Source: a virus
IMG/VR virus record: IMGVR_UViG_3300025018_000121
Coordinates: 1-64,000 of that record
Direction: 5' to 3' (one strand)
DNA length: 64,000 nt
This document shows positions 1 through 64,000 of the stretch, piece by piece; the stretch's first letter is position 1; every line of letters starts with the position of its first letter. The notes below the pieces were generated by a model. It saw only the letters and a program-made list of their open reading frames with translations, was not told where the DNA came from and made no database searches. Position numbers and translations under genes: made by a program.

Positions 1-130
1 TAGTGTAGCCGGTATCTCGGGTTTTAGTAATAACAATAGGAGTTTGGTTATTCGCCGTGTCTAAGTTTACAACACGGTCTGTGTCCTTTGCTTTTCTACT
101 AGATGCTATATAAAGATACTTTGTTTTCAT
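1..130 (-). CDS. partial ORF running off the window start (MKTKYLYIASSRK...), overlapping the end of the HD gene
   Basis: ATG at 130-128 on the minus strand; frame open to position 1; no clear RBS. Confidence 0.35.
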   Translation of the reverse strand, partial: MKTKYLYIASSRKAKDTDRVVNLDTANNQTPIVITKTRDTGYT

Positions 131-488
131 AAGTTAAATCAAAGTGTTCTACAAAATAGTTTCTAAAATTATCAGCGGATAGTTTTTCACTGTGATAACT
201 TCCGGGTTCGTAAGTATAGTCGTGCCAAAGCAAAGCAAGGGCAGCAATTAGAATTTCAGACTTACAGATATCATCGTCTCTCAAGAGTACAAGTTCACAG
301 TCTTCTAAAACATCAAAACACTCAACAATATGTTGCCAGTCGTGATAACTGCGTTTAGAGCTATCATATTTAGCACGACAAGTTTCTATTAAATGGTCGA
401 GAATTAGTTTTCTTACATGAACCGAAGCTTTTGGAAAAACTCCCAAGTCCACGTAGTCTGCATATTTATTTTCAAAGAAGTTATACAC
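99..488 (-). CDS. HD-superfamily phosphohydrolase-like protein, apparently short at the C-terminus
   Basis: RSYHDWQHI ... LLWHDYTYEP ... EKLSA motifs; no downstream DxD region. Confidence 0.6.
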   Translation of the reverse strand: MYNFFENKYADYVDLGVFPKASVHVRKLILDHLIETCRAKYDSSKRSYHDWQHIVECFDVLEDCELVLLRDDDICKSEILIAALALLWHDYTYEPGSYHSEKLSADNFRNYFVEHFDLTYENKVSLYSI

Positions 489-499
489 GTTATCAATCC

Positions 500-691
500 T
501 TACAGTTTCCTTCCGAAGTAAATTAACATGTCATAGTAGCGGTGGTCGTATATTTTCAAAAGGTCTTCAATTTTTAGCCTTTCGTTTGTTTCCAGAACTA
601 TTTTTCTTTTTACTATGTCTTTAATTAGTGTATCAAGTTCTTCCCAGCGCCTGTCCCATATACAGTTATAAACCCGCTGTAAGTATTTCAT
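500..691 (-). CDS. hypothetical protein
   Basis: 63-aa ORF coupled to the upstream gene (4-nt overlap). Confidence 0.6.
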   Translation of the reverse strand: MKYLQRVYNCIWDRRWEELDTLIKDIVKRKIVLETNERLKIEDLLKIYDHRYYDMLIYFGRKL

Positions 692-945
692 TTCTTTTCC
701 TTATTTACAGATTTAACGAACATCTTTTCTACTTCGTCTCCTTTTTTAAATATTTCCATTATAACTATAAAGGCACGTATAGCGTACCATGTAAACATTA
801 TTATTAAAAACACACCTATTCTTTCTGCTGTAGGTGATTCTTTATGGAAGCCACCTTTTACAAATAAATTATAGTAAGTAAGGGTACTTGCTAGTATCCA
901 CAAAGTAAGACCTACAGTAATTATAAAAAGAATAATGTCACTCAT
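688..945 (-). CDS. small membrane protein (2 predicted TM helices)
   Basis: two hydrophobic stretches; GAGG RBS upstream. Confidence 0.65.
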   Translation of the reverse strand: MSDIILFIITVGLTLWILASTLTYYNLFVKGGFHKESPTAERIGVFLIIMFTWYAIRAFIVIMEIFKKGDEVEKMFVKSVNKEKK

Positions 946-997
946 AATTAAGCCCTCAGATTATTTATATTAAATTACCCTAAATAGAGTTTAATTA

Positions 998-3082
998 CTA
1001 TTTAAGTCCAAGTAGCTTTAGAGTCCTGTCATTTGGTGTGTAATCATAACCGTGCCGCTCTGCTAGAAGTTGTTTCTCTTTTGCTTTCTGTATTTCCAGT
1101 TTAGTTTTTTCTTCTAGTAGTTTTTCCAAAACTGATTTGTCTTTACACCTTTTTATTTTAATGCGAAGTGCGTCATGTTGCTTAAATAGTTCATTGTAAG
1201 ATACGTGCTGTCTAAATAGTTTTTCAGTAGTTACTTTTAGTTCTCCTAAACTTAAATAAGATTTTTGATTACATGTTTTTTTCTTCGACTCTTGTTGTTG
1301 CGTAGAATCAGTTATAATGAACCTACTATTCCAAGAAGGAACAATGTAGCGTGGGGAATAATAAACTTCTTTATCGTATTTTATTTTCGGTTTGTATTTT
1401 AAGTAAGGCTGTAGTGTTTCTTGAATAAGTTTTGCTGTTTTCTCTGAGTACAGAATAAGATATATCTTATCTTTGTTTTCAGGCAAACGAAGGGAAGTCC
1501 TAGCGACTGCTTGCAGAGCATTAGCGGCGATCCATTGTTTAGGTATGGAAAAGTTAGGAATGTATTCTGAATAGAAACGTTTAATAGCAGGTGATGGATT
1601 TAACGCTGCAAAAAACATCAATACCTTTTTATCTGAATACACATTTAGACCGTGACTTTTTACGGAAATAAGTTCTGCTTTATTGTGTACTTCTTCTGTT
1701 ACAAATCTTGTTTGGAAATTATTAACAACTAGAAGAGGTTTAGTTTCTGTTTTTATTTTATTTGTTATCATCAAGCCTCTTTCTAGTATTTTAAAGATAG
1801 GGTATTTTAAATCAGTAGGGTCAACTCTTTTGCTTAGGAAAGGCAAAACATATTTAACGTAGTCTTTTTGTTTTATATTAAAGTCAGCTTCGTTCTGAAG
1901 GTCTGCAAGCAAAGCGTTGTTTTCATTTTGACCTTCTAAGGCTTCTTTATATATTTTTAAAATTTCATTTAGTTGTGCTTCTGCTTTGTCGATTGCTTTT
2001 TGTGGAAGAGTCTCTGAGAAAGACAAACATTTTTTTAAGAGAAATGAACTTAACAATCGGTTAGAGGAAGTAACAGGTACTAACCTTAGCCTCTTGTAGT
2101 TTTGTCTAATTTCTTCTATACGCTCAGGTTCTACTTCCGCAGAACGATCTATTAGATGATAGTTTTTTGACAGGATATGGAATAGTTCACTAAGCTCAAA
2201 AAAAGCAGACATAAGGAATACTTCATTTATTCCACTAAAAGCAAAGTCAGGTGACATAAAGTTAAAGAAACTGAATCTGGAACTTTGTTCTATTGCGTAT
2301 ACCGAGAATCTATTATCTTTCATTCTCTTAATTAAACTGTTTACTTCTGTGTTGGTATTCTTTGAATTAAAGTTTGGAGTGTCGTGATATTTTCTTTTTC
2401 TTGACCATTTAGGCACATACATTTTTCTATAGTCAAAGAATATATCAGCAGGAACTTTGTACCCTGCTTTTTTAGTTTTTAAAGATTCATAAGCGTCAGG
2501 TGACTTCAAGTAAAGTTCTGCGTTTACATTATCTCGAAAATACAAAGCAGTATCGTAGTCTAGTTTAAGTCCTGTGTGCTGAATAGAAAATTCAGATGCT
2601 TCATCAAACAACAAACATATCTTTTGTTTTATTCCGTAAGGGAACTCTGACAGGTTTGAGTATAAGGCATGTGTAATTAAAAATACGTCACCTTCTTTTG
2701 CGTTGGCGAGTTTGTTTTTAAATTGATTAGATAATAAAACGGAAGACACACTATCTTCTGAGCATATAAGTTTAACCTGTCTTTTATGCTTTTCAATTTT
2801 CTCTAGTAGATTCTTGTGTACCTCTCTCAATAACTTAACAGTCGGTGCTACATAAAGTGTAATAAAACCTGTAGAAGCATCGTTATTTAAAATCCTATTA
2901 ATAGCCCAGTGCGTTTTTCCAGAACCCGGCAGCACTGATATATAATTTAGGTCTGCTACGTTAGTATTTAAATGAGGCGCTCTTAGCACATAACGCATCG
3001 AGTCAGGCTCGTTGTCATATTTTAAATAGATATGATTCTTTTTTATTTTACTAATAACAAATGTCTTGGTTTTTGTCGCCAT
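998..3082 (-). CDS. SF2 helicase-like protein, candidate origin-binding protein
   Basis: Walker A PGSGKT, motif Ia YVAPTVKL, Walker B LLFDEA, motif III LMSA, motif VI-like QAVARTSLR; adjacent to the repeat-rich intergenic region. Confidence 0.65.
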   Translation of the reverse strand: MATKTKTFVISKIKKNHIYLKYDNEPDSMRYVLRAPHLNTNVADLNYISVLPGSGKTHWAINRILNNDASTGFITLYVAPTVKLLREVHKNLLEKIEKHKRQVKLICSEDSVSSVLLSNQFKNKLANAKEGDVFLITHALYSNLSEFPYGIKQKICLLFDEASEFSIQHTGLKLDYDTALYFRDNVNAELYLKSPDAYESLKTKKAGYKVPADIFFDYRKMYVPKWSRKRKYHDTPNFNSKNTNTEVNSLIKRMKDNRFSVYAIEQSSRFSFFNFMSPDFAFSGINEVFLMSAFFELSELFHILSKNYHLIDRSAEVEPERIEEIRQNYKRLRLVPVTSSNRLLSSFLLKKCLSFSETLPQKAIDKAEAQLNEILKIYKEALEGQNENNALLADLQNEADFNIKQKDYVKYVLPFLSKRVDPTDLKYPIFKILERGLMITNKIKTETKPLLVVNNFQTRFVTEEVHNKAELISVKSHGLNVYSDKKVLMFFAALNPSPAIKRFYSEYIPNFSIPKQWIAANALQAVARTSLRLPENKDKIYLILYSEKTAKLIQETLQPYLKYKPKIKYDKEVYYSPRYIVPSWNSRFIITDSTQQQESKKKTCNQKSYLSLGELKVTTEKLFRQHVSYNELFKQHDALRIKIKRCKDKSVLEKLLEEKTKLEIQKAKEKQLLAERHGYDYTPNDRTLKLLGLK

Positions 3083-3127
3083 AAGTCACCTAAACAATAG
3101 CTAAATGTTTCGCTTAATCTTCAAAGG

Positions 3128-3136
3128 TACTTTACA
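3128..3136 (-). promoter_or_regulatory. TGTAAAGTA promoter-like motif (class 1) upstream of the helicase gene
   Basis: exact 9-mer on the minus strand, oriented with the gene; recurs upstream of 7 other genes. Confidence 0.65.
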
Positions 3137-3144
3137 GAAAAACG

Positions 3145-3590
3145 TCCAACTAACCAAATTTCGCAAAAGCATCCAACTAACCGGGTGATGATAGATTATA
3201 TATAACTGGGACAGTTGGACTCCTAAGTTGGACGGACGCTAGAGTTGGATATTTAAATAGTAATATTTACTTTTAGTATACGTAGTATTTCTTGACTAGC
3301 GGACGTAGTACGCTAGTCAACATTAGATGGTCAAAGGTTGTTGTACTTTTAACTTTCTTTGGTAGTTGTCTTCACTTCGTTCGACAACTATTCTTATTTC
3401 ATAATTATTATTTTAGTTTTTCTTTTTTAGTTCTTTATTTGGTTATCTAGTTCCACAGTGGAAATGAAAATCTGGACATGTCTTCTTACTATCTATTTAT
3501 TAAATCCTTTTAATTATATTTAATACATTTAATAAATAGACTTAATTCTTTTAATTATATTTAGTATTTATTTAATTAATTACCCAGAAA
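3145..3590. other. putative replication origin (inverted boxes, hairpins, AT-rich region)
   Basis: TCCAACTAACC x2 (3145, 3172); AGTTGGA x3 (3213, 3226, 3243); perfect hairpins 3292-3320 and 3363-3390; 14-bp inverted repeat 3492-3540; 16-bp direct repeat at 3507 and 3548. Confidence 0.55.
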
Positions 3591-3677
3591 ATCAAATTAT
3601 GTTTCAGGGAAATGTATGAACCAATTTCATTATGGCTTTAATAAAAGCAGTTAAACCCTACACATGGGAGAAATAAA

Positions 3678-5159
3678 ATGAAGCGTAAGGCTGTTCTTGC
3701 CAAGCTCACAGAGCTTGCTAAAAAGGGGCCTCTCTTCGTTTTAGCTTCTGAAGACTTGGAAATTCAAAAAGGCGAGGAATTATCCTCATTTAATTGCACT
3801 GATTGCGGTACGCACTTTGTAACTGCTAATGCGCAACCTTTTTGTGTGACCTGTGGTTCTGACGATGTTGAAATTGAAGAAGTAGAGGTTGATACCGAAC
3901 TGCCGGAAAGCGATGAAGAAATGTCTGCCGTATTATGTAGCGCCTGTGGCACTCATAATATTGTGCATGATGATGTTGCTTTAGCACTTGCCGGTAAAAT
4001 GCACTGTGTAACTTGTGGTACTGACATTGAATATCCTACTGATTTAATTTCTGCTGCTAAAGATGAAGAATCTGAGGAAGACGAAATTACTGAGGATGAT
4101 GTAAAAGAAGAAGTAGAAGAGTCTTCTACTAAATCTAAGTCCAAGTCTAAAAAAGAAATTGCAGAATCTGAGGACTCTGATTTTGAGGCCGAAGAAGAAT
4201 TGGACGAAGAAGAAGACGAAATTACCGCTTCTAAAGAATTAAAGGAAGAAGAGTGCGACGAAGAATGCGAAGAAGAAAAGGAAGAAAAGGCTTCCAAGAA
4301 AGCTGCTGCGGAAAAAGCAGAAGCTGACGACGAAGAAAAGGAAGATGACGCTTATTCTGAAGACTCTGAAATGGATAATGTAGACGAAGCTAGTATTAAA
4401 TTAATTGCACAAGCAAGTGGTGATCTGGAATTAACCCGCGTAGGCCAGAAAATTGTGGCTTTTGTAGGTGACGTTCAAGTAGCTACTCTGGATAAAAGTA
4501 ATGCTGGCGAAAATGCTCCTATTTTCAATAGCGAAACTTTTGCAAGTGCAATTCAACACACTGCTAAACAAATTGGTGCAGAAAAAGCACTAGCTCATTA
4601 TAACTTTAATATCCTTTCCGTAAAAGTACCTGTTCCTCGTTTGGTTGAAGAACGGGCAAGCGTTTTAGTAGAAGCCAAAGAAAAAGAATTAGCTCTCGCA
4701 GTTAAGGACGTGCGTGATAATTATCGTCACTCTCTTCAAATTGCAGCGGCTGGTTTGAATAAAAAGTTTTTCCGTGGCAGAACGAATTTAATTCGCGAAG
4801 CCTTGGCAACTGAACTTTCTGCACTAAACTTTAAAAATCCGACTAAGATGCTTGATCGTGTATTTGCTACTTTTTCGGATAAACATCATCAAGTGCTTTT
4901 TGAACTTGCTGAAGATTTAATGAATAAAAATGCAGAAGTCAGAAATCAACTCGCTGAGGCTGTTGGCGCAGCGGCTTACTCTGGTGATGACGAAGAAGAA
5001 AGCAGTGAAATGTCAGAAGAAGATGCAAGCTTGGAAAAACGCATTGAAACTTCTGGTATTCGCAGAAAACCTTCTAGTCAAGTTCCGGTTAAAACCCCCA
5101 CTCCGGTAACTGCGGGCGTTCACGAAATCCGTAAGCTTACTGGTGGTAAGTTATTTTAA
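3678..5159 (+). CDS. prohead scaffold/core protein with N-terminal CxxC zinc ribbons and long acidic tracts
   Basis: upstream of the capsid genes; four CxxC motifs, E/D-rich linker, helical C-terminus; GGAG RBS. Confidence 0.65.
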   Translation: MKRKAVLAKLTELAKKGPLFVLASEDLEIQKGEELSSFNCTDCGTHFVTANAQPFCVTCGSDDVEIEEVEVDTELPESDEEMSAVLCSACGTHNIVHDDVALALAGKMHCVTCGTDIEYPTDLISAAKDEESEEDEITEDDVKEEVEESSTKSKSKSKKEIAESEDSDFEAEEELDEEEDEITASKELKEEECDEECEEEKEEKASKKAAAEKAEADDEEKEDDAYSEDSEMDNVDEASIKLIAQASGDLELTRVGQKIVAFVGDVQVATLDKSNAGENAPIFNSETFASAIQHTAKQIGAEKALAHYNFNILSVKVPVPRLVEERASVLVEAKEKELALAVKDVRDNYRHSLQIAAAGLNKKFFRGRTNLIREALATELSALNFKNPTKMLDRVFATFSDKHHQVLFELAEDLMNKNAEVRNQLAEAVGAAAYSGDDEEESSEMSEEDASLEKRIETSGIRRKPSSQVPVKTPTPVTAGVHEIRKLTGGKLF

Positions 5160-5177
5160 ATATAGGAGAAACAAAAA

Positions 5178-5924
5178 ATGTTAATTTTCGACAAAACCCG
5201 AGTAACTGAGTCTTTTGAATATCCGGTTCTTGCAAGCGCCATGGTAACTGCTGAAGGTCAGCCGCTTGTATCGGATTATTCTTCTGGTCAATTTACTGTT
5301 AAACCGGCTGTTGCTACTGCCACTGATAAATTTGTTGGTGTTTCTTTTTCACAACAAATTACTCCGATTGCTTTCCCGTACTATGAGCAAGTAATTGCAG
5401 ACTCTGCTAATCCGTCTTCACTGTCACGCGCCAATCTTTATTCTGGCACGGTTCGCGCAGTGGGTTCGACTACTGGTGCTCTGACTGTTGTTGGTGTTGC
5501 TCCGGCTGCTGGCGAAGTTCAAGTTAACCTGATTAATGGTACTTTGACTTTTAATGCTGCGCAAAACGGCGAGACTGTAACGGTTTCTTATCGCTACACT
5601 CCGACCACTGTAGAAGAATTAACTGTTCAGGGTAACATTACTCCGGGGGGCACTTCTTCTTTTGTTCTTAATTCGTCTGGTGTAATTACCAAAGGCGAAA
5701 TTTATACTTCTGAATTTGCAACTACTATTGATTGGTCTACTGCTGCTTCTAGTGGCTGGACTGTAGCAGTTAAAAACGGTTTGTTTACTGCTTATGCCAC
5801 TGCTGCTGCTGCTGTTGCGGATAGTGCTGTAGTTGTACCGGATGCCGTAATTACTTACGTTCCGACTACTGGCTTCGGTATTATGGGTTCGGGTTCTAAC
5901 GCTGTTCTTGGCGTTAAGTATTAA
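5178..5924 (+). CDS. head decoration/structural protein
   Basis: between scaffold and MCP; beta-rich A/T/V/G composition; strong RBS. Confidence 0.6.
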   Translation: MLIFDKTRVTESFEYPVLASAMVTAEGQPLVSDYSSGQFTVKPAVATATDKFVGVSFSQQITPIAFPYYEQVIADSANPSSLSRANLYSGTVRAVGSTTGALTVVGVAPAAGEVQVNLINGTLTFNAAQNGETVTVSYRYTPTTVEELTVQGNITPGGTSSFVLNSSGVITKGEIYTSEFATTIDWSTAASSGWTVAVKNGLFTAYATAAAAVADSAVVVPDAVITYVPTTGFGIMGSGSNAVLGVKY

Positions 5925-5946
5925 TTGATAAATAGGAGAAATTAAA

Positions 5947-7005
5947 ATGTCTAACTTTAAACGCCCGGTTCTTGCTGCCGAACTGAAATTAAACGGTTCT
6001 ACTGCTATTGGTCAGAACGGTGAACTGAACGCTTACAGTAAAAAAGACCTGCTGCAACAAATTGCAGGTTTAATGGAAGCTGCTTCTACTCACGGTGTAT
6101 TGACTGAACAAGCTGCTGCTGAAAAAGAAGTGCTTGCTTCTAAGCGTCGTGAATTGGTTGAAGCTGCTTTTGCTTCACCGGAAGCTCACGCTGAACTTGG
6201 TGCAACTTTGGCAGACGAACTTTATATTGCCGGTAAGCGCGAAGGTTTTATGCGTCGTATTATGGCGCGTCAAGATGTGCAAAAAGGTACTTTCCCTAAT
6301 TTCCAAATGCGCATGAAAAACGTTCTGGCACTTTCTGCATCTTCTGTTTCACAAACGCAGTCGCAGATTGTTCGTGATAACATTTATACTCCGCCGGAAT
6401 TTTATATTACTGCTCGTCCGTTTATTGAGCAGCGTCTGATTGAACAAAGTAATACTGATATTCTTGAGCAGAAATATATTGAAGCTCTGGAAGGTATTAT
6501 GGTTCAGGAAGATCGCGTTTGGTATCGTCTTGCTACTGGTACTATCAACGTTTCTAACCCGTTTACTAACATTGCTGGTCAATTAAACCCGACCACTCTT
6601 GCTGCAATGCGTACTCTGGTTAACCGTTGGAATATTCCTGCATCTAATTGTTTAATTGCTTCTGATATCTGGAATGATATTATTGGCGAACAATCTTTCT
6701 CTGGTGTAATTGATCCTGTTTCTAAACACGAACTGCTGTTGACTGGTCATCTGGGTACGATTTTTGGTTTGACCATGTACACTGATGGTTTCCGTCACCC
6801 GCAACACCGCGTATTTAATCAGGGCGATATTACTATTGTTGGCGATTCTGTTAACCATGGTATTTATACTGATCGTGGTGGTATTACTTCTCAGCCGATT
6901 GATGGTACTCATGAGAAAATGCCGGGTCGTGGTTGGTTCTTCAGTGAACTTATGTCCATGACCATTGCAAACGCTCGTTCAGTAGCTCGCGGCAACCGTC
7001 AGTAA
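5947..7005 (+). CDS. major capsid protein (HK97 fold)
   Basis: 352 aa; high-expression codon bias; position; GHLGTIFGLTMYTD segment typical of HK97-fold capsids. Confidence 0.8.
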   Translation: MSNFKRPVLAAELKLNGSTAIGQNGELNAYSKKDLLQQIAGLMEAASTHGVLTEQAAAEKEVLASKRRELVEAAFASPEAHAELGATLADELYIAGKREGFMRRIMARQDVQKGTFPNFQMRMKNVLALSASSVSQTQSQIVRDNIYTPPEFYITARPFIEQRLIEQSNTDILEQKYIEALEGIMVQEDRVWYRLATGTINVSNPFTNIAGQLNPTTLAAMRTLVNRWNIPASNCLIASDIWNDIIGEQSFSGVIDPVSKHELLLTGHLGTIFGLTMYTDGFRHPQHRVFNQGDITIVGDSVNHGIYTDRGGITSQPIDGTHEKMPGRGWFFSELMSMTIANARSVARGNRQ

Positions 7006-7093
7006 TTTATTTTAAGGCAGGACAGCATTAATTTGTTGCTATTTAATTTAGCTAACTGCCTATAAATAAATTCACACAGAGAGGTAATTACAA

Positions 7094-7549
7094 ATGGCTC
7101 TTAAAAGATATTCCAAGACGCTAGACCGCCTTATGGTTGCGGCTCTTACTTTTAAAGAAGGTGAGATTGAAAAAGCTGCACAAGCATTGAAAGCTGCTGT
7201 TGACGAAGAAGACTTCGATGACGAAATTGAAATGCTTGAAGAAGAAAACGAAGACGCAATGAAGGAAGAAGAAGCGGCTTTTGAAATTGCAGAAGCAGAC
7301 GAAGAAGAAATGGAAGAAGAATCTGAGGAAGAAGAAATTTCCGAAGAGGCTAAATTAGCTCGCGCTCTTGCTTCTATTTCCAAACGTAAAGGCCGTAGCC
7401 GTCGTGTAGTAGCGGCTGAAGAAGAATCTGAAGAAGAAATGGAAGAAGATGAAGAAGAAGACGAAGAAACTGCGAAAATTAAACGTCGCATGGAACGTCG
7501 TGACGCTAATCTTGCTCGTTTGTCGAAAGACAAAAGTAAAAAGAAGTAA
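7094..7549 (+). CDS. acidic prohead core/internal protein
   Basis: E-rich with basic patches; follows MCP; GAGG RBS. Confidence 0.6.
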   Translation: MALKRYSKTLDRLMVAALTFKEGEIEKAAQALKAAVDEEDFDDEIEMLEEENEDAMKEEEAAFEIAEADEEEMEEESEEEEISEEAKLARALASISKRKGRSRRVVAAEEESEEEMEEDEEEDEETAKIKRRMERRDANLARLSKDKSKKK

Positions 7550-7561
7550 TTAAGCAGTAAT

Positions 7562-7588
7562 AAAAGCCCCTTAATTGGGGCTTTTTTA
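7562..7588 (+). terminator. rho-independent terminator
   Basis: AAAAGCCCC-TTAATT-GGGGCTTTT followed by a T run. Confidence 0.85.
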
Positions 7589-7602
7589 TTTTTGTTTTAA
7601 GG

Positions 7603-7612
7603 CTAATTTTAT
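7603..7612 (+). promoter_or_regulatory. CTAATTTWAT promoter-like motif (class 2, late-type)
   Basis: CTAATTTTAT immediately after the terminator; same motif at 8786, 26656, 31213, 54349, 62839 and 47954(-). Confidence 0.6.
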
Positions 7613-7634
7613 TCTATATAGTTGGAGTTTAGCT

Positions 7635-8372
7635 ATGAGCCTAGACAAAGAACAATCTTTAAATGATTTAACCGCTTACATGGAAGAACAAGATCAAAAT
7701 ATAACTATTGAACAGATAACTCTGCGTGGCCTTGCACGTAGAATGCAAAAAGTATTCGACATTAAATATACTCCTTTAATGATTGTATCCAATGATAGGT
7801 GGCCTTTAATTAATGACTTTTTTAAGTTGAAATTGAAAAGAGACAGAGGCGTAGACTTGCCAATAATTGTATTTAAGCCGGGAACTTTTGAAGTAGACAG
7901 CACAGGATATAATGTTAAGTCTTTATTGCGTAGTGGGGTTTATGCTAATGGAACCGCAGACGCTAATAGTTTCGTTTCTAAGCTAGAAGTTATTCCGGTT
8001 AAATACAACATGGAAGTTACCTGTATTACCGACGATTATAAGTTCGCCTCGAAGTATTTTAATCGTTGGTTATTTGCATCAGTCACTAAAAAATTAAATA
8101 TGAATGTTAACTTCTGTGGCTTTTCTTTTCCAACAACCGTAGCTTGCGACTCTACAATAACAGTTCCACAGAAAGACAACTCTCCAGAAGCCATCAACGT
8201 TTATGAAATAGAGTCAACTTTAATCGTAAACGGGTATATGAGTACAGATATTCCGATAAGCGAATTGCCTCAAGTTCCGATAATTACTCAAATAAATTTG
8301 AGAACAATAATAGGCGATGAAGCAACTGACCCCGCTTTAGGCGAACTAATAACGTTCCCCGAAGACCAATAG
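7635..8372 (+). CDS. tail terminator/neck-like structural protein (ATG start at 7635)
   Basis: GGAG RBS before ATG 7635; position between head and sheath genes. Confidence 0.5.
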   Translation: MSLDKEQSLNDLTAYMEEQDQNITIEQITLRGLARRMQKVFDIKYTPLMIVSNDRWPLINDFFKLKLKRDRGVDLPIIVFKPGTFEVDSTGYNVKSLLRSGVYANGTADANSFVSKLEVIPVKYNMEVTCITDDYKFASKYFNRWLFASVTKKLNMNVNFCGFSFPTTVACDSTITVPQKDNSPEAINVYEIESTLIVNGYMSTDIPISELPQVPIITQINLRTIIGDEATDPALGELITFPEDQ

Positions 8373-8383
8373 AGGAATAAAAA

Positions 8384-8755
8384 ATGGAACGTGGAATAGT
8401 ATTTGATTTAAAACTTTATTCAGCAGATGAAAGAATTCGTAGAAATATATTTGGAGTAAGAACATCTAAAACTGAATTAAATGGAATAATAGATCAACAG
8501 TCTTTTACGTTGACCACTGGGCAGTCCTTTGCAATTCCTAATTTACCTAATTGTGTCAGCTTTGTACTTTATTCAAACTTGCCTGTAGTTGTTCAAGGTG
8601 ATATACCAGACGACGCTAGTGGCGTAGCTTTTCCAGAAATGAGTCTATTAGCATTAACTTCTGGTTTGAATAATGTAACTGTAACTAATACTAACACTGA
8701 CTCTGCAAGCGTAACATTAACAAGACTCTCAGCACAAGATAGTTTAGTTGTCTAA
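8384..8755 (+). CDS. virion structural protein, unknown
   Basis: beta-rich ORF with RBS in the structural module. Confidence 0.55.
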   Translation: MERGIVFDLKLYSADERIRRNIFGVRTSKTELNGIIDQQSFTLTTGQSFAIPNLPNCVSFVLYSNLPVVVQGDIPDDASGVAFPEMSLLALTSGLNNVTVTNTNTDSASVTLTRLSAQDSLVV

Positions 8756-8785
8756 TAAAAGTATTATATTTTAGTATCTTTTATA

Positions 8786-8795
8786 CTAATTTAAT
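8786..8795 (+). promoter_or_regulatory. CTAATTTAAT class-2 promoter-like motif
   Basis: intergenic, upstream of the sheath operon. Confidence 0.6.
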
Positions 8796-8837
8796 GTCAA
8801 GCCAGTAGGCTAGTGTTTAACATAAGAGGATACAAAA

Positions 8838-9098
8838 ATGGCAACAGTTGTGAAAAGCCCGTATCCGTTTTTGATTACCGTTGGTATCAAAAATAAGGAA
8901 ACGAAAGAGAAAAATGATTTACCAATTAAACCTAAAGGTAAAATTGTATTACCTGAAGGTTTTTTCATTAGTAATGAAACGTTGTCTCAGTATAAGGACT
9001 TAAAAATAATTAAGGAAAAAGAACAACCTGTCGTGGTAATAAAAGAACAGCTCGAAGTTAAAGAAGAAACTCCGGCTAACGACTCAAAGAAAAAGTGA
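8838..9098 (+). CDS. small protein preceding the tail sheath
   Basis: GAGG RBS; 86 aa. Confidence 0.6.
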   Translation: MATVVKSPYPFLITVGIKNKETKEKNDLPIKPKGKIVLPEGFFISNETLSQYKDLKIIKEKEQPVVVIKEQLEVKEETPANDSKKK

Positions 9099-9108
9099 GG
9101 TATAAATA

Positions 9109-11271
9109 ATGTCTCTTCTACAGAACGCATCTGCCGGTACTTATTTTGAGGAAGTTAATTTATCTCAAGAAATTAATCCGGTAACAACGGCAGTTGGTGC
9201 AATTGTCGGTGAATTTTTACGTGGCGAACCTAATGTTCCTGTTCTTTTTACTTCAACAAAAAACTTCGTAGACGAAACAGGTTCACCAAGTCCAGAACTA
9301 GTAACGTGGCCTACTACTTATTGCGGCTTTGCTTTTTTACGTAGGTCTTCGCAAATGTACGGGGTACGTGTTCTTAATTCTGATAATTCCCACTCTTACG
9401 CGGGCGCACTCACGCGCACGACTGTGGGTTCTAACTCAGAAACCTATTCTCCCCGTAAAAAATATTCTTCAACTGTGCCTGCAACTCCCGGCCCCTACAC
9501 AGCAACAATTCCTACGATTGCTGCGGAATTACCTTTAACACTCTCTAGTGTTCAAGTAATTACTGAAACCACTGGTGAATTAACTGTTGTTGCTTCGCCT
9601 GCTGTTCCTGCTGCGGGCGAAGTTCAAATTGATATTGCCACTGGTATTTTAACTTTTAATGCAGCACAACAAGCAGAAGACTTTGATGTTTATTACAGAA
9701 CTGCAAACGGCACCGCTAGTCCTACTCCTAGTACTATGGAGTTTTCTCCGTTAGATCAATTTTATTCTTACTCCATAGGCCCCGGTTCTTACGGTACAAA
9801 TATTAGCTATTCAATTAATTCAGATAACGCAATTTCTCCGACGCCTGTTCCTGTAGCATCAACTACAACTGGCGGCACTTTAACTTTACTGGCGACTTAT
9901 CGTGTAGGTATTGCCGCAGTAACTCCTTTAGGCGAAATGGCACCTGAGTTCGCTAATGTTACTTTAGCAGGAACTGAAAATACTATTACAGTAACATTCC
10001 CTAAAGTAGCTAATGCGATTTCTTATAAAGTTTATTTAGGTACGGCTGCACCTTCACCTGTAGTTGATCCTGAATTTATTGCGACTATTGTTCAACCTTC
10101 AGGTAGCGCTGATATTTCTTATATTATTGACGGTTCTTTGACCCCAGACGGCGCTTATCAATTAACCTCCCCGACTACTGATGTATTTACTATTAATATT
10201 TTTGACTCTGAGATTAGTGTAACCAGTCCAGTAGAAAGTTTTGAAGTATCTCTTAATTTTAAAGTTGATGGCTTTAATCAACAGCTTGAAATTGAAACTA
10301 AAATAAATGCGTTCTCAAGAAAATTGAGAGTGGTTAAGAATCAAGACTTTGCTACTGCCGTAGTTTATCCAGTAGCTAGAACGTCTTTGGTAGATGGCAT
10401 TGACGGTACGTCTCCTACTGCAAATGATATTTCTTTAGGTTGGGATTTATTTGCGGATAAAGAAAAAATTACAGTACGTCATTTAATTAACGGTGGTGTT
10501 TCTGTAGTTTCCGTTCAACAAAAAATGAATAGCATTTGTACAAGACGTGGTGACTGTACTGCTTATCTCGACGTTCCCACTATTTATCAAAAAGAACAAG
10601 ATGTTGTCGTTTACAGAAATGAAGTTCTTAATCTTAATACTACTTACTCTGCTCTTTACACACCTGACTTGCAGATTCAAGATGAATTTAACGGAAGACT
10701 TATTTTTGTTCCTCCTAGTGGTCACGCAGCAGGTGTTGGTGCAGCAAGTGGTTTAAGAGCACCTGCCGGTCTTAACCGTGGTATTCTTGATGACGTTCAA
10801 GCTTTGCGTTATGAATATAATCAGGAAGGTAGAGATTTAATTGCAAGTGCTAAAGTTAACTACGTGAGAAACTTCCCCGGTCGTGGTATTGCGATTATGG
10901 AAGCTTTCACACTTGAATCTCAAATGTCCGCGTTGTCTTTCTTGAATGTTAGATACACTCTTAACTTAATTAAACCTACGGTAGAAAACGCGCTTGATTT
11001 CTCCCTGTTTGAACCTAATGATGATATTACGCGCCGACAGATTTCTAATCTGATTTCTGAATTCCTTGATATTGTTAGAGACGAGCGTGCAATTCAAGAT
11101 TACCTTGTTGTAATTGACGAAAGTAATAACCCGCCAATTGTAACAGGTAACGGTCAGCTTAACGTGGATATTTACATTATTCCTACGCTACCAATTCAAA
11201 GAATTCGTGTTCGTCTTATCGTTACAAAACAAGGCGTGTCGCTTGCAGAAGTCGCAGCGTCCGGCGTTTAA
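9109..11271 (+). CDS. tail sheath protein with inserted Ig/FN3-like domains
   Basis: N-terminal AGTYFEEVNLS, VPPSGH, RAPAGLNRG, FLNVR, LFEPND, C-terminal IIPTLPIQRI; T4 gp18-like. Confidence 0.92.
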   Translation: MSLLQNASAGTYFEEVNLSQEINPVTTAVGAIVGEFLRGEPNVPVLFTSTKNFVDETGSPSPELVTWPTTYCGFAFLRRSSQMYGVRVLNSDNSHSYAGALTRTTVGSNSETYSPRKKYSSTVPATPGPYTATIPTIAAELPLTLSSVQVITETTGELTVVASPAVPAAGEVQIDIATGILTFNAAQQAEDFDVYYRTANGTASPTPSTMEFSPLDQFYSYSIGPGSYGTNISYSINSDNAISPTPVPVASTTTGGTLTLLATYRVGIAAVTPLGEMAPEFANVTLAGTENTITVTFPKVANAISYKVYLGTAAPSPVVDPEFIATIVQPSGSADISYIIDGSLTPDGAYQLTSPTTDVFTINIFDSEISVTSPVESFEVSLNFKVDGFNQQLEIETKINAFSRKLRVVKNQDFATAVVYPVARTSLVDGIDGTSPTANDISLGWDLFADKEKITVRHLINGGVSVVSVQQKMNSICTRRGDCTAYLDVPTIYQKEQDVVVYRNEVLNLNTTYSALYTPDLQIQDEFNGRLIFVPPSGHAAGVGAASGLRAPAGLNRGILDDVQALRYEYNQEGRDLIASAKVNYVRNFPGRGIAIMEAFTLESQMSALSFLNVRYTLNLIKPTVENALDFSLFEPNDDITRRQISNLISEFLDIVRDERAIQDYLVVIDESNNPPIVTGNGQLNVDIYIIPTLPIQRIRVRLIVTKQGVSLAEVAASGV

Positions 11272-11286
11272 TAGGAGTAAATTAAT

Positions 11287-11793
11287 ATGGCACGTTCTAG
11301 TTATTCAGATGCAAGGTCTTTACCTGATCCGCTTCTTTCTTATAACTTTGACTTAATTATTGCTAACGTTCCGGGCGGTGGTGACACACGCGCCTTGAAA
11401 ATTAAATGTCAGTCTACGGAAATTCCGGGTACGTCTGTTGAAGACGTATCCGTGTTTCTCCACGGCGTAGAATTAAAGTACGCCGGCCGTCAGACTTGGA
11501 CACACACTTTATCTGCTCAGTATTTAGAAACGCGAGATATGTCTACTCGCTTCGGTATTAAAAACTGGATTGAGTATGCAAGAAATGCTCGACAGAATAC
11601 AGGTAGATACAAATCGCAATACGCAACAATTGCTGATTTACTTTTGTATGATGATGCTGGTCTGGTAATTCGCACTATTCGTATGGAAGGTTTCTTTCCA
11701 CAGTCTTTACAAGAAACTGGTGTTGATGGCTCAAACTCTGCACCTGTAATTATCCCTGTGACCTTTTATTATGATGCGGCCTTTGACCTGTGA
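11287..11793 (+). CDS. tail tube protein (gp19-like)
   Basis: follows the sheath gene; EIPG...KYAGR...W...YLET pattern; C-terminal VTFYYD. Confidence 0.88.
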   Translation: MARSSYSDARSLPDPLLSYNFDLIIANVPGGGDTRALKIKCQSTEIPGTSVEDVSVFLHGVELKYAGRQTWTHTLSAQYLETRDMSTRFGIKNWIEYARNARQNTGRYKSQYATIADLLLYDDAGLVIRTIRMEGFFPQSLQETGVDGSNSAPVIIPVTFYYDAAFDL

Positions 11794-11814
11794 GCCTAAA
11801 CTAAATGAAAAATC

Positions 11815-11823
11815 TGTAAAGTA
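11815..11823 (+). promoter_or_regulatory. TGTAAAGTA class-1 promoter-like motif
   Basis: intergenic, upstream of the endonuclease gene. Confidence 0.6.
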
Positions 11824-11855
11824 AGTGGCCAACACTAACACCGAAAGGTATTCAA

Positions 11856-12896
11856 GTGGCCACTTACTTGCAACAGAAAGACTACGAAAAATATTTAAAA
11901 ACTAAGTCTATTTCACTTATACACTTTGATCGAAAATCCTCTGTTCATCGTTGTAATAAATGTAGTAAAGAATGGAAAGCAAGACCTTCCAACGTAATGC
12001 GTAACCAGTCTGGTTGTAAACAATGTATGCTTCGTAAACGAAGAAAAGACGCGAGCGTACACTCCTTTAAAACATATAAACAAACCTGCAAAGAAAAGAG
12101 ATTAAAAATAATTGGTACCTACGTAAATAAACTAACTAAGATAGACCATCGGTGTTTAAATTGTAAACATATATTTTCAGTAAAACCTAACGACATAGAC
12201 AACGCACCCAAAGGAAGAAACCGTTGTCCTAAGTGTTACTCAGATAGTCCCCCTAATAATCAACTTTCTATTAAAGAAATAAAGAAAAGAGTAAAAGAAA
12301 AAGGCAAGCTGAAACTTATAAGACTCTCAGACACTATTAAAGGTGTTCGCAGAGCCAAATTTCAATGCTTAAAATGTACAACTGTATTTAGTGCAAGACT
12401 CCATGACGTTATTCATAGAGGCTCAGGTTGCCCGGCTTGTAAATTGCAAAGTATTTTACTAAATAAAAACCTATATAAAAAGAAAATCTTTGCATTAGGA
12501 AAAAGAGAAGTAGTAGTTCTTGGGTACGAGCATTATGCTTTAAGTTACCTTCTGTCCAAAGGCGTTAGAAAAACTAGCATACAGGCAGGCTTACACAATA
12601 TTAAAATTCCAGTTATAAAATACAAACACAGAGCTAAACTTAGAAGATACTACCCAGATATTTATGTTAAGTGTACAAATACTTTAATTGAAGTAAAAAG
12701 TACGTATACATTGGGTCTTAAAGACAGGTATGTTTACGAAAGACTAAGGAATAAAGCTAAAGCGGTATTAGAACAAGGTTATAGATTTAAATTATTGGTA
12801 TTTACACAGAAAGGTGAGAAAATGAAAACTCCGAAGGACTGGCACTTGCTGTCCTACAAAAAATTCGTAACCGCCTTTACAAAATTAAACAGATAA
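11856..12896 (+). mobile_element. free-standing homing-type endonuclease: repeated CxxC zinc-ribbon units plus C-terminal PD-(D/E)xK nuclease
   Basis: three units with paired CxxC; YYPDIYV...LIEVKS; very basic; inserted between two tube-like genes. Confidence 0.75.
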
Positions 12897-12903
12897 TGAA
12901 ACT

Positions 12904-12931
12904 GCCGACTAGCTTTGTTAGTCGGCTTTTT
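12904..12931 (+). terminator. rho-independent terminator
   Basis: GCCGACTAG-CTTTG-TTAGTCGGC-TTTTT. Confidence 0.8.
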
Positions 12932-12950
12932 CCACATGTAGAGGTAAATT

Positions 12951-13979
12951 ATGTCAGCTAAAATTCCCGGCGTCGTTAGCGGCGCAGTACAACCCTTTGC
13001 TGGAATTATCAGTGCGTCTCCGGGAATTTTGGGGACTTCACAAAATACTCAGGACGTAAAAGACCGTTTTGGTTCTGCTGCGGACAATGCGATTGAACAA
13101 GCAAAAGGAAATGTTAAAACCGAAGGTATTGATTTAGGAATAAAAGTTTTACAGAAAGTCACTGTTCCAAAGTTAGGAAACTTAGGCGACTTAGCAAATC
13201 AATACTTGGGTAGAAACGGTTCTAAATTATCAAAAACAAAAGCAGATAAGTACGCACCTGATCCTAACGGTTGGTACGCACAGGCAAAAAAGAGAGTAGA
13301 CCCCTTACTGTCAATAGACTTTAGCATTGATATGCCTCAAGTATCGAATTTAAAACTCCCAGAATCTTATATTGAAGATATTGTTTTGCCTATTCCTAAC
13401 GTAGAAGACTATGGAGTTTTTCTTTACGGTAAGCGCGACTATTTTGCGGCTATTCAAGATATATCTAGTTTTAATATTTCATGTTACGAAGATCATGTAC
13501 TAACAGTTCTGTCTTACTATAACACTTGGAGACAGAGAATACGAAATCCTGACGGTACATTTAAAGCTCCTTCTTTTTATCAGAGAAATATAACTGTGTA
13601 TTTGACTGGCCCTTCGGGAAACGAAAACGGATTCTTTGACTTGTTCGGGCAATTAACTTTAGTAAACTGTTTCCCTACAAACATTACAGGTTACGATTTT
13701 GGCTCACAGAACGCTGAACGTATACGACCTGTTATTGAATTTCGTTGTTCTGACTCTATTTTTGTTCCTTTTTCTGAAAATAACGGAGCAACAGTAGGAA
13801 ATCCACGTTACGGTTTTCAGGCATTAACCCAAGATAGTTCTGAGAGCGGACAAGTGACGGAAAACAAAAAAATGTCACCGGGAGAGTTTATAAAAGACTC
13901 TTTCACAGCGATAAAAAGTTTAGGAAAAAACATAGTCAAAGATGAAATTTCTAACATACCAAATAAGATAAAATTCTAA
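12951..13979 (+). CDS. tail tube initiator/baseplate-tube junction protein (gp54/gp48-like)
   Basis: tube-like central domain (CYED...WRQRI...LVNCFPTNI). Confidence 0.65.
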   Translation: MSAKIPGVVSGAVQPFAGIISASPGILGTSQNTQDVKDRFGSAADNAIEQAKGNVKTEGIDLGIKVLQKVTVPKLGNLGDLANQYLGRNGSKLSKTKADKYAPDPNGWYAQAKKRVDPLLSIDFSIDMPQVSNLKLPESYIEDIVLPIPNVEDYGVFLYGKRDYFAAIQDISSFNISCYEDHVLTVLSYYNTWRQRIRNPDGTFKAPSFYQRNITVYLTGPSGNENGFFDLFGQLTLVNCFPTNITGYDFGSQNAERIRPVIEFRCSDSIFVPFSENNGATVGNPRYGFQALTQDSSESGQVTENKKMSPGEFIKDSFTAIKSLGKNIVKDEISNIPNKIKF

Positions 13980-13987
13980 TTAGTATC

Positions 13988-13996
13988 TGTAAAGTA
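13988..13996 (+). promoter_or_regulatory. TGTAAAGTA class-1 promoter-like motif
   Basis: intergenic, upstream of the chaperone gene. Confidence 0.6.
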
Positions 13997-14023
13997 AGAC
14001 ACACAAACCCCAGTGAGGTAGTT

Positions 14024-14983
14024 ATGAAAACCGAGACTCCGGCTACATACGCAGACTCTGCGACCCCAACAACTGATCCAAATACTTCTAGTGTCGTTGT
14101 AGGAAATTCAGAAACAGATGTGGAGCAAGCCTACGCCGAAAAAAATCCTAAATACTTTAATCTAACTGATGACATTACAAGTAGGTTTGCGTTTTACGGT
14201 TATCAAACCCTTTCTATAAAACCTTTTGATGTAGAGTGCCTAAAAAAGATTTATCGTTCTATGAGACTAGATAGCAGCAAAGGTATTGTAGAGGCTATTA
14301 GTTCATGTGTTGATCCTGACAAGTCTGCTTTCGATTTAACTGTCCCAGATTTCTGGAGCTTAATGATTTGGCAGCGAATTAACTCTTACAGAAAAACGGA
14401 TTTTGTTGTTACTCACCACTGTTCAAATCCAGAGCACCAAAAGAAAGTTAATGCGACTGAAAACTTAGAAGATGATGATGAACACAAAGTTGCTTATGAC
14501 ACTCTTTACAATTCAACTCCAATTAAAGGATTTAAACAACTTAAAGTTAAGTTCATTGACGAAGAAATTGCAACTAATCTTTCAAATCTAGTAAAAGACG
14601 TTAGTGAAAAATACGGTATTTATTTATACCCCCCTACAATGGCAGACACTATTGAAATTGAAAGTTTGGAAGAGTACTTAAAGTCTAAAATTAATCCTGA
14701 TACCCCTGAGCCTGTTATCGAGAGAATTAAAAATGAACTTGCAGAATTAGAGTTCACTGCAAAATACGCTACACACATTAGTAGAAGACACGGAACACTG
14801 AAAGAGAGAATTGAATTATTAGAAAAACAAGACCCTGACTTTATTGAATACATCGACGAATTTATGGCAATGCTTGACTACGGAATTAAAGATACTGTGC
14901 AAGTTAAATGTGCTTACTGCAACCACGGGGAGGAAATCGACTTGACGTTCGATTTACTTACCTTTTTTCCCGGAAATAAGTGA
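14024..14983 (+). CDS. baseplate hub/tail assembly chaperone (gp26/gp51-like)
   Basis: DLTVPDF...RINSY, C-terminal CxxC, ends ...LTFFP; precedes the tape measure gene. Confidence 0.7.
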   Translation: MKTETPATYADSATPTTDPNTSSVVVGNSETDVEQAYAEKNPKYFNLTDDITSRFAFYGYQTLSIKPFDVECLKKIYRSMRLDSSKGIVEAISSCVDPDKSAFDLTVPDFWSLMIWQRINSYRKTDFVVTHHCSNPEHQKKVNATENLEDDDEHKVAYDTLYNSTPIKGFKQLKVKFIDEEIATNLSNLVKDVSEKYGIYLYPPTMADTIEIESLEEYLKSKINPDTPEPVIERIKNELAELEFTAKYATHISRRHGTLKERIELLEKQDPDFIEYIDEFMAMLDYGIKDTVQVKCAYCNHGEEIDLTFDLLTFFPGNK

Positions 14984-15143
14984 GAACGATATTTATACTA
15001 GAGAGTATAATTATCACACTTGGGCGCATGTAGATTTTCCAGAAAACAGTGACGCACTTCGTTTCATTCAGTTGACAGACATGTTAAACAAAGATATTCA
15101 AGAATTGGAATTAAAAAGAAAGAACAAACAGAACTCGAAGTAG
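14964..15143 (+). CDS. frameshift-accessed C-terminal extension of the chaperone (+1 frame, 59 codons)
   Basis: +1 frame open from TTTTTTCCC to TAG 15141-15143; no early start codon; -1 frame closed at 14977. Confidence 0.6.
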   Translation, partial: FFPEISENDIYTREYNYHTWAHVDFPENSDALRFIQLTDMLNKDIQELELKRKNKQNSK

Positions 15144-15154
15144 CCGAGGTTTTT

Positions 15155-16810
15155 ATGAGAAATACTTTTGGTAAATTTGGATTTACCCCGAAAGACTCTT
15201 TTGGTATAGACAGGTCAGACGAAACTAAATTAAAAGCTCTCGGTTTAGAAAGTGATACTAAAACCCTTAAAGTTTTGCAGGACACATTAAAAGAGCAGAA
15301 AAGACTAGCGGAAGCTGTTGCAAAAGAGAGACGAAAATCAATCGAAGAGAAAGGACTGAAAGGTGGCGCTGCTTTAGTGGTAGAGCAGTCAGCCACCAAG
15401 TACGAAAACATTTCCAAAAAAATTGATGCGTTTTTGAGTGCGCGTATTGTAGATAACAAAACTGCAAACGAAGCAGTAAAAGACTTAGGCAGAACATTAT
15501 CTATCCTTCAAGAACTGGACAGAAAGAATAACGAAGACCTATTCAAGAAAGTAATACAAGCCAATGTAATTGATATTAAACGAATAACCAGATCAGTAGA
15601 AGACTTAAAAGAAGTTGTCTCAAAGGATGTTGTAGTAGAAAAGAAAAAGTCAGAAAGAGAGAAAAGAGAGAAAGAAAAGGAGATTGGTAAGAGCGCACGT
15701 TATGACAAAGAGAGATCATCTGCAACAGCAGGTTCTGTAGCCCGTATTGGTCTTTCCAAAGTAATAGGTACGCCTCTAACTATCCTGTTAGATAAACTAA
15801 TTGACTTTGATAAAGTTGCTGGAAGTTTTACTTCTTTCTTAAATCCTAAAAAAGCCCTTCCGAAAATGTTTGAGGGCCTAAAAAAGGGTGCAGGTTATTT
15901 GCACCAAAAAGCACAGGGCGCTTACGTAAGAGCTATGTATACAAAAGGCCCGGATACTCAAAGTAGCCCTAATTCGTTTATGCAACGTGCTGGTGATTCT
16001 ATCGCAGCTTCACCTATGGCAATGGGTTTAATGGGTATAAGCAAAAACTTTTCAGACAAGATAGAGGAAGTAAAAGACACTTTATTAAATATTCAAAAAC
16101 GAAATGAATTTTTAGACAAAGTAAGAGATAAATTAAATTCTGCGAAAGGCTTTATGGGCAATGGTTTATCCAAGCTAGGTGGCCTTGCTGGTAGAGGGAT
16201 AAAAGCAGGCGCTTCTTTATTAGGAAAAGCCGCACCCTTGGCTATGGTAGGTGCCGCAGGTTTCGCAGGCTGGCAAGTTGGCACAAAGATTTATGACAAA
16301 TTTAATTTAGAAATTGCTGACTTCATGGACGGTACTGTAGCAAAAGTTGAAGCTTTTGTTTCAGGCGTTAAAAACTTTTTTACCAAAACAAAAAACTTTT
16401 TTACAGGACTAGGCGATACAGCCAAGTCTGTAATAGAAGATATTAAAAATTCCCCCTTAGCTAAGTTTTTCTCTAAATACTTTAATTTCGATGACAGTGC
16501 TAGTTCAATGCCGCAGTACACTTCAAACACTTTAGCTTTTGACGCATCAGGAAAGACTAGAAGTGCTTCTGATATGACAGGGTTTGTCGGAAATGCTTTT
16601 GCAAAGGCGTCAGGTTCCACAACAGTAAATAAAGCAGACTTGCCTTTAGTTTATCAGCAGGCACAAACAGCGATTAATACTGAAGGAAAACAAAACAACC
16701 AACCGCAGCCTGTTAGTGTTTCCAGAAGCCCGTCTATGGACGAAATACCAATGTTCGTTCCTGAAACTGGATTACTGGTCGCAACTATTCCATCTGCTTT
16801 TGGTCAGTGA
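15155..16810 (+). CDS. tape measure protein (gp29-like size)
   Basis: helical, G/A-rich hydrophobic segment; position after the chaperone. Confidence 0.7.
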   Translation: MRNTFGKFGFTPKDSFGIDRSDETKLKALGLESDTKTLKVLQDTLKEQKRLAEAVAKERRKSIEEKGLKGGAALVVEQSATKYENISKKIDAFLSARIVDNKTANEAVKDLGRTLSILQELDRKNNEDLFKKVIQANVIDIKRITRSVEDLKEVVSKDVVVEKKKSEREKREKEKEIGKSARYDKERSSATAGSVARIGLSKVIGTPLTILLDKLIDFDKVAGSFTSFLNPKKALPKMFEGLKKGAGYLHQKAQGAYVRAMYTKGPDTQSSPNSFMQRAGDSIAASPMAMGLMGISKNFSDKIEEVKDTLLNIQKRNEFLDKVRDKLNSAKGFMGNGLSKLGGLAGRGIKAGASLLGKAAPLAMVGAAGFAGWQVGTKIYDKFNLEIADFMDGTVAKVEAFVSGVKNFFTKTKNFFTGLGDTAKSVIEDIKNSPLAKFFSKYFNFDDSASSMPQYTSNTLAFDASGKTRSASDMTGFVGNAFAKASGSTTVNKADLPLVYQQAQTAINTEGKQNNQPQPVSVSRSPSMDEIPMFVPETGLLVATIPSAFGQ

Positions 16811-16817
16811 GGTTTTT

Positions 16818-17624
16818 ATGGCGGACGTAAGAAATATTTTAAAAAATCCACCTATACCAAATGCTAAACCTAGTTCCAGTTCTTCAACCAACTCTCCTTC
16901 TGTTAATGTTGCGCCTTACACAGTAACTGTTGTCTCACAATTAAACGAAAAAGCTATTGTAGTTAACGCACCACTACCAGAAGATTTTTCTTTTAGTATA
17001 AATTCAAATTATTCTGCACCTTTTGAAGATAGTGGTCTTGTTTCAGGTTCAAAACTCCAAGGGGCTGCATCTTTTGCAGGTTTCACTGGTTTAATTCAAG
17101 CAATGTCCGCACAATTATGGACTAGCAGTACAGGAGTTGAAATTACATTACCTTTTAACTTTGTTTCTAGAAACAATCCTTTAACCGAAGTAAGAACTCC
17201 TATACTAAATCTTTTAAAATTATGTTCGCCGCGTGCAGAAACTTCTTTTAGTTTGTTAACACCCCCCGGCCCTACTTTAGATAAGACTAAGATACTTGAT
17301 GTTGCTCAAGCTTTCTTAGGGCTAACTCTTACAGAAGCAGGTTCAGTTATTGGACTTGTTAGTGACAGTGAGCGAGAGTCTAAGCTCGCTGGAATTCAAG
17401 CAACTTTTGAATCTGCTATAAAAAACCCAATATCCTTAGCCATAGGAAGATTTATTTATTTTTCCAATGTTGTTATTACAGGTGTTGATATACAATTTAC
17501 TTCTGTTCTTTCAGAAAATCAATTTTTGAACTTCCCTTGGAAAGTTTCTGCTAACGTTTCTTTCAGAACTTTTGTTACGCCAACGTATAGAGACTTGGAG
17601 CGTATATTTAGGGTAGGTACTTAA
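16818..17624 (+). CDS. baseplate/tail tube-associated protein (ATG start at 16818)
   Basis: GAGG RBS before ATG 16818; position. Confidence 0.55.
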   Translation: MADVRNILKNPPIPNAKPSSSSSTNSPSVNVAPYTVTVVSQLNEKAIVVNAPLPEDFSFSINSNYSAPFEDSGLVSGSKLQGAASFAGFTGLIQAMSAQLWTSSTGVEITLPFNFVSRNNPLTEVRTPILNLLKLCSPRAETSFSLLTPPGPTLDKTKILDVAQAFLGLTLTEAGSVIGLVSDSERESKLAGIQATFESAIKNPISLAIGRFIYFSNVVITGVDIQFTSVLSENQFLNFPWKVSANVSFRTFVTPTYRDLERIFRVGT

Positions 17625-17625
17625 C

Positions 17626-18006
17626 ATGGCAATTTTCTCACAGTTTCCGAGAAAAAATTACATACCAGTAAAGACAATTAAATTAAGTGACTATACTTTT
17701 GATAATATACAAGTACTAGATTTATTGAGTGCAGAGTACAACGAGATATTTGAAGGAACTTCGCTCAACTACTCTGAATTTCTTGTATCGCAGTCCTTTG
17801 AAGGACGGCCTGACTTGATTGCAAATAAATTCTACGGTTCTACAGATTTGTGGTGGTTAATCTGTATTTACAACAATGTAATTAATCCATTGTTCGACAT
17901 TCCTGTAGGTAAGCGTATGCGTATTCCTAGAAGAGACGAACTTGAATTCTTATTACAATCGAACAAACAAAGAATAGAAAATCCAAGAGTGGTAGATATT
18001 CCGTGA
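17626..18006 (+). CDS. baseplate wedge LysM-like protein (gp53/gpX-like)
   Basis: GRPDLIANKFYGSTDLWWLI...N...P...G..MRIP. Confidence 0.85.
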   Translation: MAIFSQFPRKNYIPVKTIKLSDYTFDNIQVLDLLSAEYNEIFEGTSLNYSEFLVSQSFEGRPDLIANKFYGSTDLWWLICIYNNVINPLFDIPVGKRMRIPRRDELEFLLQSNKQRIENPRVVDIP

Positions 18007-18013
18007 GGCACTT

Positions 18014-19174
18014 ATGATTAATTTTTCAGATAGACTATTCTTAGGGCTTGTCTTAGATGGAAAAGAATTTCCTTTAGAGACAACCTCATTTAAAAGCCTT
18101 CAAATGAGTAGCAACAAAGACTTTACTGTACCACAAGCCCAATTAATTATAGCAGATCAGTTTGGTTATCTCTCACAAAACCCCCTCGCAGATAGACAGA
18201 CCGCCACTATAATTTTAGGTGCAGACAAGAAAAGCTTAAAAGAATATACCTTCAGAGTTTTTAACTTCAAAAAAGAAGTATCAGGTAACGTTACTTATTT
18301 TAATATAACTTTAATTTTTAATTGTCCGAGGTGGACAACAGAAAATAAAACGAGGGCTATAGCAGGCGCAACTTCCACAGACGCCATGCGACAACTAGCC
18401 ACAGAGAGTCTTTTAAATTTCAACGGCGACTCTACTACAGACAGACAGACTTGGTATCCGGGCGGTGATAAACGTGCAATGTTTGCAGAAAGAATTGCAC
18501 GTCATGGATATGCGAACCAAACTTCTTGTATGAAAGTCGGGTTAACTTTAGAAGGTGAACTTAGATATAAAAATATTTCAGACATTGACTACAAAACCGC
18601 ATTTGAATTTGTTACTGGCATAGGCGATTCTAAATCAAAGTTCTCCATTGTAGATAAAAAAGAATTTACTACAGCCGGTCAGAATAATGATATTGGAGGG
18701 GGTTACAAAAAAACCACTGTAGAACAAAACCCTTTAAAAACTAGCGCAGCCAACTCTGCTTTACACTCAAAGATTTCTGTAACAACAACTAGCCAAGCCC
18801 TTTTGCTAAATAGAAATGTAACAGATAGAATTGAAGGCTCTGTAGTTAACTTTGGTGCTATACAAACAGGAAATAATCACAGCAATTACACAAAAGCATT
18901 GCACCAAAACAAAAGAATTGATGCGATGTACTCTAGTGGTTTATACACCGTTATTCAGGATCAAACCGCTATTGATTTATTTGATCCTGTTAACGTAACA
19001 GTATTTGACCTAATTTCAGGTAAGCCTGACATTAACGATCAAGCTACTGGCTCTTATTTTGTTTCCGGTAAAACAATTTTTGTTTCGCAAACCGGACAGT
19101 ACAACGAAAAATATTCTATGCTGAGAGCAGGAACTAACGGGACTAATATACCAGCGTCACAACAGGGTACTTAA
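18014..19174 (+). CDS. baseplate hub protein (gp27/gpD-like)
   Basis: size, position, C-terminal TGSYFVSGK. Confidence 0.65.
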   Translation: MINFSDRLFLGLVLDGKEFPLETTSFKSLQMSSNKDFTVPQAQLIIADQFGYLSQNPLADRQTATIILGADKKSLKEYTFRVFNFKKEVSGNVTYFNITLIFNCPRWTTENKTRAIAGATSTDAMRQLATESLLNFNGDSTTDRQTWYPGGDKRAMFAERIARHGYANQTSCMKVGLTLEGELRYKNISDIDYKTAFEFVTGIGDSKSKFSIVDKKEFTTAGQNNDIGGGYKKTTVEQNPLKTSAANSALHSKISVTTTSQALLLNRNVTDRIEGSVVNFGAIQTGNNHSNYTKALHQNKRIDAMYSSGLYTVIQDQTAIDLFDPVNVTVFDLISGKPDINDQATGSYFVSGKTIFVSQTGQYNEKYSMLRAGTNGTNIPASQQGT

Positions 19175-19175
19175 T

Positions 19176-19727
19176 ATGTCTTCTTTAAACGATCTAAGAG
19201 AGTCTTCGTTAAAAGGAATGTTTTTTTCAGGAACGGTAGTTGATAGGAACGACCCTTTAAGGAAAAAAAGAGTAAGAATAAGAGTTCCTGTTATTTTCGA
19301 CGACACACCTGACGAAGAACTTCCTTGGGCTTACCCTAATAGCGGTTTGCGTTCAATAGGAGTTCCAGACTTAGGAACAGACTTGCTTATTATTTTTGAC
19401 CGTGGAGATATATCAAGTCCTTTATATTTAGGTAAACTCCGAACAATAAGCAATGTAGAAGAAATTCTTGGAACTAACTATGAAGAGACTTATGGTTTTC
19501 AAGATAAAAATGGAAATCGTTTTTACGTAGATATGTCAAACAATACGATTAGGCTAGAGCACACCTCGGGTTCTTTTGTAAATATAAATAGTGACGGGGC
19601 AATTGCAGTTAATGCTATGGATAATGTCACCGTAAATTGCGAAGATTTAAATGTTACTTGCACTAATGCTACTGTTGATGCAACACAAAACGTAACTGTA
19701 ACCGCCGCTCTTATACAACATAATTAG
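19176..19727 (+). CDS. baseplate central spike (gp5 OB domain/gpV-like)
   Basis: GTVVDRNDP...RVRIRVP...LPWA...VPDLGT...FDRGD..P.YLG; beta-helix tail. Confidence 0.88.
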   Translation: MSSLNDLRESSLKGMFFSGTVVDRNDPLRKKRVRIRVPVIFDDTPDEELPWAYPNSGLRSIGVPDLGTDLLIIFDRGDISSPLYLGKLRTISNVEEILGTNYEETYGFQDKNGNRFYVDMSNNTIRLEHTSGSFVNINSDGAIAVNAMDNVTVNCEDLNVTCTNATVDATQNVTVTAALIQHN

Positions 19728-19735
19728 GGTGACTT

Positions 19736-20047
19736 ATGGCAACACCTCACGCAAAATTAGGTTCTATAGGAAATGGGTTTTGTCCATGTCATCCGCCTTT
19801 TCCTCCGGTTTTTTACACCACTACAATTATACAGGGGCAACCTACGTATTTAACTAATGGAATGCCTACAGCAATTATAGGGAGTATTGGAATATCTTCT
19901 TGTGGTCACTCTACGGTTGCAATAACAGGAAGCTCCACCCATTTAAGTACGGGACTTGGAATTCATCGTCTAGGTGATACTGGAGCTAACTGTGGTAATT
20001 ACTCAATTGTTGCAGGTGTAAGTCCTAATGTAATAAGCGGAGGCTAG
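19736..20047 (+). CDS. PAAR-like spike tip protein
   Basis: CPCH, NGMPTAIIGS, CGH, IHRLGD; follows the spike gene. Confidence 0.75.
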   Translation: MATPHAKLGSIGNGFCPCHPPFPPVFYTTTIIQGQPTYLTNGMPTAIIGSIGISSCGHSTVAITGSSTHLSTGLGIHRLGDTGANCGNYSIVAGVSPNVISGG

Positions 20048-20049
20048 AA

Positions 20050-20781
20050 ATGCCGGTTCATCCAGATTCTGTAATTTCTACATGGGTTAATGATTTTCAT
20101 CCTTCTTTCTATGACAGTCTTACATCAAAAGAAAACTGGACTTATTTAAACGCCCCTCCCGGAAGTGTAGACGGAGAAACAGGGCTAGACGGATGGAAAA
20201 GGCTATATGGAAATTTAAACACTGCTTTAACAAATTGGAATAACCATGACAGAGACGTAGGTGGTTATTCTTTAAACTTGCCCGATCTCTTATTATTTAT
20301 ACACTCCTACATGGCTCTTGGGGAACAATTTCCGTTACTTACTTTTCCAAACGTTTATGATACTAACAACATAGATTTTTATAAAATTTTCAATATAAAT
20401 AATTTTATTGAAACCACTCTGGCCAACCCAGTTGATTGGTACGATGATCTTGTATCAAGTGGAGGTTTTTCCCCAACTTGGGTTTCTTCTAAAATGTCTA
20501 CAAGTATTACACAAGTAAATAACTGGGACGCAGCAGGTGCTGGTATTTACAGAGAAAGAACACGAGTTGCTACTATACGTACTATTAGTCCACAAAACGC
20601 TCAATTTTTTACTGGAAAATTTCTGTTTATTGAACCTACTGGCATTGTCATAAAAACAAAACAAGAAATCGGAGAATTGTTTTTTAATACACTAAATTGG
20701 AAATACGTAACGCCGGGTTCAGTATTCCCAAACTTGCTCGACGGTAAAGGAATTGAACTTCCTCCGTACATAACGTTGTAG
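20050..20781 (+). CDS. hypothetical baseplate-region protein
   Basis: 243-aa ORF within the baseplate operon. Confidence 0.55.
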   Translation: MPVHPDSVISTWVNDFHPSFYDSLTSKENWTYLNAPPGSVDGETGLDGWKRLYGNLNTALTNWNNHDRDVGGYSLNLPDLLLFIHSYMALGEQFPLLTFPNVYDTNNIDFYKIFNINNFIETTLANPVDWYDDLVSSGGFSPTWVSSKMSTSITQVNNWDAAGAGIYRERTRVATIRTISPQNAQFFTGKFLFIEPTGIVIKTKQEIGELFFNTLNWKYVTPGSVFPNLLDGKGIELPPYITL

Positions 20782-20788
20782 GTGAATT

Positions 20789-21172
20789 ATGCGAGTTCAG
20801 CCAGCTAATCCAACATTCACAGATTTAAATATACTTTTTGGAGTTAACGTATATCCTGAACTCTTATATGACGAAGACGTTATACGACAAAGCATATACA
20901 TGATTTTAACAACACCTGTAGGAACTCGTTTATTCAGACCTGACTACGGTTCACAGTTATTTAATTTACTGTATGAACCTAGAGACGATATTTCAGAGGT
21001 AGAAGTTGAAATTCTCTTAACACAATCAATAGAAAAATGGGAACCTCGGGTAATTATAGACCCCGAAAAAACAAAAGTAATAAATATAAACAACGGGTTT
21101 TCTATAGACCTGCATTACACAATTCGAGCAACTAACAGACAGAGTAACTTGTCTGTTAACGCACTCAGATAA
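20789..21172 (+). CDS. baseplate wedge gp25/gpW-like protein
   Basis: IRQSI..IL.TP.G.R.FRPDYGS; KWEPRV. Confidence 0.92.
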   Translation: MRVQPANPTFTDLNILFGVNVYPELLYDEDVIRQSIYMILTTPVGTRLFRPDYGSQLFNLLYEPRDDISEVEVEILLTQSIEKWEPRVIIDPEKTKVININNGFSIDLHYTIRATNRQSNLSVNALR

Positions 21173-21183
21173 GGAGTCTTTAA

Positions 21184-23031
21184 ATGACGCAGCAATTATC
21201 TACAATTCGACCTGACCTTCAAGATTTAGTAACTCAGTTGCAAAATAAACTTTCATCAAAAGATTCTTGGAAAGGTCTTTTACCTACGGAGGCGGGTCAA
21301 ACTATTATTGAGTTTATTGCATCCATAGGTGCGTTGGATCAATATTCTTTAGAAATGATATTCAAAGAAGGTTTTCCACAAACCTCTAGAATTGATTCTA
21401 GTGCTTTTGGTATTACCCGTTTACTTGGAGTCCGTTTAAAAAGAAAGGCTCCAGCTAATATTGAAGTAACTATAACAAACAACACGGCAAACCCTTTAAT
21501 CTTCGCAAAATTTTCTGAATTTGATGTTTCTGGCGTAAAATTATTTAATCGTAGTCAGATAACCGTGAACGCAGGTGACACTGACGCTCATGTTTTATAT
21601 CAAGGGGAACTTCGCACTGCTGGCTTCACTTCTACAGGAAATGATTTTCAGTCCTTTATTTCTCCAGAGTCTGAATTTACAGTATCAGACGAAGACGTTG
21701 AAGTATTAATAAATGGAAATCCTATTCCCCGTTCTACTTTAGGAATGTGGAAATTTAAAAAGACAACTGCTGTTCCTGTCAACGATGTTTTCCAAGATTT
21801 GACTACAAAAGAAGGAAGCTTACAAATTCTTTTTGGAAATGACTTATTTGGTACTAAGCCTTTAACTAACGACGTTCTATCTATTCGTTATATGATAACA
21901 GAAGGTCTTTTAGGTAACGATGGTTCTCTAGTTGGAGAATCTGTTACTTATACAGGACAACCTGACGATGTAGTTATTACTTCGACAACAGGATTAAAAA
22001 ACGGCAGCAATGAAATCAATGCGTCTTTGTATAAAAGAATTTCTCCACGTATTTTTGCTTCTTATGAAGTTGCTGCACAAGAGCAAGACTACGATATTAT
22101 TTTTAACAATCCTATTTTTCCGGTAGTGGACTACAGAATTCAAGGACAGCGTGACATTGATACAACAGATGTTCGCTACATGAATCTTTCAAAAGTATGG
22201 TTACTGCTACCAGATGATATTTTAGGAAATCCAGTTGTTCCAACACCTACAGAGTTTAATAACTTTACTAATTGGCTACAAAAAAATGCTGTATGGACAA
22301 TGCGCTATTTTTATGACATTGTTTTCGAGCCTGAATTTGGTTTAGCAAGACCTGCTCCTATTGGTTATTATTTAGAAGTTGAAATATATTGCAAAAATAC
22401 GGCTGATCTTGGTGCTGTTACTGCGGAAGTTAAAACTGCCTTACAAAATTTTGTTGCGTTAGGCGTAAGGTCAATTTCCAGAGATATTTATATATCTGAC
22501 ATTATTGATTTGGTTAAAAGAACAAGTCCGCAAATTGACTACGTTATATTAAAAAACCCTACTACAGACATAATAACGAATGCTTTGACAATGCAGCCGT
22601 CTTTTGAAATCTTAAATACAGGCGGTTCTTTAGGTAATTTATTAGCGCCAGAAACTTATTCCTACATAGTAACAGCTAGATTTGACTACACAGGAACTCC
22701 ACTTGTAGATTTAGAAACCAAGCCTACTGTTTCTCTTTCTCCTGCTGTTTCTTCTGGAATAAACACAGCGTCCATCCGTGTAGAATGGAAACCTTTATAC
22801 GGGGCAAAAGACTATAGAGTTTATGGTAGAATGCAAGGTGGTGGTTTTGGACTACTAGCAACTGTAACTGATAATTTTTATTTAGACACAGGTGCTGCGG
22901 TTCCAAACGTAGGTATTCAACCCCCTGTTCAAGACGCTTCTGGTTATAGAGTACCTACACTTGAAGAAAAACCTTTGCCTGCACTCGCTAATGATGGAAT
23001 TATTATAAACGCATTTTTCTCTGGGAGATAA
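21184..23031 (+). CDS. baseplate wedge gp6/gpJ-like protein with an FN3-like insertion near the C-terminus
   Basis: N-terminal PDLQDL...SWK...AGQTIIE; LQILFGNDLFG.KP; GLLGN. Confidence 0.85.
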   Translation: MTQQLSTIRPDLQDLVTQLQNKLSSKDSWKGLLPTEAGQTIIEFIASIGALDQYSLEMIFKEGFPQTSRIDSSAFGITRLLGVRLKRKAPANIEVTITNNTANPLIFAKFSEFDVSGVKLFNRSQITVNAGDTDAHVLYQGELRTAGFTSTGNDFQSFISPESEFTVSDEDVEVLINGNPIPRSTLGMWKFKKTTAVPVNDVFQDLTTKEGSLQILFGNDLFGTKPLTNDVLSIRYMITEGLLGNDGSLVGESVTYTGQPDDVVITSTTGLKNGSNEINASLYKRISPRIFASYEVAAQEQDYDIIFNNPIFPVVDYRIQGQRDIDTTDVRYMNLSKVWLLLPDDILGNPVVPTPTEFNNFTNWLQKNAVWTMRYFYDIVFEPEFGLARPAPIGYYLEVEIYCKNTADLGAVTAEVKTALQNFVALGVRSISRDIYISDIIDLVKRTSPQIDYVILKNPTTDIITNALTMQPSFEILNTGGSLGNLLAPETYSYIVTARFDYTGTPLVDLETKPTVSLSPAVSSGINTASIRVEWKPLYGAKDYRVYGRMQGGGFGLLATVTDNFYLDTGAAVPNVGIQPPVQDASGYRVPTLEEKPLPALANDGIIINAFFSGR

Positions 23032-23033
23032 TA

Positions 23034-23735
23034 ATGAAACGTCGTGACTTGTTATGGCCTCCACTAAGAGACTTAGCAGTTTGGAAAGACTTAGCTGATG
23101 CTATTGATGAAGTTTGGAAGGACAAAATTGATGATCCGCAAAAACTTTTCTTGTTACTACGTGATATTTTTCCATTTACGTTTACGAAGTACGGCGAAGA
23201 GCCTCAGACCGGAATGTTCGACACTACTGATCTATACCCTTTTCCTAAAGATGAGTATTTAAAAAACTGTGATCTATTGGGTTTTCAATTCAGTGAAACT
23301 TTTTTCAGCAGAGAAGACTTTCAACTTATTTCTAGTACGTTCGCGGCTTATCTTCCAGAAAAAGTAACTGAGACGTGCGTTGATTATTTTAGTTACTGTT
23401 TGAGCGCTATTTTTGAAACGGACACCTTATGGGCTGAAATGGACATAAACAATAAATATATAAACTTTGAGCCTGAATTATTACCTGACGGTGTTACGCC
23501 TAACCCTGCGATAGGAACACCTGTTTACGCAGGAGGTACTTGGTTTCCAACAACACACGTAAATCTGAGATATGACTTTGTTAAGTTTGGTTTATTTACA
23601 CCTTACAACGTCAGAGATTTTTTCTACTACATTGTGCCTCTTGCAATTGTTTTGAATACAATTGTTTTTGACAGTCCTGTGCCTTTGCAACAATATAGCG
23701 TCGCAATTGCAGGGCTAATGACGATAACGTATTAA
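23034..23735 (+). CDS. baseplate gp7/gpI-like protein
   Basis: position after gpJ-like gene; DLLGF, PTTHV, FYYIVP..IVL. Confidence 0.6.
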   Translation: MKRRDLLWPPLRDLAVWKDLADAIDEVWKDKIDDPQKLFLLLRDIFPFTFTKYGEEPQTGMFDTTDLYPFPKDEYLKNCDLLGFQFSETFFSREDFQLISSTFAAYLPEKVTETCVDYFSYCLSAIFETDTLWAEMDINNKYINFEPELLPDGVTPNPAIGTPVYAGGTWFPTTHVNLRYDFVKFGLFTPYNVRDFFYYIVPLAIVLNTIVFDSPVPLQQYSVAIAGLMTITY

Positions 23736-23747
23736 GGAGTTTATTAA

Positions 23748-25775
23748 ATGTCACAGTTTGAACTTACTCAAATTGGTATTGATGCTGTTAATGCTGCGGG
23801 TACGGGAGGCCCTAAGATTGATGTTGTTGAATTTAGAGTTTCTAATTATGATGGCCCTGTAATTGATCCTGTAGATTATATTAATTTAACTGCAATGCCG
23901 GGTTCTACTCTACATACCGGCGTTGTGTCTGGATACACTATTGCTGGCCCAAATGACGCTTCTTGGCGTCTTTCTATGGATCAAACTGTAGGGACTTTTG
24001 ATTTTGATTGGGTTGGTTTATACCATACTAATGACGGTAGTGATCGAGTTTTATTTGCTATTTACAAGTTGCCGGGAAAACAAGCAAAAACTGATATCGC
24101 TTCAGGCTCACCTAACGTAATTAATTTTGATGCAACTACTACAGGTGTTACTAATGCCGCAGCTATCGTTAATTTTACGGTTTATTCAGCGGGTATTGCA
24201 AAACCCGTAGAAGTACCTAATGTGGAAAGTATTCCACCTGCTCCCGTAGCTCCTACAAATTTTTATATAGGAGACACGGATGAAACAAATTCAATTTTAA
24301 GAGTATTTAAAAAACCAGATGACTTATGGAGTATAGCTGAAAAGAAAATCCTTCTCTCAGGAACTGTTACCGCAGGCGCAAGTACACCACTTCGCATTTA
24401 CTCCACTGATATAGGCTCCAGCATAACAGGACTGGTAGCGGGCAAATACTTTATACAGTTTACTTCAGGCGCTTATAAAGGGCTTTTAAGAAAAATTACA
24501 GGCACTGGTTTGGACTACGTAGAGTGGACTGCTTCCTTAGCGTCAACTCCAACACTAGGAATAACTTTTGATATTTTAGACTCTTCTTATTCTTACCCAC
24601 CAGATGCTTCTACTACCGTTAAAGGAATCGTTGAACTCGCGGACGATACTGAAACTGCTAACGGGGTAGACGGAACTCGCGCAGTAACGCCCTCTGGTTT
24701 AGCAAGTATTGTTAGTGAAGCTGCTACAGCAGAAAAATTAGCAAAGAGAAACGCATCAGGACAGCTCTCTGTAGCCACACCAACTTTAAATGAACATGCG
24801 GCTAATAAAGAGTACGCTGATTTAGTTTCGTTAACTACAAAAGAAGATATTTTATCCGGGGTACAGTGGGGCCTTGTAACCAAATTAGGAGAGTCTGCTA
24901 ATCTTGCGAACACTGGAATACCTGAGTCGGTATGTGTACTGAACTCTTCTGCTAGATTTTTATTCGTTACAGCTTCTGCTGCCACCTCTAGGATTTATTT
25001 AAGAATACTGACACGGGACACAGCAGGGGCTATAAGTGTAGTCGCTACTTATACCAGTGCAGACTTAGGATTTACAGCAGATAGACTTTTAGTTTGCCCT
25101 ACCGCAGAAAATTCTTTTTTAGTAGTCTACCAATCCTCTGCGAGTACAATTGGTTTTCGTGAGTTTGAATTTGACGGCACCTCTACAATAACAGAACTGG
25201 TCTATAACAACGGTTTTACTGGAAAAGAACTTATATCTTTAAGCAGAGTATCAGACACTAGCGTACTTTTTTGTTATTCTGATATAGGCGGATCAAGCTC
25301 CAGTGTAGACTTAATAGAAAAAGTTGGTCTTAACTGGCCTACATTTCCGGGTACAGTAATATCTACGCCCGGTTCTACCCCAAGTGCTGTTTGTTTTATG
25401 CAAGCCCCTATGATTTACGCTTTATGTTTTACAAGTACTATGCAAATTAGGGATGATGTTGGTCTACTTGCCTCTATAACTTTTCCTATATCTAGAAGTG
25501 TTCCAAGAATAAGTGCCTTAAATAAATACGATATTGCCTTGATAGCTAATAACTCCGATACTTTAGAAGTTTTCAAGTACAGTCCTTCTAGCAGTACAGT
25601 AACTTTAAACAATGCCGCTCTTCTTGATATTGATCTTGACTCTGAGCGTGGTTCTTTGTGTGCTCATAAAGGTGGGGTTGTTGGTTTGGTAAATTTCCAG
25701 AGTGCAGGTAACATGCGTTTACATTTATATAAAATAGAAAATAGTTTAGACGGCCCCATTGAACTCGTAAGCTAA
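23748..25775 (+). CDS. tail fibre/receptor-binding protein
   Basis: gpH-like N-terminus (LTQIG...VGTFDFDWVGLY), DASTTVKGIVELA...AVTP repeat, beta-rich C-terminal domain. Confidence 0.8.
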   Translation: MSQFELTQIGIDAVNAAGTGGPKIDVVEFRVSNYDGPVIDPVDYINLTAMPGSTLHTGVVSGYTIAGPNDASWRLSMDQTVGTFDFDWVGLYHTNDGSDRVLFAIYKLPGKQAKTDIASGSPNVINFDATTTGVTNAAAIVNFTVYSAGIAKPVEVPNVESIPPAPVAPTNFYIGDTDETNSILRVFKKPDDLWSIAEKKILLSGTVTAGASTPLRIYSTDIGSSITGLVAGKYFIQFTSGAYKGLLRKITGTGLDYVEWTASLASTPTLGITFDILDSSYSYPPDASTTVKGIVELADDTETANGVDGTRAVTPSGLASIVSEAATAEKLAKRNASGQLSVATPTLNEHAANKEYADLVSLTTKEDILSGVQWGLVTKLGESANLANTGIPESVCVLNSSARFLFVTASAATSRIYLRILTRDTAGAISVVATYTSADLGFTADRLLVCPTAENSFLVVYQSSASTIGFREFEFDGTSTITELVYNNGFTGKELISLSRVSDTSVLFCYSDIGGSSSSVDLIEKVGLNWPTFPGTVISTPGSTPSAVCFMQAPMIYALCFTSTMQIRDDVGLLASITFPISRSVPRISALNKYDIALIANNSDTLEVFKYSPSSSTVTLNNAALLDIDLDSERGSLCAHKGGVVGLVNFQSAGNMRLHLYKIENSLDGPIELVS

Positions 25776-25788
25776 GGAGACTAAAAAA

Positions 25789-26112
25789 ATGTCCGAGAAA
25801 CTTATAGAAATAGCAGCAACGCTCGGCTCTGTAATTCTTCTCGGACTTTTTGCGACGAAAAGAATTGAGTCGATGCTTGATAATAAATACGACGCCCTTA
25901 ATGAACAACTAACAAAGCAAGTAGAAAAGATTGATGAAAGAATGATTGATAGACTTTTGCAAATTGAAAGACTAAATACAGAATCAAATGAAATATACAA
26001 ATCGCTTTTAGAAAAACAGAAAGAAAATGACAAGATAATGGGGCAACTAGGTGCTTTGAAAGAAGCACCTGTTAATAAACTTGTCGAAGAATGGAATAGG
26101 AGAGAGTTATGA
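25789..26112 (+). CDS. i-spanin-like protein (N-terminal TM plus coiled coil)
   Basis: single N-terminal TM and heptad-rich helix; coupled to the lipoprotein gene. Confidence 0.5.
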   Translation: MSEKLIEIAATLGSVILLGLFATKRIESMLDNKYDALNEQLTKQVEKIDERMIDRLLQIERLNTESNEIYKSLLEKQKENDKIMGQLGALKEAPVNKLVEEWNRREL

Positions 26113-26642
26113 ATGAAGAAGAGCTAAAACGCAAAGTAAAAGAAAAATATCTTGGAGCAATTGATTTAATTATAGCTCTCGCTATTATAATTGTAATTCT
26201 AGGTCTTATGTCAGGGTGTGCTTTAAAGCCACCTGAGTTTAAAACACCAGAGTCAAGACTTTCACACTTATCAGAAAAACCTATTCCAGAAATTAAAATT
26301 TATCCTATTAAGCCTTACCCAAAGTCCTATGTAATTTCTACATCTTTGAATACTTATGCAGGGTTCGACCAAAAAGGAATGTATGACCTGCTTACCTTCA
26401 GAGCAGAGCACTTGGCTAACACACAAAATCTAATAGCTTTATCTGAAATTTATACACTTGATATTAATGAAAGAAACTATTTGTTGCTTTTAGCAAAAGA
26501 CCTAGAACAAAAGGGTTTTATTTATCAAGAAAAAGCACACAATGCAGACTTTTATTTAAATAGGCAACGTCAATTATTTAATGTGCGCCTCTGGTTAGAG
26601 CGTGGATTTTTCTCCGTTGTCATAGCAGCAATTTTGCTGTAA
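26109..26642 (+). CDS. lipoprotein, spanin-like
   Basis: hydrophobic signal ending in lipobox LMSGC; hydrophobic C-terminus. Confidence 0.55.
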   Translation: MNEEELKRKVKEKYLGAIDLIIALAIIIVILGLMSGCALKPPEFKTPESRLSHLSEKPIPEIKIYPIKPYPKSYVISTSLNTYAGFDQKGMYDLLTFRAEHLANTQNLIALSEIYTLDINERNYLLLLAKDLEQKGFIYQEKAHNADFYLNRQRQLFNVRLWLERGFFSVVIAAILL

Positions 26643-26655
26643 TTCAAAATAAAAC

Positions 26656-26665
26656 CTAATTTAAT
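26656..26665 (+). promoter_or_regulatory. CTAATTTAAT class-2 promoter-like motif
   Basis: intergenic, upstream of 26700. Confidence 0.6.
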
Positions 26666-26699
26666 GGTAAGCAAGTATTCCTTTAAGGAGTAGGAAGAA

Positions 26700-28124
26700 A
26701 TGGCAATTAAAAGCCTGCAAATTAAAAATCGAATTAGCTCTTTAGCTAACTCAAAAGATACCTCGAAAGTGGTGTTAGCGGAATTTAGATCACCAGAAGA
26801 AGTTATGGAATACATTAAGTCCGTTAACAAATCTGTTGACGGCTTTTTGTCTAAAATAAAGACACTTAAAGACTTATTTACCAAATACTCTGCTAAGTCG
26901 CGTATTTCAAAACGTCCTTGGACTCGCGACAAACAAACTGCGGGTAGTAAGTTTAAAAAAATTGGCATGTCTTTTAATTCAGAAGAAAAGTTTGACTTGG
27001 ACTCTATTAAAAGACAAAGCACCACTACAGTTAAAGACCCGAGAAAACCGGCAGGGTCTTCTAAGATAACAAATATTACTTTGAAAATGCTCCCTACGGA
27101 CTTACAAAAATTAAATACTAAAACTGTAGAATTATCCGACATGTATCAGCACTTAGAAAAACTAGATTCAATTCTTGCTTCTTTAAGTGCAGGCAAGTAT
27201 GAGTATCAAGTAAAACAAACACTGACCACCACTGCATTAATGAAAGAAGCAAATGCGGTGAGAAAGAAAACGCAGAGTGCTATTGATGCTGCCGAGAAAT
27301 TTCTTTCAGGTGTAGCCAAAAAGAATGCCCCTGAGATTTTTACAGACACTGTAGAAAAATGCGTTAACATTGTTTTAGATAAGTATTCCGATCACTACAC
27401 AGACTTTACTGAGAATCTTTATTTAACAACTGTGGAGAGCACACCTCCCGGTGCAAAAAAGAAAAAATACGATCTTAAATTTGTGCATTATTTAAACGTA
27501 GAATTAGAGAATGATGAAATTGCCGCTGAAGATGTATTTCTGGTTTACACCGGCATTGTTGACATGGATAGACAGACTCTTACCATGTATGTTACTTTTT
27601 ATAATTCCTTCGTACCGCCCGATAAAGTAGAATTCGGAAGAAATCTTTTTTCTAATGCTAATGAAGCCGCAGCTAAATCTTTGGCTTTACTTGCAACAAA
27701 TGCTTTTGAAGCCGAACTCGAAACTGTGCCTTTACCGCAAACAAATAAAAAGCTTATTGATGCTCTTAAAAAACATCCTTGGATAGGAATGGTGTCAAAT
27801 ATTAAAGTTTCAAATGAAAATATTTACGTTAAATATAAATCTGATGTTAAGCGCGTGGAAATTCCGCCTTTAGAAAAACAGATTGTTAGAGACGTGGCTG
27901 TTCTTTTATACTCGCTAGTTCCTGATAAACAAAAGCCAAAAGTAAAAGTAAAAACTTATTCTAGTGGAAGTCGCGGACACGTGTCTAAAATATACTTAGG
28001 AATTCCTACAGATAAAGAAGGGCGCGAAGGTAGAATTGATGCACTACTGTTGCAAAAACTTCGTGAGCTTTTCCCATTTACCGACGATCAAGTAAGACAG
28101 ATTGTACGGATGGTAAACTATTAA
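26700..28124 (+). CDS. probable inner-head/virion protein
   Basis: class-2 motif upstream; VVLA|E and QTA|G candidate maturation sites. Confidence 0.5.
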   Translation: MAIKSLQIKNRISSLANSKDTSKVVLAEFRSPEEVMEYIKSVNKSVDGFLSKIKTLKDLFTKYSAKSRISKRPWTRDKQTAGSKFKKIGMSFNSEEKFDLDSIKRQSTTTVKDPRKPAGSSKITNITLKMLPTDLQKLNTKTVELSDMYQHLEKLDSILASLSAGKYEYQVKQTLTTTALMKEANAVRKKTQSAIDAAEKFLSGVAKKNAPEIFTDTVEKCVNIVLDKYSDHYTDFTENLYLTTVESTPPGAKKKKYDLKFVHYLNVELENDEIAAEDVFLVYTGIVDMDRQTLTMYVTFYNSFVPPDKVEFGRNLFSNANEAAAKSLALLATNAFEAELETVPLPQTNKKLIDALKKHPWIGMVSNIKVSNENIYVKYKSDVKRVEIPPLEKQIVRDVAVLLYSLVPDKQKPKVKVKTYSSGSRGHVSKIYLGIPTDKEGREGRIDALLLQKLRELFPFTDDQVRQIVRMVNY

Positions 28125-28136
28125 GAGGTATCCGTC

Positions 28137-29315
28137 ATGACTGCCTTTACTAACGGCCTGACAAAAGTGGTAGTGGGCAATTCTGCTACCACAACAATTC
28201 AGTTTATTGTTCCTAGTGAGTTTTTAAATTTGGCTTCGGGTTACGTAACTTATTTTTTAATTGATAGTGTTGGCGCTGTTTATTCGACAGGTCTTGGTGC
28301 TAACTACACCGTAACCCCTATAAGTGTTGGAAGTCGTGTAACTGCTGATCTTTCTATTACGGTTCCTGCAAATATTCCCGTTAATGAAATTGGTACAAAT
28401 TATCAAGTAAAAGTTTTATTAACGCTTCCTGATGAAGACAATAGTGAATTTGCAATTTTTGATACGCTAGTTGTTTTGCCCAGTGCTTCTGTTGCGTTAG
28501 GTGCTGAAGACTCTGTAGAGCTTTACGGTTCCAACGTGTCTTTAAAACTAGTGGTAGAAGAAAGTTTAGCAACAGCTCCAACTTGCGATGTTTATTTTGG
28601 TAACGTACCTTTGATAAATAGTATAGTATCAACTGGCCCTGTTGCACTCGCTGATGGTTACGAATATGCCGTAGGTTTTCTTGCACAGAATAATGGAATT
28701 ATGCCATCTTTGATTCCTTACAACACTGTTTGGAATTACGAAATTTCTGGAATAAATCAGTCTGAAAGCAGCAACCTTTACGTTATTACCCCGTCTATCA
28801 TGCAAGCAATGAAAGACATTTATGTAATAATAAATAAATCCAGAGCAAAGTTTGGCTATCAAAGTGTATTTAACGAAACAGAAATTCTTTCTTATTTAAG
28901 ACAAGGCGCTGATTTATTTAACGGCATGTTTAATCCTACTGTTTTCACAATGACAAATGCTATAGGCCCTGTCCGTCATTTTTGGCTACAGTGCAGTGCA
29001 ATTATAGCGCTACGCTCACAGTATTTGATGGAAGGCGAGTCTGCATTTAATTTCTCAGGGCAGTCTGTTTCGCTAGACATAGACCGTTCGCAATATTATG
29101 AATCATTAGCTTCAACACTAGAAAGCAGTATGCAAGAACCCGCTAGACAATTAAAAGCTAACTTAGCTAAACGTGGTCAGATTTCTGGTGACGGCAGTGT
29201 TAACCCGCTTAATCTTGCAGTTAATGCTATAGGAACAATTGGAATTTCTGCGTCGCAGGTTTCCAATATGCGTAACGTAGGCTTGAATGCTTTATTGCAA
29301 GGTTTACGTTTTTAA
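28137..29315 (+). CDS. neck/head-tail connector-like structural protein
   Basis: beta-rich N-terminal domains plus helical C-terminus with FNFSGQSVSLDIDR. Confidence 0.5.
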   Translation: MTAFTNGLTKVVVGNSATTTIQFIVPSEFLNLASGYVTYFLIDSVGAVYSTGLGANYTVTPISVGSRVTADLSITVPANIPVNEIGTNYQVKVLLTLPDEDNSEFAIFDTLVVLPSASVALGAEDSVELYGSNVSLKLVVEESLATAPTCDVYFGNVPLINSIVSTGPVALADGYEYAVGFLAQNNGIMPSLIPYNTVWNYEISGINQSESSNLYVITPSIMQAMKDIYVIINKSRAKFGYQSVFNETEILSYLRQGADLFNGMFNPTVFTMTNAIGPVRHFWLQCSAIIALRSQYLMEGESAFNFSGQSVSLDIDRSQYYESLASTLESSMQEPARQLKANLAKRGQISGDGSVNPLNLAVNAIGTIGISASQVSNMRNVGLNALLQGLRF

Positions 29316-29402
29316 TTAAAGCCGGTAACGGCATTTCGCTTACCCTAGAGGTAAACAAGTAAAGCGCCTGAAAAGGTAAACTTAAACCAGTGGAGAAACA
29401 AA

Positions 29403-30221
29403 ATGTCTAAAGGCTTCGATCTTTCCCGAGTTATTGCGAACTATCAAAATCGCACCCAAGGTAAGTTTGACGTAGTTGCTACTTTGCATGATAGTGCACC
29501 TATTACTGCAAACCTGCACAAAGTTTTAATTACTTTGAGTTCACCTTCTAACGACCGTGCAAAGAACTATCAAGCAATTGCCAATCTTTTTAAAAATGAG
29601 GCTGCTGCTGTTGTAGGTTCTTTCCGTGTAGTTCCGTCTAGCCGCGAACACGTTCTGGTAGGTTTTATTACCAAGAATGTTGAAACCCGCGAAGTTACTA
29701 CAGCTTCTTTGGATAAATTCAAAGTAATGGCCGGTAATCTTTTGATGGACACTGAAGACAGTTCGCTTTGGGAGCTGAAAATTGTTGAAGGTAATAAATA
29801 CCTGTCGCGTAAAACTGAAGAAACTCTTTCTGATCTTGTTCAGTTTGCCAGTATTAAACACCACAATCATTTGGCTAACGTTGGTAAAATTCAGCACCTT
29901 GTAATGGCTTCTGTTCAAGAAGGCGAATACGCAGTTTTCGCTTCGCACAATACTAACGAAGTACACGCTGGATACGTTATTTCTAGCGAAGGTGACAAGC
30001 TGGAAATTCTGTGTTCGCATGATGACACTGTAGAAGAAATTAGTTCTGAGCAATTAATTGAATCTACTTTTATCACTAAGAAGTTTGATGAAATTGCTAT
30101 GCCTGAAAATTCGCAAGGCAATAAAGAAGCTATGAAGGAATACTACAAGAAACTCTATTCGTATAGCCCAGAATACTATGAGAAAATGGCTGCTATTATT
30201 GATGGTAACGCTGCAATTTGA
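29403..30221 (+). CDS. abundant virion/prohead core protein
   Basis: high-expression codon bias like MCP; several xxA|S-type sites. Confidence 0.5.
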   Translation: MSKGFDLSRVIANYQNRTQGKFDVVATLHDSAPITANLHKVLITLSSPSNDRAKNYQAIANLFKNEAAAVVGSFRVVPSSREHVLVGFITKNVETREVTTASLDKFKVMAGNLLMDTEDSSLWELKIVEGNKYLSRKTEETLSDLVQFASIKHHNHLANVGKIQHLVMASVQEGEYAVFASHNTNEVHAGYVISSEGDKLEILCSHDDTVEEISSEQLIESTFITKKFDEIAMPENSQGNKEAMKEYYKKLYSYSPEYYEKMAAIIDGNAAI

Positions 30222-30233
30222 TTTAAATAAATA

Positions 30234-30242
30234 TGTAAAGTA
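30234..30242 (+). promoter_or_regulatory. TGTAAAGTA class-1 promoter-like motif abutting a terminator
   Basis: exact 9-mer. Confidence 0.55.
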
Positions 30243-30265
30243 GGGGAGGGAAACCTCCCCTTTTT
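30242..30265 (+). terminator. rho-independent terminator
   Basis: AGGGGAGG-GAAA-CCTCCCCT-TTTT. Confidence 0.85.
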
Positions 30266-30294
30266 ACTATGGTTTACTTACCCGTGAGGTAAAA

Positions 30295-31017
30295 ATGGCC
30301 AAGTTTAAAAAAAGCGGAATGTCTTTTAATTCAGCCGCCCATGAAGAAAAACCTAAAAAGAAAAGAAATCCTGTTGTACTAGAGGCTTCCCCTGTTGAAA
30401 AGAAGAAAAAGAAAAAGAAGAAACCTAAATCAGAATCTAGAGAACTTGCTTTGGTAAGTGAGAAACCTAAAAAGTACGAAGTTGTTAAAAGAAAAAGGGG
30501 CCGCCCCAAAAAGATTCAAACCAAAATACAAAATGCTTCCGAGTTAGCTAATACATTCGGAGGCGATGCTAGAAAGATTCAAAAGCTTCTGCGTCTAAAA
30601 GATGATGACTCTGCTATATTAAAAACACAACGTTCTTTGCTTAATATGCTTATTGAAATGATTCCTATAGCAGAAAATACTTATAGGACATACGGTACGC
30701 AAAGCGCTGCTTACGCAATGAATGCTTTAGTATCCCAAGTAAGGGAACTAATGCAGGACATTGTTTCCTCTCAGGACAGACAACTCGCCGCAGATAATAT
30801 AATCGCGACTATTATTAATCCAAACATGTTATCGTTTGCTCAATTTATTCTGGATAACAACCACCAATTAATTAAAGAAGTGACAGAGCTAGTACCAGTT
30901 GAAAGAGCAAAAGACGTTCAGAATATTGTTAACAAGTCTTCTAGAAATGTTGGTATTTATATTCAGACCATGTTGGAAGACTTTAGAAACAGAATTCAAA
31001 AGGAGCTTTCCGATTGA
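30295..31017 (+). CDS. basic DNA-binding protein with AT-hook-like motif (possible terminase small subunit)
   Basis: poly-K N-terminus, KRKRGRPKK, helical C-terminal half; HNH gene directly downstream. Confidence 0.4.
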   Translation: MAKFKKSGMSFNSAAHEEKPKKKRNPVVLEASPVEKKKKKKKKPKSESRELALVSEKPKKYEVVKRKRGRPKKIQTKIQNASELANTFGGDARKIQKLLRLKDDDSAILKTQRSLLNMLIEMIPIAENTYRTYGTQSAAYAMNALVSQVRELMQDIVSSQDRQLAADNIIATIINPNMLSFAQFILDNNHQLIKEVTELVPVERAKDVQNIVNKSSRNVGIYIQTMLEDFRNRIQKELSD

Positions 31018-31331
31018 AAAAACGTACATTCAGACAAACGAATAAGTTTGGTGTCGTTAAAATTCGCAGAATGTCCTATACAAGTAAGTGGTCAACAACT
31101 TCTAAAGACGTTAAGAAAAGAGATGGTAATAGGTGCGCTATTTGCGGTTCTACTGATGGTCTGGAAACCCATCACATCATTCCGCGTTCTAAAGGCGGAA
31201 CCGATAGAAAGACTAATTTAATTACACTATGCGAAAGACACCATAACAAAAGACATAGACATAAACAAAGTTCGCCAAAGAGGAAAAAGAATGAAAAGGT
31301 TAAATCAAAACGAACAATCAAAGCTAGATAA
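31014..31331 (+). CDS. small HNH endonuclease
   Basis: RDGNRCAICG...HHIIPRSKGG....NLITLCERHH. Confidence 0.9.
   Translation: MKKRTFRQTNKFGVVKIRRMSYTSKWSTTSKDVKKRDGNRCAICGSTDGLETHHIIPRSKGGTDRKTNLITLCERHHNKRHRHKQSSPKRKKNEKVKSKRTIKAR
31213..31222 (+). promoter_or_regulatory. CTAATTTAAT class-2 motif inside the HNH gene, upstream of 31291 and SNF2
   Basis: exact motif about 70 bp before the next start codon. Confidence 0.45.
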
Positions 31332-31863
31332 AATTCTAGCTAAAATTGATTTTGGAACAGAAGAAATTAATTTAGAAGACGTTGCTGAAGTTGCTACTGT
31401 AGCACGAATAAAAATCTCACCTAATAAAGTCTTAAAGCAAGAAGCCTTAACATTTGATATTTCTGACGAAAGTAAAGCGGAACAGGACTTTGAAGCAACT
31501 GCTACAGAAGTAATGATTCGTACTCAGTTAAAATCAACTCACGACAAATTAGAAGAACTGCGCGAAATTGCCAGAGGCTTTTTCTACAGAACTGAAGCAG
31601 AGACTGAAGCAGAAATTGCAGACCATGTTAACATTATTGAAAACATGAAGTTTCCAAATTATTTTAGTGAGTATGTTAAAACAAAATACAGTTATGCTTT
31701 TTGGCGACGTGACCCCGATATAGCATTTAAATACAGGCTCGCTAAAGAACTGTTAGAAGCCATTAGAAAACGTTCACCTTCTTTTTCTAATGCTGTTCTT
31801 GAAGGTATTGTAGAAATGTCGCCAGAGACTTCCTACATTATGTCATCTTGGATTGATAATTAA
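31291..31863 (+). CDS. hypothetical protein, probably head-associated
   Basis: GAGG RBS; EVA/TVA/EATA-type sites. Confidence 0.55.
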   Translation: MKRLNQNEQSKLDKILAKIDFGTEEINLEDVAEVATVARIKISPNKVLKQEALTFDISDESKAEQDFEATATEVMIRTQLKSTHDKLEELREIARGFFYRTEAETEAEIADHVNIIENMKFPNYFSEYVKTKYSYAFWRRDPDIAFKYRLAKELLEAIRKRSPSFSNAVLEGIVEMSPETSYIMSSWIDN

Positions 31864-31874
31864 CGGAGTTGAAA

Positions 31875-34800
31875 ATGGATAGAATTAATCCCCTCAACAA
31901 AGAAGTTACTGCTTCTGTTGAAAACGAAAAAGTAAACCTGAAAAAGTTTGCCGAAACTGCGCGTGTACGTCCTAATTTCTCTCCGCAAATTCAGCCTATG
32001 TATAAACAGCCCGCTATCAAAAACGGGGTTGTAGACACAGATGATTTCGGTAATGAAAAGTATTTGTTTATTAACGGTACTTATTTTGATTTGTTGCGTT
32101 TGCCTACAAACTCTGCACGTAACATTTCTAACACTGAAATGAATAAGATGCGTAATGCTATCCGTTCTATTTCAGTACGAAACACTAAAAAGGAACAAGG
32201 CACAGGCCCCGGTAAAGGCCGCAAGGCTTCTGTACCTATTTCAAAGTACAGCACTCTTGCTCATTTTTCTGACCTTGCTTACCGTTTATTGGAAGCAGGT
32301 TTCACGGCTGCTGTCCCTGAAGACATTCGTGTGCGTTCACTGGAAACAGACACTTTAGCAGAGCAGTTAAAAGAAAAAGAAAAAGAAGTAGACAGAAAAA
32401 GAGCTTCTACCAAAAGCGAGAAAGAAAAAGAACAGCGTGAGCGTAAGCTTATGCTCGAAGGACAGCCCCGCGATTTCTTCAAATACTTTCACGATACTTT
32501 TACCGACGATTGGAATAAAAAACAGATTCCAATGTTTAGTCAAAAGGTACGTGTAAAAGGCGGCGGTGGCGCTTTTAAAGTCGCACTTCCTATCGCGAGC
32601 CGTGATCTTTCTAATCTGACTGGCGAATTATTTAATAAATCCGCTCTTGCACGTAGCGAGTATTCCGTTCCTGTATTAAAAATTATCGACGCCTTGAAAG
32701 ATATATTTAAGCTGAACCTTCGTAATAAAGGTTCTAGCTCTGTTTCTCTTTCATATAATGAATTTATTAATGCTATACCACAAGCGTACAGAACGTCTAT
32801 TCCTAATTTGGATAAAGCTATTTCTAAATACGTAGATGGTATTCGTATTGAAATAGGCCCTGTTAAACAAGATAAAAACTTTGAGAAACATGTTCGTGAT
32901 CTTCAAAAAGATATTGAAACTTTTGAGTTAACGGATGATCTGGTAGATGGCGAAAGACTTGCAGGTTCTTATTTCTATAAAGAAGCTTTGAATGCACTAG
33001 CTACCTCTTTTATGAGCCGTAGCTTTACTTTCTATTTAGAAACGACTCTGCCGGCTACAGAAGCTCAATTTTTTACACAGACTCCGAAAGATAAAGTACG
33101 TGCAGTAGACGTGCTTGAATTTTTCCGTTCTGTTTACGGCACGTACTGGCTGCCTGTTGTTGAATACTATTATCCAGTAGAAGAAATTGCTCAGAAAAAC
33201 GTTGGTTTCCAGCCTAACCCCAAATCAAACGGAGACGGCCTTTGTATTAACAGCAATAACGAATTATTTTATATTCCCAACGTAAACAATATCGACCGCT
33301 TTACTGCACTAAGAAACACAGAACTGTTTGATGAAGCAACCGGCGAATATGTTTTTGAGAAATCAGATGCTGGTATTCCTCTTAATTTGAGAAACTATCT
33401 GGTTTACACGGATTGGGTTAATAATAAACTGGTTTATACAAACCGTGACGGAAAAATTACTGTTCTTGATATAGAAAACATGAACAGAATTAGACCTCAC
33501 GCTGTTGTTAGCTTATTAGATTCTAATCCTTCTATTCTTGCTAGTGTAAGTAACCCTAACCTGCCTTCCCCATTAGTTACTTTCGGTAATGCTTGTGACG
33601 CTGCTTATAGCCAAGGCTTTACGAATATGCTTTTGGACAAGGCTCAGGCACTTTTGGCAGAAACTCAAAACGCACCCATTAATAGAAAAGTTGCAGAAGA
33701 ACTTTTAGGTTCTTTACGCGACCGCGCCCCTATCAATGAATTTATTCAGGTTGCTTATAAAGCCGAAGCTTTCCGTCTTTATTCTTTAGAGGGTATGAGT
33801 GCAGATGAAGCTTATGCTAATGCGTTTAAAAACTCCAATGCGGACGATGATGGTTTAGTTCCTTTCCAAAGAAAAATTGCTTCTGTTGGTATCCGTGAGT
33901 TCATGGGTTCTACTTACGGAAAAATGTTGGCAGAAACTTTAGATTTCTTTGTTGATAAAATTCTTTCAAACTTACAGAACTTTATTCAAGCCTCTGGCCT
34001 CAATTCCATTCGTTTCGCATTAAGCTATTTAGGCTTGATTATCGCACTTAAAAATTACAAAGGTCGATACACAGACTTCAAAATGCTCGATCAAAAAGAG
34101 CGTGAAATTTATTTGAAGTATGACGTAAAAGACGGCGACCCTACTTATGTTGCTAAACTGCCTAACGTAGCCACTGCGAAAGACGGCGAAGGTCGTATGT
34201 TGAAAAACTTCCAGTGGCGAGCATTGTCGCTTCTAGATAAATCGCCTGAGTATTCTATTCTTGCTGTTGATGCAGGTGGTGGTAAAACTATTAGTATTAT
34301 CGCTAACATTCTTCAAGAATTACAGAAAAAGAAAGTCACACGTCCTCTGGTAATTTGTCCGTCGCACCTTGTTAAAGACTATGTTGGTGAAATAAACTAT
34401 TTATGCACAGGTAAAGTAAACGCGGTTGTTATCACTAATGATACTATTAAGTCTTATACGAAAAACGGAATGCTTTCGTTGATTGAGAAAGCTCCTATCA
34501 ATACTGTATTCATAACCTCTTATGATGCTTTTACTGTAGGCGCTGACTTTAATCTCTATTGCAACGAAGTATTAGAAGACTACAGACACTTGGATTTCTT
34601 TAGACAAGCTGCCTTCGATGGTGTTTGGTTAGACGAATCTCATTATCTGAAAAATAAATCTACTCGTTTTTATGCTGTAAGTTACGCTATCGCAGAAATT
34701 CCGCTGAAGCGTCTTGCTACTGGTACTTTGGCACCTAACAGACTTAAAGATATTGTTAATCAGTTTGCTTTATTTGACCCGACTGTTTTCGGTTCCGTTA

Positions 34801-37800
34801 GCCAGTTTGAAAAATTGGTGGATGCAAGTCCGGGTGAAATTCCGCAAGTGATTATGGAAAAACTGAAAGGGCACTGTACGTTTATTAATATCAAACGTCG
34901 TGAATGGGCGGCTGAGTTGCCTACACGTATTCAGTCTTTTGACCCTGTAGTAACTATCCAGTCTGAAAAACAAAAATTACTCTACCGTGCTTTATTGAAT
35001 GACGCCGCTAAAGAAGCTTTGAATGATGATCTGTTAAAAAACGAAATGGATAAAACTCATAGCGAAGCCAGTGAAAACGATGAAGATAGTGACGAACGTC
35101 CTGACGATATGTCACAAGATGAAGTTCAACACTTAGTTACTAAGCAGTTGGATAAACATCTTGCACATATTGAATTGTTTTTATCTGCGCCTATGGCACA
35201 TCCTATTGCAAGACTTAAAGTTGACGGTAAACCTTACCTGTCAGAACACTTAGATCAAATGTCGCCAAAAGTTCCTGTAGTTGAATATCACTACAGGGAT
35301 CACATGGATTTCATTCGTACAGGTGTAATTTGGGAGCGTGACGAAAATGGTAACTACGCAGTTGAAACTTATAAAGACCCTGTTAGTGGGAAATATATTC
35401 CTATAGATAATGGCCACGGCGGTAAAGTTGCTGCACAAGGTTTTAGAAAAGAAGACGGCTCACCTGATATTTTAGGAGAATCACCAGAGCGTAAAAATAA
35501 AGTTCTTGTTTTCACAAACTGGAAAGAATCCGTAGAAGAAATTTTTAGATTTTTAGCACCTGACATTAAAGCACGTACTATGAAGTATTATGCTTCAGAT
35601 AAAGTGCGTAAGTTTAATGAGTTTCGAGACAACGATCATTTTATGATGATGATTGGTATTGGTAAGTCTATGAACACAGGTCTTAACTTACAATTCTGTT
35701 CACGTCTTATTCTTTTAGAAGCTGTATGGGCACCGGGCGACTTGGAACAATCTTTAGCACGTGTATTCCGTCCAGTTAAACTTGAAATTGACGCCAACGG
35801 AAATAGAAAACCTGATCCGCGTAAACGTGTATTTATTAATCATGTTATTGTGGATGAAACAATTGATATTTTCAAAACTGGTAATCTTATTTCCAAGTGG
35901 GTTCAAATTACTAAGACAATGAACGCAGATAATCCTTTGTATGATAAAATTCCAGAAGTTCCTGAAATTCGTTTGAGTCTTAAAAATCTTTTCGGTGGTA
36001 CTGAAGGTGTTTTCGTTGAAGAATTGGAAAATCATAAAAACGCTTTCTTAACACTGCTTGCTGTAGAGCACGAAGACTTCAGAACATTTAAATTAAATAA
36101 TCCTGACAAACTTGAAGTTAAACCAATTGAAAATGCTCCTAACTTAGAAGGCTCTGCAATTCTTGATAAAGTTCCCTACGTTCCGGGCATGTCTATCTAC
36201 AACGATTCAGATGACTTGGATTTAATTCCGTATAATGAGTGGAAACGTCAGTATATGTTAGAAAATGACGGCCACTTTAATCTTGAAGAAATTGTAGCTG
36301 CTGAACCTGTTTATATTCACTGTGAACTTGGCGACGGTTTTGCTATTAAAGAAGGTAGCCGCAAGACTAAAAAAGCTAAGAAAGCGGATTCTGATTTGTT
36401 AGTTGAAGAGGATGAAGCAGAGGATGAAGCTTTTGATTCAGACTTTGATATAAATGTAACTGAAGACCAAATCCGTTCAGGCAATTTAGATTGGGAAAAG
36501 ATTAAAGACAACGTTAGCAACATTGTTGACGACGACGATACTGAAGAAGACGTAAAAGACGATAAGAAGAAAAATGTAAGAGTACGCTTTTACATTGATG
36601 ATAGTACACTGACTAAAGAAGAACTTAATATACTGAGAGATAGTGGAGAAGACGTTGATATCAAAGATATTACGTTCTCTATTTCAATGAATCCTGATAA
36701 ACTGTTTGTTATTGCTAAAAATGTGTCGTCTAAACGTGTTCGTGACATTGTTATTGAACAGATTGAAGGCATTGATGACGTAACTAAAACTGGACTTGCT
36801 TATCAACCCTACAAGAAAGCAACTGATCCTGCTTATCAAGAAACCAAATTAAAAGCTGCTATTGAAAAACTTAAAAAGAGAGTTAACCGTCATACTAAGA
36901 GACTGGAAGAAGAAGAAGCTGAACGCAAAAATAACTTGAAAGAAGCAACTCGGGAAGCTGACCAAGAAAAACGTGGTCGTGGCCGTCCGAGAAAAACACC
37001 AGTTGATGAAATTAAACCGGAAGACATTATGCCGGAGTCTACTGAGCGTGAGCATCTGACAGTTAACGTTTCTCAGGCTTTCGGATTCCTTGCACTTACT
37101 GTGTCTGCTGAACACGACGCAAGTATGAAAAAACTTAATTCTTTAATTACACACTCTGAGTTTTTTGACATTGGCCCTTATTACGCTGTTCCTGTTTCTG
37201 CTTCAAAGTTCGATAAATTAGCTATAATGATAGACAATATCTCTCCATTGTTTAATAACGGTGTACCAATTCTTAAAGACTCTCCTATTATCAAAAACCC
37301 AGTTCATTACATTAAGAAAGGAAAATTTTACGTAAATAAACTTACTGGTAATAAAATTGACGCAGAAGCTTTTGAAGCTGGAGAATATGTAAACAAGGCA
37401 GAAAAAAGACCTAAGTTTAATCTTGAAGATAATGTTTACGGTATGCTTGCCAATGTTGAAGAATCCTTTGACCTTTGGGTTAAGAGAAAGCAGTTAAAGT
37501 TTGCCCGTGGTAAGGTAAACGATGAAATTCAAATTCGTAGAAACTATAAAAAGAAATCCAAACCTGATGAATTGAGAATGTTCACTTTGTTTAAACGTGC
37601 CACTGCAAATAAATACGGTCTGTTCCTTTGTGTTCCGACTAAGACTAATGCGGGAGGCGCAGTATCATGGTTTAAACAGAAGGCAAAAGCAGAGGGTGCA
37701 TCTCTTCCTGTAATTAAAGAGTCTGGTATGTACGTTGCTCTTTATCCTATGGGTAAAAAAGCGGACCTGACTGCCGATCTTAATTCACTGAAAGAAAACT

Positions 37801-37874
37801 TTAAAATCGACAACAAAGACGAAATTAAAGAAGACTTAGCTAGACTTAAAGTACCGGGTAGAAAACCCTCTTAA
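31875..37874 (+). CDS. giant SNF2/SWI2-family helicase (about 2000 aa; ATG start at 31875)
   Basis: AVDAGGGKT, LVICPSHL, WLDESHYLKN, LATGT, TGLNLQ, WAPGDLEQSLARVFR; GGAG RBS before ATG 31875. Confidence 0.88.
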   Translation: MDRINPLNKEVTASVENEKVNLKKFAETARVRPNFSPQIQPMYKQPAIKNGVVDTDDFGNEKYLFINGTYFDLLRLPTNSARNISNTEMNKMRNAIRSISVRNTKKEQGTGPGKGRKASVPISKYSTLAHFSDLAYRLLEAGFTAAVPEDIRVRSLETDTLAEQLKEKEKEVDRKRASTKSEKEKEQRERKLMLEGQPRDFFKYFHDTFTDDWNKKQIPMFSQKVRVKGGGGAFKVALPIASRDLSNLTGELFNKSALARSEYSVPVLKIIDALKDIFKLNLRNKGSSSVSLSYNEFINAIPQAYRTSIPNLDKAISKYVDGIRIEIGPVKQDKNFEKHVRDLQKDIETFELTDDLVDGERLAGSYFYKEALNALATSFMSRSFTFYLETTLPATEAQFFTQTPKDKVRAVDVLEFFRSVYGTYWLPVVEYYYPVEEIAQKNVGFQPNPKSNGDGLCINSNNELFYIPNVNNIDRFTALRNTELFDEATGEYVFEKSDAGIPLNLRNYLVYTDWVNNKLVYTNRDGKITVLDIENMNRIRPHAVVSLLDSNPSILASVSNPNLPSPLVTFGNACDAAYSQGFTNMLLDKAQALLAETQNAPINRKVAEELLGSLRDRAPINEFIQVAYKAEAFRLYSLEGMSADEAYANAFKNSNADDDGLVPFQRKIASVGIREFMGSTYGKMLAETLDFFVDKILSNLQNFIQASGLNSIRFALSYLGLIIALKNYKGRYTDFKMLDQKEREIYLKYDVKDGDPTYVAKLPNVATAKDGEGRMLKNFQWRALSLLDKSPEYSILAVDAGGGKTISIIANILQELQKKKVTRPLVICPSHLVKDYVGEINYLCTGKVNAVVITNDTIKSYTKNGMLSLIEKAPINTVFITSYDAFTVGADFNLYCNEVLEDYRHLDFFRQAAFDGVWLDESHYLKNKSTRFYAVSYAIAEIPLKRLATGTLAPNRLKDIVNQFALFDPTVFGSVSQFEKLVDASPGEIPQVIMEKLKGHCTFINIKRREWAAELPTRIQSFDPVVTIQSEKQKLLYRALLNDAAKEALNDDLLKNEMDKTHSEASENDEDSDERPDDMSQDEVQHLVTKQLDKHLAHIELFLSAPMAHPIARLKVDGKPYLSEHLDQMSPKVPVVEYHYRDHMDFIRTGVIWERDENGNYAVETYKDPVSGKYIPIDNGHGGKVAAQGFRKEDGSPDILGESPERKNKVLVFTNWKESVEEIFRFLAPDIKARTMKYYASDKVRKFNEFRDNDHFMMMIGIGKSMNTGLNLQFCSRLILLEAVWAPGDLEQSLARVFRPVKLEIDANGNRKPDPRKRVFINHVIVDETIDIFKTGNLISKWVQITKTMNADNPLYDKIPEVPEIRLSLKNLFGGTEGVFVEELENHKNAFLTLLAVEHEDFRTFKLNNPDKLEVKPIENAPNLEGSAILDKVPYVPGMSIYNDSDDLDLIPYNEWKRQYMLENDGHFNLEEIVAAEPVYIHCELGDGFAIKEGSRKTKKAKKADSDLLVEEDEAEDEAFDSDFDINVTEDQIRSGNLDWEKIKDNVSNIVDDDDTEEDVKDDKKKNVRVRFYIDDSTLTKEELNILRDSGEDVDIKDITFSISMNPDKLFVIAKNVSSKRVRDIVIEQIEGIDDVTKTGLAYQPYKKATDPAYQETKLKAAIEKLKKRVNRHTKRLEEEEAERKNNLKEATREADQEKRGRGRPRKTPVDEIKPEDIMPESTEREHLTVNVSQAFGFLALTVSAEHDASMKKLNSLITHSEFFDIGPYYAVPVSASKFDKLAIMIDNISPLFNNGVPILKDSPIIKNPVHYIKKGKFYVNKLTGNKIDAEAFEAGEYVNKAEKRPKFNLEDNVYGMLANVEESFDLWVKRKQLKFARGKVNDEIQIRRNYKKKSKPDELRMFTLFKRATANKYGLFLCVPTKTNAGGAVSWFKQKAKAEGASLPVIKESGMYVALYPMGKKADLTADLNSLKENFKIDNKDEIKEDLARLKVPGRKPS

Positions 37875-37886
37875 TCCACGAAAACC

Positions 37887-37908
37887 GGGCGGTTGAAATA
37901 TACCGCCC
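37887..37908 (+). other. GC-rich stem-loop after SNF2 (no U-tract)
   Basis: GGGCGGT-TGAAATAT-ACCGCCC. Confidence 0.5.
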
Positions 37909-37928
37909 AAACTAATTAGGAGATACAA

Positions 37929-38564
37929 ATGAACAAGCTAGTAAAACGTATTCAAATATTTTTAAAGCAGCACGGCTTATACAACGGCGTAGCTGACGGT
38001 CAAGATGATTCAGAAACACGTCACGGTTACGATCTTTGGTGCCGATCCGTAGGAAAAAATTCTCCAACACAAAGAGCCTTTCCTGAGCATGACTCTTTTA
38101 TTCCAGAAGAAATTACTAAGTTTTTTGAATCAAGAAAGAAAGCAAAAGAAAATAAAATCCCTGTAGTTACTCCACAAGACAAAAATGATTCAACAGAAAA
38201 ACCCCTAACACTAGAAACCTTAGTTGACAGACTCAAAGAAGGCAATTTTGTTTTTAACGGCGATGATTTAAAAGCTCTGTTTACCCTTCCATTCTTGCCC
38301 TATGTAGACCACATCACTAAGGTAGAGGACTTGGAAAACGGTCAAGTAGGTACGTGTTTCGGCAAATCTATTTATACAGAGAACGTAGACTTGCTAAAAG
38401 AACTTCACGCCAGTTTTGAAGCTGACATTACAAAAAGTCTAAAAGAGATTGAAGACAGTAAGCAAAAAACTGAAAAGCCTAAGAGTAGCACAGAAACTAA
38501 GAAGCCTTCAGTACAAATTAAAAAAGGCGGTATCCCAAAAAACAAATCATCAAAGAAAAAATAA
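37929..38564 (+). CDS. peptidoglycan-binding-domain protein carrying an MCP-like segment
   Basis: N-terminal VKRIQIFLKQHGLYNGVADG (PG_binding_1 pattern); 30-aa segment alignable to this phage's MCP. Confidence 0.6.
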   Translation: MNKLVKRIQIFLKQHGLYNGVADGQDDSETRHGYDLWCRSVGKNSPTQRAFPEHDSFIPEEITKFFESRKKAKENKIPVVTPQDKNDSTEKPLTLETLVDRLKEGNFVFNGDDLKALFTLPFLPYVDHITKVEDLENGQVGTCFGKSIYTENVDLLKELHASFEADITKSLKEIEDSKQKTEKPKSSTETKKPSVQIKKGGIPKNKSSKKK

Positions 38565-38594
38565 AGTAGTCTCCTTGCGTGTGCGTGTGTACAC

Positions 38595-38624
38595 AGGCCG
38601 GCAAATAAGTCGGCCTTCTTTTTC
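38595..38624 (+). terminator. rho-independent terminator
   Basis: AGGCCGGC-AAATAA-GTCGGCCT-TCTTTTT. Confidence 0.7.
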
Positions 38625-38633
38625 TGTAAAGTA
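38625..38633 (+). promoter_or_regulatory. TGTAAAGTA class-1 promoter-like motif upstream of the DNA polymerase
   Basis: exact 9-mer directly after the terminator. Confidence 0.65.
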
Positions 38634-38670
38634 AGACAGTAAGATAACCCACTGTGGTAGAGAAAAACTT

Positions 38671-41600
38671 ATGTACCCAAAAAGAGAGAAGCCCGCAGTT
38701 AACTGTGTATATAACACAGGAAACGAAATATTCAATGAGAAAGAAATGAGCTACTATTCTTTTCTTTCTGAAACTCCTCGCTCGGTACTTTCTGTATCGA
38801 AAGAATGCAAACCGTTTGATATGCGAGTACCCATTTCTAAGAAATGGAAGAAAAGCAAAAATCGAATGTTGTTTGTATGTCAGCACGTTCATACCGAAGA
38901 CTTGAAAACTAAAACCCTTTTAAGTGCACAATCAGGTACATTACTTAAAAACCTTTTGAATTACTCTAAGAAACTTGCTGTTGCTACTAGCAATATTCCA
39001 CAGGACTTTGCTTATGCAGCGGTTAACTTCAATTTCTTCAAGTCGTATCATTTATCCCCAGCACAGCAAAAAGAATTAAACATAAACTCAATTAATGCAA
39101 AGAGGGTGCGTCGTTTTATTCAAAAGACGCGCCCTACACACGTTTTCTTTTCAGGCTGTGAGGCGGCCTATGCTATTCTAGGGGACTCAGTTCCTAACAT
39201 AGAACACAAAATGGGTTGGGTAATTGATGCAAAGATAGATGGATTAAAAGTAAAGGTATGCTCTTCTTTTGATTTTGTTGACGCTATCTCTGATAAAAGA
39301 AAAAGAAAAGAGTGGGAAGATGATGAAGACGATGACAGTGGTGACGACGCCGGTCTAGAAGGTGCTTTTTCACTAGGGTATTTCGCACGCTGTCTTCGCA
39401 ACGCACTAATTGATAAGATACCGCATGAAATTAATTTAGTACCTAAAGGGGAATATGTAGACACAATAGAAAAATTTGATGCAATGATGAAAGTGCTCAA
39501 TAAAGCACAGTACATTGCTGTAGATACAGAAGCTCAGAATCTTAACAAAATTAAAAATAAAACATATACCCTTCAATTTGCAGTAAAGAAAAGCAAAGGG
39601 TATGTGTTGCCTTATTTACACGGTATGACACCTTTCAGCTCTGATGAACTTGCGTACATAAGGAAAAAGCTAAGAGCATTCTTTTCACAGAAAATTGAGT
39701 TAAGCGGGGATATTAAAAAGGCGAGATTCCTTTTAATGTTCAACGGTAAATTTGACTTGTCTCTTTTGAGAAACGAGTTCGGTATTCGTGTCTATCACTG
39801 GCCTCTTTGGGATATTCAAGCGGGTGAATACTTGCTTGACGAAAACTTAAAATTTATAGGCAAAGTTGCTAAAGTAGGTTCAAAGAAATTACACCACGGT
39901 AACTTGGCACAATTACTTGCAAACTATGGTTGTGATTTTTATTACACGTCTGCATTCAGTAAAGCAGATCGTGGCGACATGGACAATACAGATATCACTA
40001 GCCAAGCCTTTATTAATTATGCGGCTATGGACGCTCAGTGTCTTATTGCTATGTTTGAACAACAGCTAAAAAGAGCAAAGCAAGAAACTCACATGGTAAA
40101 TGGCCAAAGGGTTTCTTATTTAAAAGACTATTGCAGAATGAATCTATGTCAAATGTCTAACATTATCCATGACTTTTCTGTTATGGAATACAGAGGAACT
40201 AATGTAGACAGAAGACACCTATTGTATTTAAAAACAAAACAGAGTCCTATTAGTCAGTCCATCTATAAAGCAAGAAACGATTTGTACGCTTTAAAATCTG
40301 TTAAGGAAGCAAACAAGTTTTTATTGAAAGAGAAAAATGTTCAAAGCAACTCACTTTTTGGTGAAGCATGGGCCTTTAATATCGACAAGCCTTATCATAA
40401 ACAGGTCTTGTATATTAAAGTTCTTGGACTAGAGCCTATCACTTACGGAAAGAGCGGAGAGCCTTCGTTAGGAAAAATATTTAAGAAGACTTATAAAGAC
40501 ACTGAAGAAGTAAAAATTCTAGAAGCACTAGAAAAAGTTAAGAAACTTAAAACTTCCTACGTTAATGCTTTCATAAAGTTTTTGAGTGAGGGCGACGGCG
40601 CAGCAGATGGTAGAATCAGACCTAAGTTTGATTTCTTTCCTGTTGTTACAGGCCGAAGCAACTCTAGTAAACCTTCTTTGCAGCAGATTCCCCAGCGCGG
40701 TGATAATGCCAAACATCTAAAAAGAGTATTCGCAGCAGGAAAAGGAAAGATAAAAATCAAACAAGATTACTCAGCTCACGAAATTCGTTGCTGGTCTATT
40801 ATTTCACTAGATAAGGTCTTGGGTTCTGTATTTATGATCGGTAGAAAACTCCGGTCAAAGTTTTTTAAGACAGGTAAAGAAAAATACAAGAAAGAAATTG
40901 CGTTAAAAGGTGACGTTCACAAACTAAACCAGAACTTCTTCTTTGGTACTCCTATTAAAGAAATTACACCCGAACAACGTGACGGTATCAAAGCTGTAGG
41001 CTTTGGTGCTATTTACGGCAAGTCTGTTTCTACACTTGCTAAAGACTTAAAGAAAGCTATTGAAATTGTTCAAGAACTTGTTGATAAATACTTTGGTCGT
41101 TACAAGAAAGCGAGTAATTGGTTAAAGTGGGCAAAATCTTTCAGTGAAAAATATCTTTTTGTTAACTCTCCTATTGGTCGCAGACGTTATCTGTTCGGCT
41201 ATTTAACACAAGATAATCGTATCGTTGCTGCTATGCAACGTCGTGCTATGAACTCTCCTATTCAGGGTATGGCAGCAGACTTTGGCCACACTGCATCTAG
41301 ACTATTTTCTATTGAGTTTGAAAAAGTTTTAACTAAGCTAAAACGTATTACCGAAGAAACAGAAAAGATGCCTTCCGACATTGAGGTTATGGTACACGAC
41401 TCAATGCAGACTGAAGTAGATTTTCAAAACGTACTTATCGCAGTTCATTTGTTACAGTGGTGTGCTACACAGGGCGTTGTTGACTATTACGGAAAACATT
41501 TTGGCTTGAAGTTTTCTGTTATTCCTGAAGTAGATATGGAATTTGGAATGTCTGAAGACAAAATGTATAACTGGAATTGGTCACTAACAGGTAAAGTAAT

Positions 41601-41892
41601 ACAGAAAGTAACGGAGGGAGACAAAGAAAAATTTTATGTTGTTGAATACGTGGATGGAAAAGAAGTAAAAAAGAGAATTAAAGGTAATGATGAACTCGAA
41701 GCTGACGAGTCTTTTCCTTTAGACTACTGTATTCATAAAACGGCAGAAGACTACATTAAGATGTATCCAGAACACGACATAACAGCTAAAAAGATCGTAA
41801 AAACTATTTATTCTGACTGGGAAAATTCCAAGATCAAAGCGTATCTTGATAAGAAGTATCCCATACTTGCGGAGTGGGAGTGTGAAATATGA
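38671..41892 (+). CDS. polA: family A DNA polymerase with 3'-5' exonuclease and N-terminal UDG-like domain (start may be ATG 38746)
   Basis: ExoI AVDTE, ExoII FNGKFDL, ExoIII YAAMDA; TGRSNSSKPSLQQIP; motif A DYSAHEIR; motif B RDGIKAVGFGAIYG; NSPIQG; motif C VHDS. Confidence 0.93.
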   Translation: MYPKREKPAVNCVYNTGNEIFNEKEMSYYSFLSETPRSVLSVSKECKPFDMRVPISKKWKKSKNRMLFVCQHVHTEDLKTKTLLSAQSGTLLKNLLNYSKKLAVATSNIPQDFAYAAVNFNFFKSYHLSPAQQKELNINSINAKRVRRFIQKTRPTHVFFSGCEAAYAILGDSVPNIEHKMGWVIDAKIDGLKVKVCSSFDFVDAISDKRKRKEWEDDEDDDSGDDAGLEGAFSLGYFARCLRNALIDKIPHEINLVPKGEYVDTIEKFDAMMKVLNKAQYIAVDTEAQNLNKIKNKTYTLQFAVKKSKGYVLPYLHGMTPFSSDELAYIRKKLRAFFSQKIELSGDIKKARFLLMFNGKFDLSLLRNEFGIRVYHWPLWDIQAGEYLLDENLKFIGKVAKVGSKKLHHGNLAQLLANYGCDFYYTSAFSKADRGDMDNTDITSQAFINYAAMDAQCLIAMFEQQLKRAKQETHMVNGQRVSYLKDYCRMNLCQMSNIIHDFSVMEYRGTNVDRRHLLYLKTKQSPISQSIYKARNDLYALKSVKEANKFLLKEKNVQSNSLFGEAWAFNIDKPYHKQVLYIKVLGLEPITYGKSGEPSLGKIFKKTYKDTEEVKILEALEKVKKLKTSYVNAFIKFLSEGDGAADGRIRPKFDFFPVVTGRSNSSKPSLQQIPQRGDNAKHLKRVFAAGKGKIKIKQDYSAHEIRCWSIISLDKVLGSVFMIGRKLRSKFFKTGKEKYKKEIALKGDVHKLNQNFFFGTPIKEITPEQRDGIKAVGFGAIYGKSVSTLAKDLKKAIEIVQELVDKYFGRYKKASNWLKWAKSFSEKYLFVNSPIGRRRYLFGYLTQDNRIVAAMQRRAMNSPIQGMAADFGHTASRLFSIEFEKVLTKLKRITEETEKMPSDIEVMVHDSMQTEVDFQNVLIAVHLLQWCATQGVVDYYGKHFGLKFSVIPEVDMEFGMSEDKMYNWNWSLTGKVIQKVTEGDKEKFYVVEYVDGKEVKKRIKGNDELEADESFPLDYCIHKTAEDYIKMYPEHDITAKKIVKTIYSDWENSKIKAYLDKKYPILAEWECEI

Positions 41893-42656
41893 GAGGGTGC
41901 CTAGTAATAAGTTCGTCAAGAAATGACGATTCTAATCTAAAAGATTTTTACCAAACTGTTTTTGAAGACTCCATGGTATTTCACGGAAACTCTTTCACTG
42001 ATAAGTTTAGTATCAGCACAAATACTAGCATTAATACTGAGGCTGGTTCTTTTGCAGTGTCTGACGATGAAATCTATGAAATGCCTGTACCTACTAGAGG
42101 CTCTATAATTTTAAATACATTTGAAGGTGTTATACCACAAGTCAATCAGGACATTATTAATGACTTTACTGAGATTGATGATGAACGCTATAAAGATAAA
42201 GCATACTGTGCAAGTAAACTTTTAACGCACCTAAACTCTAACAAGCACAAAGACTGTTTTCAAGAAAAAGAGATTGAACGTAACTACAACGACCTTATTA
42301 AAGCGCGTATTGTCGATAGAATAGACGGCAGTTGGGCTTTTTCAATGGCCTACATAGCAATGTCAGGAAAAGGGCGAATCGTAATTGCACGAAAACTTAG
42401 GGATGTTTATTTCCACTTTGTAAGTACCAATACATTTAACGCAATCGTTTGGACTACTGACCTTCATTTATTCCATAGTCTAGATAAAAGATTTTTTGTG
42501 TATAGCATGACGCCACTCGCACATAAAGACTCTCTGGTATTGCATCCATTATTCTTGATAGATAAATGGAAGCGCTGGAACAGCAAGAAGACTAAAACAA
42601 ATAGTTTCTCTGCAATTTCTATTTTAGAACAATACCTTACTAGAAGTGCGCGTTAA
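41889..42656 (+). CDS. degenerate class-II glutamine amidotransferase (Ntn)-like protein
   Basis: RIDGSWAFS...IVIARK pattern; N-terminus MRGCL lacks Cys at position 2. Confidence 0.4.
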   Translation: MRGCLVISSSRNDDSNLKDFYQTVFEDSMVFHGNSFTDKFSISTNTSINTEAGSFAVSDDEIYEMPVPTRGSIILNTFEGVIPQVNQDIINDFTEIDDERYKDKAYCASKLLTHLNSNKHKDCFQEKEIERNYNDLIKARIVDRIDGSWAFSMAYIAMSGKGRIVIARKLRDVYFHFVSTNTFNAIVWTTDLHLFHSLDKRFFVYSMTPLAHKDSLVLHPLFLIDKWKRWNSKKTKTNSFSAISILEQYLTRSAR

Positions 42657-42659
42657 ACA

Positions 42660-42668
42660 TGTAAAGTA
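42660..42668 (+). promoter_or_regulatory. TGTAAAGTA class-1 promoter-like motif
   Basis: in the short gap before the clamp-like gene. Confidence 0.6.
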
Positions 42669-42677
42669 TACGAACCC

Positions 42678-43754
42678 ATGGAGGTAATAATGCAGTTGTT
42701 ATTTGATAGTGATGCGTTAACAGGTGTTATATCACGTTTAACCAAAGTTATTTCCAACCCTTCTGAAGTACATCTTGTAGTAAAAGACGGCAAGTGCTTT
42801 GTTTCCGCTTCTAGTGAAGGCTTTTTAGTTAGCTTATCTCTGAAAGCTGATTGTAAGAAAGACGGTTTTTGCTCTGTGGAATTTAACAGTTTCAAAACCG
42901 TATTTAAGAATAGAAAAACAGTAGAGCTTAAACTAGAAGGCACTAAACTGTTTTTCAAAGCGACTAACTCGAAAAGCTTTGCAGGAAATCTTGTAACACA
43001 GGACTACACAAAGCACAGACTGCCGTCCATAAAAGACTCTAAGACCGTACCTACGGAACAAGTCGATTTTATATCAGACGTTTTAAAAAATATGTCTATT
43101 GAGGATTTTTACTTTAAGAAGCCCTTATCTTTTACCTGTTTTTCAAAAGATAAATTGGCCTACTGCTATGTAACTTCTACACATCACATGGCTATAGCAA
43201 AGAAGTCCTGCAAAAAAGACTTCGTTGAGTTCACACTTCCTTTAAAATGCCTTTCTTCTATTATTGCAGTAATGGACGGGAAGTTTTCTTTCAGCATCGA
43301 AGAATCTAGAATCATCGTAACGAATAAAGCAGGTGACATTGTAGTTAATCCACTAGAGTCTGTAGAAGATGCTCCGAAGAAAGAAAAAGTTCTTGGAATG
43401 TATGACGAACTGCAATCGAGTAAGCGCATTGTGGCAAAAGCAATTTCTATTGATTCTGTTAAAGATAGCATGGCGGCCTTTTCTTCATTGAAATCAGAAA
43501 AGTCTACACTTCAAATAGAGTCAACAAAGACAGGGCTTGAGCTAAGTATGTCGAGCACTAAAGGAACTCTAAACCAAACGATTAAATGTAAAGTAAAAAA
43601 CAAAGGAAAAATTCTAGTTAATCCTGATATGCTTTCTAACTTTATAAGAATTGCCAGTAAGGACTCGTTTACTTTGAGCGCTACAGACCGTGCCTTTTCA
43701 TTATTCACAGAGCAAAGTGAAAATGCTCTGTGTTATCTAGGAGCGCAGGTTTAA
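42678..43754 (+). CDS. DNA sliding clamp, beta (DnaN)-like
   Basis: about 355 aa with three repeated alpha/beta domains; TSTHHMA resembles the ATDGHRL motif; ILVNPDML resembles the C-terminal fN.kyl motif; replication context. Confidence 0.6.
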   Translation: MEVIMQLLFDSDALTGVISRLTKVISNPSEVHLVVKDGKCFVSASSEGFLVSLSLKADCKKDGFCSVEFNSFKTVFKNRKTVELKLEGTKLFFKATNSKSFAGNLVTQDYTKHRLPSIKDSKTVPTEQVDFISDVLKNMSIEDFYFKKPLSFTCFSKDKLAYCYVTSTHHMAIAKKSCKKDFVEFTLPLKCLSSIIAVMDGKFSFSIEESRIIVTNKAGDIVVNPLESVEDAPKKEKVLGMYDELQSSKRIVAKAISIDSVKDSMAAFSSLKSEKSTLQIESTKTGLELSMSSTKGTLNQTIKCKVKNKGKILVNPDMLSNFIRIASKDSFTLSATDRAFSLFTEQSENALCYLGAQV

Positions 43755-44194
43755 TGAAAAGACACCATAAAAAACAGATCATGTTTAAACTAAATGTTCC
43801 CACTGGAAGAATCTATAAGTGCGCTCATTTAAACTTTTCTATGTTCTATAACTTTAAAGTACAGCCTAAAATATTCAAGAGTGTATTCCTTTCTAGACTT
43901 GAAACTATAAATCTTCCTAACCTTGACGTGTATGAAGTCAGAGCTAATGCACTAGAAGGTGCATTAATTGGATATGGTTTTGATTGTTACGGTAAAGTCA
44001 CCGTGTTCCGAAGTAATTACGTAGGTTCATCTAACGTGTATTTTTCAACTTCAAAACTGAAAGAGTTAAACAAAGACAACCTAGACCTGAAGTTTTCTTT
44101 AAACAACATGTTGTTTTTTGAATACGAAGGTATGGCAACTCTTGTTACGCTAGGACTTGGTGACAAGATAAAAAATGCAATGGAAATAAACTAA
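43754..44194 (+). CDS. hypothetical protein (ATG 43754 overlapping the upstream TAA)
   Basis: TAATG stop/start coupling. Confidence 0.55.
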   Translation: MKRHHKKQIMFKLNVPTGRIYKCAHLNFSMFYNFKVQPKIFKSVFLSRLETINLPNLDVYEVRANALEGALIGYGFDCYGKVTVFRSNYVGSSNVYFSTSKLKELNKDNLDLKFSLNNMLFFEYEGMATLVTLGLGDKIKNAMEIN

Positions 44195-44210
44195 CCCAAG
44201 TGGTAATAAC

Positions 44211-44753
44211 ATGACAAACAAATCTTTAAAGCGATTACTAAGAGCAGACAACCGTTTCGTTAAATATAAAAATATTTTAAGCCATGCAGAATCTATGGCA
44301 GAATTTGAAAACTATTTGACTGAATTAGAGAATATGCACAAAGCCAGAAAAGCAAGAACCCTTGTGCATAAAAGTATAAGTACGCAGCGCCTTATGAAAG
44401 CCATTCTGCAAGACGCTTCTTATAGGTCACGTTGCGTAGAAATCATGGTACAGGTTAGTAAAGCACAGCGTTTACTGAACGCAGCAACAGACGAAATCTA
44501 TAATCATATTTTTGTAAAGTACAAGGCATACCTTTCTCAGTACAGGACTAAAGCGGAGAAAGACTCATTCGTACAAGCGATTCTATCCGACTCTTATTCA
44601 AAGCAAGCAGACTTTGAAAGAATTGCAGACGTTGCTAAAAGTATCATTGAAGATATTGATAAGTTCAGTTGGTCTACGAAAAATATCATTGAAGCGATGA
44701 AGCTAATTTTCCAGAAAGAAAATGTTATCGGTCTGAAAACGCATACAATGTAA
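44211..44753 (+). CDS. helical replication/recombination-region protein (UvsY-like size and context)
   Basis: all-helical 180 aa; functional call rests on context only. Confidence 0.35.
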   Translation: MTNKSLKRLLRADNRFVKYKNILSHAESMAEFENYLTELENMHKARKARTLVHKSISTQRLMKAILQDASYRSRCVEIMVQVSKAQRLLNAATDEIYNHIFVKYKAYLSQYRTKAEKDSFVQAILSDSYSKQADFERIADVAKSIIEDIDKFSWSTKNIIEAMKLIFQKENVIGLKTHTM

Positions 44754-44763
44754 GGAGCTTAAT

Positions 44764-44961
44764 ATGGCTGAAGTAACTACACTAAACGGAATAACCTTTA
44801 TTAAGAATGACGACGGTACACTTGACGTGTCGGACGGAAAAAGAGTATTTAAAAACTGCTATATTAAAAGTATGAATGACGCGGATTTTTTTGACTCTCC
44901 TGCTGATCCGCTTGTATTAAGTATGACTATTGAATACAAGATATCAGAGGACAACAAATGA
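44764..44961 (+). CDS. 65-aa protein resembling the C-terminal part of a tail tube protein
   Basis: AAGGAG RBS; VFKNCYIKSM..ADF..SPADPLVLSMTIEY aligns without gaps to the tube proteins at 11287 and 12951. Confidence 0.55.
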   Translation: MAEVTTLNGITFIKNDDGTLDVSDGKRVFKNCYIKSMNDADFFDSPADPLVLSMTIEYKISEDNK

Positions 44962-45191
44962 GTTACGAAGTAATAAAGTTTGTAAAGAGAGTGGGAAATG
45001 TAATTCCACTTATACCAAAAGATGTGCAGTCCGAACTTGCTTTTCTTGGACTTGAAAAAGATTATATACACAGAGTAGAACTTAAAAACGACAAGTATGT
45101 AGTGAGTATGGTATTAGTCGCACCCCCTGCGCCTTGTGAGCACATTACAGTGAACTTTAAGATAGGAGACATAGATGGAAATTCAAATTGA
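44958..45191 (+). CDS. 77-aa protein resembling the C-terminal part of a tail sheath protein
   Basis: GAGG RBS; ends YVVSMVLVAPPAPCEHITVNF (PxxPxExIxVxF sheath-terminal pattern). Confidence 0.45.
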   Translation: MSYEVIKFVKRVGNVIPLIPKDVQSELAFLGLEKDYIHRVELKNDKYVVSMVLVAPPAPCEHITVNFKIGDIDGNSN

Positions 45192-45372
45192 AATTGAAAC
45201 GTCAGTGTACGCAATTATGATAGTAACCAGTGTAATTTTTATTTTGTCTGTGTGGTGGTTTTCCTTTTCTCATAGAAAAAACGAACAGTTTAGAAACGAA
45301 AATCGAAGAAAATTACTTTCAAGGTTTTATTCTGAGGAAGACGTTGATTATTTAATGGGAGAGAAGGAATGA
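45175..45372 (+). CDS. small single-pass membrane protein
   Basis: AGGAG RBS; TM plus basic helix. Confidence 0.6.
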   Translation: MEIQIEIETSVYAIMIVTSVIFILSVWWFSFSHRKNEQFRNENRRKLLSRFYSEEDVDYLMGEKE

Positions 45373-45569
45373 CATCGTTAGGTATGGTAATAGTATGTTC
45401 AATTTCTATAGCGCTTGTACTACTCGCATTTTTCATTGTTAATCGAAGAGAGAAACAACGCAAGCAATATTACAAAGTATGGATTGACCACATGCGCAAA
45501 TCAGGTACACATGAAGCAGAAATAATGAGGCTTACTGGTTTGTATTATCTCTCAGTAGAGGAAGACTAA
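45369..45569 (+). CDS. small single-pass membrane protein
   Basis: TM plus basic helix; coupled to neighbouring genes. Confidence 0.6.
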   Translation: MTSLGMVIVCSISIALVLLAFFIVNRREKQRKQYYKVWIDHMRKSGTHEAEIMRLTGLYYLSVEED

Positions 45570-47107
45570 TGTCTACATCTAACCGGATATTTTTCAAGGA
45601 AAGGATTTATATTCCTGAAAAAATAGTGGACATGGATGAAATAGAAAAACGGTTTCACAGAACTGTATACAACGAAGAAAAATGTTTGAGCTGCGAGTTC
45701 TATGAAGACAGACACTGTGACGTGTGTGATGAATGTCCGGGCTTCATCGGTACGTTTAAAATGTACAAGGAAAAAGTTTCCGGTGGTAAAAATTATATTG
45801 GAATTCCTTATGGTGCCAGAGATCAAATCAAGAAAGTAATTACACGGTCTGCAAAAGGAAAAGATTTGCGGGCCTGTCCGCCGTTTAAAACAAAGGGAAT
45901 TAAATTTATTGCTAAGGAAAAGCCCTATCAAAGAAAAGCAAGAAAGAAAATGATCGAACGTGGATATGGTATTTTAAAAGCACCTCCACGTTCAGGCAAA
46001 ACTGTAATGGCTACTTCAATTGTATGCAAATTACAAAGCAAGACAATTATTCTAGCTTCTCAGCGTGAGTGGCTTGTAGGTTTTTACGAAACCTTCTGTG
46101 GAAACAAATCCAAAAAAATTAAACCTTTCACAACAATACCTGATTTAGAATCATCAAATAAAAAGATTATTGGCTTTCCAAAAACTCTAAAAGAATATGA
46201 AAAATATGATATATGCCTAGTTACCTACCAATCTCTTAATTCCAGAGGCGGCAAGAGACTGCTTAAAAAAATCAAGGATATGTTTGGCGTACTTGTTCTT
46301 GATGAATGTCATGACGCAGGCGCACCTGTGCTTGCGCGTGTAGTGAACTCTTTTAATTGCAAATACCGTTTTGGTTTATCTGGTACTCCAGAAAGAAAGG
46401 ACAAGAAAGACTTTGTTTTTGAATCTGTGTTTGGGGGTATAACGTACAACGCAAAAGTAAAAACACTTAAACCAAAAGTAACTTTCATTGAGACACACAC
46501 CAAATCAGATAAGCAATATTCTTTACCTATTCATGCAGTTAAGTTTCTAGAGCGTGATAAAAGACGTACCAAATTAATCGTTAAGCACATTGTTAGTGAT
46601 GTTAAAAGAGGCCACCACGTAGTTGTTCCTGTTGCTCACGTTGCTTATATGAAGATGTTAGTGGAGGAAATAAATAAAAAAGCAGGAAAAGAAATTGCTG
46701 TTGGTTTCTTTGGTGGACTATCTAAACCAAAGAAAGACCAGATTATTGCAGATGCTCAGAGTGGAAAAATAAAAGTTATTGTAGGCATTAGGAGAATGGT
46801 TCAGGTTGGTGTGAATATTCCACTATGGTCAGCTCTATATGAAATAAATCCGATATCAAATCCTCCAAAGATGAAACAAGAAACAGCACGAATTCTAACT
46901 GACATACCCGGAAAACTAAGTCCAGTTATTAGACACTTCTTAGACGACGTAGGCTTTTCTAGAGGGTGTCTTAGAACATGTCTATTCAAAACATATTTCC
47001 CAGAACGTTTTATTATTTCAGAAAAAGATAGGGGTTTGGCGCTTAAATATACATCAAAAGCTACCCTGAGCCATGATATAAGCTCTGCGGGCATCAAGAA
47101 GTTTTAA
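45569..47107 (+). CDS. SF2 DNA helicase (UvsW/XPB-like) with N-terminal Cys cluster
   Basis: APPRSGKT, VTYQS, VLDECH, GLSGTPERKD, GVNIP, QETARI. Confidence 0.88.
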   Translation: MSTSNRIFFKERIYIPEKIVDMDEIEKRFHRTVYNEEKCLSCEFYEDRHCDVCDECPGFIGTFKMYKEKVSGGKNYIGIPYGARDQIKKVITRSAKGKDLRACPPFKTKGIKFIAKEKPYQRKARKKMIERGYGILKAPPRSGKTVMATSIVCKLQSKTIILASQREWLVGFYETFCGNKSKKIKPFTTIPDLESSNKKIIGFPKTLKEYEKYDICLVTYQSLNSRGGKRLLKKIKDMFGVLVLDECHDAGAPVLARVVNSFNCKYRFGLSGTPERKDKKDFVFESVFGGITYNAKVKTLKPKVTFIETHTKSDKQYSLPIHAVKFLERDKRRTKLIVKHIVSDVKRGHHVVVPVAHVAYMKMLVEEINKKAGKEIAVGFFGGLSKPKKDQIIADAQSGKIKVIVGIRRMVQVGVNIPLWSALYEINPISNPPKMKQETARILTDIPGKLSPVIRHFLDDVGFSRGCLRTCLFKTYFPERFIISEKDRGLALKYTSKATLSHDISSAGIKKF

Positions 47108-47930
47108 ACTTTTTTATTTTATCAAGTAGTTTTGATTTATTAATACTAGAATTCTTACTCTTTTTATTATTCTCATTTTGTGTTATCAGTCTTAGATTGC
47201 AAGGGTGCGCTACTATTTCTACAGGTACTGGATTTTTGTACTTAAAGAACCCGTCGTACTTTGAAAGTGCGTGGTCTATATGAAAATCTCTCGATCTTTT
47301 ATTGTCTTTGTCTATTATATTTTTATATTTTTTATAATTCCTCATAGTTTCGGCGTGTACTTGCTTACAGTACAATTTAAATTCGCTATACTGCCTTTCT
47401 TGAATACCCTTACTCTTTCTTTTAATTACACTGGCCCTTAATTTACTCTCACTAATACTTCTTATTCTCCAATTCTCCTTTATAGCCCAATTACGCATGG
47501 CAGTTGAACTTATTCCGTGTAGTATAGCAATTTGAGTTATAGGCCACCCTTTTACCTCATAAAGTCTTTTATAATCGTTCAACTCACTTCGTAAAATCCA
47601 TTTCTTTTTAGCTCTCAGTTTCCACTTATCTCTTTTGGCTGTATACAAAATATTTTCTACGGTAACTCCAAGTTCTTTAGCTATGTCTGACATCTCTCTT
47701 TTACTTTTTTCATATTCTTTTTTCGCATACTTCATTTGCTCTATTGAAATTTTATAGTTCCCAGCCGGCCCGTATTTCCATTTATTTTTTATACATAATT
47801 GTCTTATTGTTTCGCCTGAACATCCGTAGGCTTCCCCAATAGAATAAAGACGCTCTCCTTTTTCGGCCCTTTCTTTTATATCTTTCATCTTCTTAACTGT
47901 TAATATTTTTGAAAACTCCCGAGGCTTCAT
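47094..47930 (-). mobile_element. HNH-type homing endonuclease with three N-terminal HTH-like repeats, inverted orientation
   Basis: FHIDH...HPCNLRLI...ENNKK; repeats such as IAKELGVT..NI...AKRDKW; GGAG RBS. Confidence 0.75.
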
Positions 47931-47953
47931 TTTTTATCTCCAAAGCGGTTTTA

Positions 47954-47963
47954 ATAAAATTAG
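47954..47963 (-). promoter_or_regulatory. CTAATTTTAT class-2 motif upstream of the HNH gene
   Basis: exact motif on the minus strand, oriented with the gene. Confidence 0.6.
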
Positions 47964-47987
47964 ACAACTACCGAAGTTTGAACAAGA

Positions 47988-48080
47988 CTCTCCCGTGAAG
48001 AAATGGCGAAGGCTGTAAAGTATACCAGTAAGAGAACAATTAACCATGACAAAAGTGGCAGTGGCATTCGACAGTTCTAA
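47988..48080 (+). pseudogene. orphan duplicate of the helicase 3' end
   Basis: translates LSREEMAKAVKYTSKRTINHDKSGSGIRQF*, versus helicase end ISEKDRGLALKYTSKATLSHDISSAGIKKF*. Confidence 0.75.
48014..48022 (+). promoter_or_regulatory. TGTAAAGTA class-1 motif within the orphan helicase tail
   Basis: exact 9-mer upstream of 48090 and dnaB. Confidence 0.55.
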
Positions 48081-48089
48081 GGAACAGTT

Positions 48090-48782
48090 ATGAACAACAC
48101 TTATAAAAGAAAAGATTTTAAAAAATCTGCACCAACAAAAAAGGGAGACTTTAACGTAAGTCTCCCAGATTCATCTTACGAACACAAATTACTAACCTCA
48201 CACGGAGTAGCACGGCAGGTAATGACGTTCCCTTCTTTTTCGTTAGAGAATCATGTAGCAAACTTTGTATCTGAAGTGGACGGTTTAAAACCAAAAAGTG
48301 TTCCGAAACAAAAACAACTAGACGCAGTAAAGAAAGTATATGAGAACCCATTTAAAGCACCTTACGTTTTTTGTATTTCTGGTAATCCTAATGACATGCG
48401 AGCTAAAATGCTGGCCGTTATGATTCTCAGTAGAGCAATACATTTATTCAGGTCACAAAAAGATTTAGACGAAAAAACGGTTAGGAAACTAAAGCACAAG
48501 TCTAGTCCTGTATTTCATAATGTAATGGGATGGTCAAAAAATCCGTTACTGGAAAGCAGTAATTCTCCTAGTCTTCTAGTTTTGTCTAATGTTCCAAAAG
48601 GCATGACTCAATACAAGCAAGAAAAACTAAGAGATATATTAGAGAAATACTCAGATGTTCCTAGAATTGTTGTGACTACTGGACATGACCCTGTTACTTT
48701 TTTTAACGGGTCTTTGTATATGTCTGTTAACTATGTCTGTTACCTGACAGATAAGATCGTGAAAAAATCACACGAAATTTAA
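48090..48782 (+). CDS. degenerate P-loop protein, candidate helicase loader
   Basis: VFCISGNPNDMRAK (decayed Walker A), LLVLSNV (decayed Walker B), PRIVVTT; precedes DnaB. Confidence 0.4.
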   Translation: MNNTYKRKDFKKSAPTKKGDFNVSLPDSSYEHKLLTSHGVARQVMTFPSFSLENHVANFVSEVDGLKPKSVPKQKQLDAVKKVYENPFKAPYVFCISGNPNDMRAKMLAVMILSRAIHLFRSQKDLDEKTVRKLKHKSSPVFHNVMGWSKNPLLESSNSPSLLVLSNVPKGMTQYKQEKLRDILEKYSDVPRIVVTTGHDPVTFFNGSLYMSVNYVCYLTDKIVKKSHEI

Positions 48783-48792
48783 GAGAGGGAAT

Positions 48793-50106
48793 ATGAAACT
48801 GTTTTCTAACCGTTTGGAAATGCAAGCCATCTACAATATCTGCGAAGGTAAAACTAAATACAGTAGTGTCATGCTTGCTTCGTTGAGCGAAGACCATTTT
48901 CATTCTGAATACTCTAAAGAGATTATAGGCAGAATTAAACGTGTAACTCAGATTAATGGAGAGATACCTAACATAAAGGAAATCAGCGTAGACCCTGTAA
49001 TTTCAGAAGACTCCCGCAAAGCTATTTCCAAGTTTGAAGGGGACATAGTTGACTCCCGTCGAAAGTCTTTGAAAATAGTTAATAATCTTCACAAATACTA
49101 TCAGATGCGAAAGCTTTATTTCCTGTCTGAAAAAATCAACGAAGCCCTTTTAAGAGATAAAGTAGATGTAGAAAAACTGGTAAACCAAACCGCACAAGAA
49201 ATATCTAAGGTATCTATAAAAATTGATTCGCAACAGCAGATGTTTAACCTTGGGGGTAACGGTACTTTTTCTAAGGTACTAAAGAAACTTACCAATGATG
49301 AAAAACCCGAAATGATTCCTACAGGGTTTTCAGATTTTGACAGAACTAACGGTGGTTTGTTTTATGGTTCTATGGTTTTGATTGGTGGTACAACAGGTGG
49401 CGGCAAATCCAGTCTTGCTATTCAACTTTTGAAAAACATGGCGGAAAATGCGGAGAGTTGCGTATACGTTCCTCTGGAAATGACAGAGGTAGAAAGCGGC
49501 GCTCGATTAATGTCCAACCTATCAGGAATTAGTCTACTAAAGATACTTCAAAAGAAACTTACCCGTGCGGAGAAAAAGAAAGTAATTAGTGAAGGAAAAA
49601 AGTTTCATGCCAAGTTGAAGAAACAAGGCAACATGTATTCTATTATGTCACCTGAAGAAGACATGACAGCGGAGGAGATTTTGTTAATGCTTCAGCCTTA
49701 CGGATTCCGCGTAATTCTGATCGACTATATTTCTCTGTTAAAAGGCGTAGATGGCGAAGAATCTTGGAAGCAACTTTCAAATGTTGCGCGTATGTGTAAG
49801 ATTTACGCGAAGACTCACAACATTATTGTTATTCTTTTGGTACAGATTAATGATGAAGGCTATATTCGTTATTCAAAAGGCGTAGAAGAACACGCAAACA
49901 ATGCTTGGTATTTTGTAGCGAATAAAGAAACCCGTGAAGCTGGCGTTTTAAATATTACTCAGAAGAAAGCACGTAACCAAGCCATGTTTGATTTTCAACT
50001 GGCTTTTGAAGCTGACGTTATGCGGATATACGATATGGATAAAAGCACGGCAAGCAGTAATGAAAGCGGAGACACTGAAGAACTAAGTGATATGAGTGGT
50101 GACTAA
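48793..50106 (+). CDS. dnaB: replicative DnaB-like helicase
   Basis: IPTGFSDFD..NGG, IGGTTGGGKS, PLEM, ILIDYISLL, LVQIN, KARNQ. Confidence 0.92.
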   Translation: MKLFSNRLEMQAIYNICEGKTKYSSVMLASLSEDHFHSEYSKEIIGRIKRVTQINGEIPNIKEISVDPVISEDSRKAISKFEGDIVDSRRKSLKIVNNLHKYYQMRKLYFLSEKINEALLRDKVDVEKLVNQTAQEISKVSIKIDSQQQMFNLGGNGTFSKVLKKLTNDEKPEMIPTGFSDFDRTNGGLFYGSMVLIGGTTGGGKSSLAIQLLKNMAENAESCVYVPLEMTEVESGARLMSNLSGISLLKILQKKLTRAEKKKVISEGKKFHAKLKKQGNMYSIMSPEEDMTAEEILLMLQPYGFRVILIDYISLLKGVDGEESWKQLSNVARMCKIYAKTHNIIVILLVQINDEGYIRYSKGVEEHANNAWYFVANKETREAGVLNITQKKARNQAMFDFQLAFEADVMRIYDMDKSTASSNESGDTEELSDMSGD

Positions 50107-50751
50107 ATGAAAGTTTTAAACGGCCCCGGTAATCCGATAACAGGCTCTACTTTAGCTTCGGACTTAGAAGATGAACAACTTCCGTTTGAAATTCTAGAAA
50201 GAATGAAAGAGATCGACGAAAACTTTGAGACACAAATCTTTGTTAAGAAAAGAAAGAAAGAGACAAAACAAATAAAAAAGAGTAATAAATTTCTGAATAT
50301 TAAAGGAGAGTTGCCTTTCTGTATTCACTTACCAGAAAAAACTATTTCCATGTCTGGTAGCAAAAAAGAATGGGAGCAGCATAAAAAACAAGTATCTAAG
50401 GAAATTGACGCAAAAACAACTGACATTATATCCGTAAATAAAAAATCTAAACATGCCTTTATCAATAAACTAGATCAGCACCAGAGAGACTTTGAAACTT
50501 TCTTTCTACATGAATTATCGCCCTTAGAGTCGGCGTTTGAACCTTCCTTAGATAACGTAAAACAAATACTAGAACTAATTACTAAATCAGAAGTAGACAC
50601 TGGGGATTTGGGTACATTTAGAGCAATGCTGCGCGACGTTTTATATATTAAAGCTCTTGAATTCTTTGCAGATAAAGCTAATTTAAGTGAAAGTCAGCAG
50701 GCCATATTAAACGAGAAATACTTCAGGCCAAAGGAATTCAAAAAAGAGTAA
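50107..50751 (+). CDS. hypothetical protein upstream of TerL, with MKVLN leader
   Basis: 214-aa ORF; alternative TerS candidate by position. Confidence 0.5.
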   Translation: MKVLNGPGNPITGSTLASDLEDEQLPFEILERMKEIDENFETQIFVKKRKKETKQIKKSNKFLNIKGELPFCIHLPEKTISMSGSKKEWEQHKKQVSKEIDAKTTDIISVNKKSKHAFINKLDQHQRDFETFFLHELSPLESAFEPSLDNVKQILELITKSEVDTGDLGTFRAMLRDVLYIKALEFFADKANLSESQQAILNEKYFRPKEFKKE

Positions 50752-50757
50752 AAGCGT

Positions 50758-53700
50758 ATGAAAACCTCAGATGTTAAATTTAGTAAAAGAAAAGCATTAG
50801 CAAAAGGAAAGAACTGTTTAAATTGTGCTTCCTTTTCCAAGTGCAGTAAAAGTAAAAAGTCAGGGTCTTATGTTTGCGAATCCTACAAGAAAATAAAAGT
50901 AAAGGGAGAAAATGCTTTTTCTCTAGAGGATATGTTTGCTGATACTAATTTCCACGTAGCAGATGACTACTCAGACTTCGTTCCCATTGAAGACGAACAC
51001 GACTTTAAAAATATGGAAATTAATGTCGTTAAAATGATGGACGAAATCTTCGAGAGCGAAAATCCCTACCCCCGTGACTTAAAAATTGATGATCGTGACT
51101 TACCGGAATTTAAAAATATTTATGAATACTTCTTTGACCCTGTTTATGGTCTAGCAAAAAATATGCAGCCTTTTTCTAGGCAGCTATGGGCTGGAGTAAA
51201 ACTCTTTGGTGATTACTGCCCTATATGCTCAGACCACAAATTTATGGAGGACATTGAAAATTGCCCTATTTCTATGAGAGCAATTGATTTTCCAGAACAT
51301 GTAGTATTTATGGAAAATGGAAAATGCCCTAAATGCAAAGGACATAAGTTAGACTTTGTTAAAAAAGGTTACATGAATTTTTATAGAGACTTTGCAGCTT
51401 GCTTAGGACAACGTTCCGGTAAGTCTGTGACTTTTTCTATGTTTAGTGGATATCATCACCACAAGTTTTTAAAAATGGGAAAGCCTGCTGAATTATTAAC
51501 AGGTCTGCCTAACGTAACTCTAACCGCAACATATACGGCAACAGATTTTAAAACTGCTATGGAAACCTTGTGGCAGCCTTTTGTAGATATTATTGACGAA
51601 TCGCCGTGGTTTAAAGCTTATCACTCTATGCTAGACCACTATGGTAAAAAATACGGCGAAGAAATTTATCGTTTTAAAGAAAGTTTCCTACATTATAAAC
51701 ACACTAAAATGTTTACGTCGGCTGCTTCACCTAACAAAAGAACAATGCGTGGTCGTTGTTTAACAGGTGATACTCTTGTTAACACGTCACAAGGCACTAT
51801 GCACTTTTCTGAATTTATTAAAGAAATGGACTACAATAAAACCGATCTACAGATTATGTCGCACCTTGGTGGGCGTACTGTAAGCCATACCTACAAGTCA
51901 GAAGAAACAGAAACCTATAAATTAAGAACCCGAAATGGTTTTTCTGTAGAAGGTACTCCAGAGCATCCAATGCTTGTTTTAAATGAAGACCTTTCTATGG
52001 ATTGGGTTACTTTAGATAAATTAAAAGTAGGGCAATGGATAGTATCAAAAACAAATAAAGAGAAAACCCTGTACGGAAATGCGAAGCTGTCTAAAACAGA
52101 TGCTGAATTACTCGGATACTTTGTAGCTAACGGTTATAGGAATGAAGTTTCGACAAACGATCAAGACGTAGCCAACCGCTTAATTTATCTAGGTAAAAAG
52201 ATAACTGGAGTAATTCCAACCCATACTAAAAATAATTCTTCTATTCGCGCAGACTCTTACAGGTTTATCTACAAAAACGGGGAGTCTAATTTCGTAAGAG
52301 ACTACTTAAATCCTTTAGGGTATGACTTTAAAAATTCAAAAGATAAAATGATTCCTGCTATTGTCAGGATGGCCCCTAGAGAAGTTATGCACGAATTTTT
52401 GGAAGCTTATTTTAAATGTGATAGTGGTATTAATGGAGGCTCAAAAAATTCCCCTTCAGAAATAGAGGTGGGTTCCGCTAGTAAAAAACTGGCTAAACAA
52501 CTACACGTTATTTTATTTAAAAACTACGGTATACTTGGAAGACTGACCAAGCACACTTTCTATGATAAACTGAACAAAACTACCGGAAACTTTAATGCAA
52601 AAAGAAACCATTGGACTATTACGATAACTGGTTACGACGCGAACCTATTTTTGCAGACTTTCAAGAAAGCAAAAGTTCAAAAATACAAAGATAGAATAAA
52701 AGACGTACCTAAAGGCTTTATGTCCGACAGAAGAAGTGTTCCTTATGTAAGAAAATTTCTTTGGGACTTATACGAAAACTCCCGACTGGTAGATACATTA
52801 GGTAAAAGACTCAGAAGACTTATTGCAGAAAATGGCAGTGTAGTCTTAAACAATATCAAGCCCAAGTGTTTTGATAGGTTACGTTCTAGTAGAGATATTT
52901 ACGAAGAAACGCCAGAATACTTAATTTACGGAGACGATTGGGATATTTTAATACCAAGAATTAAAGACCTTAATTTAAGCAAGGGTACTGCACTTAAAGA
53001 CTTTTTATCTTTTGAGGGGCACTTTGAACAAGTAGTTGAGATTAAAAAATCTTCTAAAAAGAAAACTGTATACGACGTTACCGTACCGGATGGCCATGCT
53101 TTTATTGCAAATTGTCTGGTTTCTCACAATACCCGTTTTGAATATGCAATCGACGAATTAGGCTGGTTTGATGCTTCAAGTGAATCAAAAGATAAAGTAC
53201 GTATTTCCGCAGATGAAATTTACGGCGCACTAGACCGTTCAATGAAAACAGTTATGTCTGCATCTAAAAGATTATTTCTACAAGGTTATAGTGGTACAAC
53301 ACCGGGAATGTCTTTTAATATTTCTTCGCCTTCTGCCTACGACGATAAAATTATGTCTATGTGCAGAATCCATAAAGACTCTAGAGTAGTTTTAGCGCTT
53401 CACTTACCCACTTGGAAATACAATCCTAAAGAGCCTAAAGAAAACTTCAGAAAAGAATACATGGAAGACCCTATAAAAGCTGAACGTGACTTTGGTGCTA
53501 ATCCTCCTATGGCAGCCTCGCCATTCTTTGAAAACATTAACGCCATAGTTCCAAACTTCACAGACAAAGCAAATTTCGCAACTTACGAATATTCATTAAA
53601 GAAAGTAAATAACACACTTTATAAATCTGCTAAATTGAAGTTGAGTGTACGCGGCGATATTTACCCCTCAGTCCTCGCACTAGATGCTGGTTTTTCTAAT

Positions 53701-54345
53701 AACTCTTTTGCTCTTGCTGTCGGCCACCGTAGAGAAAAAGAAACTATATTTACTACCCTTATTGAAATCATGCCAGATAAGGGTAAAAATGTTTTGAACT
53801 ACAATTCTATCTTTGAAGAAGTAGTAGTCCCTTTAGTAGACTCATTAAATGTTCAATTTATTTGTGCTGACCGTTGGAACTCTTTATTCCTTTTACATAA
53901 ATTAGAAGAAGATAAAAAAATAAAGCAAATGCAGTATAGCGTTAAATACGCAGACTTCAATTTATTTAAATCATACTCTGAGGGTAATAGAATTCTATTT
54001 CCCAAAATGGAAATGCGAGCAGAAAAAGCATTAACTATTCCTAGCACAGAATACATAGAGAAGTTTACGTACAAACCCTGTGCCCATTTATTCTCTCAGA
54101 TATTTACTGTTGAAGACAAAGGCCGCACTGTTGATAAAGGTAAAAACAGAACTGACGATTTATTTAGAGCTGTGGTATTAGCCTCTAGGTTCTTACTTGA
54201 TGATTCATGGGTAGCTGAGAATCTTAATTTAACCAAAAGAAAAAACAGCAATATGGGAATCGTTGCACTGGCTAATGGTGCAAGCCCTACAGGCACTTTA
54301 GCTACGGCAACAGGTAAAGGAATTATTTCGTCAGGAGGTCATTAA
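50758..54345 (+). CDS. terL: terminase large subunit containing an intein
   Basis: GQRSGKS Walker A, AIDELGW Walker B, ISSP, ALDAG, ADRWNS, TDDLFRA; N-terminal Cys clusters. Confidence 0.9.
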   Translation: MKTSDVKFSKRKALAKGKNCLNCASFSKCSKSKKSGSYVCESYKKIKVKGENAFSLEDMFADTNFHVADDYSDFVPIEDEHDFKNMEINVVKMMDEIFESENPYPRDLKIDDRDLPEFKNIYEYFFDPVYGLAKNMQPFSRQLWAGVKLFGDYCPICSDHKFMEDIENCPISMRAIDFPEHVVFMENGKCPKCKGHKLDFVKKGYMNFYRDFAACLGQRSGKSVTFSMFSGYHHHKFLKMGKPAELLTGLPNVTLTATYTATDFKTAMETLWQPFVDIIDESPWFKAYHSMLDHYGKKYGEEIYRFKESFLHYKHTKMFTSAASPNKRTMRGRCLTGDTLVNTSQGTMHFSEFIKEMDYNKTDLQIMSHLGGRTVSHTYKSEETETYKLRTRNGFSVEGTPEHPMLVLNEDLSMDWVTLDKLKVGQWIVSKTNKEKTLYGNAKLSKTDAELLGYFVANGYRNEVSTNDQDVANRLIYLGKKITGVIPTHTKNNSSIRADSYRFIYKNGESNFVRDYLNPLGYDFKNSKDKMIPAIVRMAPREVMHEFLEAYFKCDSGINGGSKNSPSEIEVGSASKKLAKQLHVILFKNYGILGRLTKHTFYDKLNKTTGNFNAKRNHWTITITGYDANLFLQTFKKAKVQKYKDRIKDVPKGFMSDRRSVPYVRKFLWDLYENSRLVDTLGKRLRRLIAENGSVVLNNIKPKCFDRLRSSRDIYEETPEYLIYGDDWDILIPRIKDLNLSKGTALKDFLSFEGHFEQVVEIKKSSKKKTVYDVTVPDGHAFIANCLVSHNTRFEYAIDELGWFDASSESKDKVRISADEIYGALDRSMKTVMSASKRLFLQGYSGTTPGMSFNISSPSAYDDKIMSMCRIHKDSRVVLALHLPTWKYNPKEPKENFRKEYMEDPIKAERDFGANPPMAASPFFENINAIVPNFTDKANFATYEYSLKKVNNTLYKSAKLKLSVRGDIYPSVLALDAGFSNNSFALAVGHRREKETIFTTLIEIMPDKGKNVLNYNSIFEEVVVPLVDSLNVQFICADRWNSLFLLHKLEEDKKIKQMQYSVKYADFNLFKSYSEGNRILFPKMEMRAEKALTIPSTEYIEKFTYKPCAHLFSQIFTVEDKGRTVDKGKNRTDDLFRAVVLASRFLLDDSWVAENLNLTKRKNSNMGIVALANGASPTGTLATATGKGIISSGGH
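51757..53130 (+). mobile_element. 458-aa intein with LAGLIDADG-type endonuclease domain
   Basis: GR|CLTGDTLV ... TPEHP ... LLGYFVANG ... FLEAYFKCDSG ... VYDVTV..GHAFIANCLVSHN|T. Confidence 0.93.
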
Positions 54346-54348
54346 TAA

Positions 54349-54358
54349 CTAATTTAAT
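54349..54358 (+). promoter_or_regulatory. CTAATTTAAT class-2 promoter-like motif
   Basis: intergenic, upstream of the portal operon. Confidence 0.6.
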
Positions 54359-54380
54359 CCTATACAACAGGAGAGTTTTT

Positions 54381-54575
54381 ATGGAACGTATCAACCCATT
54401 AAATGCAGAAGTTGCGTCAGAAAAAACTTCTGAAACAGCTAATCACAATTCAATTGATGACGTATCTATTTGTCCTGCTGACGGTTGTGGAAAGCCTATG
54501 CGAATTATGCGGGCTAATGGTCATAATTGTTTTGTTTGTTTGACTCACAGAATTGCACTGCCTTGCCCCGATTAA
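54381..54575 (+). CDS. small zinc-ribbon protein with RINPLN leader
   Basis: CPADGC...CLTH; AGGAG RBS. Confidence 0.7.
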   Translation: MERINPLNAEVASEKTSETANHNSIDDVSICPADGCGKPMRIMRANGHNCFVCLTHRIALPCPD

Positions 54576-54593
54576 TACCAAAAGGTAAATAAT

Positions 54594-56357
54594 ATGAAGC
54601 CGCTTAATAAAGTAGTGATTAAAGATAATCGAGTTGTATCTACTAAACTTGGTGGTAAAGGTACGAAAGTAGGCGCGTCCACAGAAGCAGGTAAAGAACA
54701 ATTAGCATTTACCGGAACAGGTGGCGTACAAGGCGGAAGAAATTCTGTAAGCGTCTCGACAATTGGTACAGGCTCAGTAAAATATTTAGACACTCTGTTG
54801 TCTGGTTTTATTGACGAAAGAAATGAAACGCAATTAAGAAATATATATCGTGACATTTATTATTATGACTCTGTATGTGGTGGGGCTGCTGATATGATAA
54901 GCACCCTGCCATTTTCTGATTTTTCCCTTAACGGTTTGGACGATAAAAAACTTGAAGTGTATCAACACGCAGTAGACCGTCTTAACTTAAAAACACAGTT
55001 CCCTTCTTTTGCTTTAGGTTATTTAGTCGATGCAGAATATGCAGGTACTCTAGTTATGCAGGATAAATCCTTTACGGATATTCTGCCACACGACATTCAA
55101 GACTGTAATATTGAGGACATGCCTTTCGTTTCACAAGACCCGTTAATTACAGTTTCTAAATCAGAAAAGCTTAAAAACTTTTTGGAGAGTGAAGCAGAAG
55201 TAATTAAGCGTCAGCGTAGAAACTATCCTGCAAAAATGCTGAAGGCACTAGAAGAAAATGAATTTGAACTTGACCCTTTGACAACAATTTATTTAGCACG
55301 TAAAGGAATTAATGGAAAACCAACTTCTTTCTTCAGGCGCGTACTTCCGTGGTACTTAATTGAGAAAACTCTTTTGCGGGGTACTATTGTAGAAGCTTCT
55401 AAACGTCAGCGCTCTGCATTGCATGTTGCTGCTGGCGGTGATATGTGGGAGCCAACACCTGAAGAATTATCTGCTATCGTTGCGCTTTTTCAACAAGCAG
55501 ACTTTGATCCTTTAGGCCCAACTATCGCCACAAGAAATGATATTCAGATAAATGAAATTCGCCAAGGCGGAGACTTCTGGAAAATTACAGATGTTATTGA
55601 TACTACTAACCAATTAAAAATGAGAGCACTAGGAATTAGTGAAGCCTTTTTAAGTGGTGACGTTACTTACAACACTTCAGAAGCTGCATTGTCTGTATTC
55701 ATTGAGAATATCCGTACTTTCCGTGACTACATGACACAACAAACTTTCTATCGTAAAATGTTCCCGCTTATTGCACATTTAAATGGATTCACAAAAAAGA
55801 AATCAGAAACTGCACAAACTCTTTCTTTTAGAATTAATGACACTACATCGTATGATATTCCACAAGTACGTTGGCATAAATCTCTGCACCCGCACTCTGA
55901 TAGAGACACTATGGAAATTCTTAATCAAATGGCAGACAAAGGAATTCCCGTTACTTTAAGAATGTGGGCGGCTGCCGGCGGTATTGATTTAGATAGTGTT
56001 ATTAATGAATTAGATCAGGACAAAAAAATTCGTGCCAGAATAAAAGAAAAGACTGCTGACATGGACAATGACGGCATGAATGATAATGCTGAAATTGGCG
56101 AAGACAATTTTTCTTTTGCTAAACTCGCTCCTATTAGACGTATTGGTATGTTTGGTAGAGACTACGGCGAAGCTGCTGAAATTACAGGCACTACTGTTAC
56201 AGGTAAAAAGAAATACATATACAATCAAAAAGCTGCTAACGAAAAAGCTAACTGGCATATTGTTCAAGCCTTGTCTGCATTAAACGACCCTAGTCATTAC
56301 ATAGACACCAAAAAGAAAATTCAGAGTCGCTTAGGTAGAAGCAGGCGCGTGAGGTAA
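54594..56357 (+). CDS. portal protein
   Basis: position between TerL and protease; YRDIY...VCGGA.D; RALGISEAFLSGDVTY pattern. Confidence 0.75.
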   Translation: MKPLNKVVIKDNRVVSTKLGGKGTKVGASTEAGKEQLAFTGTGGVQGGRNSVSVSTIGTGSVKYLDTLLSGFIDERNETQLRNIYRDIYYYDSVCGGAADMISTLPFSDFSLNGLDDKKLEVYQHAVDRLNLKTQFPSFALGYLVDAEYAGTLVMQDKSFTDILPHDIQDCNIEDMPFVSQDPLITVSKSEKLKNFLESEAEVIKRQRRNYPAKMLKALEENEFELDPLTTIYLARKGINGKPTSFFRRVLPWYLIEKTLLRGTIVEASKRQRSALHVAAGGDMWEPTPEELSAIVALFQQADFDPLGPTIATRNDIQINEIRQGGDFWKITDVIDTTNQLKMRALGISEAFLSGDVTYNTSEAALSVFIENIRTFRDYMTQQTFYRKMFPLIAHLNGFTKKKSETAQTLSFRINDTTSYDIPQVRWHKSLHPHSDRDTMEILNQMADKGIPVTLRMWAAAGGIDLDSVINELDQDKKIRARIKEKTADMDNDGMNDNAEIGEDNFSFAKLAPIRRIGMFGRDYGEAAEITGTTVTGKKKYIYNQKAANEKANWHIVQALSALNDPSHYIDTKKKIQSRLGRSRRVR

Positions 56358-56359
56358 TT

Positions 56360-57370
56360 ATGAATTATAAAGCTGATTTGAAATACGAAGTAGACTATGA
56401 GGAATTTGAATTCTATTTAGAAAAAGCCAATGACGTTTATGTTATTGGTATTATATCTGAAACGCCCGTCCAACCTAACGAGTCTTTTATTCGTAAAAGA
56501 CTCGGTACTCTTTTAATAAGAATAGAAGCAAACCTTAGACTAAAAGGTATTACTAAAATAGCCGCTGTAGTCCCAGAAGAAGACATTCATTTTTATTCCA
56601 CTTTCTTTAACATGGCAGGTATTACTACATTTTTAATGTGCCGCTTTCCTCCCGACAATGAGTTCACAGATCATTATTTTATTTCAGACTCTGCCGAAAA
56701 AGACTTGAAGATTTATGAGAAATGCAGTGTAGTATTCAATATCTATAATCCGGATACTGAAGACGATATTGAAGCTACCGCAGATAATTTAGAAAATGAA
56801 AACATTGTTTATATTGAAGTAAAAGATATTGAGGACACTCAAATAGAAGGTGGCGACCCATTAAGTTTGGTGCGCGTATTAAAAGGCGAAAACTTTAAGC
56901 GTAGAAAAAATGACCCTTATTCTACTTTCCCTGATGGCTCTGATCGTTTTACCAGAGAGCCTGAAACTTTTATGAGTAGAATGTTAGAAGCTAGGCCAAA
57001 AGATGACGCTCAAGAAATACGCCGCGTTGTTACTTCTAGTGTAGAGAATGTCCCACCACAAACTGTTAGAACCGAAGCACAAAAAGGTTTGGATTACAGA
57101 GACAAATATAATAGAGGCGGAACTGCAATTGGTATTGCGCAGGCGCGTGACCTTTCTAACGGAAAAAATGTTTCAGAAAAAACAATCAGACGCATGGTGG
57201 CTTTTTTTACTCGCCATGAAAAGAACAGAGTTCCCCCTAGTAAAAAGAAAAAGCCAGATGGAGGCCCTACTAATGGCTGGATTGCTTGGCTTCTTTGGGG
57301 TGGTGACTCTGGTTATGATTGGGCGCTTTCTCAGTTAAAGAAAATAGAGAAAGAAAAAGAATCTAAGTGA
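56360..57370 (+). CDS. two-domain head-associated protein (GNAT-like N-terminus; conserved WLLWGGD domain)
   Basis: RLGTLL..IE..LR.KG...I....HFY; C-terminal GGTAIGIAQARDLSNG...RM.AFF.RH...IAWLLWGGD. Confidence 0.5.
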   Translation: MNYKADLKYEVDYEEFEFYLEKANDVYVIGIISETPVQPNESFIRKRLGTLLIRIEANLRLKGITKIAAVVPEEDIHFYSTFFNMAGITTFLMCRFPPDNEFTDHYFISDSAEKDLKIYEKCSVVFNIYNPDTEDDIEATADNLENENIVYIEVKDIEDTQIEGGDPLSLVRVLKGENFKRRKNDPYSTFPDGSDRFTREPETFMSRMLEARPKDDAQEIRRVVTSSVENVPPQTVRTEAQKGLDYRDKYNRGGTAIGIAQARDLSNGKNVSEKTIRRMVAFFTRHEKNRVPPSKKKKPDGGPTNGWIAWLLWGGDSGYDWALSQLKKIEKEKESK

Positions 57371-57380
57371 GGATTTATTT

Positions 57381-58157
57381 ATGCGTCAGGATTTTCAAGA
57401 CTTGAGTTTAAGAGAGGCTGTCTACGCTGACGCCTTTATGGAAGGTAAAGCAATTGATATTCACAAAGAGGTACGTTCTAAGAATATTCAAATTGCTACT
57501 AATGATATGGTTTTAAATAAAAGTTCCAACGTTCTTACAACAGAAGCAGAGCAGAAATTGGATATTACTAACTGGCTCCCTTTTGCTTCTAAAAAATATT
57601 TAATCAGCCCTGATATTAACGATTATATTTTTGTTCCTGTTTTGACTATCCCGTCTGACTTACCTAACAGAAATGGCGTAGCGTTTCCGTTGAAAACTCT
57701 ATTGGAATTTAATGTTGATGCAGGCTGCCAAGGCTATAAAACTTTTAGAGGCAAGCCTGTACATTACGAACATCAAAATAAAGACCCGACGAAAGCAAAA
57801 GGTGTTATCGTTGATTCTTTTTTACGCCGTATTAATGGTTTTGGTGGTGGTAACGTCTGGAAGGTAATGTTGTTGCTTGCTATTGATAGAACAAAAGACG
57901 TTTCTCTTTCTAGTCAGATTATTAGTGGTGAAATGAACTCTTATTCAATGGGAGCTTACGTAGATAAATATACTTGTTCTTATTGTGGCTCCGATGTTGG
58001 AAAATGCACTCACATTAAAGCAAATAGCCCTGTTAATTTTTACGAACTTAATGGCGACCTTGTATTTAAAAATATGCACGGCATGATGGGTTTTGAGTGT
58101 TCGTCTGTAGGCACGCCCGCTTGGAGTCCTGCTGCGAGTAATACTGTTTATATGTGA
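57381..58157 (+). CDS. prohead maturation protease with Zn-finger insertion
   Basis: PNRNG.AF, GKPVHYEH, SYSMG..V...CSYCG....CTH, FECSSV..PA. Confidence 0.75.
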   Translation: MRQDFQDLSLREAVYADAFMEGKAIDIHKEVRSKNIQIATNDMVLNKSSNVLTTEAEQKLDITNWLPFASKKYLISPDINDYIFVPVLTIPSDLPNRNGVAFPLKTLLEFNVDAGCQGYKTFRGKPVHYEHQNKDPTKAKGVIVDSFLRRINGFGGGNVWKVMLLLAIDRTKDVSLSSQIISGEMNSYSMGAYVDKYTCSYCGSDVGKCTHIKANSPVNFYELNGDLVFKNMHGMMGFECSSVGTPAWSPAASNTVYM

Positions 58158-58164
58158 GGCATTT

Positions 58165-59478
58165 ATGAAAGTTTTAAATGCAGAGCTTGCAGGTCTGTCT
58201 GATATTATTTTTCACGGTACAGACATAGATAAAGCATTTGCTATATTAAAACAGAACAAATTTATTCTAGCCTTTTCAAAAACAGGTTCTGCTGAAGACA
58301 GTCTTAATCCAAACCCTAAATTTCACTTTTATCTTTCTACTGCACGTTCAAAATTAAGTCACTACATTAGAACAAATAGCCCTGAAGCTATTTTTGTACT
58401 AGACGGTAGAAAGCTAGGTCAAAAATATAAAGGTGGGCCAATTAACTACTGGAAAGGTTTTTCTGAAAAAGAGCAAAAAGAAAAAGAGAAAGAAGATAGG
58501 GTTTACACAAAAGACTCTTATATCCCTAATGCCTACACCTATATAAAAGAATTGCAGGTTTCAGTAGACAGGCTAAACGATTACCGTAAAAAATATTTAC
58601 TTGGCCTATTAAAACTTGCTAAAAAGCACAACGTAAAAGTAGTTGGGTTTAAAACTTTCAAAGGTATGTTGATAAATAGTAGAACGGAAAGGCTAACAGA
58701 AGACGAATTGTTTGCTGCTGTTTCAGACGTTAAAGGAAAGCCCGATAGCCCTTATAGCTACACAAAGCCAGAAGATATAAGCATTTTTGTTTACGCTTAC
58801 GAACGGATGGAAGAAGCTATTAAAAAGAATCAAGATTTCTATAAGCTACTGGCTTCAAAGAATTATGCTAGATCAAAGTACGCTAAGAAATATAAAGTTT
58901 ACGACTTGCTACAACATGTTTTTCCACACAATCATCATGATTTTATTAGCACCCTAAGTATGTACATTGGAAACTCTAGACGAAACATGTCGCCAGAATT
59001 AAACGATGCCGTACAGTCTTTAAGTCGTTTAATGCGTAGACTAAAAGTAAATGACTTGGCTAATCTCTTTATAAAGTTTCGAGACTTATATTCAGAGTAT
59101 AACACTCAGTCTTCTGTAAGATCAAAGCAACGATCCTTATTGTCTGCTAAAAAAGTAGCGCGTACTAAAGGATTATTGTATTCCGAAGTGACTCTAAAAG
59201 ATGATGACCTTATTATAGTTCACGGAGCTAGAATAAAAAATAGGATAACTAAGAAAGACCTGTTAGACGTTGCTATGCACTTAACAAACAGTTTGCTTAA
59301 TATTTTTTGGGGAATGAAAAGAATTGAAATAAAACTAAGCAAGCCTATAACGAAAAGCCAATTGTCTGTACTAGAAGAACTTGGATTTTCAGGCGATGGC
59401 CGAGAATATCTTTATATCAGTTACTACTCGTACAACAGAATTGATTTGGAATCTGTAAATTCAACAGAACTCGCGTAA
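58165..59478 (+). CDS. ADP-ribosyltransferase-like protein with MKVLN leader
   Basis: IFHGT ... YLSTARS ... EKEDR triad pattern in the N-terminal 130 aa. Confidence 0.5.
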   Translation: MKVLNAELAGLSDIIFHGTDIDKAFAILKQNKFILAFSKTGSAEDSLNPNPKFHFYLSTARSKLSHYIRTNSPEAIFVLDGRKLGQKYKGGPINYWKGFSEKEQKEKEKEDRVYTKDSYIPNAYTYIKELQVSVDRLNDYRKKYLLGLLKLAKKHNVKVVGFKTFKGMLINSRTERLTEDELFAAVSDVKGKPDSPYSYTKPEDISIFVYAYERMEEAIKKNQDFYKLLASKNYARSKYAKKYKVYDLLQHVFPHNHHDFISTLSMYIGNSRRNMSPELNDAVQSLSRLMRRLKVNDLANLFIKFRDLYSEYNTQSSVRSKQRSLLSAKKVARTKGLLYSEVTLKDDDLIIVHGARIKNRITKKDLLDVAMHLTNSLLNIFWGMKRIEIKLSKPITKSQLSVLEELGFSGDGREYLYISYYSYNRIDLESVNSTELA

Positions 59479-59489
59479 GAGGGTGAGCT

Positions 59490-60110
59490 ATGACAGGTAC
59501 GTACATAGAAGCTAAATTTAAACCAGTTTGTGTAGAAAAAATCTACGCCGTTGCTAATCGAGCAGCGGCTTTATTGCAGTGTACTCCTATTGAAAAAGAA
59601 CAAATTCACTGCACCGTTTTATATTCAGAAATACCTAAAGAACCAAGGAAAGGCGAGTTTAAAGTAAATTGGAAAGTATCTACTAAAAAATATGATTTAT
59701 TCGGCCCCGAAAAAGATTGTCTTGTTATTCTTTTAAATTGCCCTGAATTAGTTAGGTTAAACTCAATGTGTATGTCAGCAGGTGCAACCTCTACATACGC
59801 TCAATACTGTCCGCATATTACTTTGGCTTATGGCACGGACGCTGAGTTATTTAATTACCACAGCAAGCAGTTAAACAAAATGTTAGAATCATTATCTTGT
59901 TTAACTATAGACTCTATACACGTAAAGCCCTTAGTAAGAGACTGGAAAATAACGGTTGAATCAAAATACATGGACAAAGACCTCTGTTGGAAAAACTACA
60001 CAATGGTCGGACTAAAGAAAGACAAGAAAGGAAACTTAGTTCCTAATTGTGTACCAAAAGAGGATGTAAAAGAAAAAATCGAAAGCAGACTGTTGAGAGT
60101 AAGTCTGTAA
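59490..60110 (+). CDS. acb1: Acb1-like 2H phosphoesterase (anti-CBASS) with C-terminal extension
   Basis: GTYIEAKF, IHCTVLYS, GAT....Y.PHITLAY, PL..DW match the T4 57B/Acb1 pattern. Confidence 0.8.
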   Translation: MTGTYIEAKFKPVCVEKIYAVANRAAALLQCTPIEKEQIHCTVLYSEIPKEPRKGEFKVNWKVSTKKYDLFGPEKDCLVILLNCPELVRLNSMCMSAGATSTYAQYCPHITLAYGTDAELFNYHSKQLNKMLESLSCLTIDSIHVKPLVRDWKITVESKYMDKDLCWKNYTMVGLKKDKKGNLVPNCVPKEDVKEKIESRLLRVSL

Positions 60111-60114
60111 AGTA
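60106..60114 (+). promoter_or_regulatory. TGTAAAGTA class-1 promoter-like motif
   Basis: overlaps the acb1 stop codon; upstream of the ParB-like gene and ligase. Confidence 0.55.
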
Positions 60115-60128
60115 AGCGACCTACAAAG

Positions 60129-60608
60129 GTGTACATAATATCGTTCAAGGAACTTAAAATGCTTCTGTACAATTCTCCCCAGATGCGCAATTTTGTTAAA
60201 AAGAAAGGAGCCATTGGAACTATCCAAATGCCAATAAAAACCTTTCTGAAATTAACTTCCAATACAAGACTTCCTAGAATTAAAAAAGAGGCTATGTCAG
60301 TAGGTGAATATAATGCACTGGCACTGCAAGGAAAGATAAATACTATGCCTTTTATTCGCATTTTACCTAACGGGAAAGTAAAAGGTCACGAAGGCAGACA
60401 CCGTTCATGGTCTTTGTATCGTGAAGGTGAGCGCTACATTGAAGTGGCAATTATTGTTACTAAGCCAGATACAGAAAAAGGAAAAGGAAAGAATAAAACT
60501 TACGAAACACTACCTAAATTTAAATCGAGAGACTTGCCTACTATTTGGGAAGGCCAGTTTTCAGAAGTTAAGTTACCTGTAAAACTTCAAACATTTAAAA
60601 GGATGTGA
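60129..60608 (+). CDS. ParB/sulfiredoxin-like domain protein (start probably ATG 60159)
   Basis: MPFI....V.GHEGRHR...L...G...IEV. Confidence 0.55.
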   Translation: MYIISFKELKMLLYNSPQMRNFVKKKGAIGTIQMPIKTFLKLTSNTRLPRIKKEAMSVGEYNALALQGKINTMPFIRILPNGKVKGHEGRHRSWSLYREGERYIEVAIIVTKPDTEKGKGKNKTYETLPKFKSRDLPTIWEGQFSEVKLPVKLQTFKRM

Positions 60609-60868
60609 ACATGGAAAAAATATTGATGGGCCGTGACAATCCAGACGGACATAAGTTAGAAGAACTACTAAAAAGATTGCAGGAAGAAATTGAGTCAAAG
60701 TCTCGTTTACTGACTGAGAACTCTGATTTAACTAAAATGATTATTGAGTCTAACGATAAAATAGTAAAGCTCCTTTATGAAGCTGAACAAATTCAAATAA
60801 ATACTATGAAAGAAATAGAAAAACAGAGAGGCCCTAACAGAGGGCCGTCGAATCCGCGAGTTAGCTGA
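60605..60868 (+). CDS. small coiled-coil protein
   Basis: ILMGRDNPDGHKLEELL followed by coiled coil. Confidence 0.6.
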   Translation: MNMEKILMGRDNPDGHKLEELLKRLQEEIESKSRLLTENSDLTKMIIESNDKIVKLLYEAEQIQINTMKEIEKQRGPNRGPSNPRVS

Positions 60869-60875
60869 GGGCGGT

Positions 60876-62753
60876 ATGAAAGTGCTTAATGAAGAAAAAG
60901 CAAGCTCACAGCAGATTAAAGCACTCGAAGCTAAAATTAAACGAGCTTCGGACATTTATTATAATACTGGCAAAATAATCATGCCAGATAAAGAATTCGA
61001 CAAACTTGTTGAAGAATTAAAAGTACTAAGCCCAAAATCAAAAGTCTTGCAGCAGATAGGCGCACCTGTTAAAAGACAAAAAGTTAAGCTGATGTATTTC
61101 ATGGGAAGCCTTGACAAAATTAAGGCGGAAAATGCAGATACATGGTTGCAGAATAAAAGACCTAAGAATGGATATTGCGTCTCAGATAAAATTGATGGTG
61201 TTTCTATTTTAATTGTTTACACACCTAAAGAAATAAAAGCATTTACACGCGGGGATGGCACTTACGGACAAGACATTTCCTTTTTAGTACCTCACTTGGG
61301 TATCCCAACATTAAAAACTAATCTGGTATTGCGAGCCGAAATCGTAATGCCTGTTTCGCGTTTTGAAACGTGGAAAAAAGATTTTGAGAATCCAAGAAAT
61401 CTAGTATCAGGTATTGTTAATCGTAAATCTATCCACAGGGCTACCAGAGACTTAGACGTAATTGTTTACGAACAAATATCTCCAAGAATTGCACAAAGCC
61501 AAGCACTAGAAAAATTAAAAGGTGTTGGCTTTAAAGTTGTACCCTTCAAAATATTTAAAGACCTTAATTCAAGTCTGTTATCTGAACTATTGAAATCAAG
61601 AAAACAGAAATCTAAATACGAAATTGATGGTCTTGTTGTTACTGTTAATGATAGCAACCCCGTTAATACAATGGGAAATCCAAGCTGGGCGAAAGCCTTT
61701 AAAGAAGTTGGCGAAGGTGCTGTACAGGAAGCCGAAGTTGTTGACGTTCATTGGGAAATATCCAAGCGTGGTTTATTGAAGCCTAGAGTAGAAATTAAAC
61801 CACTACGTTTAAGCGGTGTAACCGTTAAGTTTGCTACAGGCTTTAATGCAAAGTTTATCGAAGACAATAAAATTGGCCCCGGTGCGAAAATAAAAATCGT
61901 TAGGTCAGGTGACGTAATTCCGCACATAATGGAGGTTGTAAAGCCGGCTAAAACTGCACGTCTCCCTACTGATAAAGAATTCCGGTATATGTGGAATAAA
62001 ACCGGGGTAGACATTGTTGCTATTGACAAGAAAAGCCATAAGTCTTATCAAGTAAAACGCTTGAATCATTTCTTCAAAACATTAGGCGTAGAAAATTTCA
62101 GTATTGGTTTAATCGAACGCTTTTTGTTAGACGGTCTTGATTCAATCGGAAAGATTACCAAAGCATCTAAGAAAAGACTGCTACAAGTAAATGGTATTCA
62201 AGAAAAATCAGCAGAAAAGATTTATTCCAATATTCAGACGGCAATTAAAAACGTACCTTTGGATAAACTAATGGATGCTTCTGGTTTGTTTGAAAATATG
62301 GCCCAGAAGAAAATCAAAAAAGTGTTGGATAAATATCCTAAAATTTTAGACTCTTTTTCCAAAGTGCCTACTCAGACTTTAGTAGATAAATTAAAACAAG
62401 TAGAGGGTTTTAGCGATGTGTCAGCAAAGGAGTTCGCTAAAGGTCTTCCGAAGTTTGTTGCCTTCGTAAATAAATATCCTAATATCACTTACGTTGTACC
62501 CAAAGAAAAGAAAACGCAAATAAAAGGAAAACTCGCTGGAAAAAGTTTTGTGTTTACAGGTTTTAGAGATAGACACTTGGAGTCTACACTTGAATCCAAA
62601 GGCGGTAAAATAGGAGCGGGTGTAACTAAAACCACAACAATTCTTATCGTTAAAGATAAGTCAGCAGGTTCTACTAAGATACAAAAAGCAGAAGCTCTAG
62701 GCGTGAAAGTAATGGACGCTAATGAATTTCGACGTTGGCTTGATAAACAATAG
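60876..62753 (+). CDS. ligA: NAD+-dependent DNA ligase (no Zn finger; C-terminal BRCT)
   Basis: YYNTG..IMPD.EFD, MGSLDK, KIDG, TRGDG..GQD, YEIDGLVV, AFK, RSGDVIP, FVFTGFRD BRCT. Confidence 0.95.
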   Translation: MKVLNEEKASSQQIKALEAKIKRASDIYYNTGKIIMPDKEFDKLVEELKVLSPKSKVLQQIGAPVKRQKVKLMYFMGSLDKIKAENADTWLQNKRPKNGYCVSDKIDGVSILIVYTPKEIKAFTRGDGTYGQDISFLVPHLGIPTLKTNLVLRAEIVMPVSRFETWKKDFENPRNLVSGIVNRKSIHRATRDLDVIVYEQISPRIAQSQALEKLKGVGFKVVPFKIFKDLNSSLLSELLKSRKQKSKYEIDGLVVTVNDSNPVNTMGNPSWAKAFKEVGEGAVQEAEVVDVHWEISKRGLLKPRVEIKPLRLSGVTVKFATGFNAKFIEDNKIGPGAKIKIVRSGDVIPHIMEVVKPAKTARLPTDKEFRYMWNKTGVDIVAIDKKSHKSYQVKRLNHFFKTLGVENFSIGLIERFLLDGLDSIGKITKASKKRLLQVNGIQEKSAEKIYSNIQTAIKNVPLDKLMDASGLFENMAQKKIKKVLDKYPKILDSFSKVPTQTLVDKLKQVEGFSDVSAKEFAKGLPKFVAFVNKYPNITYVVPKEKKTQIKGKLAGKSFVFTGFRDRHLESTLESKGGKIGAGVTKTTTILIVKDKSAGSTKIQKAEALGVKVMDANEFRRWLDKQ

Positions 62754-62788
62754 GAGTCTGCAATGAACAGTACTGAAACTATCTAACC

Positions 62789-62821
62789 AAAAGCGGGGGC
62801 CTTTAAAGCTCCCGTTTTTTA
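62789..62821 (+). terminator. rho-independent terminator
   Basis: GCGGGGGC-CTTTAAA-GCTCCCGT-TTTTT. Confidence 0.8.
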
Positions 62822-62838
62822 TTTGCGTCCTAAAAAGG

Positions 62839-62848
62839 CTAATTTTAT
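62839..62848 (+). promoter_or_regulatory. CTAATTTTAT class-2 promoter-like motif
   Basis: directly after the terminator, same arrangement as at 7603. Confidence 0.6.
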
Positions 62849-62875
62849 TGTATCAACCTAATAGAGATTTGGGAC

Positions 62876-64000
62876 ATGAATTCGTACTCTATTAATTCAA
62901 TTTTGGCGAAAATGGCTACACACCTTTGGGGTGAAAATTGCCGTTATCCAGTATATACAGAACAAGGTTTATTTAAATGGCAGAATCCAGATAATGCTTT
63001 TCGTTTTGTCGCTGACAACATTGAAAAGTGTTCGGACTCTGCCCAAATTATTTTATTTGGCTCTGGTTTTGTTGAACAGCAGAGTGCAAACGAATGTGTA
63101 TTGCATTCTTTTATTTTAGATAACCAAAAGATTATTGATTTATACGAAGACAAAATTGCCGTTTATTGTAACGATGGCTACAAACTTGCTAACGTTCCTA
63201 TTGGACAAGAAATATTTCGAGTATCTGTTAGTGAATTTAAAGACCTGTTTAAATCAAATGCCGAACATACAGAAGTAGAAGTTGCTTTTTCAGATCAGAA
63301 CTACGAAGCAGAAGCACTGGCATTTATTTACTGCGCTTATGTTATTTTTAAATACGTTATGACTCAGAACCCAAAAGAAATTACTAAGGAATCCATCGTA
63401 GGTTTATCTGAGAACGCACCAATTGCCCAAAAGTTTTTAACTAAGTACAAAGTAGGGTATCGTTTATTTAGCAAATTACTCTCTTTAATAGTTGCCAAAA
63501 AAGAATACAACGATCAGGTAGAAAATCTTGTATTGCGTTTTGGCAAAGACTTAAAAGGTGCAGTTCCTTTGTGGACTAAAAATAATAAGATTGGAAAAGA
63601 CGCTCTAACTGCAATGAAAGCCTTTGGTACTTACTTGAGAAAACGCGATAGCAATAATGCAAAGAATTGGTTATTGGCTAACGTAAACAAGATGCAGAGC
63701 AGAACTCTTGTACAGTTATTCTCTGACGCTAAATATCTTGGATTAAAGAATGACAAGGTTGGTGTTGACGTAAAAGGCAGTCAACAAGAATTATTAAAGA
63801 AGATTAAAGCAGTGACTAAAAAATTAATTGGTAGTCCTGTTGAAGGTCTATCAATTGAACAAGCTAAGAAGGCAAGAGATAAAGACCCAGAGACTTACAA
63901 AATATATTTAGAGTTACGACGCGCATTAGTACAATCATCCTCAGCTTTTCTTAGACTAAAAGTACGTCAGTCCGGAAAGCAACTTGTGCCTTATGACAAA
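62876..64000 (+). CDS. large ORF truncated by the window end (at least 375 codons; not in the ORF track)
   Basis: ATG 62876, MNSYSINSILAK...; frame read open to 64000; internal EVEVA|F site. Confidence 0.75.
   Translation, partial: MNSYSINSILAKMATHLWGENCRYPVYTEQGLFKWQNPDNAFRFVADNIEKCSDSAQIILFGSGFVEQQSANECVLHSFILDNQKIIDLYEDKIAVYCNDGYKLANVPIGQEIFRVSVSEFKDLFKSNAEHTEVEVAFSDQNYEAEALAFIYCAYVIFKYVMTQNPKEITKESIVGLSENAPIAQKFLTKYKVGYRLFSKLLSLIVAKKEYNDQVENLVLRFGKDLKGAVPLWTKNNKIGKDALTAMKAFGTYLRKRDSNNAKNWLLANVNKMQSRTLVQLFSDAKYLGLKNDKVGVDVKGSQQELLKKIKAVTKKLIGSPVEGLSIEQAKKARDKDPETYKIYLELRRALVQSSSAFLRLKVRQSGKQLVPYDK

Follow-up and report, generated by a model that had tools for sequence, protein, structure and literature searches.

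Genes of the head module and of four tagged proteins

The window analysed here is a stretch of 64,000 nucleotides and corresponds to the initial 64 kb of a myovirus genome of 91 kb, to which the jumbo phages PaBG, Lu11 and RSL1 are distantly related. A megablast search with 13 kb against the phage collection returned no match. The window contains head-module genes as well as four genes whose products start with a similar peptide (denoted as tag in the following):

3678..5159, + strand: acidic, scaffold-like head-module protein, with VLASE at residues 21-25
5947..7005, + strand: major capsid protein (MCP; phrog_2522, E = 1.5e-78), with PVLAAE at residues 7-12
31875..37874, + strand: SNF2-family helicase protein, 1999 aa (Pfam, synteny), candidate packaged cargo analogous to DarB
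31875..31916, + strand: tag of the SNF2 protein, MDRINPLNKEVTAS, 14 aa (pair score of 43 versus the zinc-ribbon tag)
50107..50751, + strand: 214-aa protein in front of TerL (conserved gene, position)
54381..54575, + strand: Cys-rich (zinc-ribbon-like) protein, 64 aa, between TerL and portal
54381..54419, + strand: tag of the zinc-ribbon protein, MERINPLNAEVAS, 13 aa (pair score with the SNF2 tag)
54594..56357, + strand: portal protein (phrog_16240, E = 4e-154)
57381..58157, + strand: head maturation protease (phrog_18299, E = 2e-76), presumed to remove the tag
58165..59478, + strand: 437-aa protein with a predicted N-terminal ADP-ribosyltransferase (ART) fold (Tpt1/DarT-like), directly downstream of the head protease
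58165..58194, + strand: tag of the ART-fold protein, MKVLNAELAG, 10 aa (pLDDT below 50 at residues 1-6)
60876..62753, + strand: NAD+-dependent DNA ligase of LigA type (Pfam domains)
60876..60905, + strand: tag of the ligase, MKVLNEEKAS, 10 aa (Pfam Nlig-Ia match from residue 12)

By its domain content, the protein encoded at 60876 is a NAD+-dependent DNA ligase of LigA type: PF01653, PF03120 and PF00533 (adenylation, OB and BRCT domains) match above the Pfam cut-offs, PF22745 and PF14520 (weaker Nlig-Ia and HhH matches) below. In the SNF2 protein, the Pfam domains SNF2-rel_dom and Helicase_C cover residues 792-1299; the flanking parts, residues 1-790 and 1300-1999, are without a Pfam family, and Pfam gave no indication of a methyltransferase. 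The SNF2 gene belongs to the core of the 95 phage records in which the portal is shared. The 437-aa, 64-aa, 214-aa and 190-aa proteins have no matches in sequence searches of Pfam, PHROGs and PDB. An AF2 model of the 437-aa protein (mean pLDDT of 79, approximately 95 from residue 11) aligns with Tpt1 (7yw4, Z = 10.8, rmsd 2.9, 114 residues) and DarT (7omw, Z = 8.4) in VIA-align, with alignments spanning residues 5 to ~170, and Foldseek assigns a probability of 1.00 to both DarT and Tpt1. According to this model, the protein has an ART fold of Tpt1/DarT type. The invariants of the family are H17, G81, Y88, Y95, E108, E110 and R112, of which H17, Y88, Y95, E108 and E110 are unchanged across 26 homologues and are candidates for the NAD+-site residues of ADP-ribosyltransferases (His ... 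Tyr ... Glu).

The RSL1 and PaBG orthologues of the head protease are annotated as protease. The protein contains invariant H131 and S189 as well as a Cys cluster; no PDB match was obtained by sequence or profile, and no Pfam match, the latter also for five orthologues. An alignment with T4 gp21 by hhalign is weak (E = 0.07; H128 and S189 align with gp21 residues 85 and 140), and an AF2 model built from a 2-sequence alignment has a pLDDT of 31. We could not link the protease to T4 gp21 by sequence and count this against a capsid-targeting function of the tags. Three head-module proteins encoded in succession have VLA[SA] within their first 25 residues. Three MCP orthologues conserve the sequence PV[LV]A[AST][ED], and PVLAAE is a possible protease site of A-x-E type. 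The head proteases of giant phages follow the logo A/S/G-x-E, with SPN3US gp245 preferring Val and less often Ala at P4 (PMC10052503). VLAAE of the MCP and VLASE of the scaffold-like protein fit this logo, but have Leu at P4. A second 'VLAS' at MCP residue 62 was dismissed as cut site of a delta domain, being not conserved in orthologues. Judged by its position alone, the 214-aa protein may be the small terminase. The 64-aa protein, without family match in Pfam or PHROGs, is possibly a prohead core or portal-associated protein; relatives harbor a small gene at the same place, with N-termini M(T)ERI[IY]P....

A common N-terminal peptide and its controls

The SNF2, zinc-ribbon, ART-fold and ligase proteins have different domains and a common N-terminal peptide, [VP]LNxE..A[SG], at residues 3-14. 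A first-pass annotation of the window had listed seven such leaders, all of which are encoded where it placed them, each behind a GGAG/GAGG ribosome-binding site. In a 113-ORF call for the whole 91-kb genome, the pattern [VP]LN.E.{1,2}A[SG] occurs four times, in all four cases at residues 3-14 (0.39 expected if uniform), and LNxE..A[SG] is found at no internal position. The shorter LN.E occurs eight times, half of them N-terminal.

All-against-all scores of N-terminal 14-mers were compared with 40 sets of internal windows. The SNF2/zinc-ribbon pair scores 43 and the control maximum is 34, whereas the ART-like/ligase pair scores 27, within the control range of 26-34. In 500 control sets, 'KVLN' (3 N-termini) and 'K.LN' (5 N-termini) each have p ~0.06. 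A likeness clearly beyond chance is found only for the SNF2/zinc-ribbon pair, which exceeds all controls; it is marginal for the MKVLN starts of the ART-like protein and the ligase. Three of the seven listed leaders, at 50107, 31291 and the portal, are at chance level. The portal (MKPLNK) and the protein at 31291 (MKRLNQNEQS) have orthologues with unrelated N-termini; the same-position orthologues of the 214-aa protein share its 'NPI' part but have no MKVLN, and its MKVLN start is probably due to chance. Two further candidates were rejected: TGTAAAGTA as a late-promoter marker of tagged genes, which precedes structural and replication genes alike, and a 169-aa protein starting with MKVLE (genome position 66315) as an ART paralogue, which has no BLASTP support.

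The codons of the SNF2 and zinc-ribbon tags differ at 8 of 10 degenerate identical residues, including AGA/CGT and CTC/TTA, and the DNA upstream of the four start codons is unrelated. The likeness is therefore kept at the level of the peptide and not of the DNA. It had also been proposed that the leader ends just before the catalytic domain. This holds for the ligase, whose Nlig-Ia match starts at residue 12, and for the ART-like protein, whose homologue alignments begin at residues 10-11.

Tagged proteins in other phages

The SNF2 protein matches PaBG gp202 (1969 aa) over the helicase core (BLASTP 1e-46, 24% identity, 711 aligned columns). Both proteins resemble each other in length, helicase core and gene neighbourhood, the common gene order being helicase, lysozyme or PG-binding gene and DNA polymerase, with one extra small gene before the polymerase in PaBG. 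In the proteome of CsCl-purified PaBG virions, gp202 is band 1 (221 kDa; PMC7412058, Table 1) and is described as a 'RuvB helicase-like' virion protein. The PaBG ligase is absent from the 14 visible virion bands of the same study (PMC7412058), a further point against capsid targeting. The N-terminus of gp202 differs (MGSLFTLNSLSAAIDAAVEEAS...), and neither gp202 nor the PaBG ligase has an obviously similar tag at its N-terminus, which likewise counts against capsid targeting. A word-based homologue search with residues 1-700 of the SNF2 protein returned only the query; an exhaustive HMMER search returned 50 relatives. Their leaders are variable, 15-35 residues long and located ahead of a conserved 'RPxF' element, and no shared motif was found among them. 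No usable data on virion content were obtained from the literature on RSL1 or from the RAY/Deimos-Minion paper, which describes crude lysates, and the literature on phages Matilda and MIJ3 was not informative.

Almost all homologues of the ART-like protein have a pre-sequence of 9-18 residues with [LI]-x-E just ahead of the conserved domain. In T4-like contigs, ART homologues are encoded in gene arrays whose members have common leaders but are otherwise dissimilar. In one such array (L019) these are MRAQDFLIE, MRANEFLIE, MRVQEFITE and MKTYQFITE; contigs L047 and L036 have the same arrangement. The capsid-targeting sequence (CTS) of T4 is MKTYQEFIAE (PMC8442874). In G001, a relative, 16 of 97 proteins start with M[KR]x[VIL]x[VILFM], compared to 2% in a pool of 400 proteins, and these 16 include only two homologous pairs. 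Across the whole ART family the N-terminal segment is itself conserved (consensus xxLxEGxSDI), the model has a short helix at residues 5-8, and structural alignments start at approximately residue 5; for these reasons the segment could be part of the fold.

Homologues of the ligase have comparable pre-sequences (MKILETLNTEVAG, MKMLTVLTETAAS and MKLLPVVAG), and one homologue with 52% identity contains LNTEVAG inside its pre-sequence. In the large phage L080 the ligase (KIMISLSSSG) is found among eight genes starting with MKI[KQ][IV]SLSA, with no homology between those genes. In a second large phage, L081, the ligase (MSKIQVSLSTSG) adjoins genes starting with MKISISLSA and MKLFISLSS. A search of IMG/VR with the single ligase sequence gave no matches, and a search with the ligase alignment returned mostly giant-virus ligases. 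We know of no packaged NAD+ ligase.

Proposed capsid targeting, rival explanations and known systems

We lean towards the explanation that the pattern [VP]-L-N-x-E-x(1,2)-A-[SG] on the SNF2, zinc-ribbon, ART-fold and ligase proteins is a lineage-specific capsid-targeting propeptide. A T4-like targeting function, as put forward in the first-pass annotation, is the best-supported reading, but the support is uneven across the four proteins. It is well supported for the SNF2 protein, via PaBG gp202, and for the ART-like protein, in view of its fold, the [LI]-x-E pre-sequences, the arrays with leaders similar to the T4 CTS and the adjoining protease gene. For the ligase the support is indirect, namely that ligases of other large phages bear the tag of unrelated neighbours. 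Counted against this reading are also the number of tag carriers, which is only four, the MKVLN likeness of the ART-like protein and the ligase within the control range, Asn at P3, the ART segment as a possible part of the fold, and the distance of the relatives (47% portal identity at best).

The same data are open to other explanations. No common tag system would exist if the ligase match were due to chance, the ART segment were no more than the initial structural element of the family fold, and the SNF2/zinc-ribbon identity alone were real, with some unrelated cause. Such a combination of coincidence and N-terminal bias would account for the ART/ligase score inside the control range, the marginal KVLN statistics, the family-wide xxLxEGxSDI and the chance level of three of the seven leaders; moreover, M[KR] starts are found in 24-36% of the proteins of these genomes, and starts with MK and a hydrophobic residue are frequent in AT-rich phage genomes. 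We nevertheless regard it as unlikely, given that LNxE..A[SG] is exclusively N-terminal, that LNTEVAG recurs in the pre-sequence of a ligase homologue, that the L080 and L081 ligases bear the tags of unrelated neighbours, and that the neighbours of ART homologues have common leaders though otherwise seemingly unrelated.

Selection on the peptide would also fit a docking or regulatory signal that has nothing to do with the capsid and either recruits its carriers, as DNA-handling proteins, to a shared partner (for instance a clamp, SSB or replisome) or acts as an N-terminal degron for a host or phage AAA+ protease, allowing timed removal; all four carriers are plausible nucleic-acid enzymes or binders. 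This alternative is less probable still: an orthologue of the SNF2 protein is physically present in PaBG virions, the zinc-ribbon and ART genes are located inside the TerL-portal-protease block, and the ART-family leaders in T4-like contigs match the experimentally defined T4 CTS. To our knowledge the tag does not look like QL[SD]LF, the beta-clamp motif, which also counts against docking. The position of the likeness exactly at gene starts would be expected of a nucleic-acid feature, that is, a duplication of the 5' part of a gene or an mRNA element for translation initiation, with the peptide as a by-product. The diverged codons and unrelated upstream DNA contradict this explanation, which we consider highly improbable.

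Returning to capsid targeting, the tag would bind the scaffold or core during prohead assembly, probably the acidic protein encoded at 3678, whereby the tagged proteins would be enclosed in the prohead. The head maturation protease (57381) would then cut off the tag, with cleavage behind either the Glu of LNxE or A[SG]; the mature proteins would remain in the head until they enter the cell together with the DNA. Their proposed roles in genome repair or circularisation and in host take-over are speculation. A wider generalisation is that phages related to PaBG and RSL1, as well as other large phages, load a variable enzyme cargo by interchangeable, lineage-specific N-terminal tags, with NAD+ ligase as a recurrent cargo in at least three tag 'dialects' (the 91-kb phage, L080 and L081), and that ligase, giant SNF2 motor and a nucleic-acid ART are delivered with the genome. 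We consider this rather doubtful.

Should the tag prove to be a loading signal, sequence data would suffice to list what an uncultured phage lineage injects. Delivery of NAD+ ligase by virions would add a new kind of cargo and would suggest that the incoming genome has to be sealed, or shielded from nicking defences, ahead of any phage gene expression. A tag of 10-14 residues that loads proteins of 7 to 225 kDa would also provide a handle for protein delivery by capsids, as for T4 and P1. The principle is already established, and the gain is incremental.

In T4, the CTS of the internal proteins IPI-III and the propeptide of Alt are removed by the prohead protease gp21; Alt is a packaged ART that loses a propeptide of 7 residues (PMC9026906). 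As in T4, a short N-terminal peptide with Glu as possible P1 is found on unrelated proteins directly before the folded domain, one carrier has a predicted ART fold, and carrier genes are located around the portal and protease genes. Different from T4, the tag is LNxE..A[SG] with Asn at P3 and not F-I-A-E, the protease cannot be related to gp21 by sequence, and the carriers, known from sequence alone, are not small basic proteins but include a 225-kDa helicase and a NAD+ ligase.

The phiKZ/SPN3US group, only distantly related to the 91-kb phage, if at all, has N-terminal propeptides on head and ejection proteins that are cut at A/S/G-x-E by gp175/gp245. The MCP and the scaffold-like protein, with V-L-A-[AS]-E near the N-terminus, are similar in this respect except for Leu at P4. 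Most of these propeptides comprise 111-254 residues, unlike the tags described here, whose Asn at P3 fits neither the phiKZ/SPN3US logo nor the T4 logo (L/I-x-E).

DarB of phage P1 is a 250-kDa helicase/methylase whose gene is located beside the portal and protease genes, and an N-terminal signal of less than 30 residues packages the protein (PMC9024508). The SNF2 protein is likewise a giant helicase-containing protein with a candidate signal that takes up at most its first 30 residues and an orthologue, PaBG gp202, in virions; in RSL1, the orthologous gene is located ~1 kb from the head protease gene. Unlike DarB, it has no detected methyltransferase domain, and packaging in P1 needs helper Dar proteins, of which no counterparts were identified in the 91-kb phage. 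The tag most likely works like the T4 CTS, that is, by a principle known from the T4 CTS and the P1 DarB signal, in a new phage lineage.

Genome context and relatives

The phage genome is a single contig of 91,093 bp, the first 64 kb of which form the window. A recorded 134-kb contig encodes a ligase protein identical to that of the window, hence the 91-kb record may be incomplete. Almost all genes between 3.6 and 72 kb are located on the + strand. Besides the features listed here, family searches recognised tail genes and helicases in the window.

Features of the window, with strand and basis of assignment
3678-5159, +, probable scaffold, acidic, encoded immediately before the virion protein and the MCP (paired N-terminal CxxC motifs, long Asp/Glu-rich stretch)
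5178, virion protein upstream of the MCP (family searches)
5947, +, major capsid protein, MCP (family searches)
31875, +, SNF2 protein, 1999 aa (family searches)
38671, DNA polymerase (family searches)
50758-54345, +, TerL with intein (phrog_17415 TerL; Pfam Intein_splicing, residues 348-791; LAGLIDADG domain in the intein)
54381, +, Cys-rich (zinc-ribbon) protein, 64 aa (Cys content)
54594, +, portal (family searches)
57381, +, head maturation protease (PHROGs)
58165, +, 437-aa protein, no family match (family searches)
59490-60110, +, Acb1-like anti-CBASS 2H phosphoesterase (Pfam PF23474, E 8.8e-19; PHROG label 'RNA ligase')
60876, +, NAD+ ligase (family searches)

A megablast of 13 kb against the phage collection returned no close relative. 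Searches with the portal and with the SNF2 protein gave 95 phage records apiece, and the tallies of organisms were near-identical, comprising RSL1, Lu11, Dickeya JA11-type phages, Erwinia phages, BcepSauron, Motura and Vibrio phage GR11A; portal identity to these phages is 36-45%, and up to 47% in IMG/VR relatives. Compared with the PaBG/RSL1 jumbo phages, to which it is related, the window's phage is small. Its Acb1-like gene is the second after the head protease, and the PaBG LigT gene is placed likewise. Ten exact copies of the 9-mer TGTAAAGTA (11815, 13988, 30234, 38625, 42660, 43587, 44513, 48014 and 60106 on the + strand, 3128 on the - strand) lie mostly just upstream of structural and replication genes alike; the 9-mer is a candidate phage promoter element. 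Past the window, the protein encoded at 66826-68634 (L008:4826-6634) carries an N-terminal motif MPxPxL...VE(E)YW(D/E)xAKxQAxKKF that is kept in loci L003, L006 and L007 and in GR11A; it looks like a small clade-wide domain without assigned function.

The tagged proteins and their counterparts

The first-pass annotation had described a common N-terminal leader on seven proteins. All seven N-termini read as written there, each behind a plausible ribosome-binding site, and four proteins are retained as tagged: SNF2, zinc-ribbon, 58165 and the ligase. The other three were dropped, as their orthologues start differently: 50107 is a conserved gene preceding TerL with orthologues devoid of MKVLN, and the portal and 31291 have unrelated starts in orthologues. 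Among the 113 called ORFs, the motif [VP]LN.E.{1,2}A[SG] occurs four times, always at residues 3-14. The form [VP]L[NA]xE adds the MCP (PVLAAE) and the scaffold-like protein (VLASE) to these four, and all six occurrences fall in the first 25 residues.

The SNF2 protein belongs to the core gene set of the clade; in RSL1 its gene precedes the head protease by ~1 kb. Its positional orthologue in PaBG is gp202 (1969 aa, BLASTP 1e-46); in both phages the helicase is followed by a lysozyme or PG-binding gene and then by DNA polymerase, PaBG having an additional small gene. The GR11A orthologue starts with ...AKLNNEVELVTAAS, reminiscent of PLNKEVTAS; the leaders of most other orthologues differ from the window's tag. 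In CsCl-purified PaBG virions, gp202 is band 1 (221 kDa) of 14 Coomassie-visible proteins (PMC7412058 Table 1), which is the only experimental anchor for packaging and supports, for this protein, the earlier proposal that the tagged enzymes enter the virion. The SNF2 protein is quite probably packaged. In the closest IMG/VR relative (G002, 66-72 kb, locus L058), a run of four paralogues that begin with M[KH]TLELAKKA... and contain a 'WLKDHP' motif lies upstream of the SNF2 gene; a whole-contig ORF call extends it to six by two more MKTLELAKKA/MKTISFALAA starts just upstream.

For the 437-aa protein, a model built with 26 homologues (mean pLDDT 79) contains an N-terminal ADP-ribosyltransferase (ART) fold matching Tpt1 (Z 10.8) and DarT (Z 8.4), both at Foldseek probability 1.00, so that the label 'ART-like' proposed from sequence is good at fold level. 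Homologues are widespread among phage contigs. Nearly all carry a pre-sequence of 9-18 residues ending in [LI]-x-E, immediately followed by the conserved [GA][ILV][ST]D...YHxT. On several contigs the homologue is one of a row of genes that have this leader in common but are otherwise dissimilar: MRAQDFLIE, MRANEFLIE, MRVQEFITE and MKTYQFITE in L019; MRAREFIIE (three times) and MRFKEILNE (twice) in L047; MKKLMDRWRVFINE, MKHLMREWRKFLSE and MKLLMENWRKFLKE in L036. A further dialect, MIKLKDILxE, occurs in L024. The experimentally defined capsid targeting sequence of T4 is MKTYQEFIAE (PMC8442874). We consider packaging of the ART-fold protein probable. Its closest homologue (P0002, 44% identity to the product of 58165-59478) ends in a NUDIX domain at the C-terminus, a hint of ADP-ribose chemistry.

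In all relatives the zinc-ribbon gene is found between TerL and portal, and its product has an M(T)ERI[IY]P-type start. On balance, the window's zinc-ribbon protein may be packaged. In the relative G001, the start M[KR]x[VIL]x[VILFM] is present in 16 of the 97 proteins (16%), and E-T-A-A-V often comes next; only two pairs of these proteins are homologous. The rate is 11% in the relative G005 and 2% in a control pool of 400 proteins from unrelated phage contigs. Some relatives therefore also have N-terminal tags common to unrelated proteins, G001 using a dense dialect and the window's phage a sparse, different one. The tagged set at ~58-82 kb of G001 (the contig behind L003; loci L076-L078) includes a metallophosphatase.

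The window's ligase is a complete LigA-type enzyme with the Ia domain beginning at ~residue 12. Pre-sequences of a comparable kind are present in its nearest homologues (MKVLETAVTS, MKILETLNTEVAG, MKLLPVVAG, MKMLTVLTETAAS), and many ligases from ~200-280 kb contigs start with ...I[MQ][IV]SLSA[ST]. Around the ligase of a 281-kb contig (L080:2377-14010), MKI[KQ][IV]SLSA begins eight genes that have no mutual homology beyond residue 20; the ligase frame itself reads KIMISLSSSG. On a 47-kb contig (L081, 6998-9986), the ligase starts with MSKIQVSLSTSG beside MKISISLSA and MKLFISLSS genes. The NAD+ ligase thus recurs within tag-bearing gene sets, in three different tag dialects. Its own packaging is possible, if doubtful.

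Proposed processing and alternative explanations

The head protease is annotated through PHROGs only. An hhalign comparison with T4 gp21 (E 0.07) pairs its His and Ser with the catalytic gp21 residues 85 and 140, and is suggestive at best of a relationship. One candidate cut site is after the Glu of LNxE: PVLAAE of the MCP and VLASE of the scaffold-like protein fit the A/S/G-x-E logo of giant-phage head proteases, with Leu at P4, where SPN3US gp245 prefers Val (PMC10052503). The MCP motif PV[LV]A[AST][ED] is kept in orthologues and might just as well be a structural N-arm. The other candidate is after A[SG]: VLA[SA] occurs within the first 25 residues of three consecutive head-module proteins, and A[GS] ends many leaders in relatives.

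The tags could reflect chance combined with family-specific N-termini. Sets of internal windows scored like N-termini served as unbiased control; the similarity claimed in the first-pass annotation exceeds all of them for SNF2/zinc-ribbon (score 43 versus a control maximum of 34), the only such pair, whereas ART/ligase (27) lies within the control range and 'KVLN' (three times) and 'K.LN' (five times) reach only p ~0.06. The ligase in three dialects argues against pure chance in the window, a recurrence that bears on chance and not directly on packaging; we regard this explanation as unlikely. A feature of the nucleic acid is very improbable, being contradicted by the differing codons (8 of the 10 degenerate codons of identical residues in the SNF2 and zinc-ribbon tags, among them AGA/CGT, CTC/TTA and TCT/TCA) and by the unrelated upstream DNA of the tagged genes: the similarity is at the peptide level. 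A peptide tag might also serve another docking function or act as a degron, which seems rather improbable. The most likely mechanism, favoured with some reservation, is a T4/P1-like capsid-targeting propeptide.

Capsid-targeting leaders are already known as a kind of system; what sets this case apart is its lineage (a small phage related to the PaBG/RSL1 jumbo phages), its motif and a ligase among the candidate cargo. The closest functional precedent for the SNF2 protein is P1 DarB, a 250-kDa helicase/methylase whose gene lies beside portal and protease and whose packaging depends on an N-terminal signal of <30 residues (PMC9024508). T4 Alt, a packaged ART, loses a propeptide of seven residues (PMC9026906), the same length as MKVLNAE of the window's ART-fold protein.
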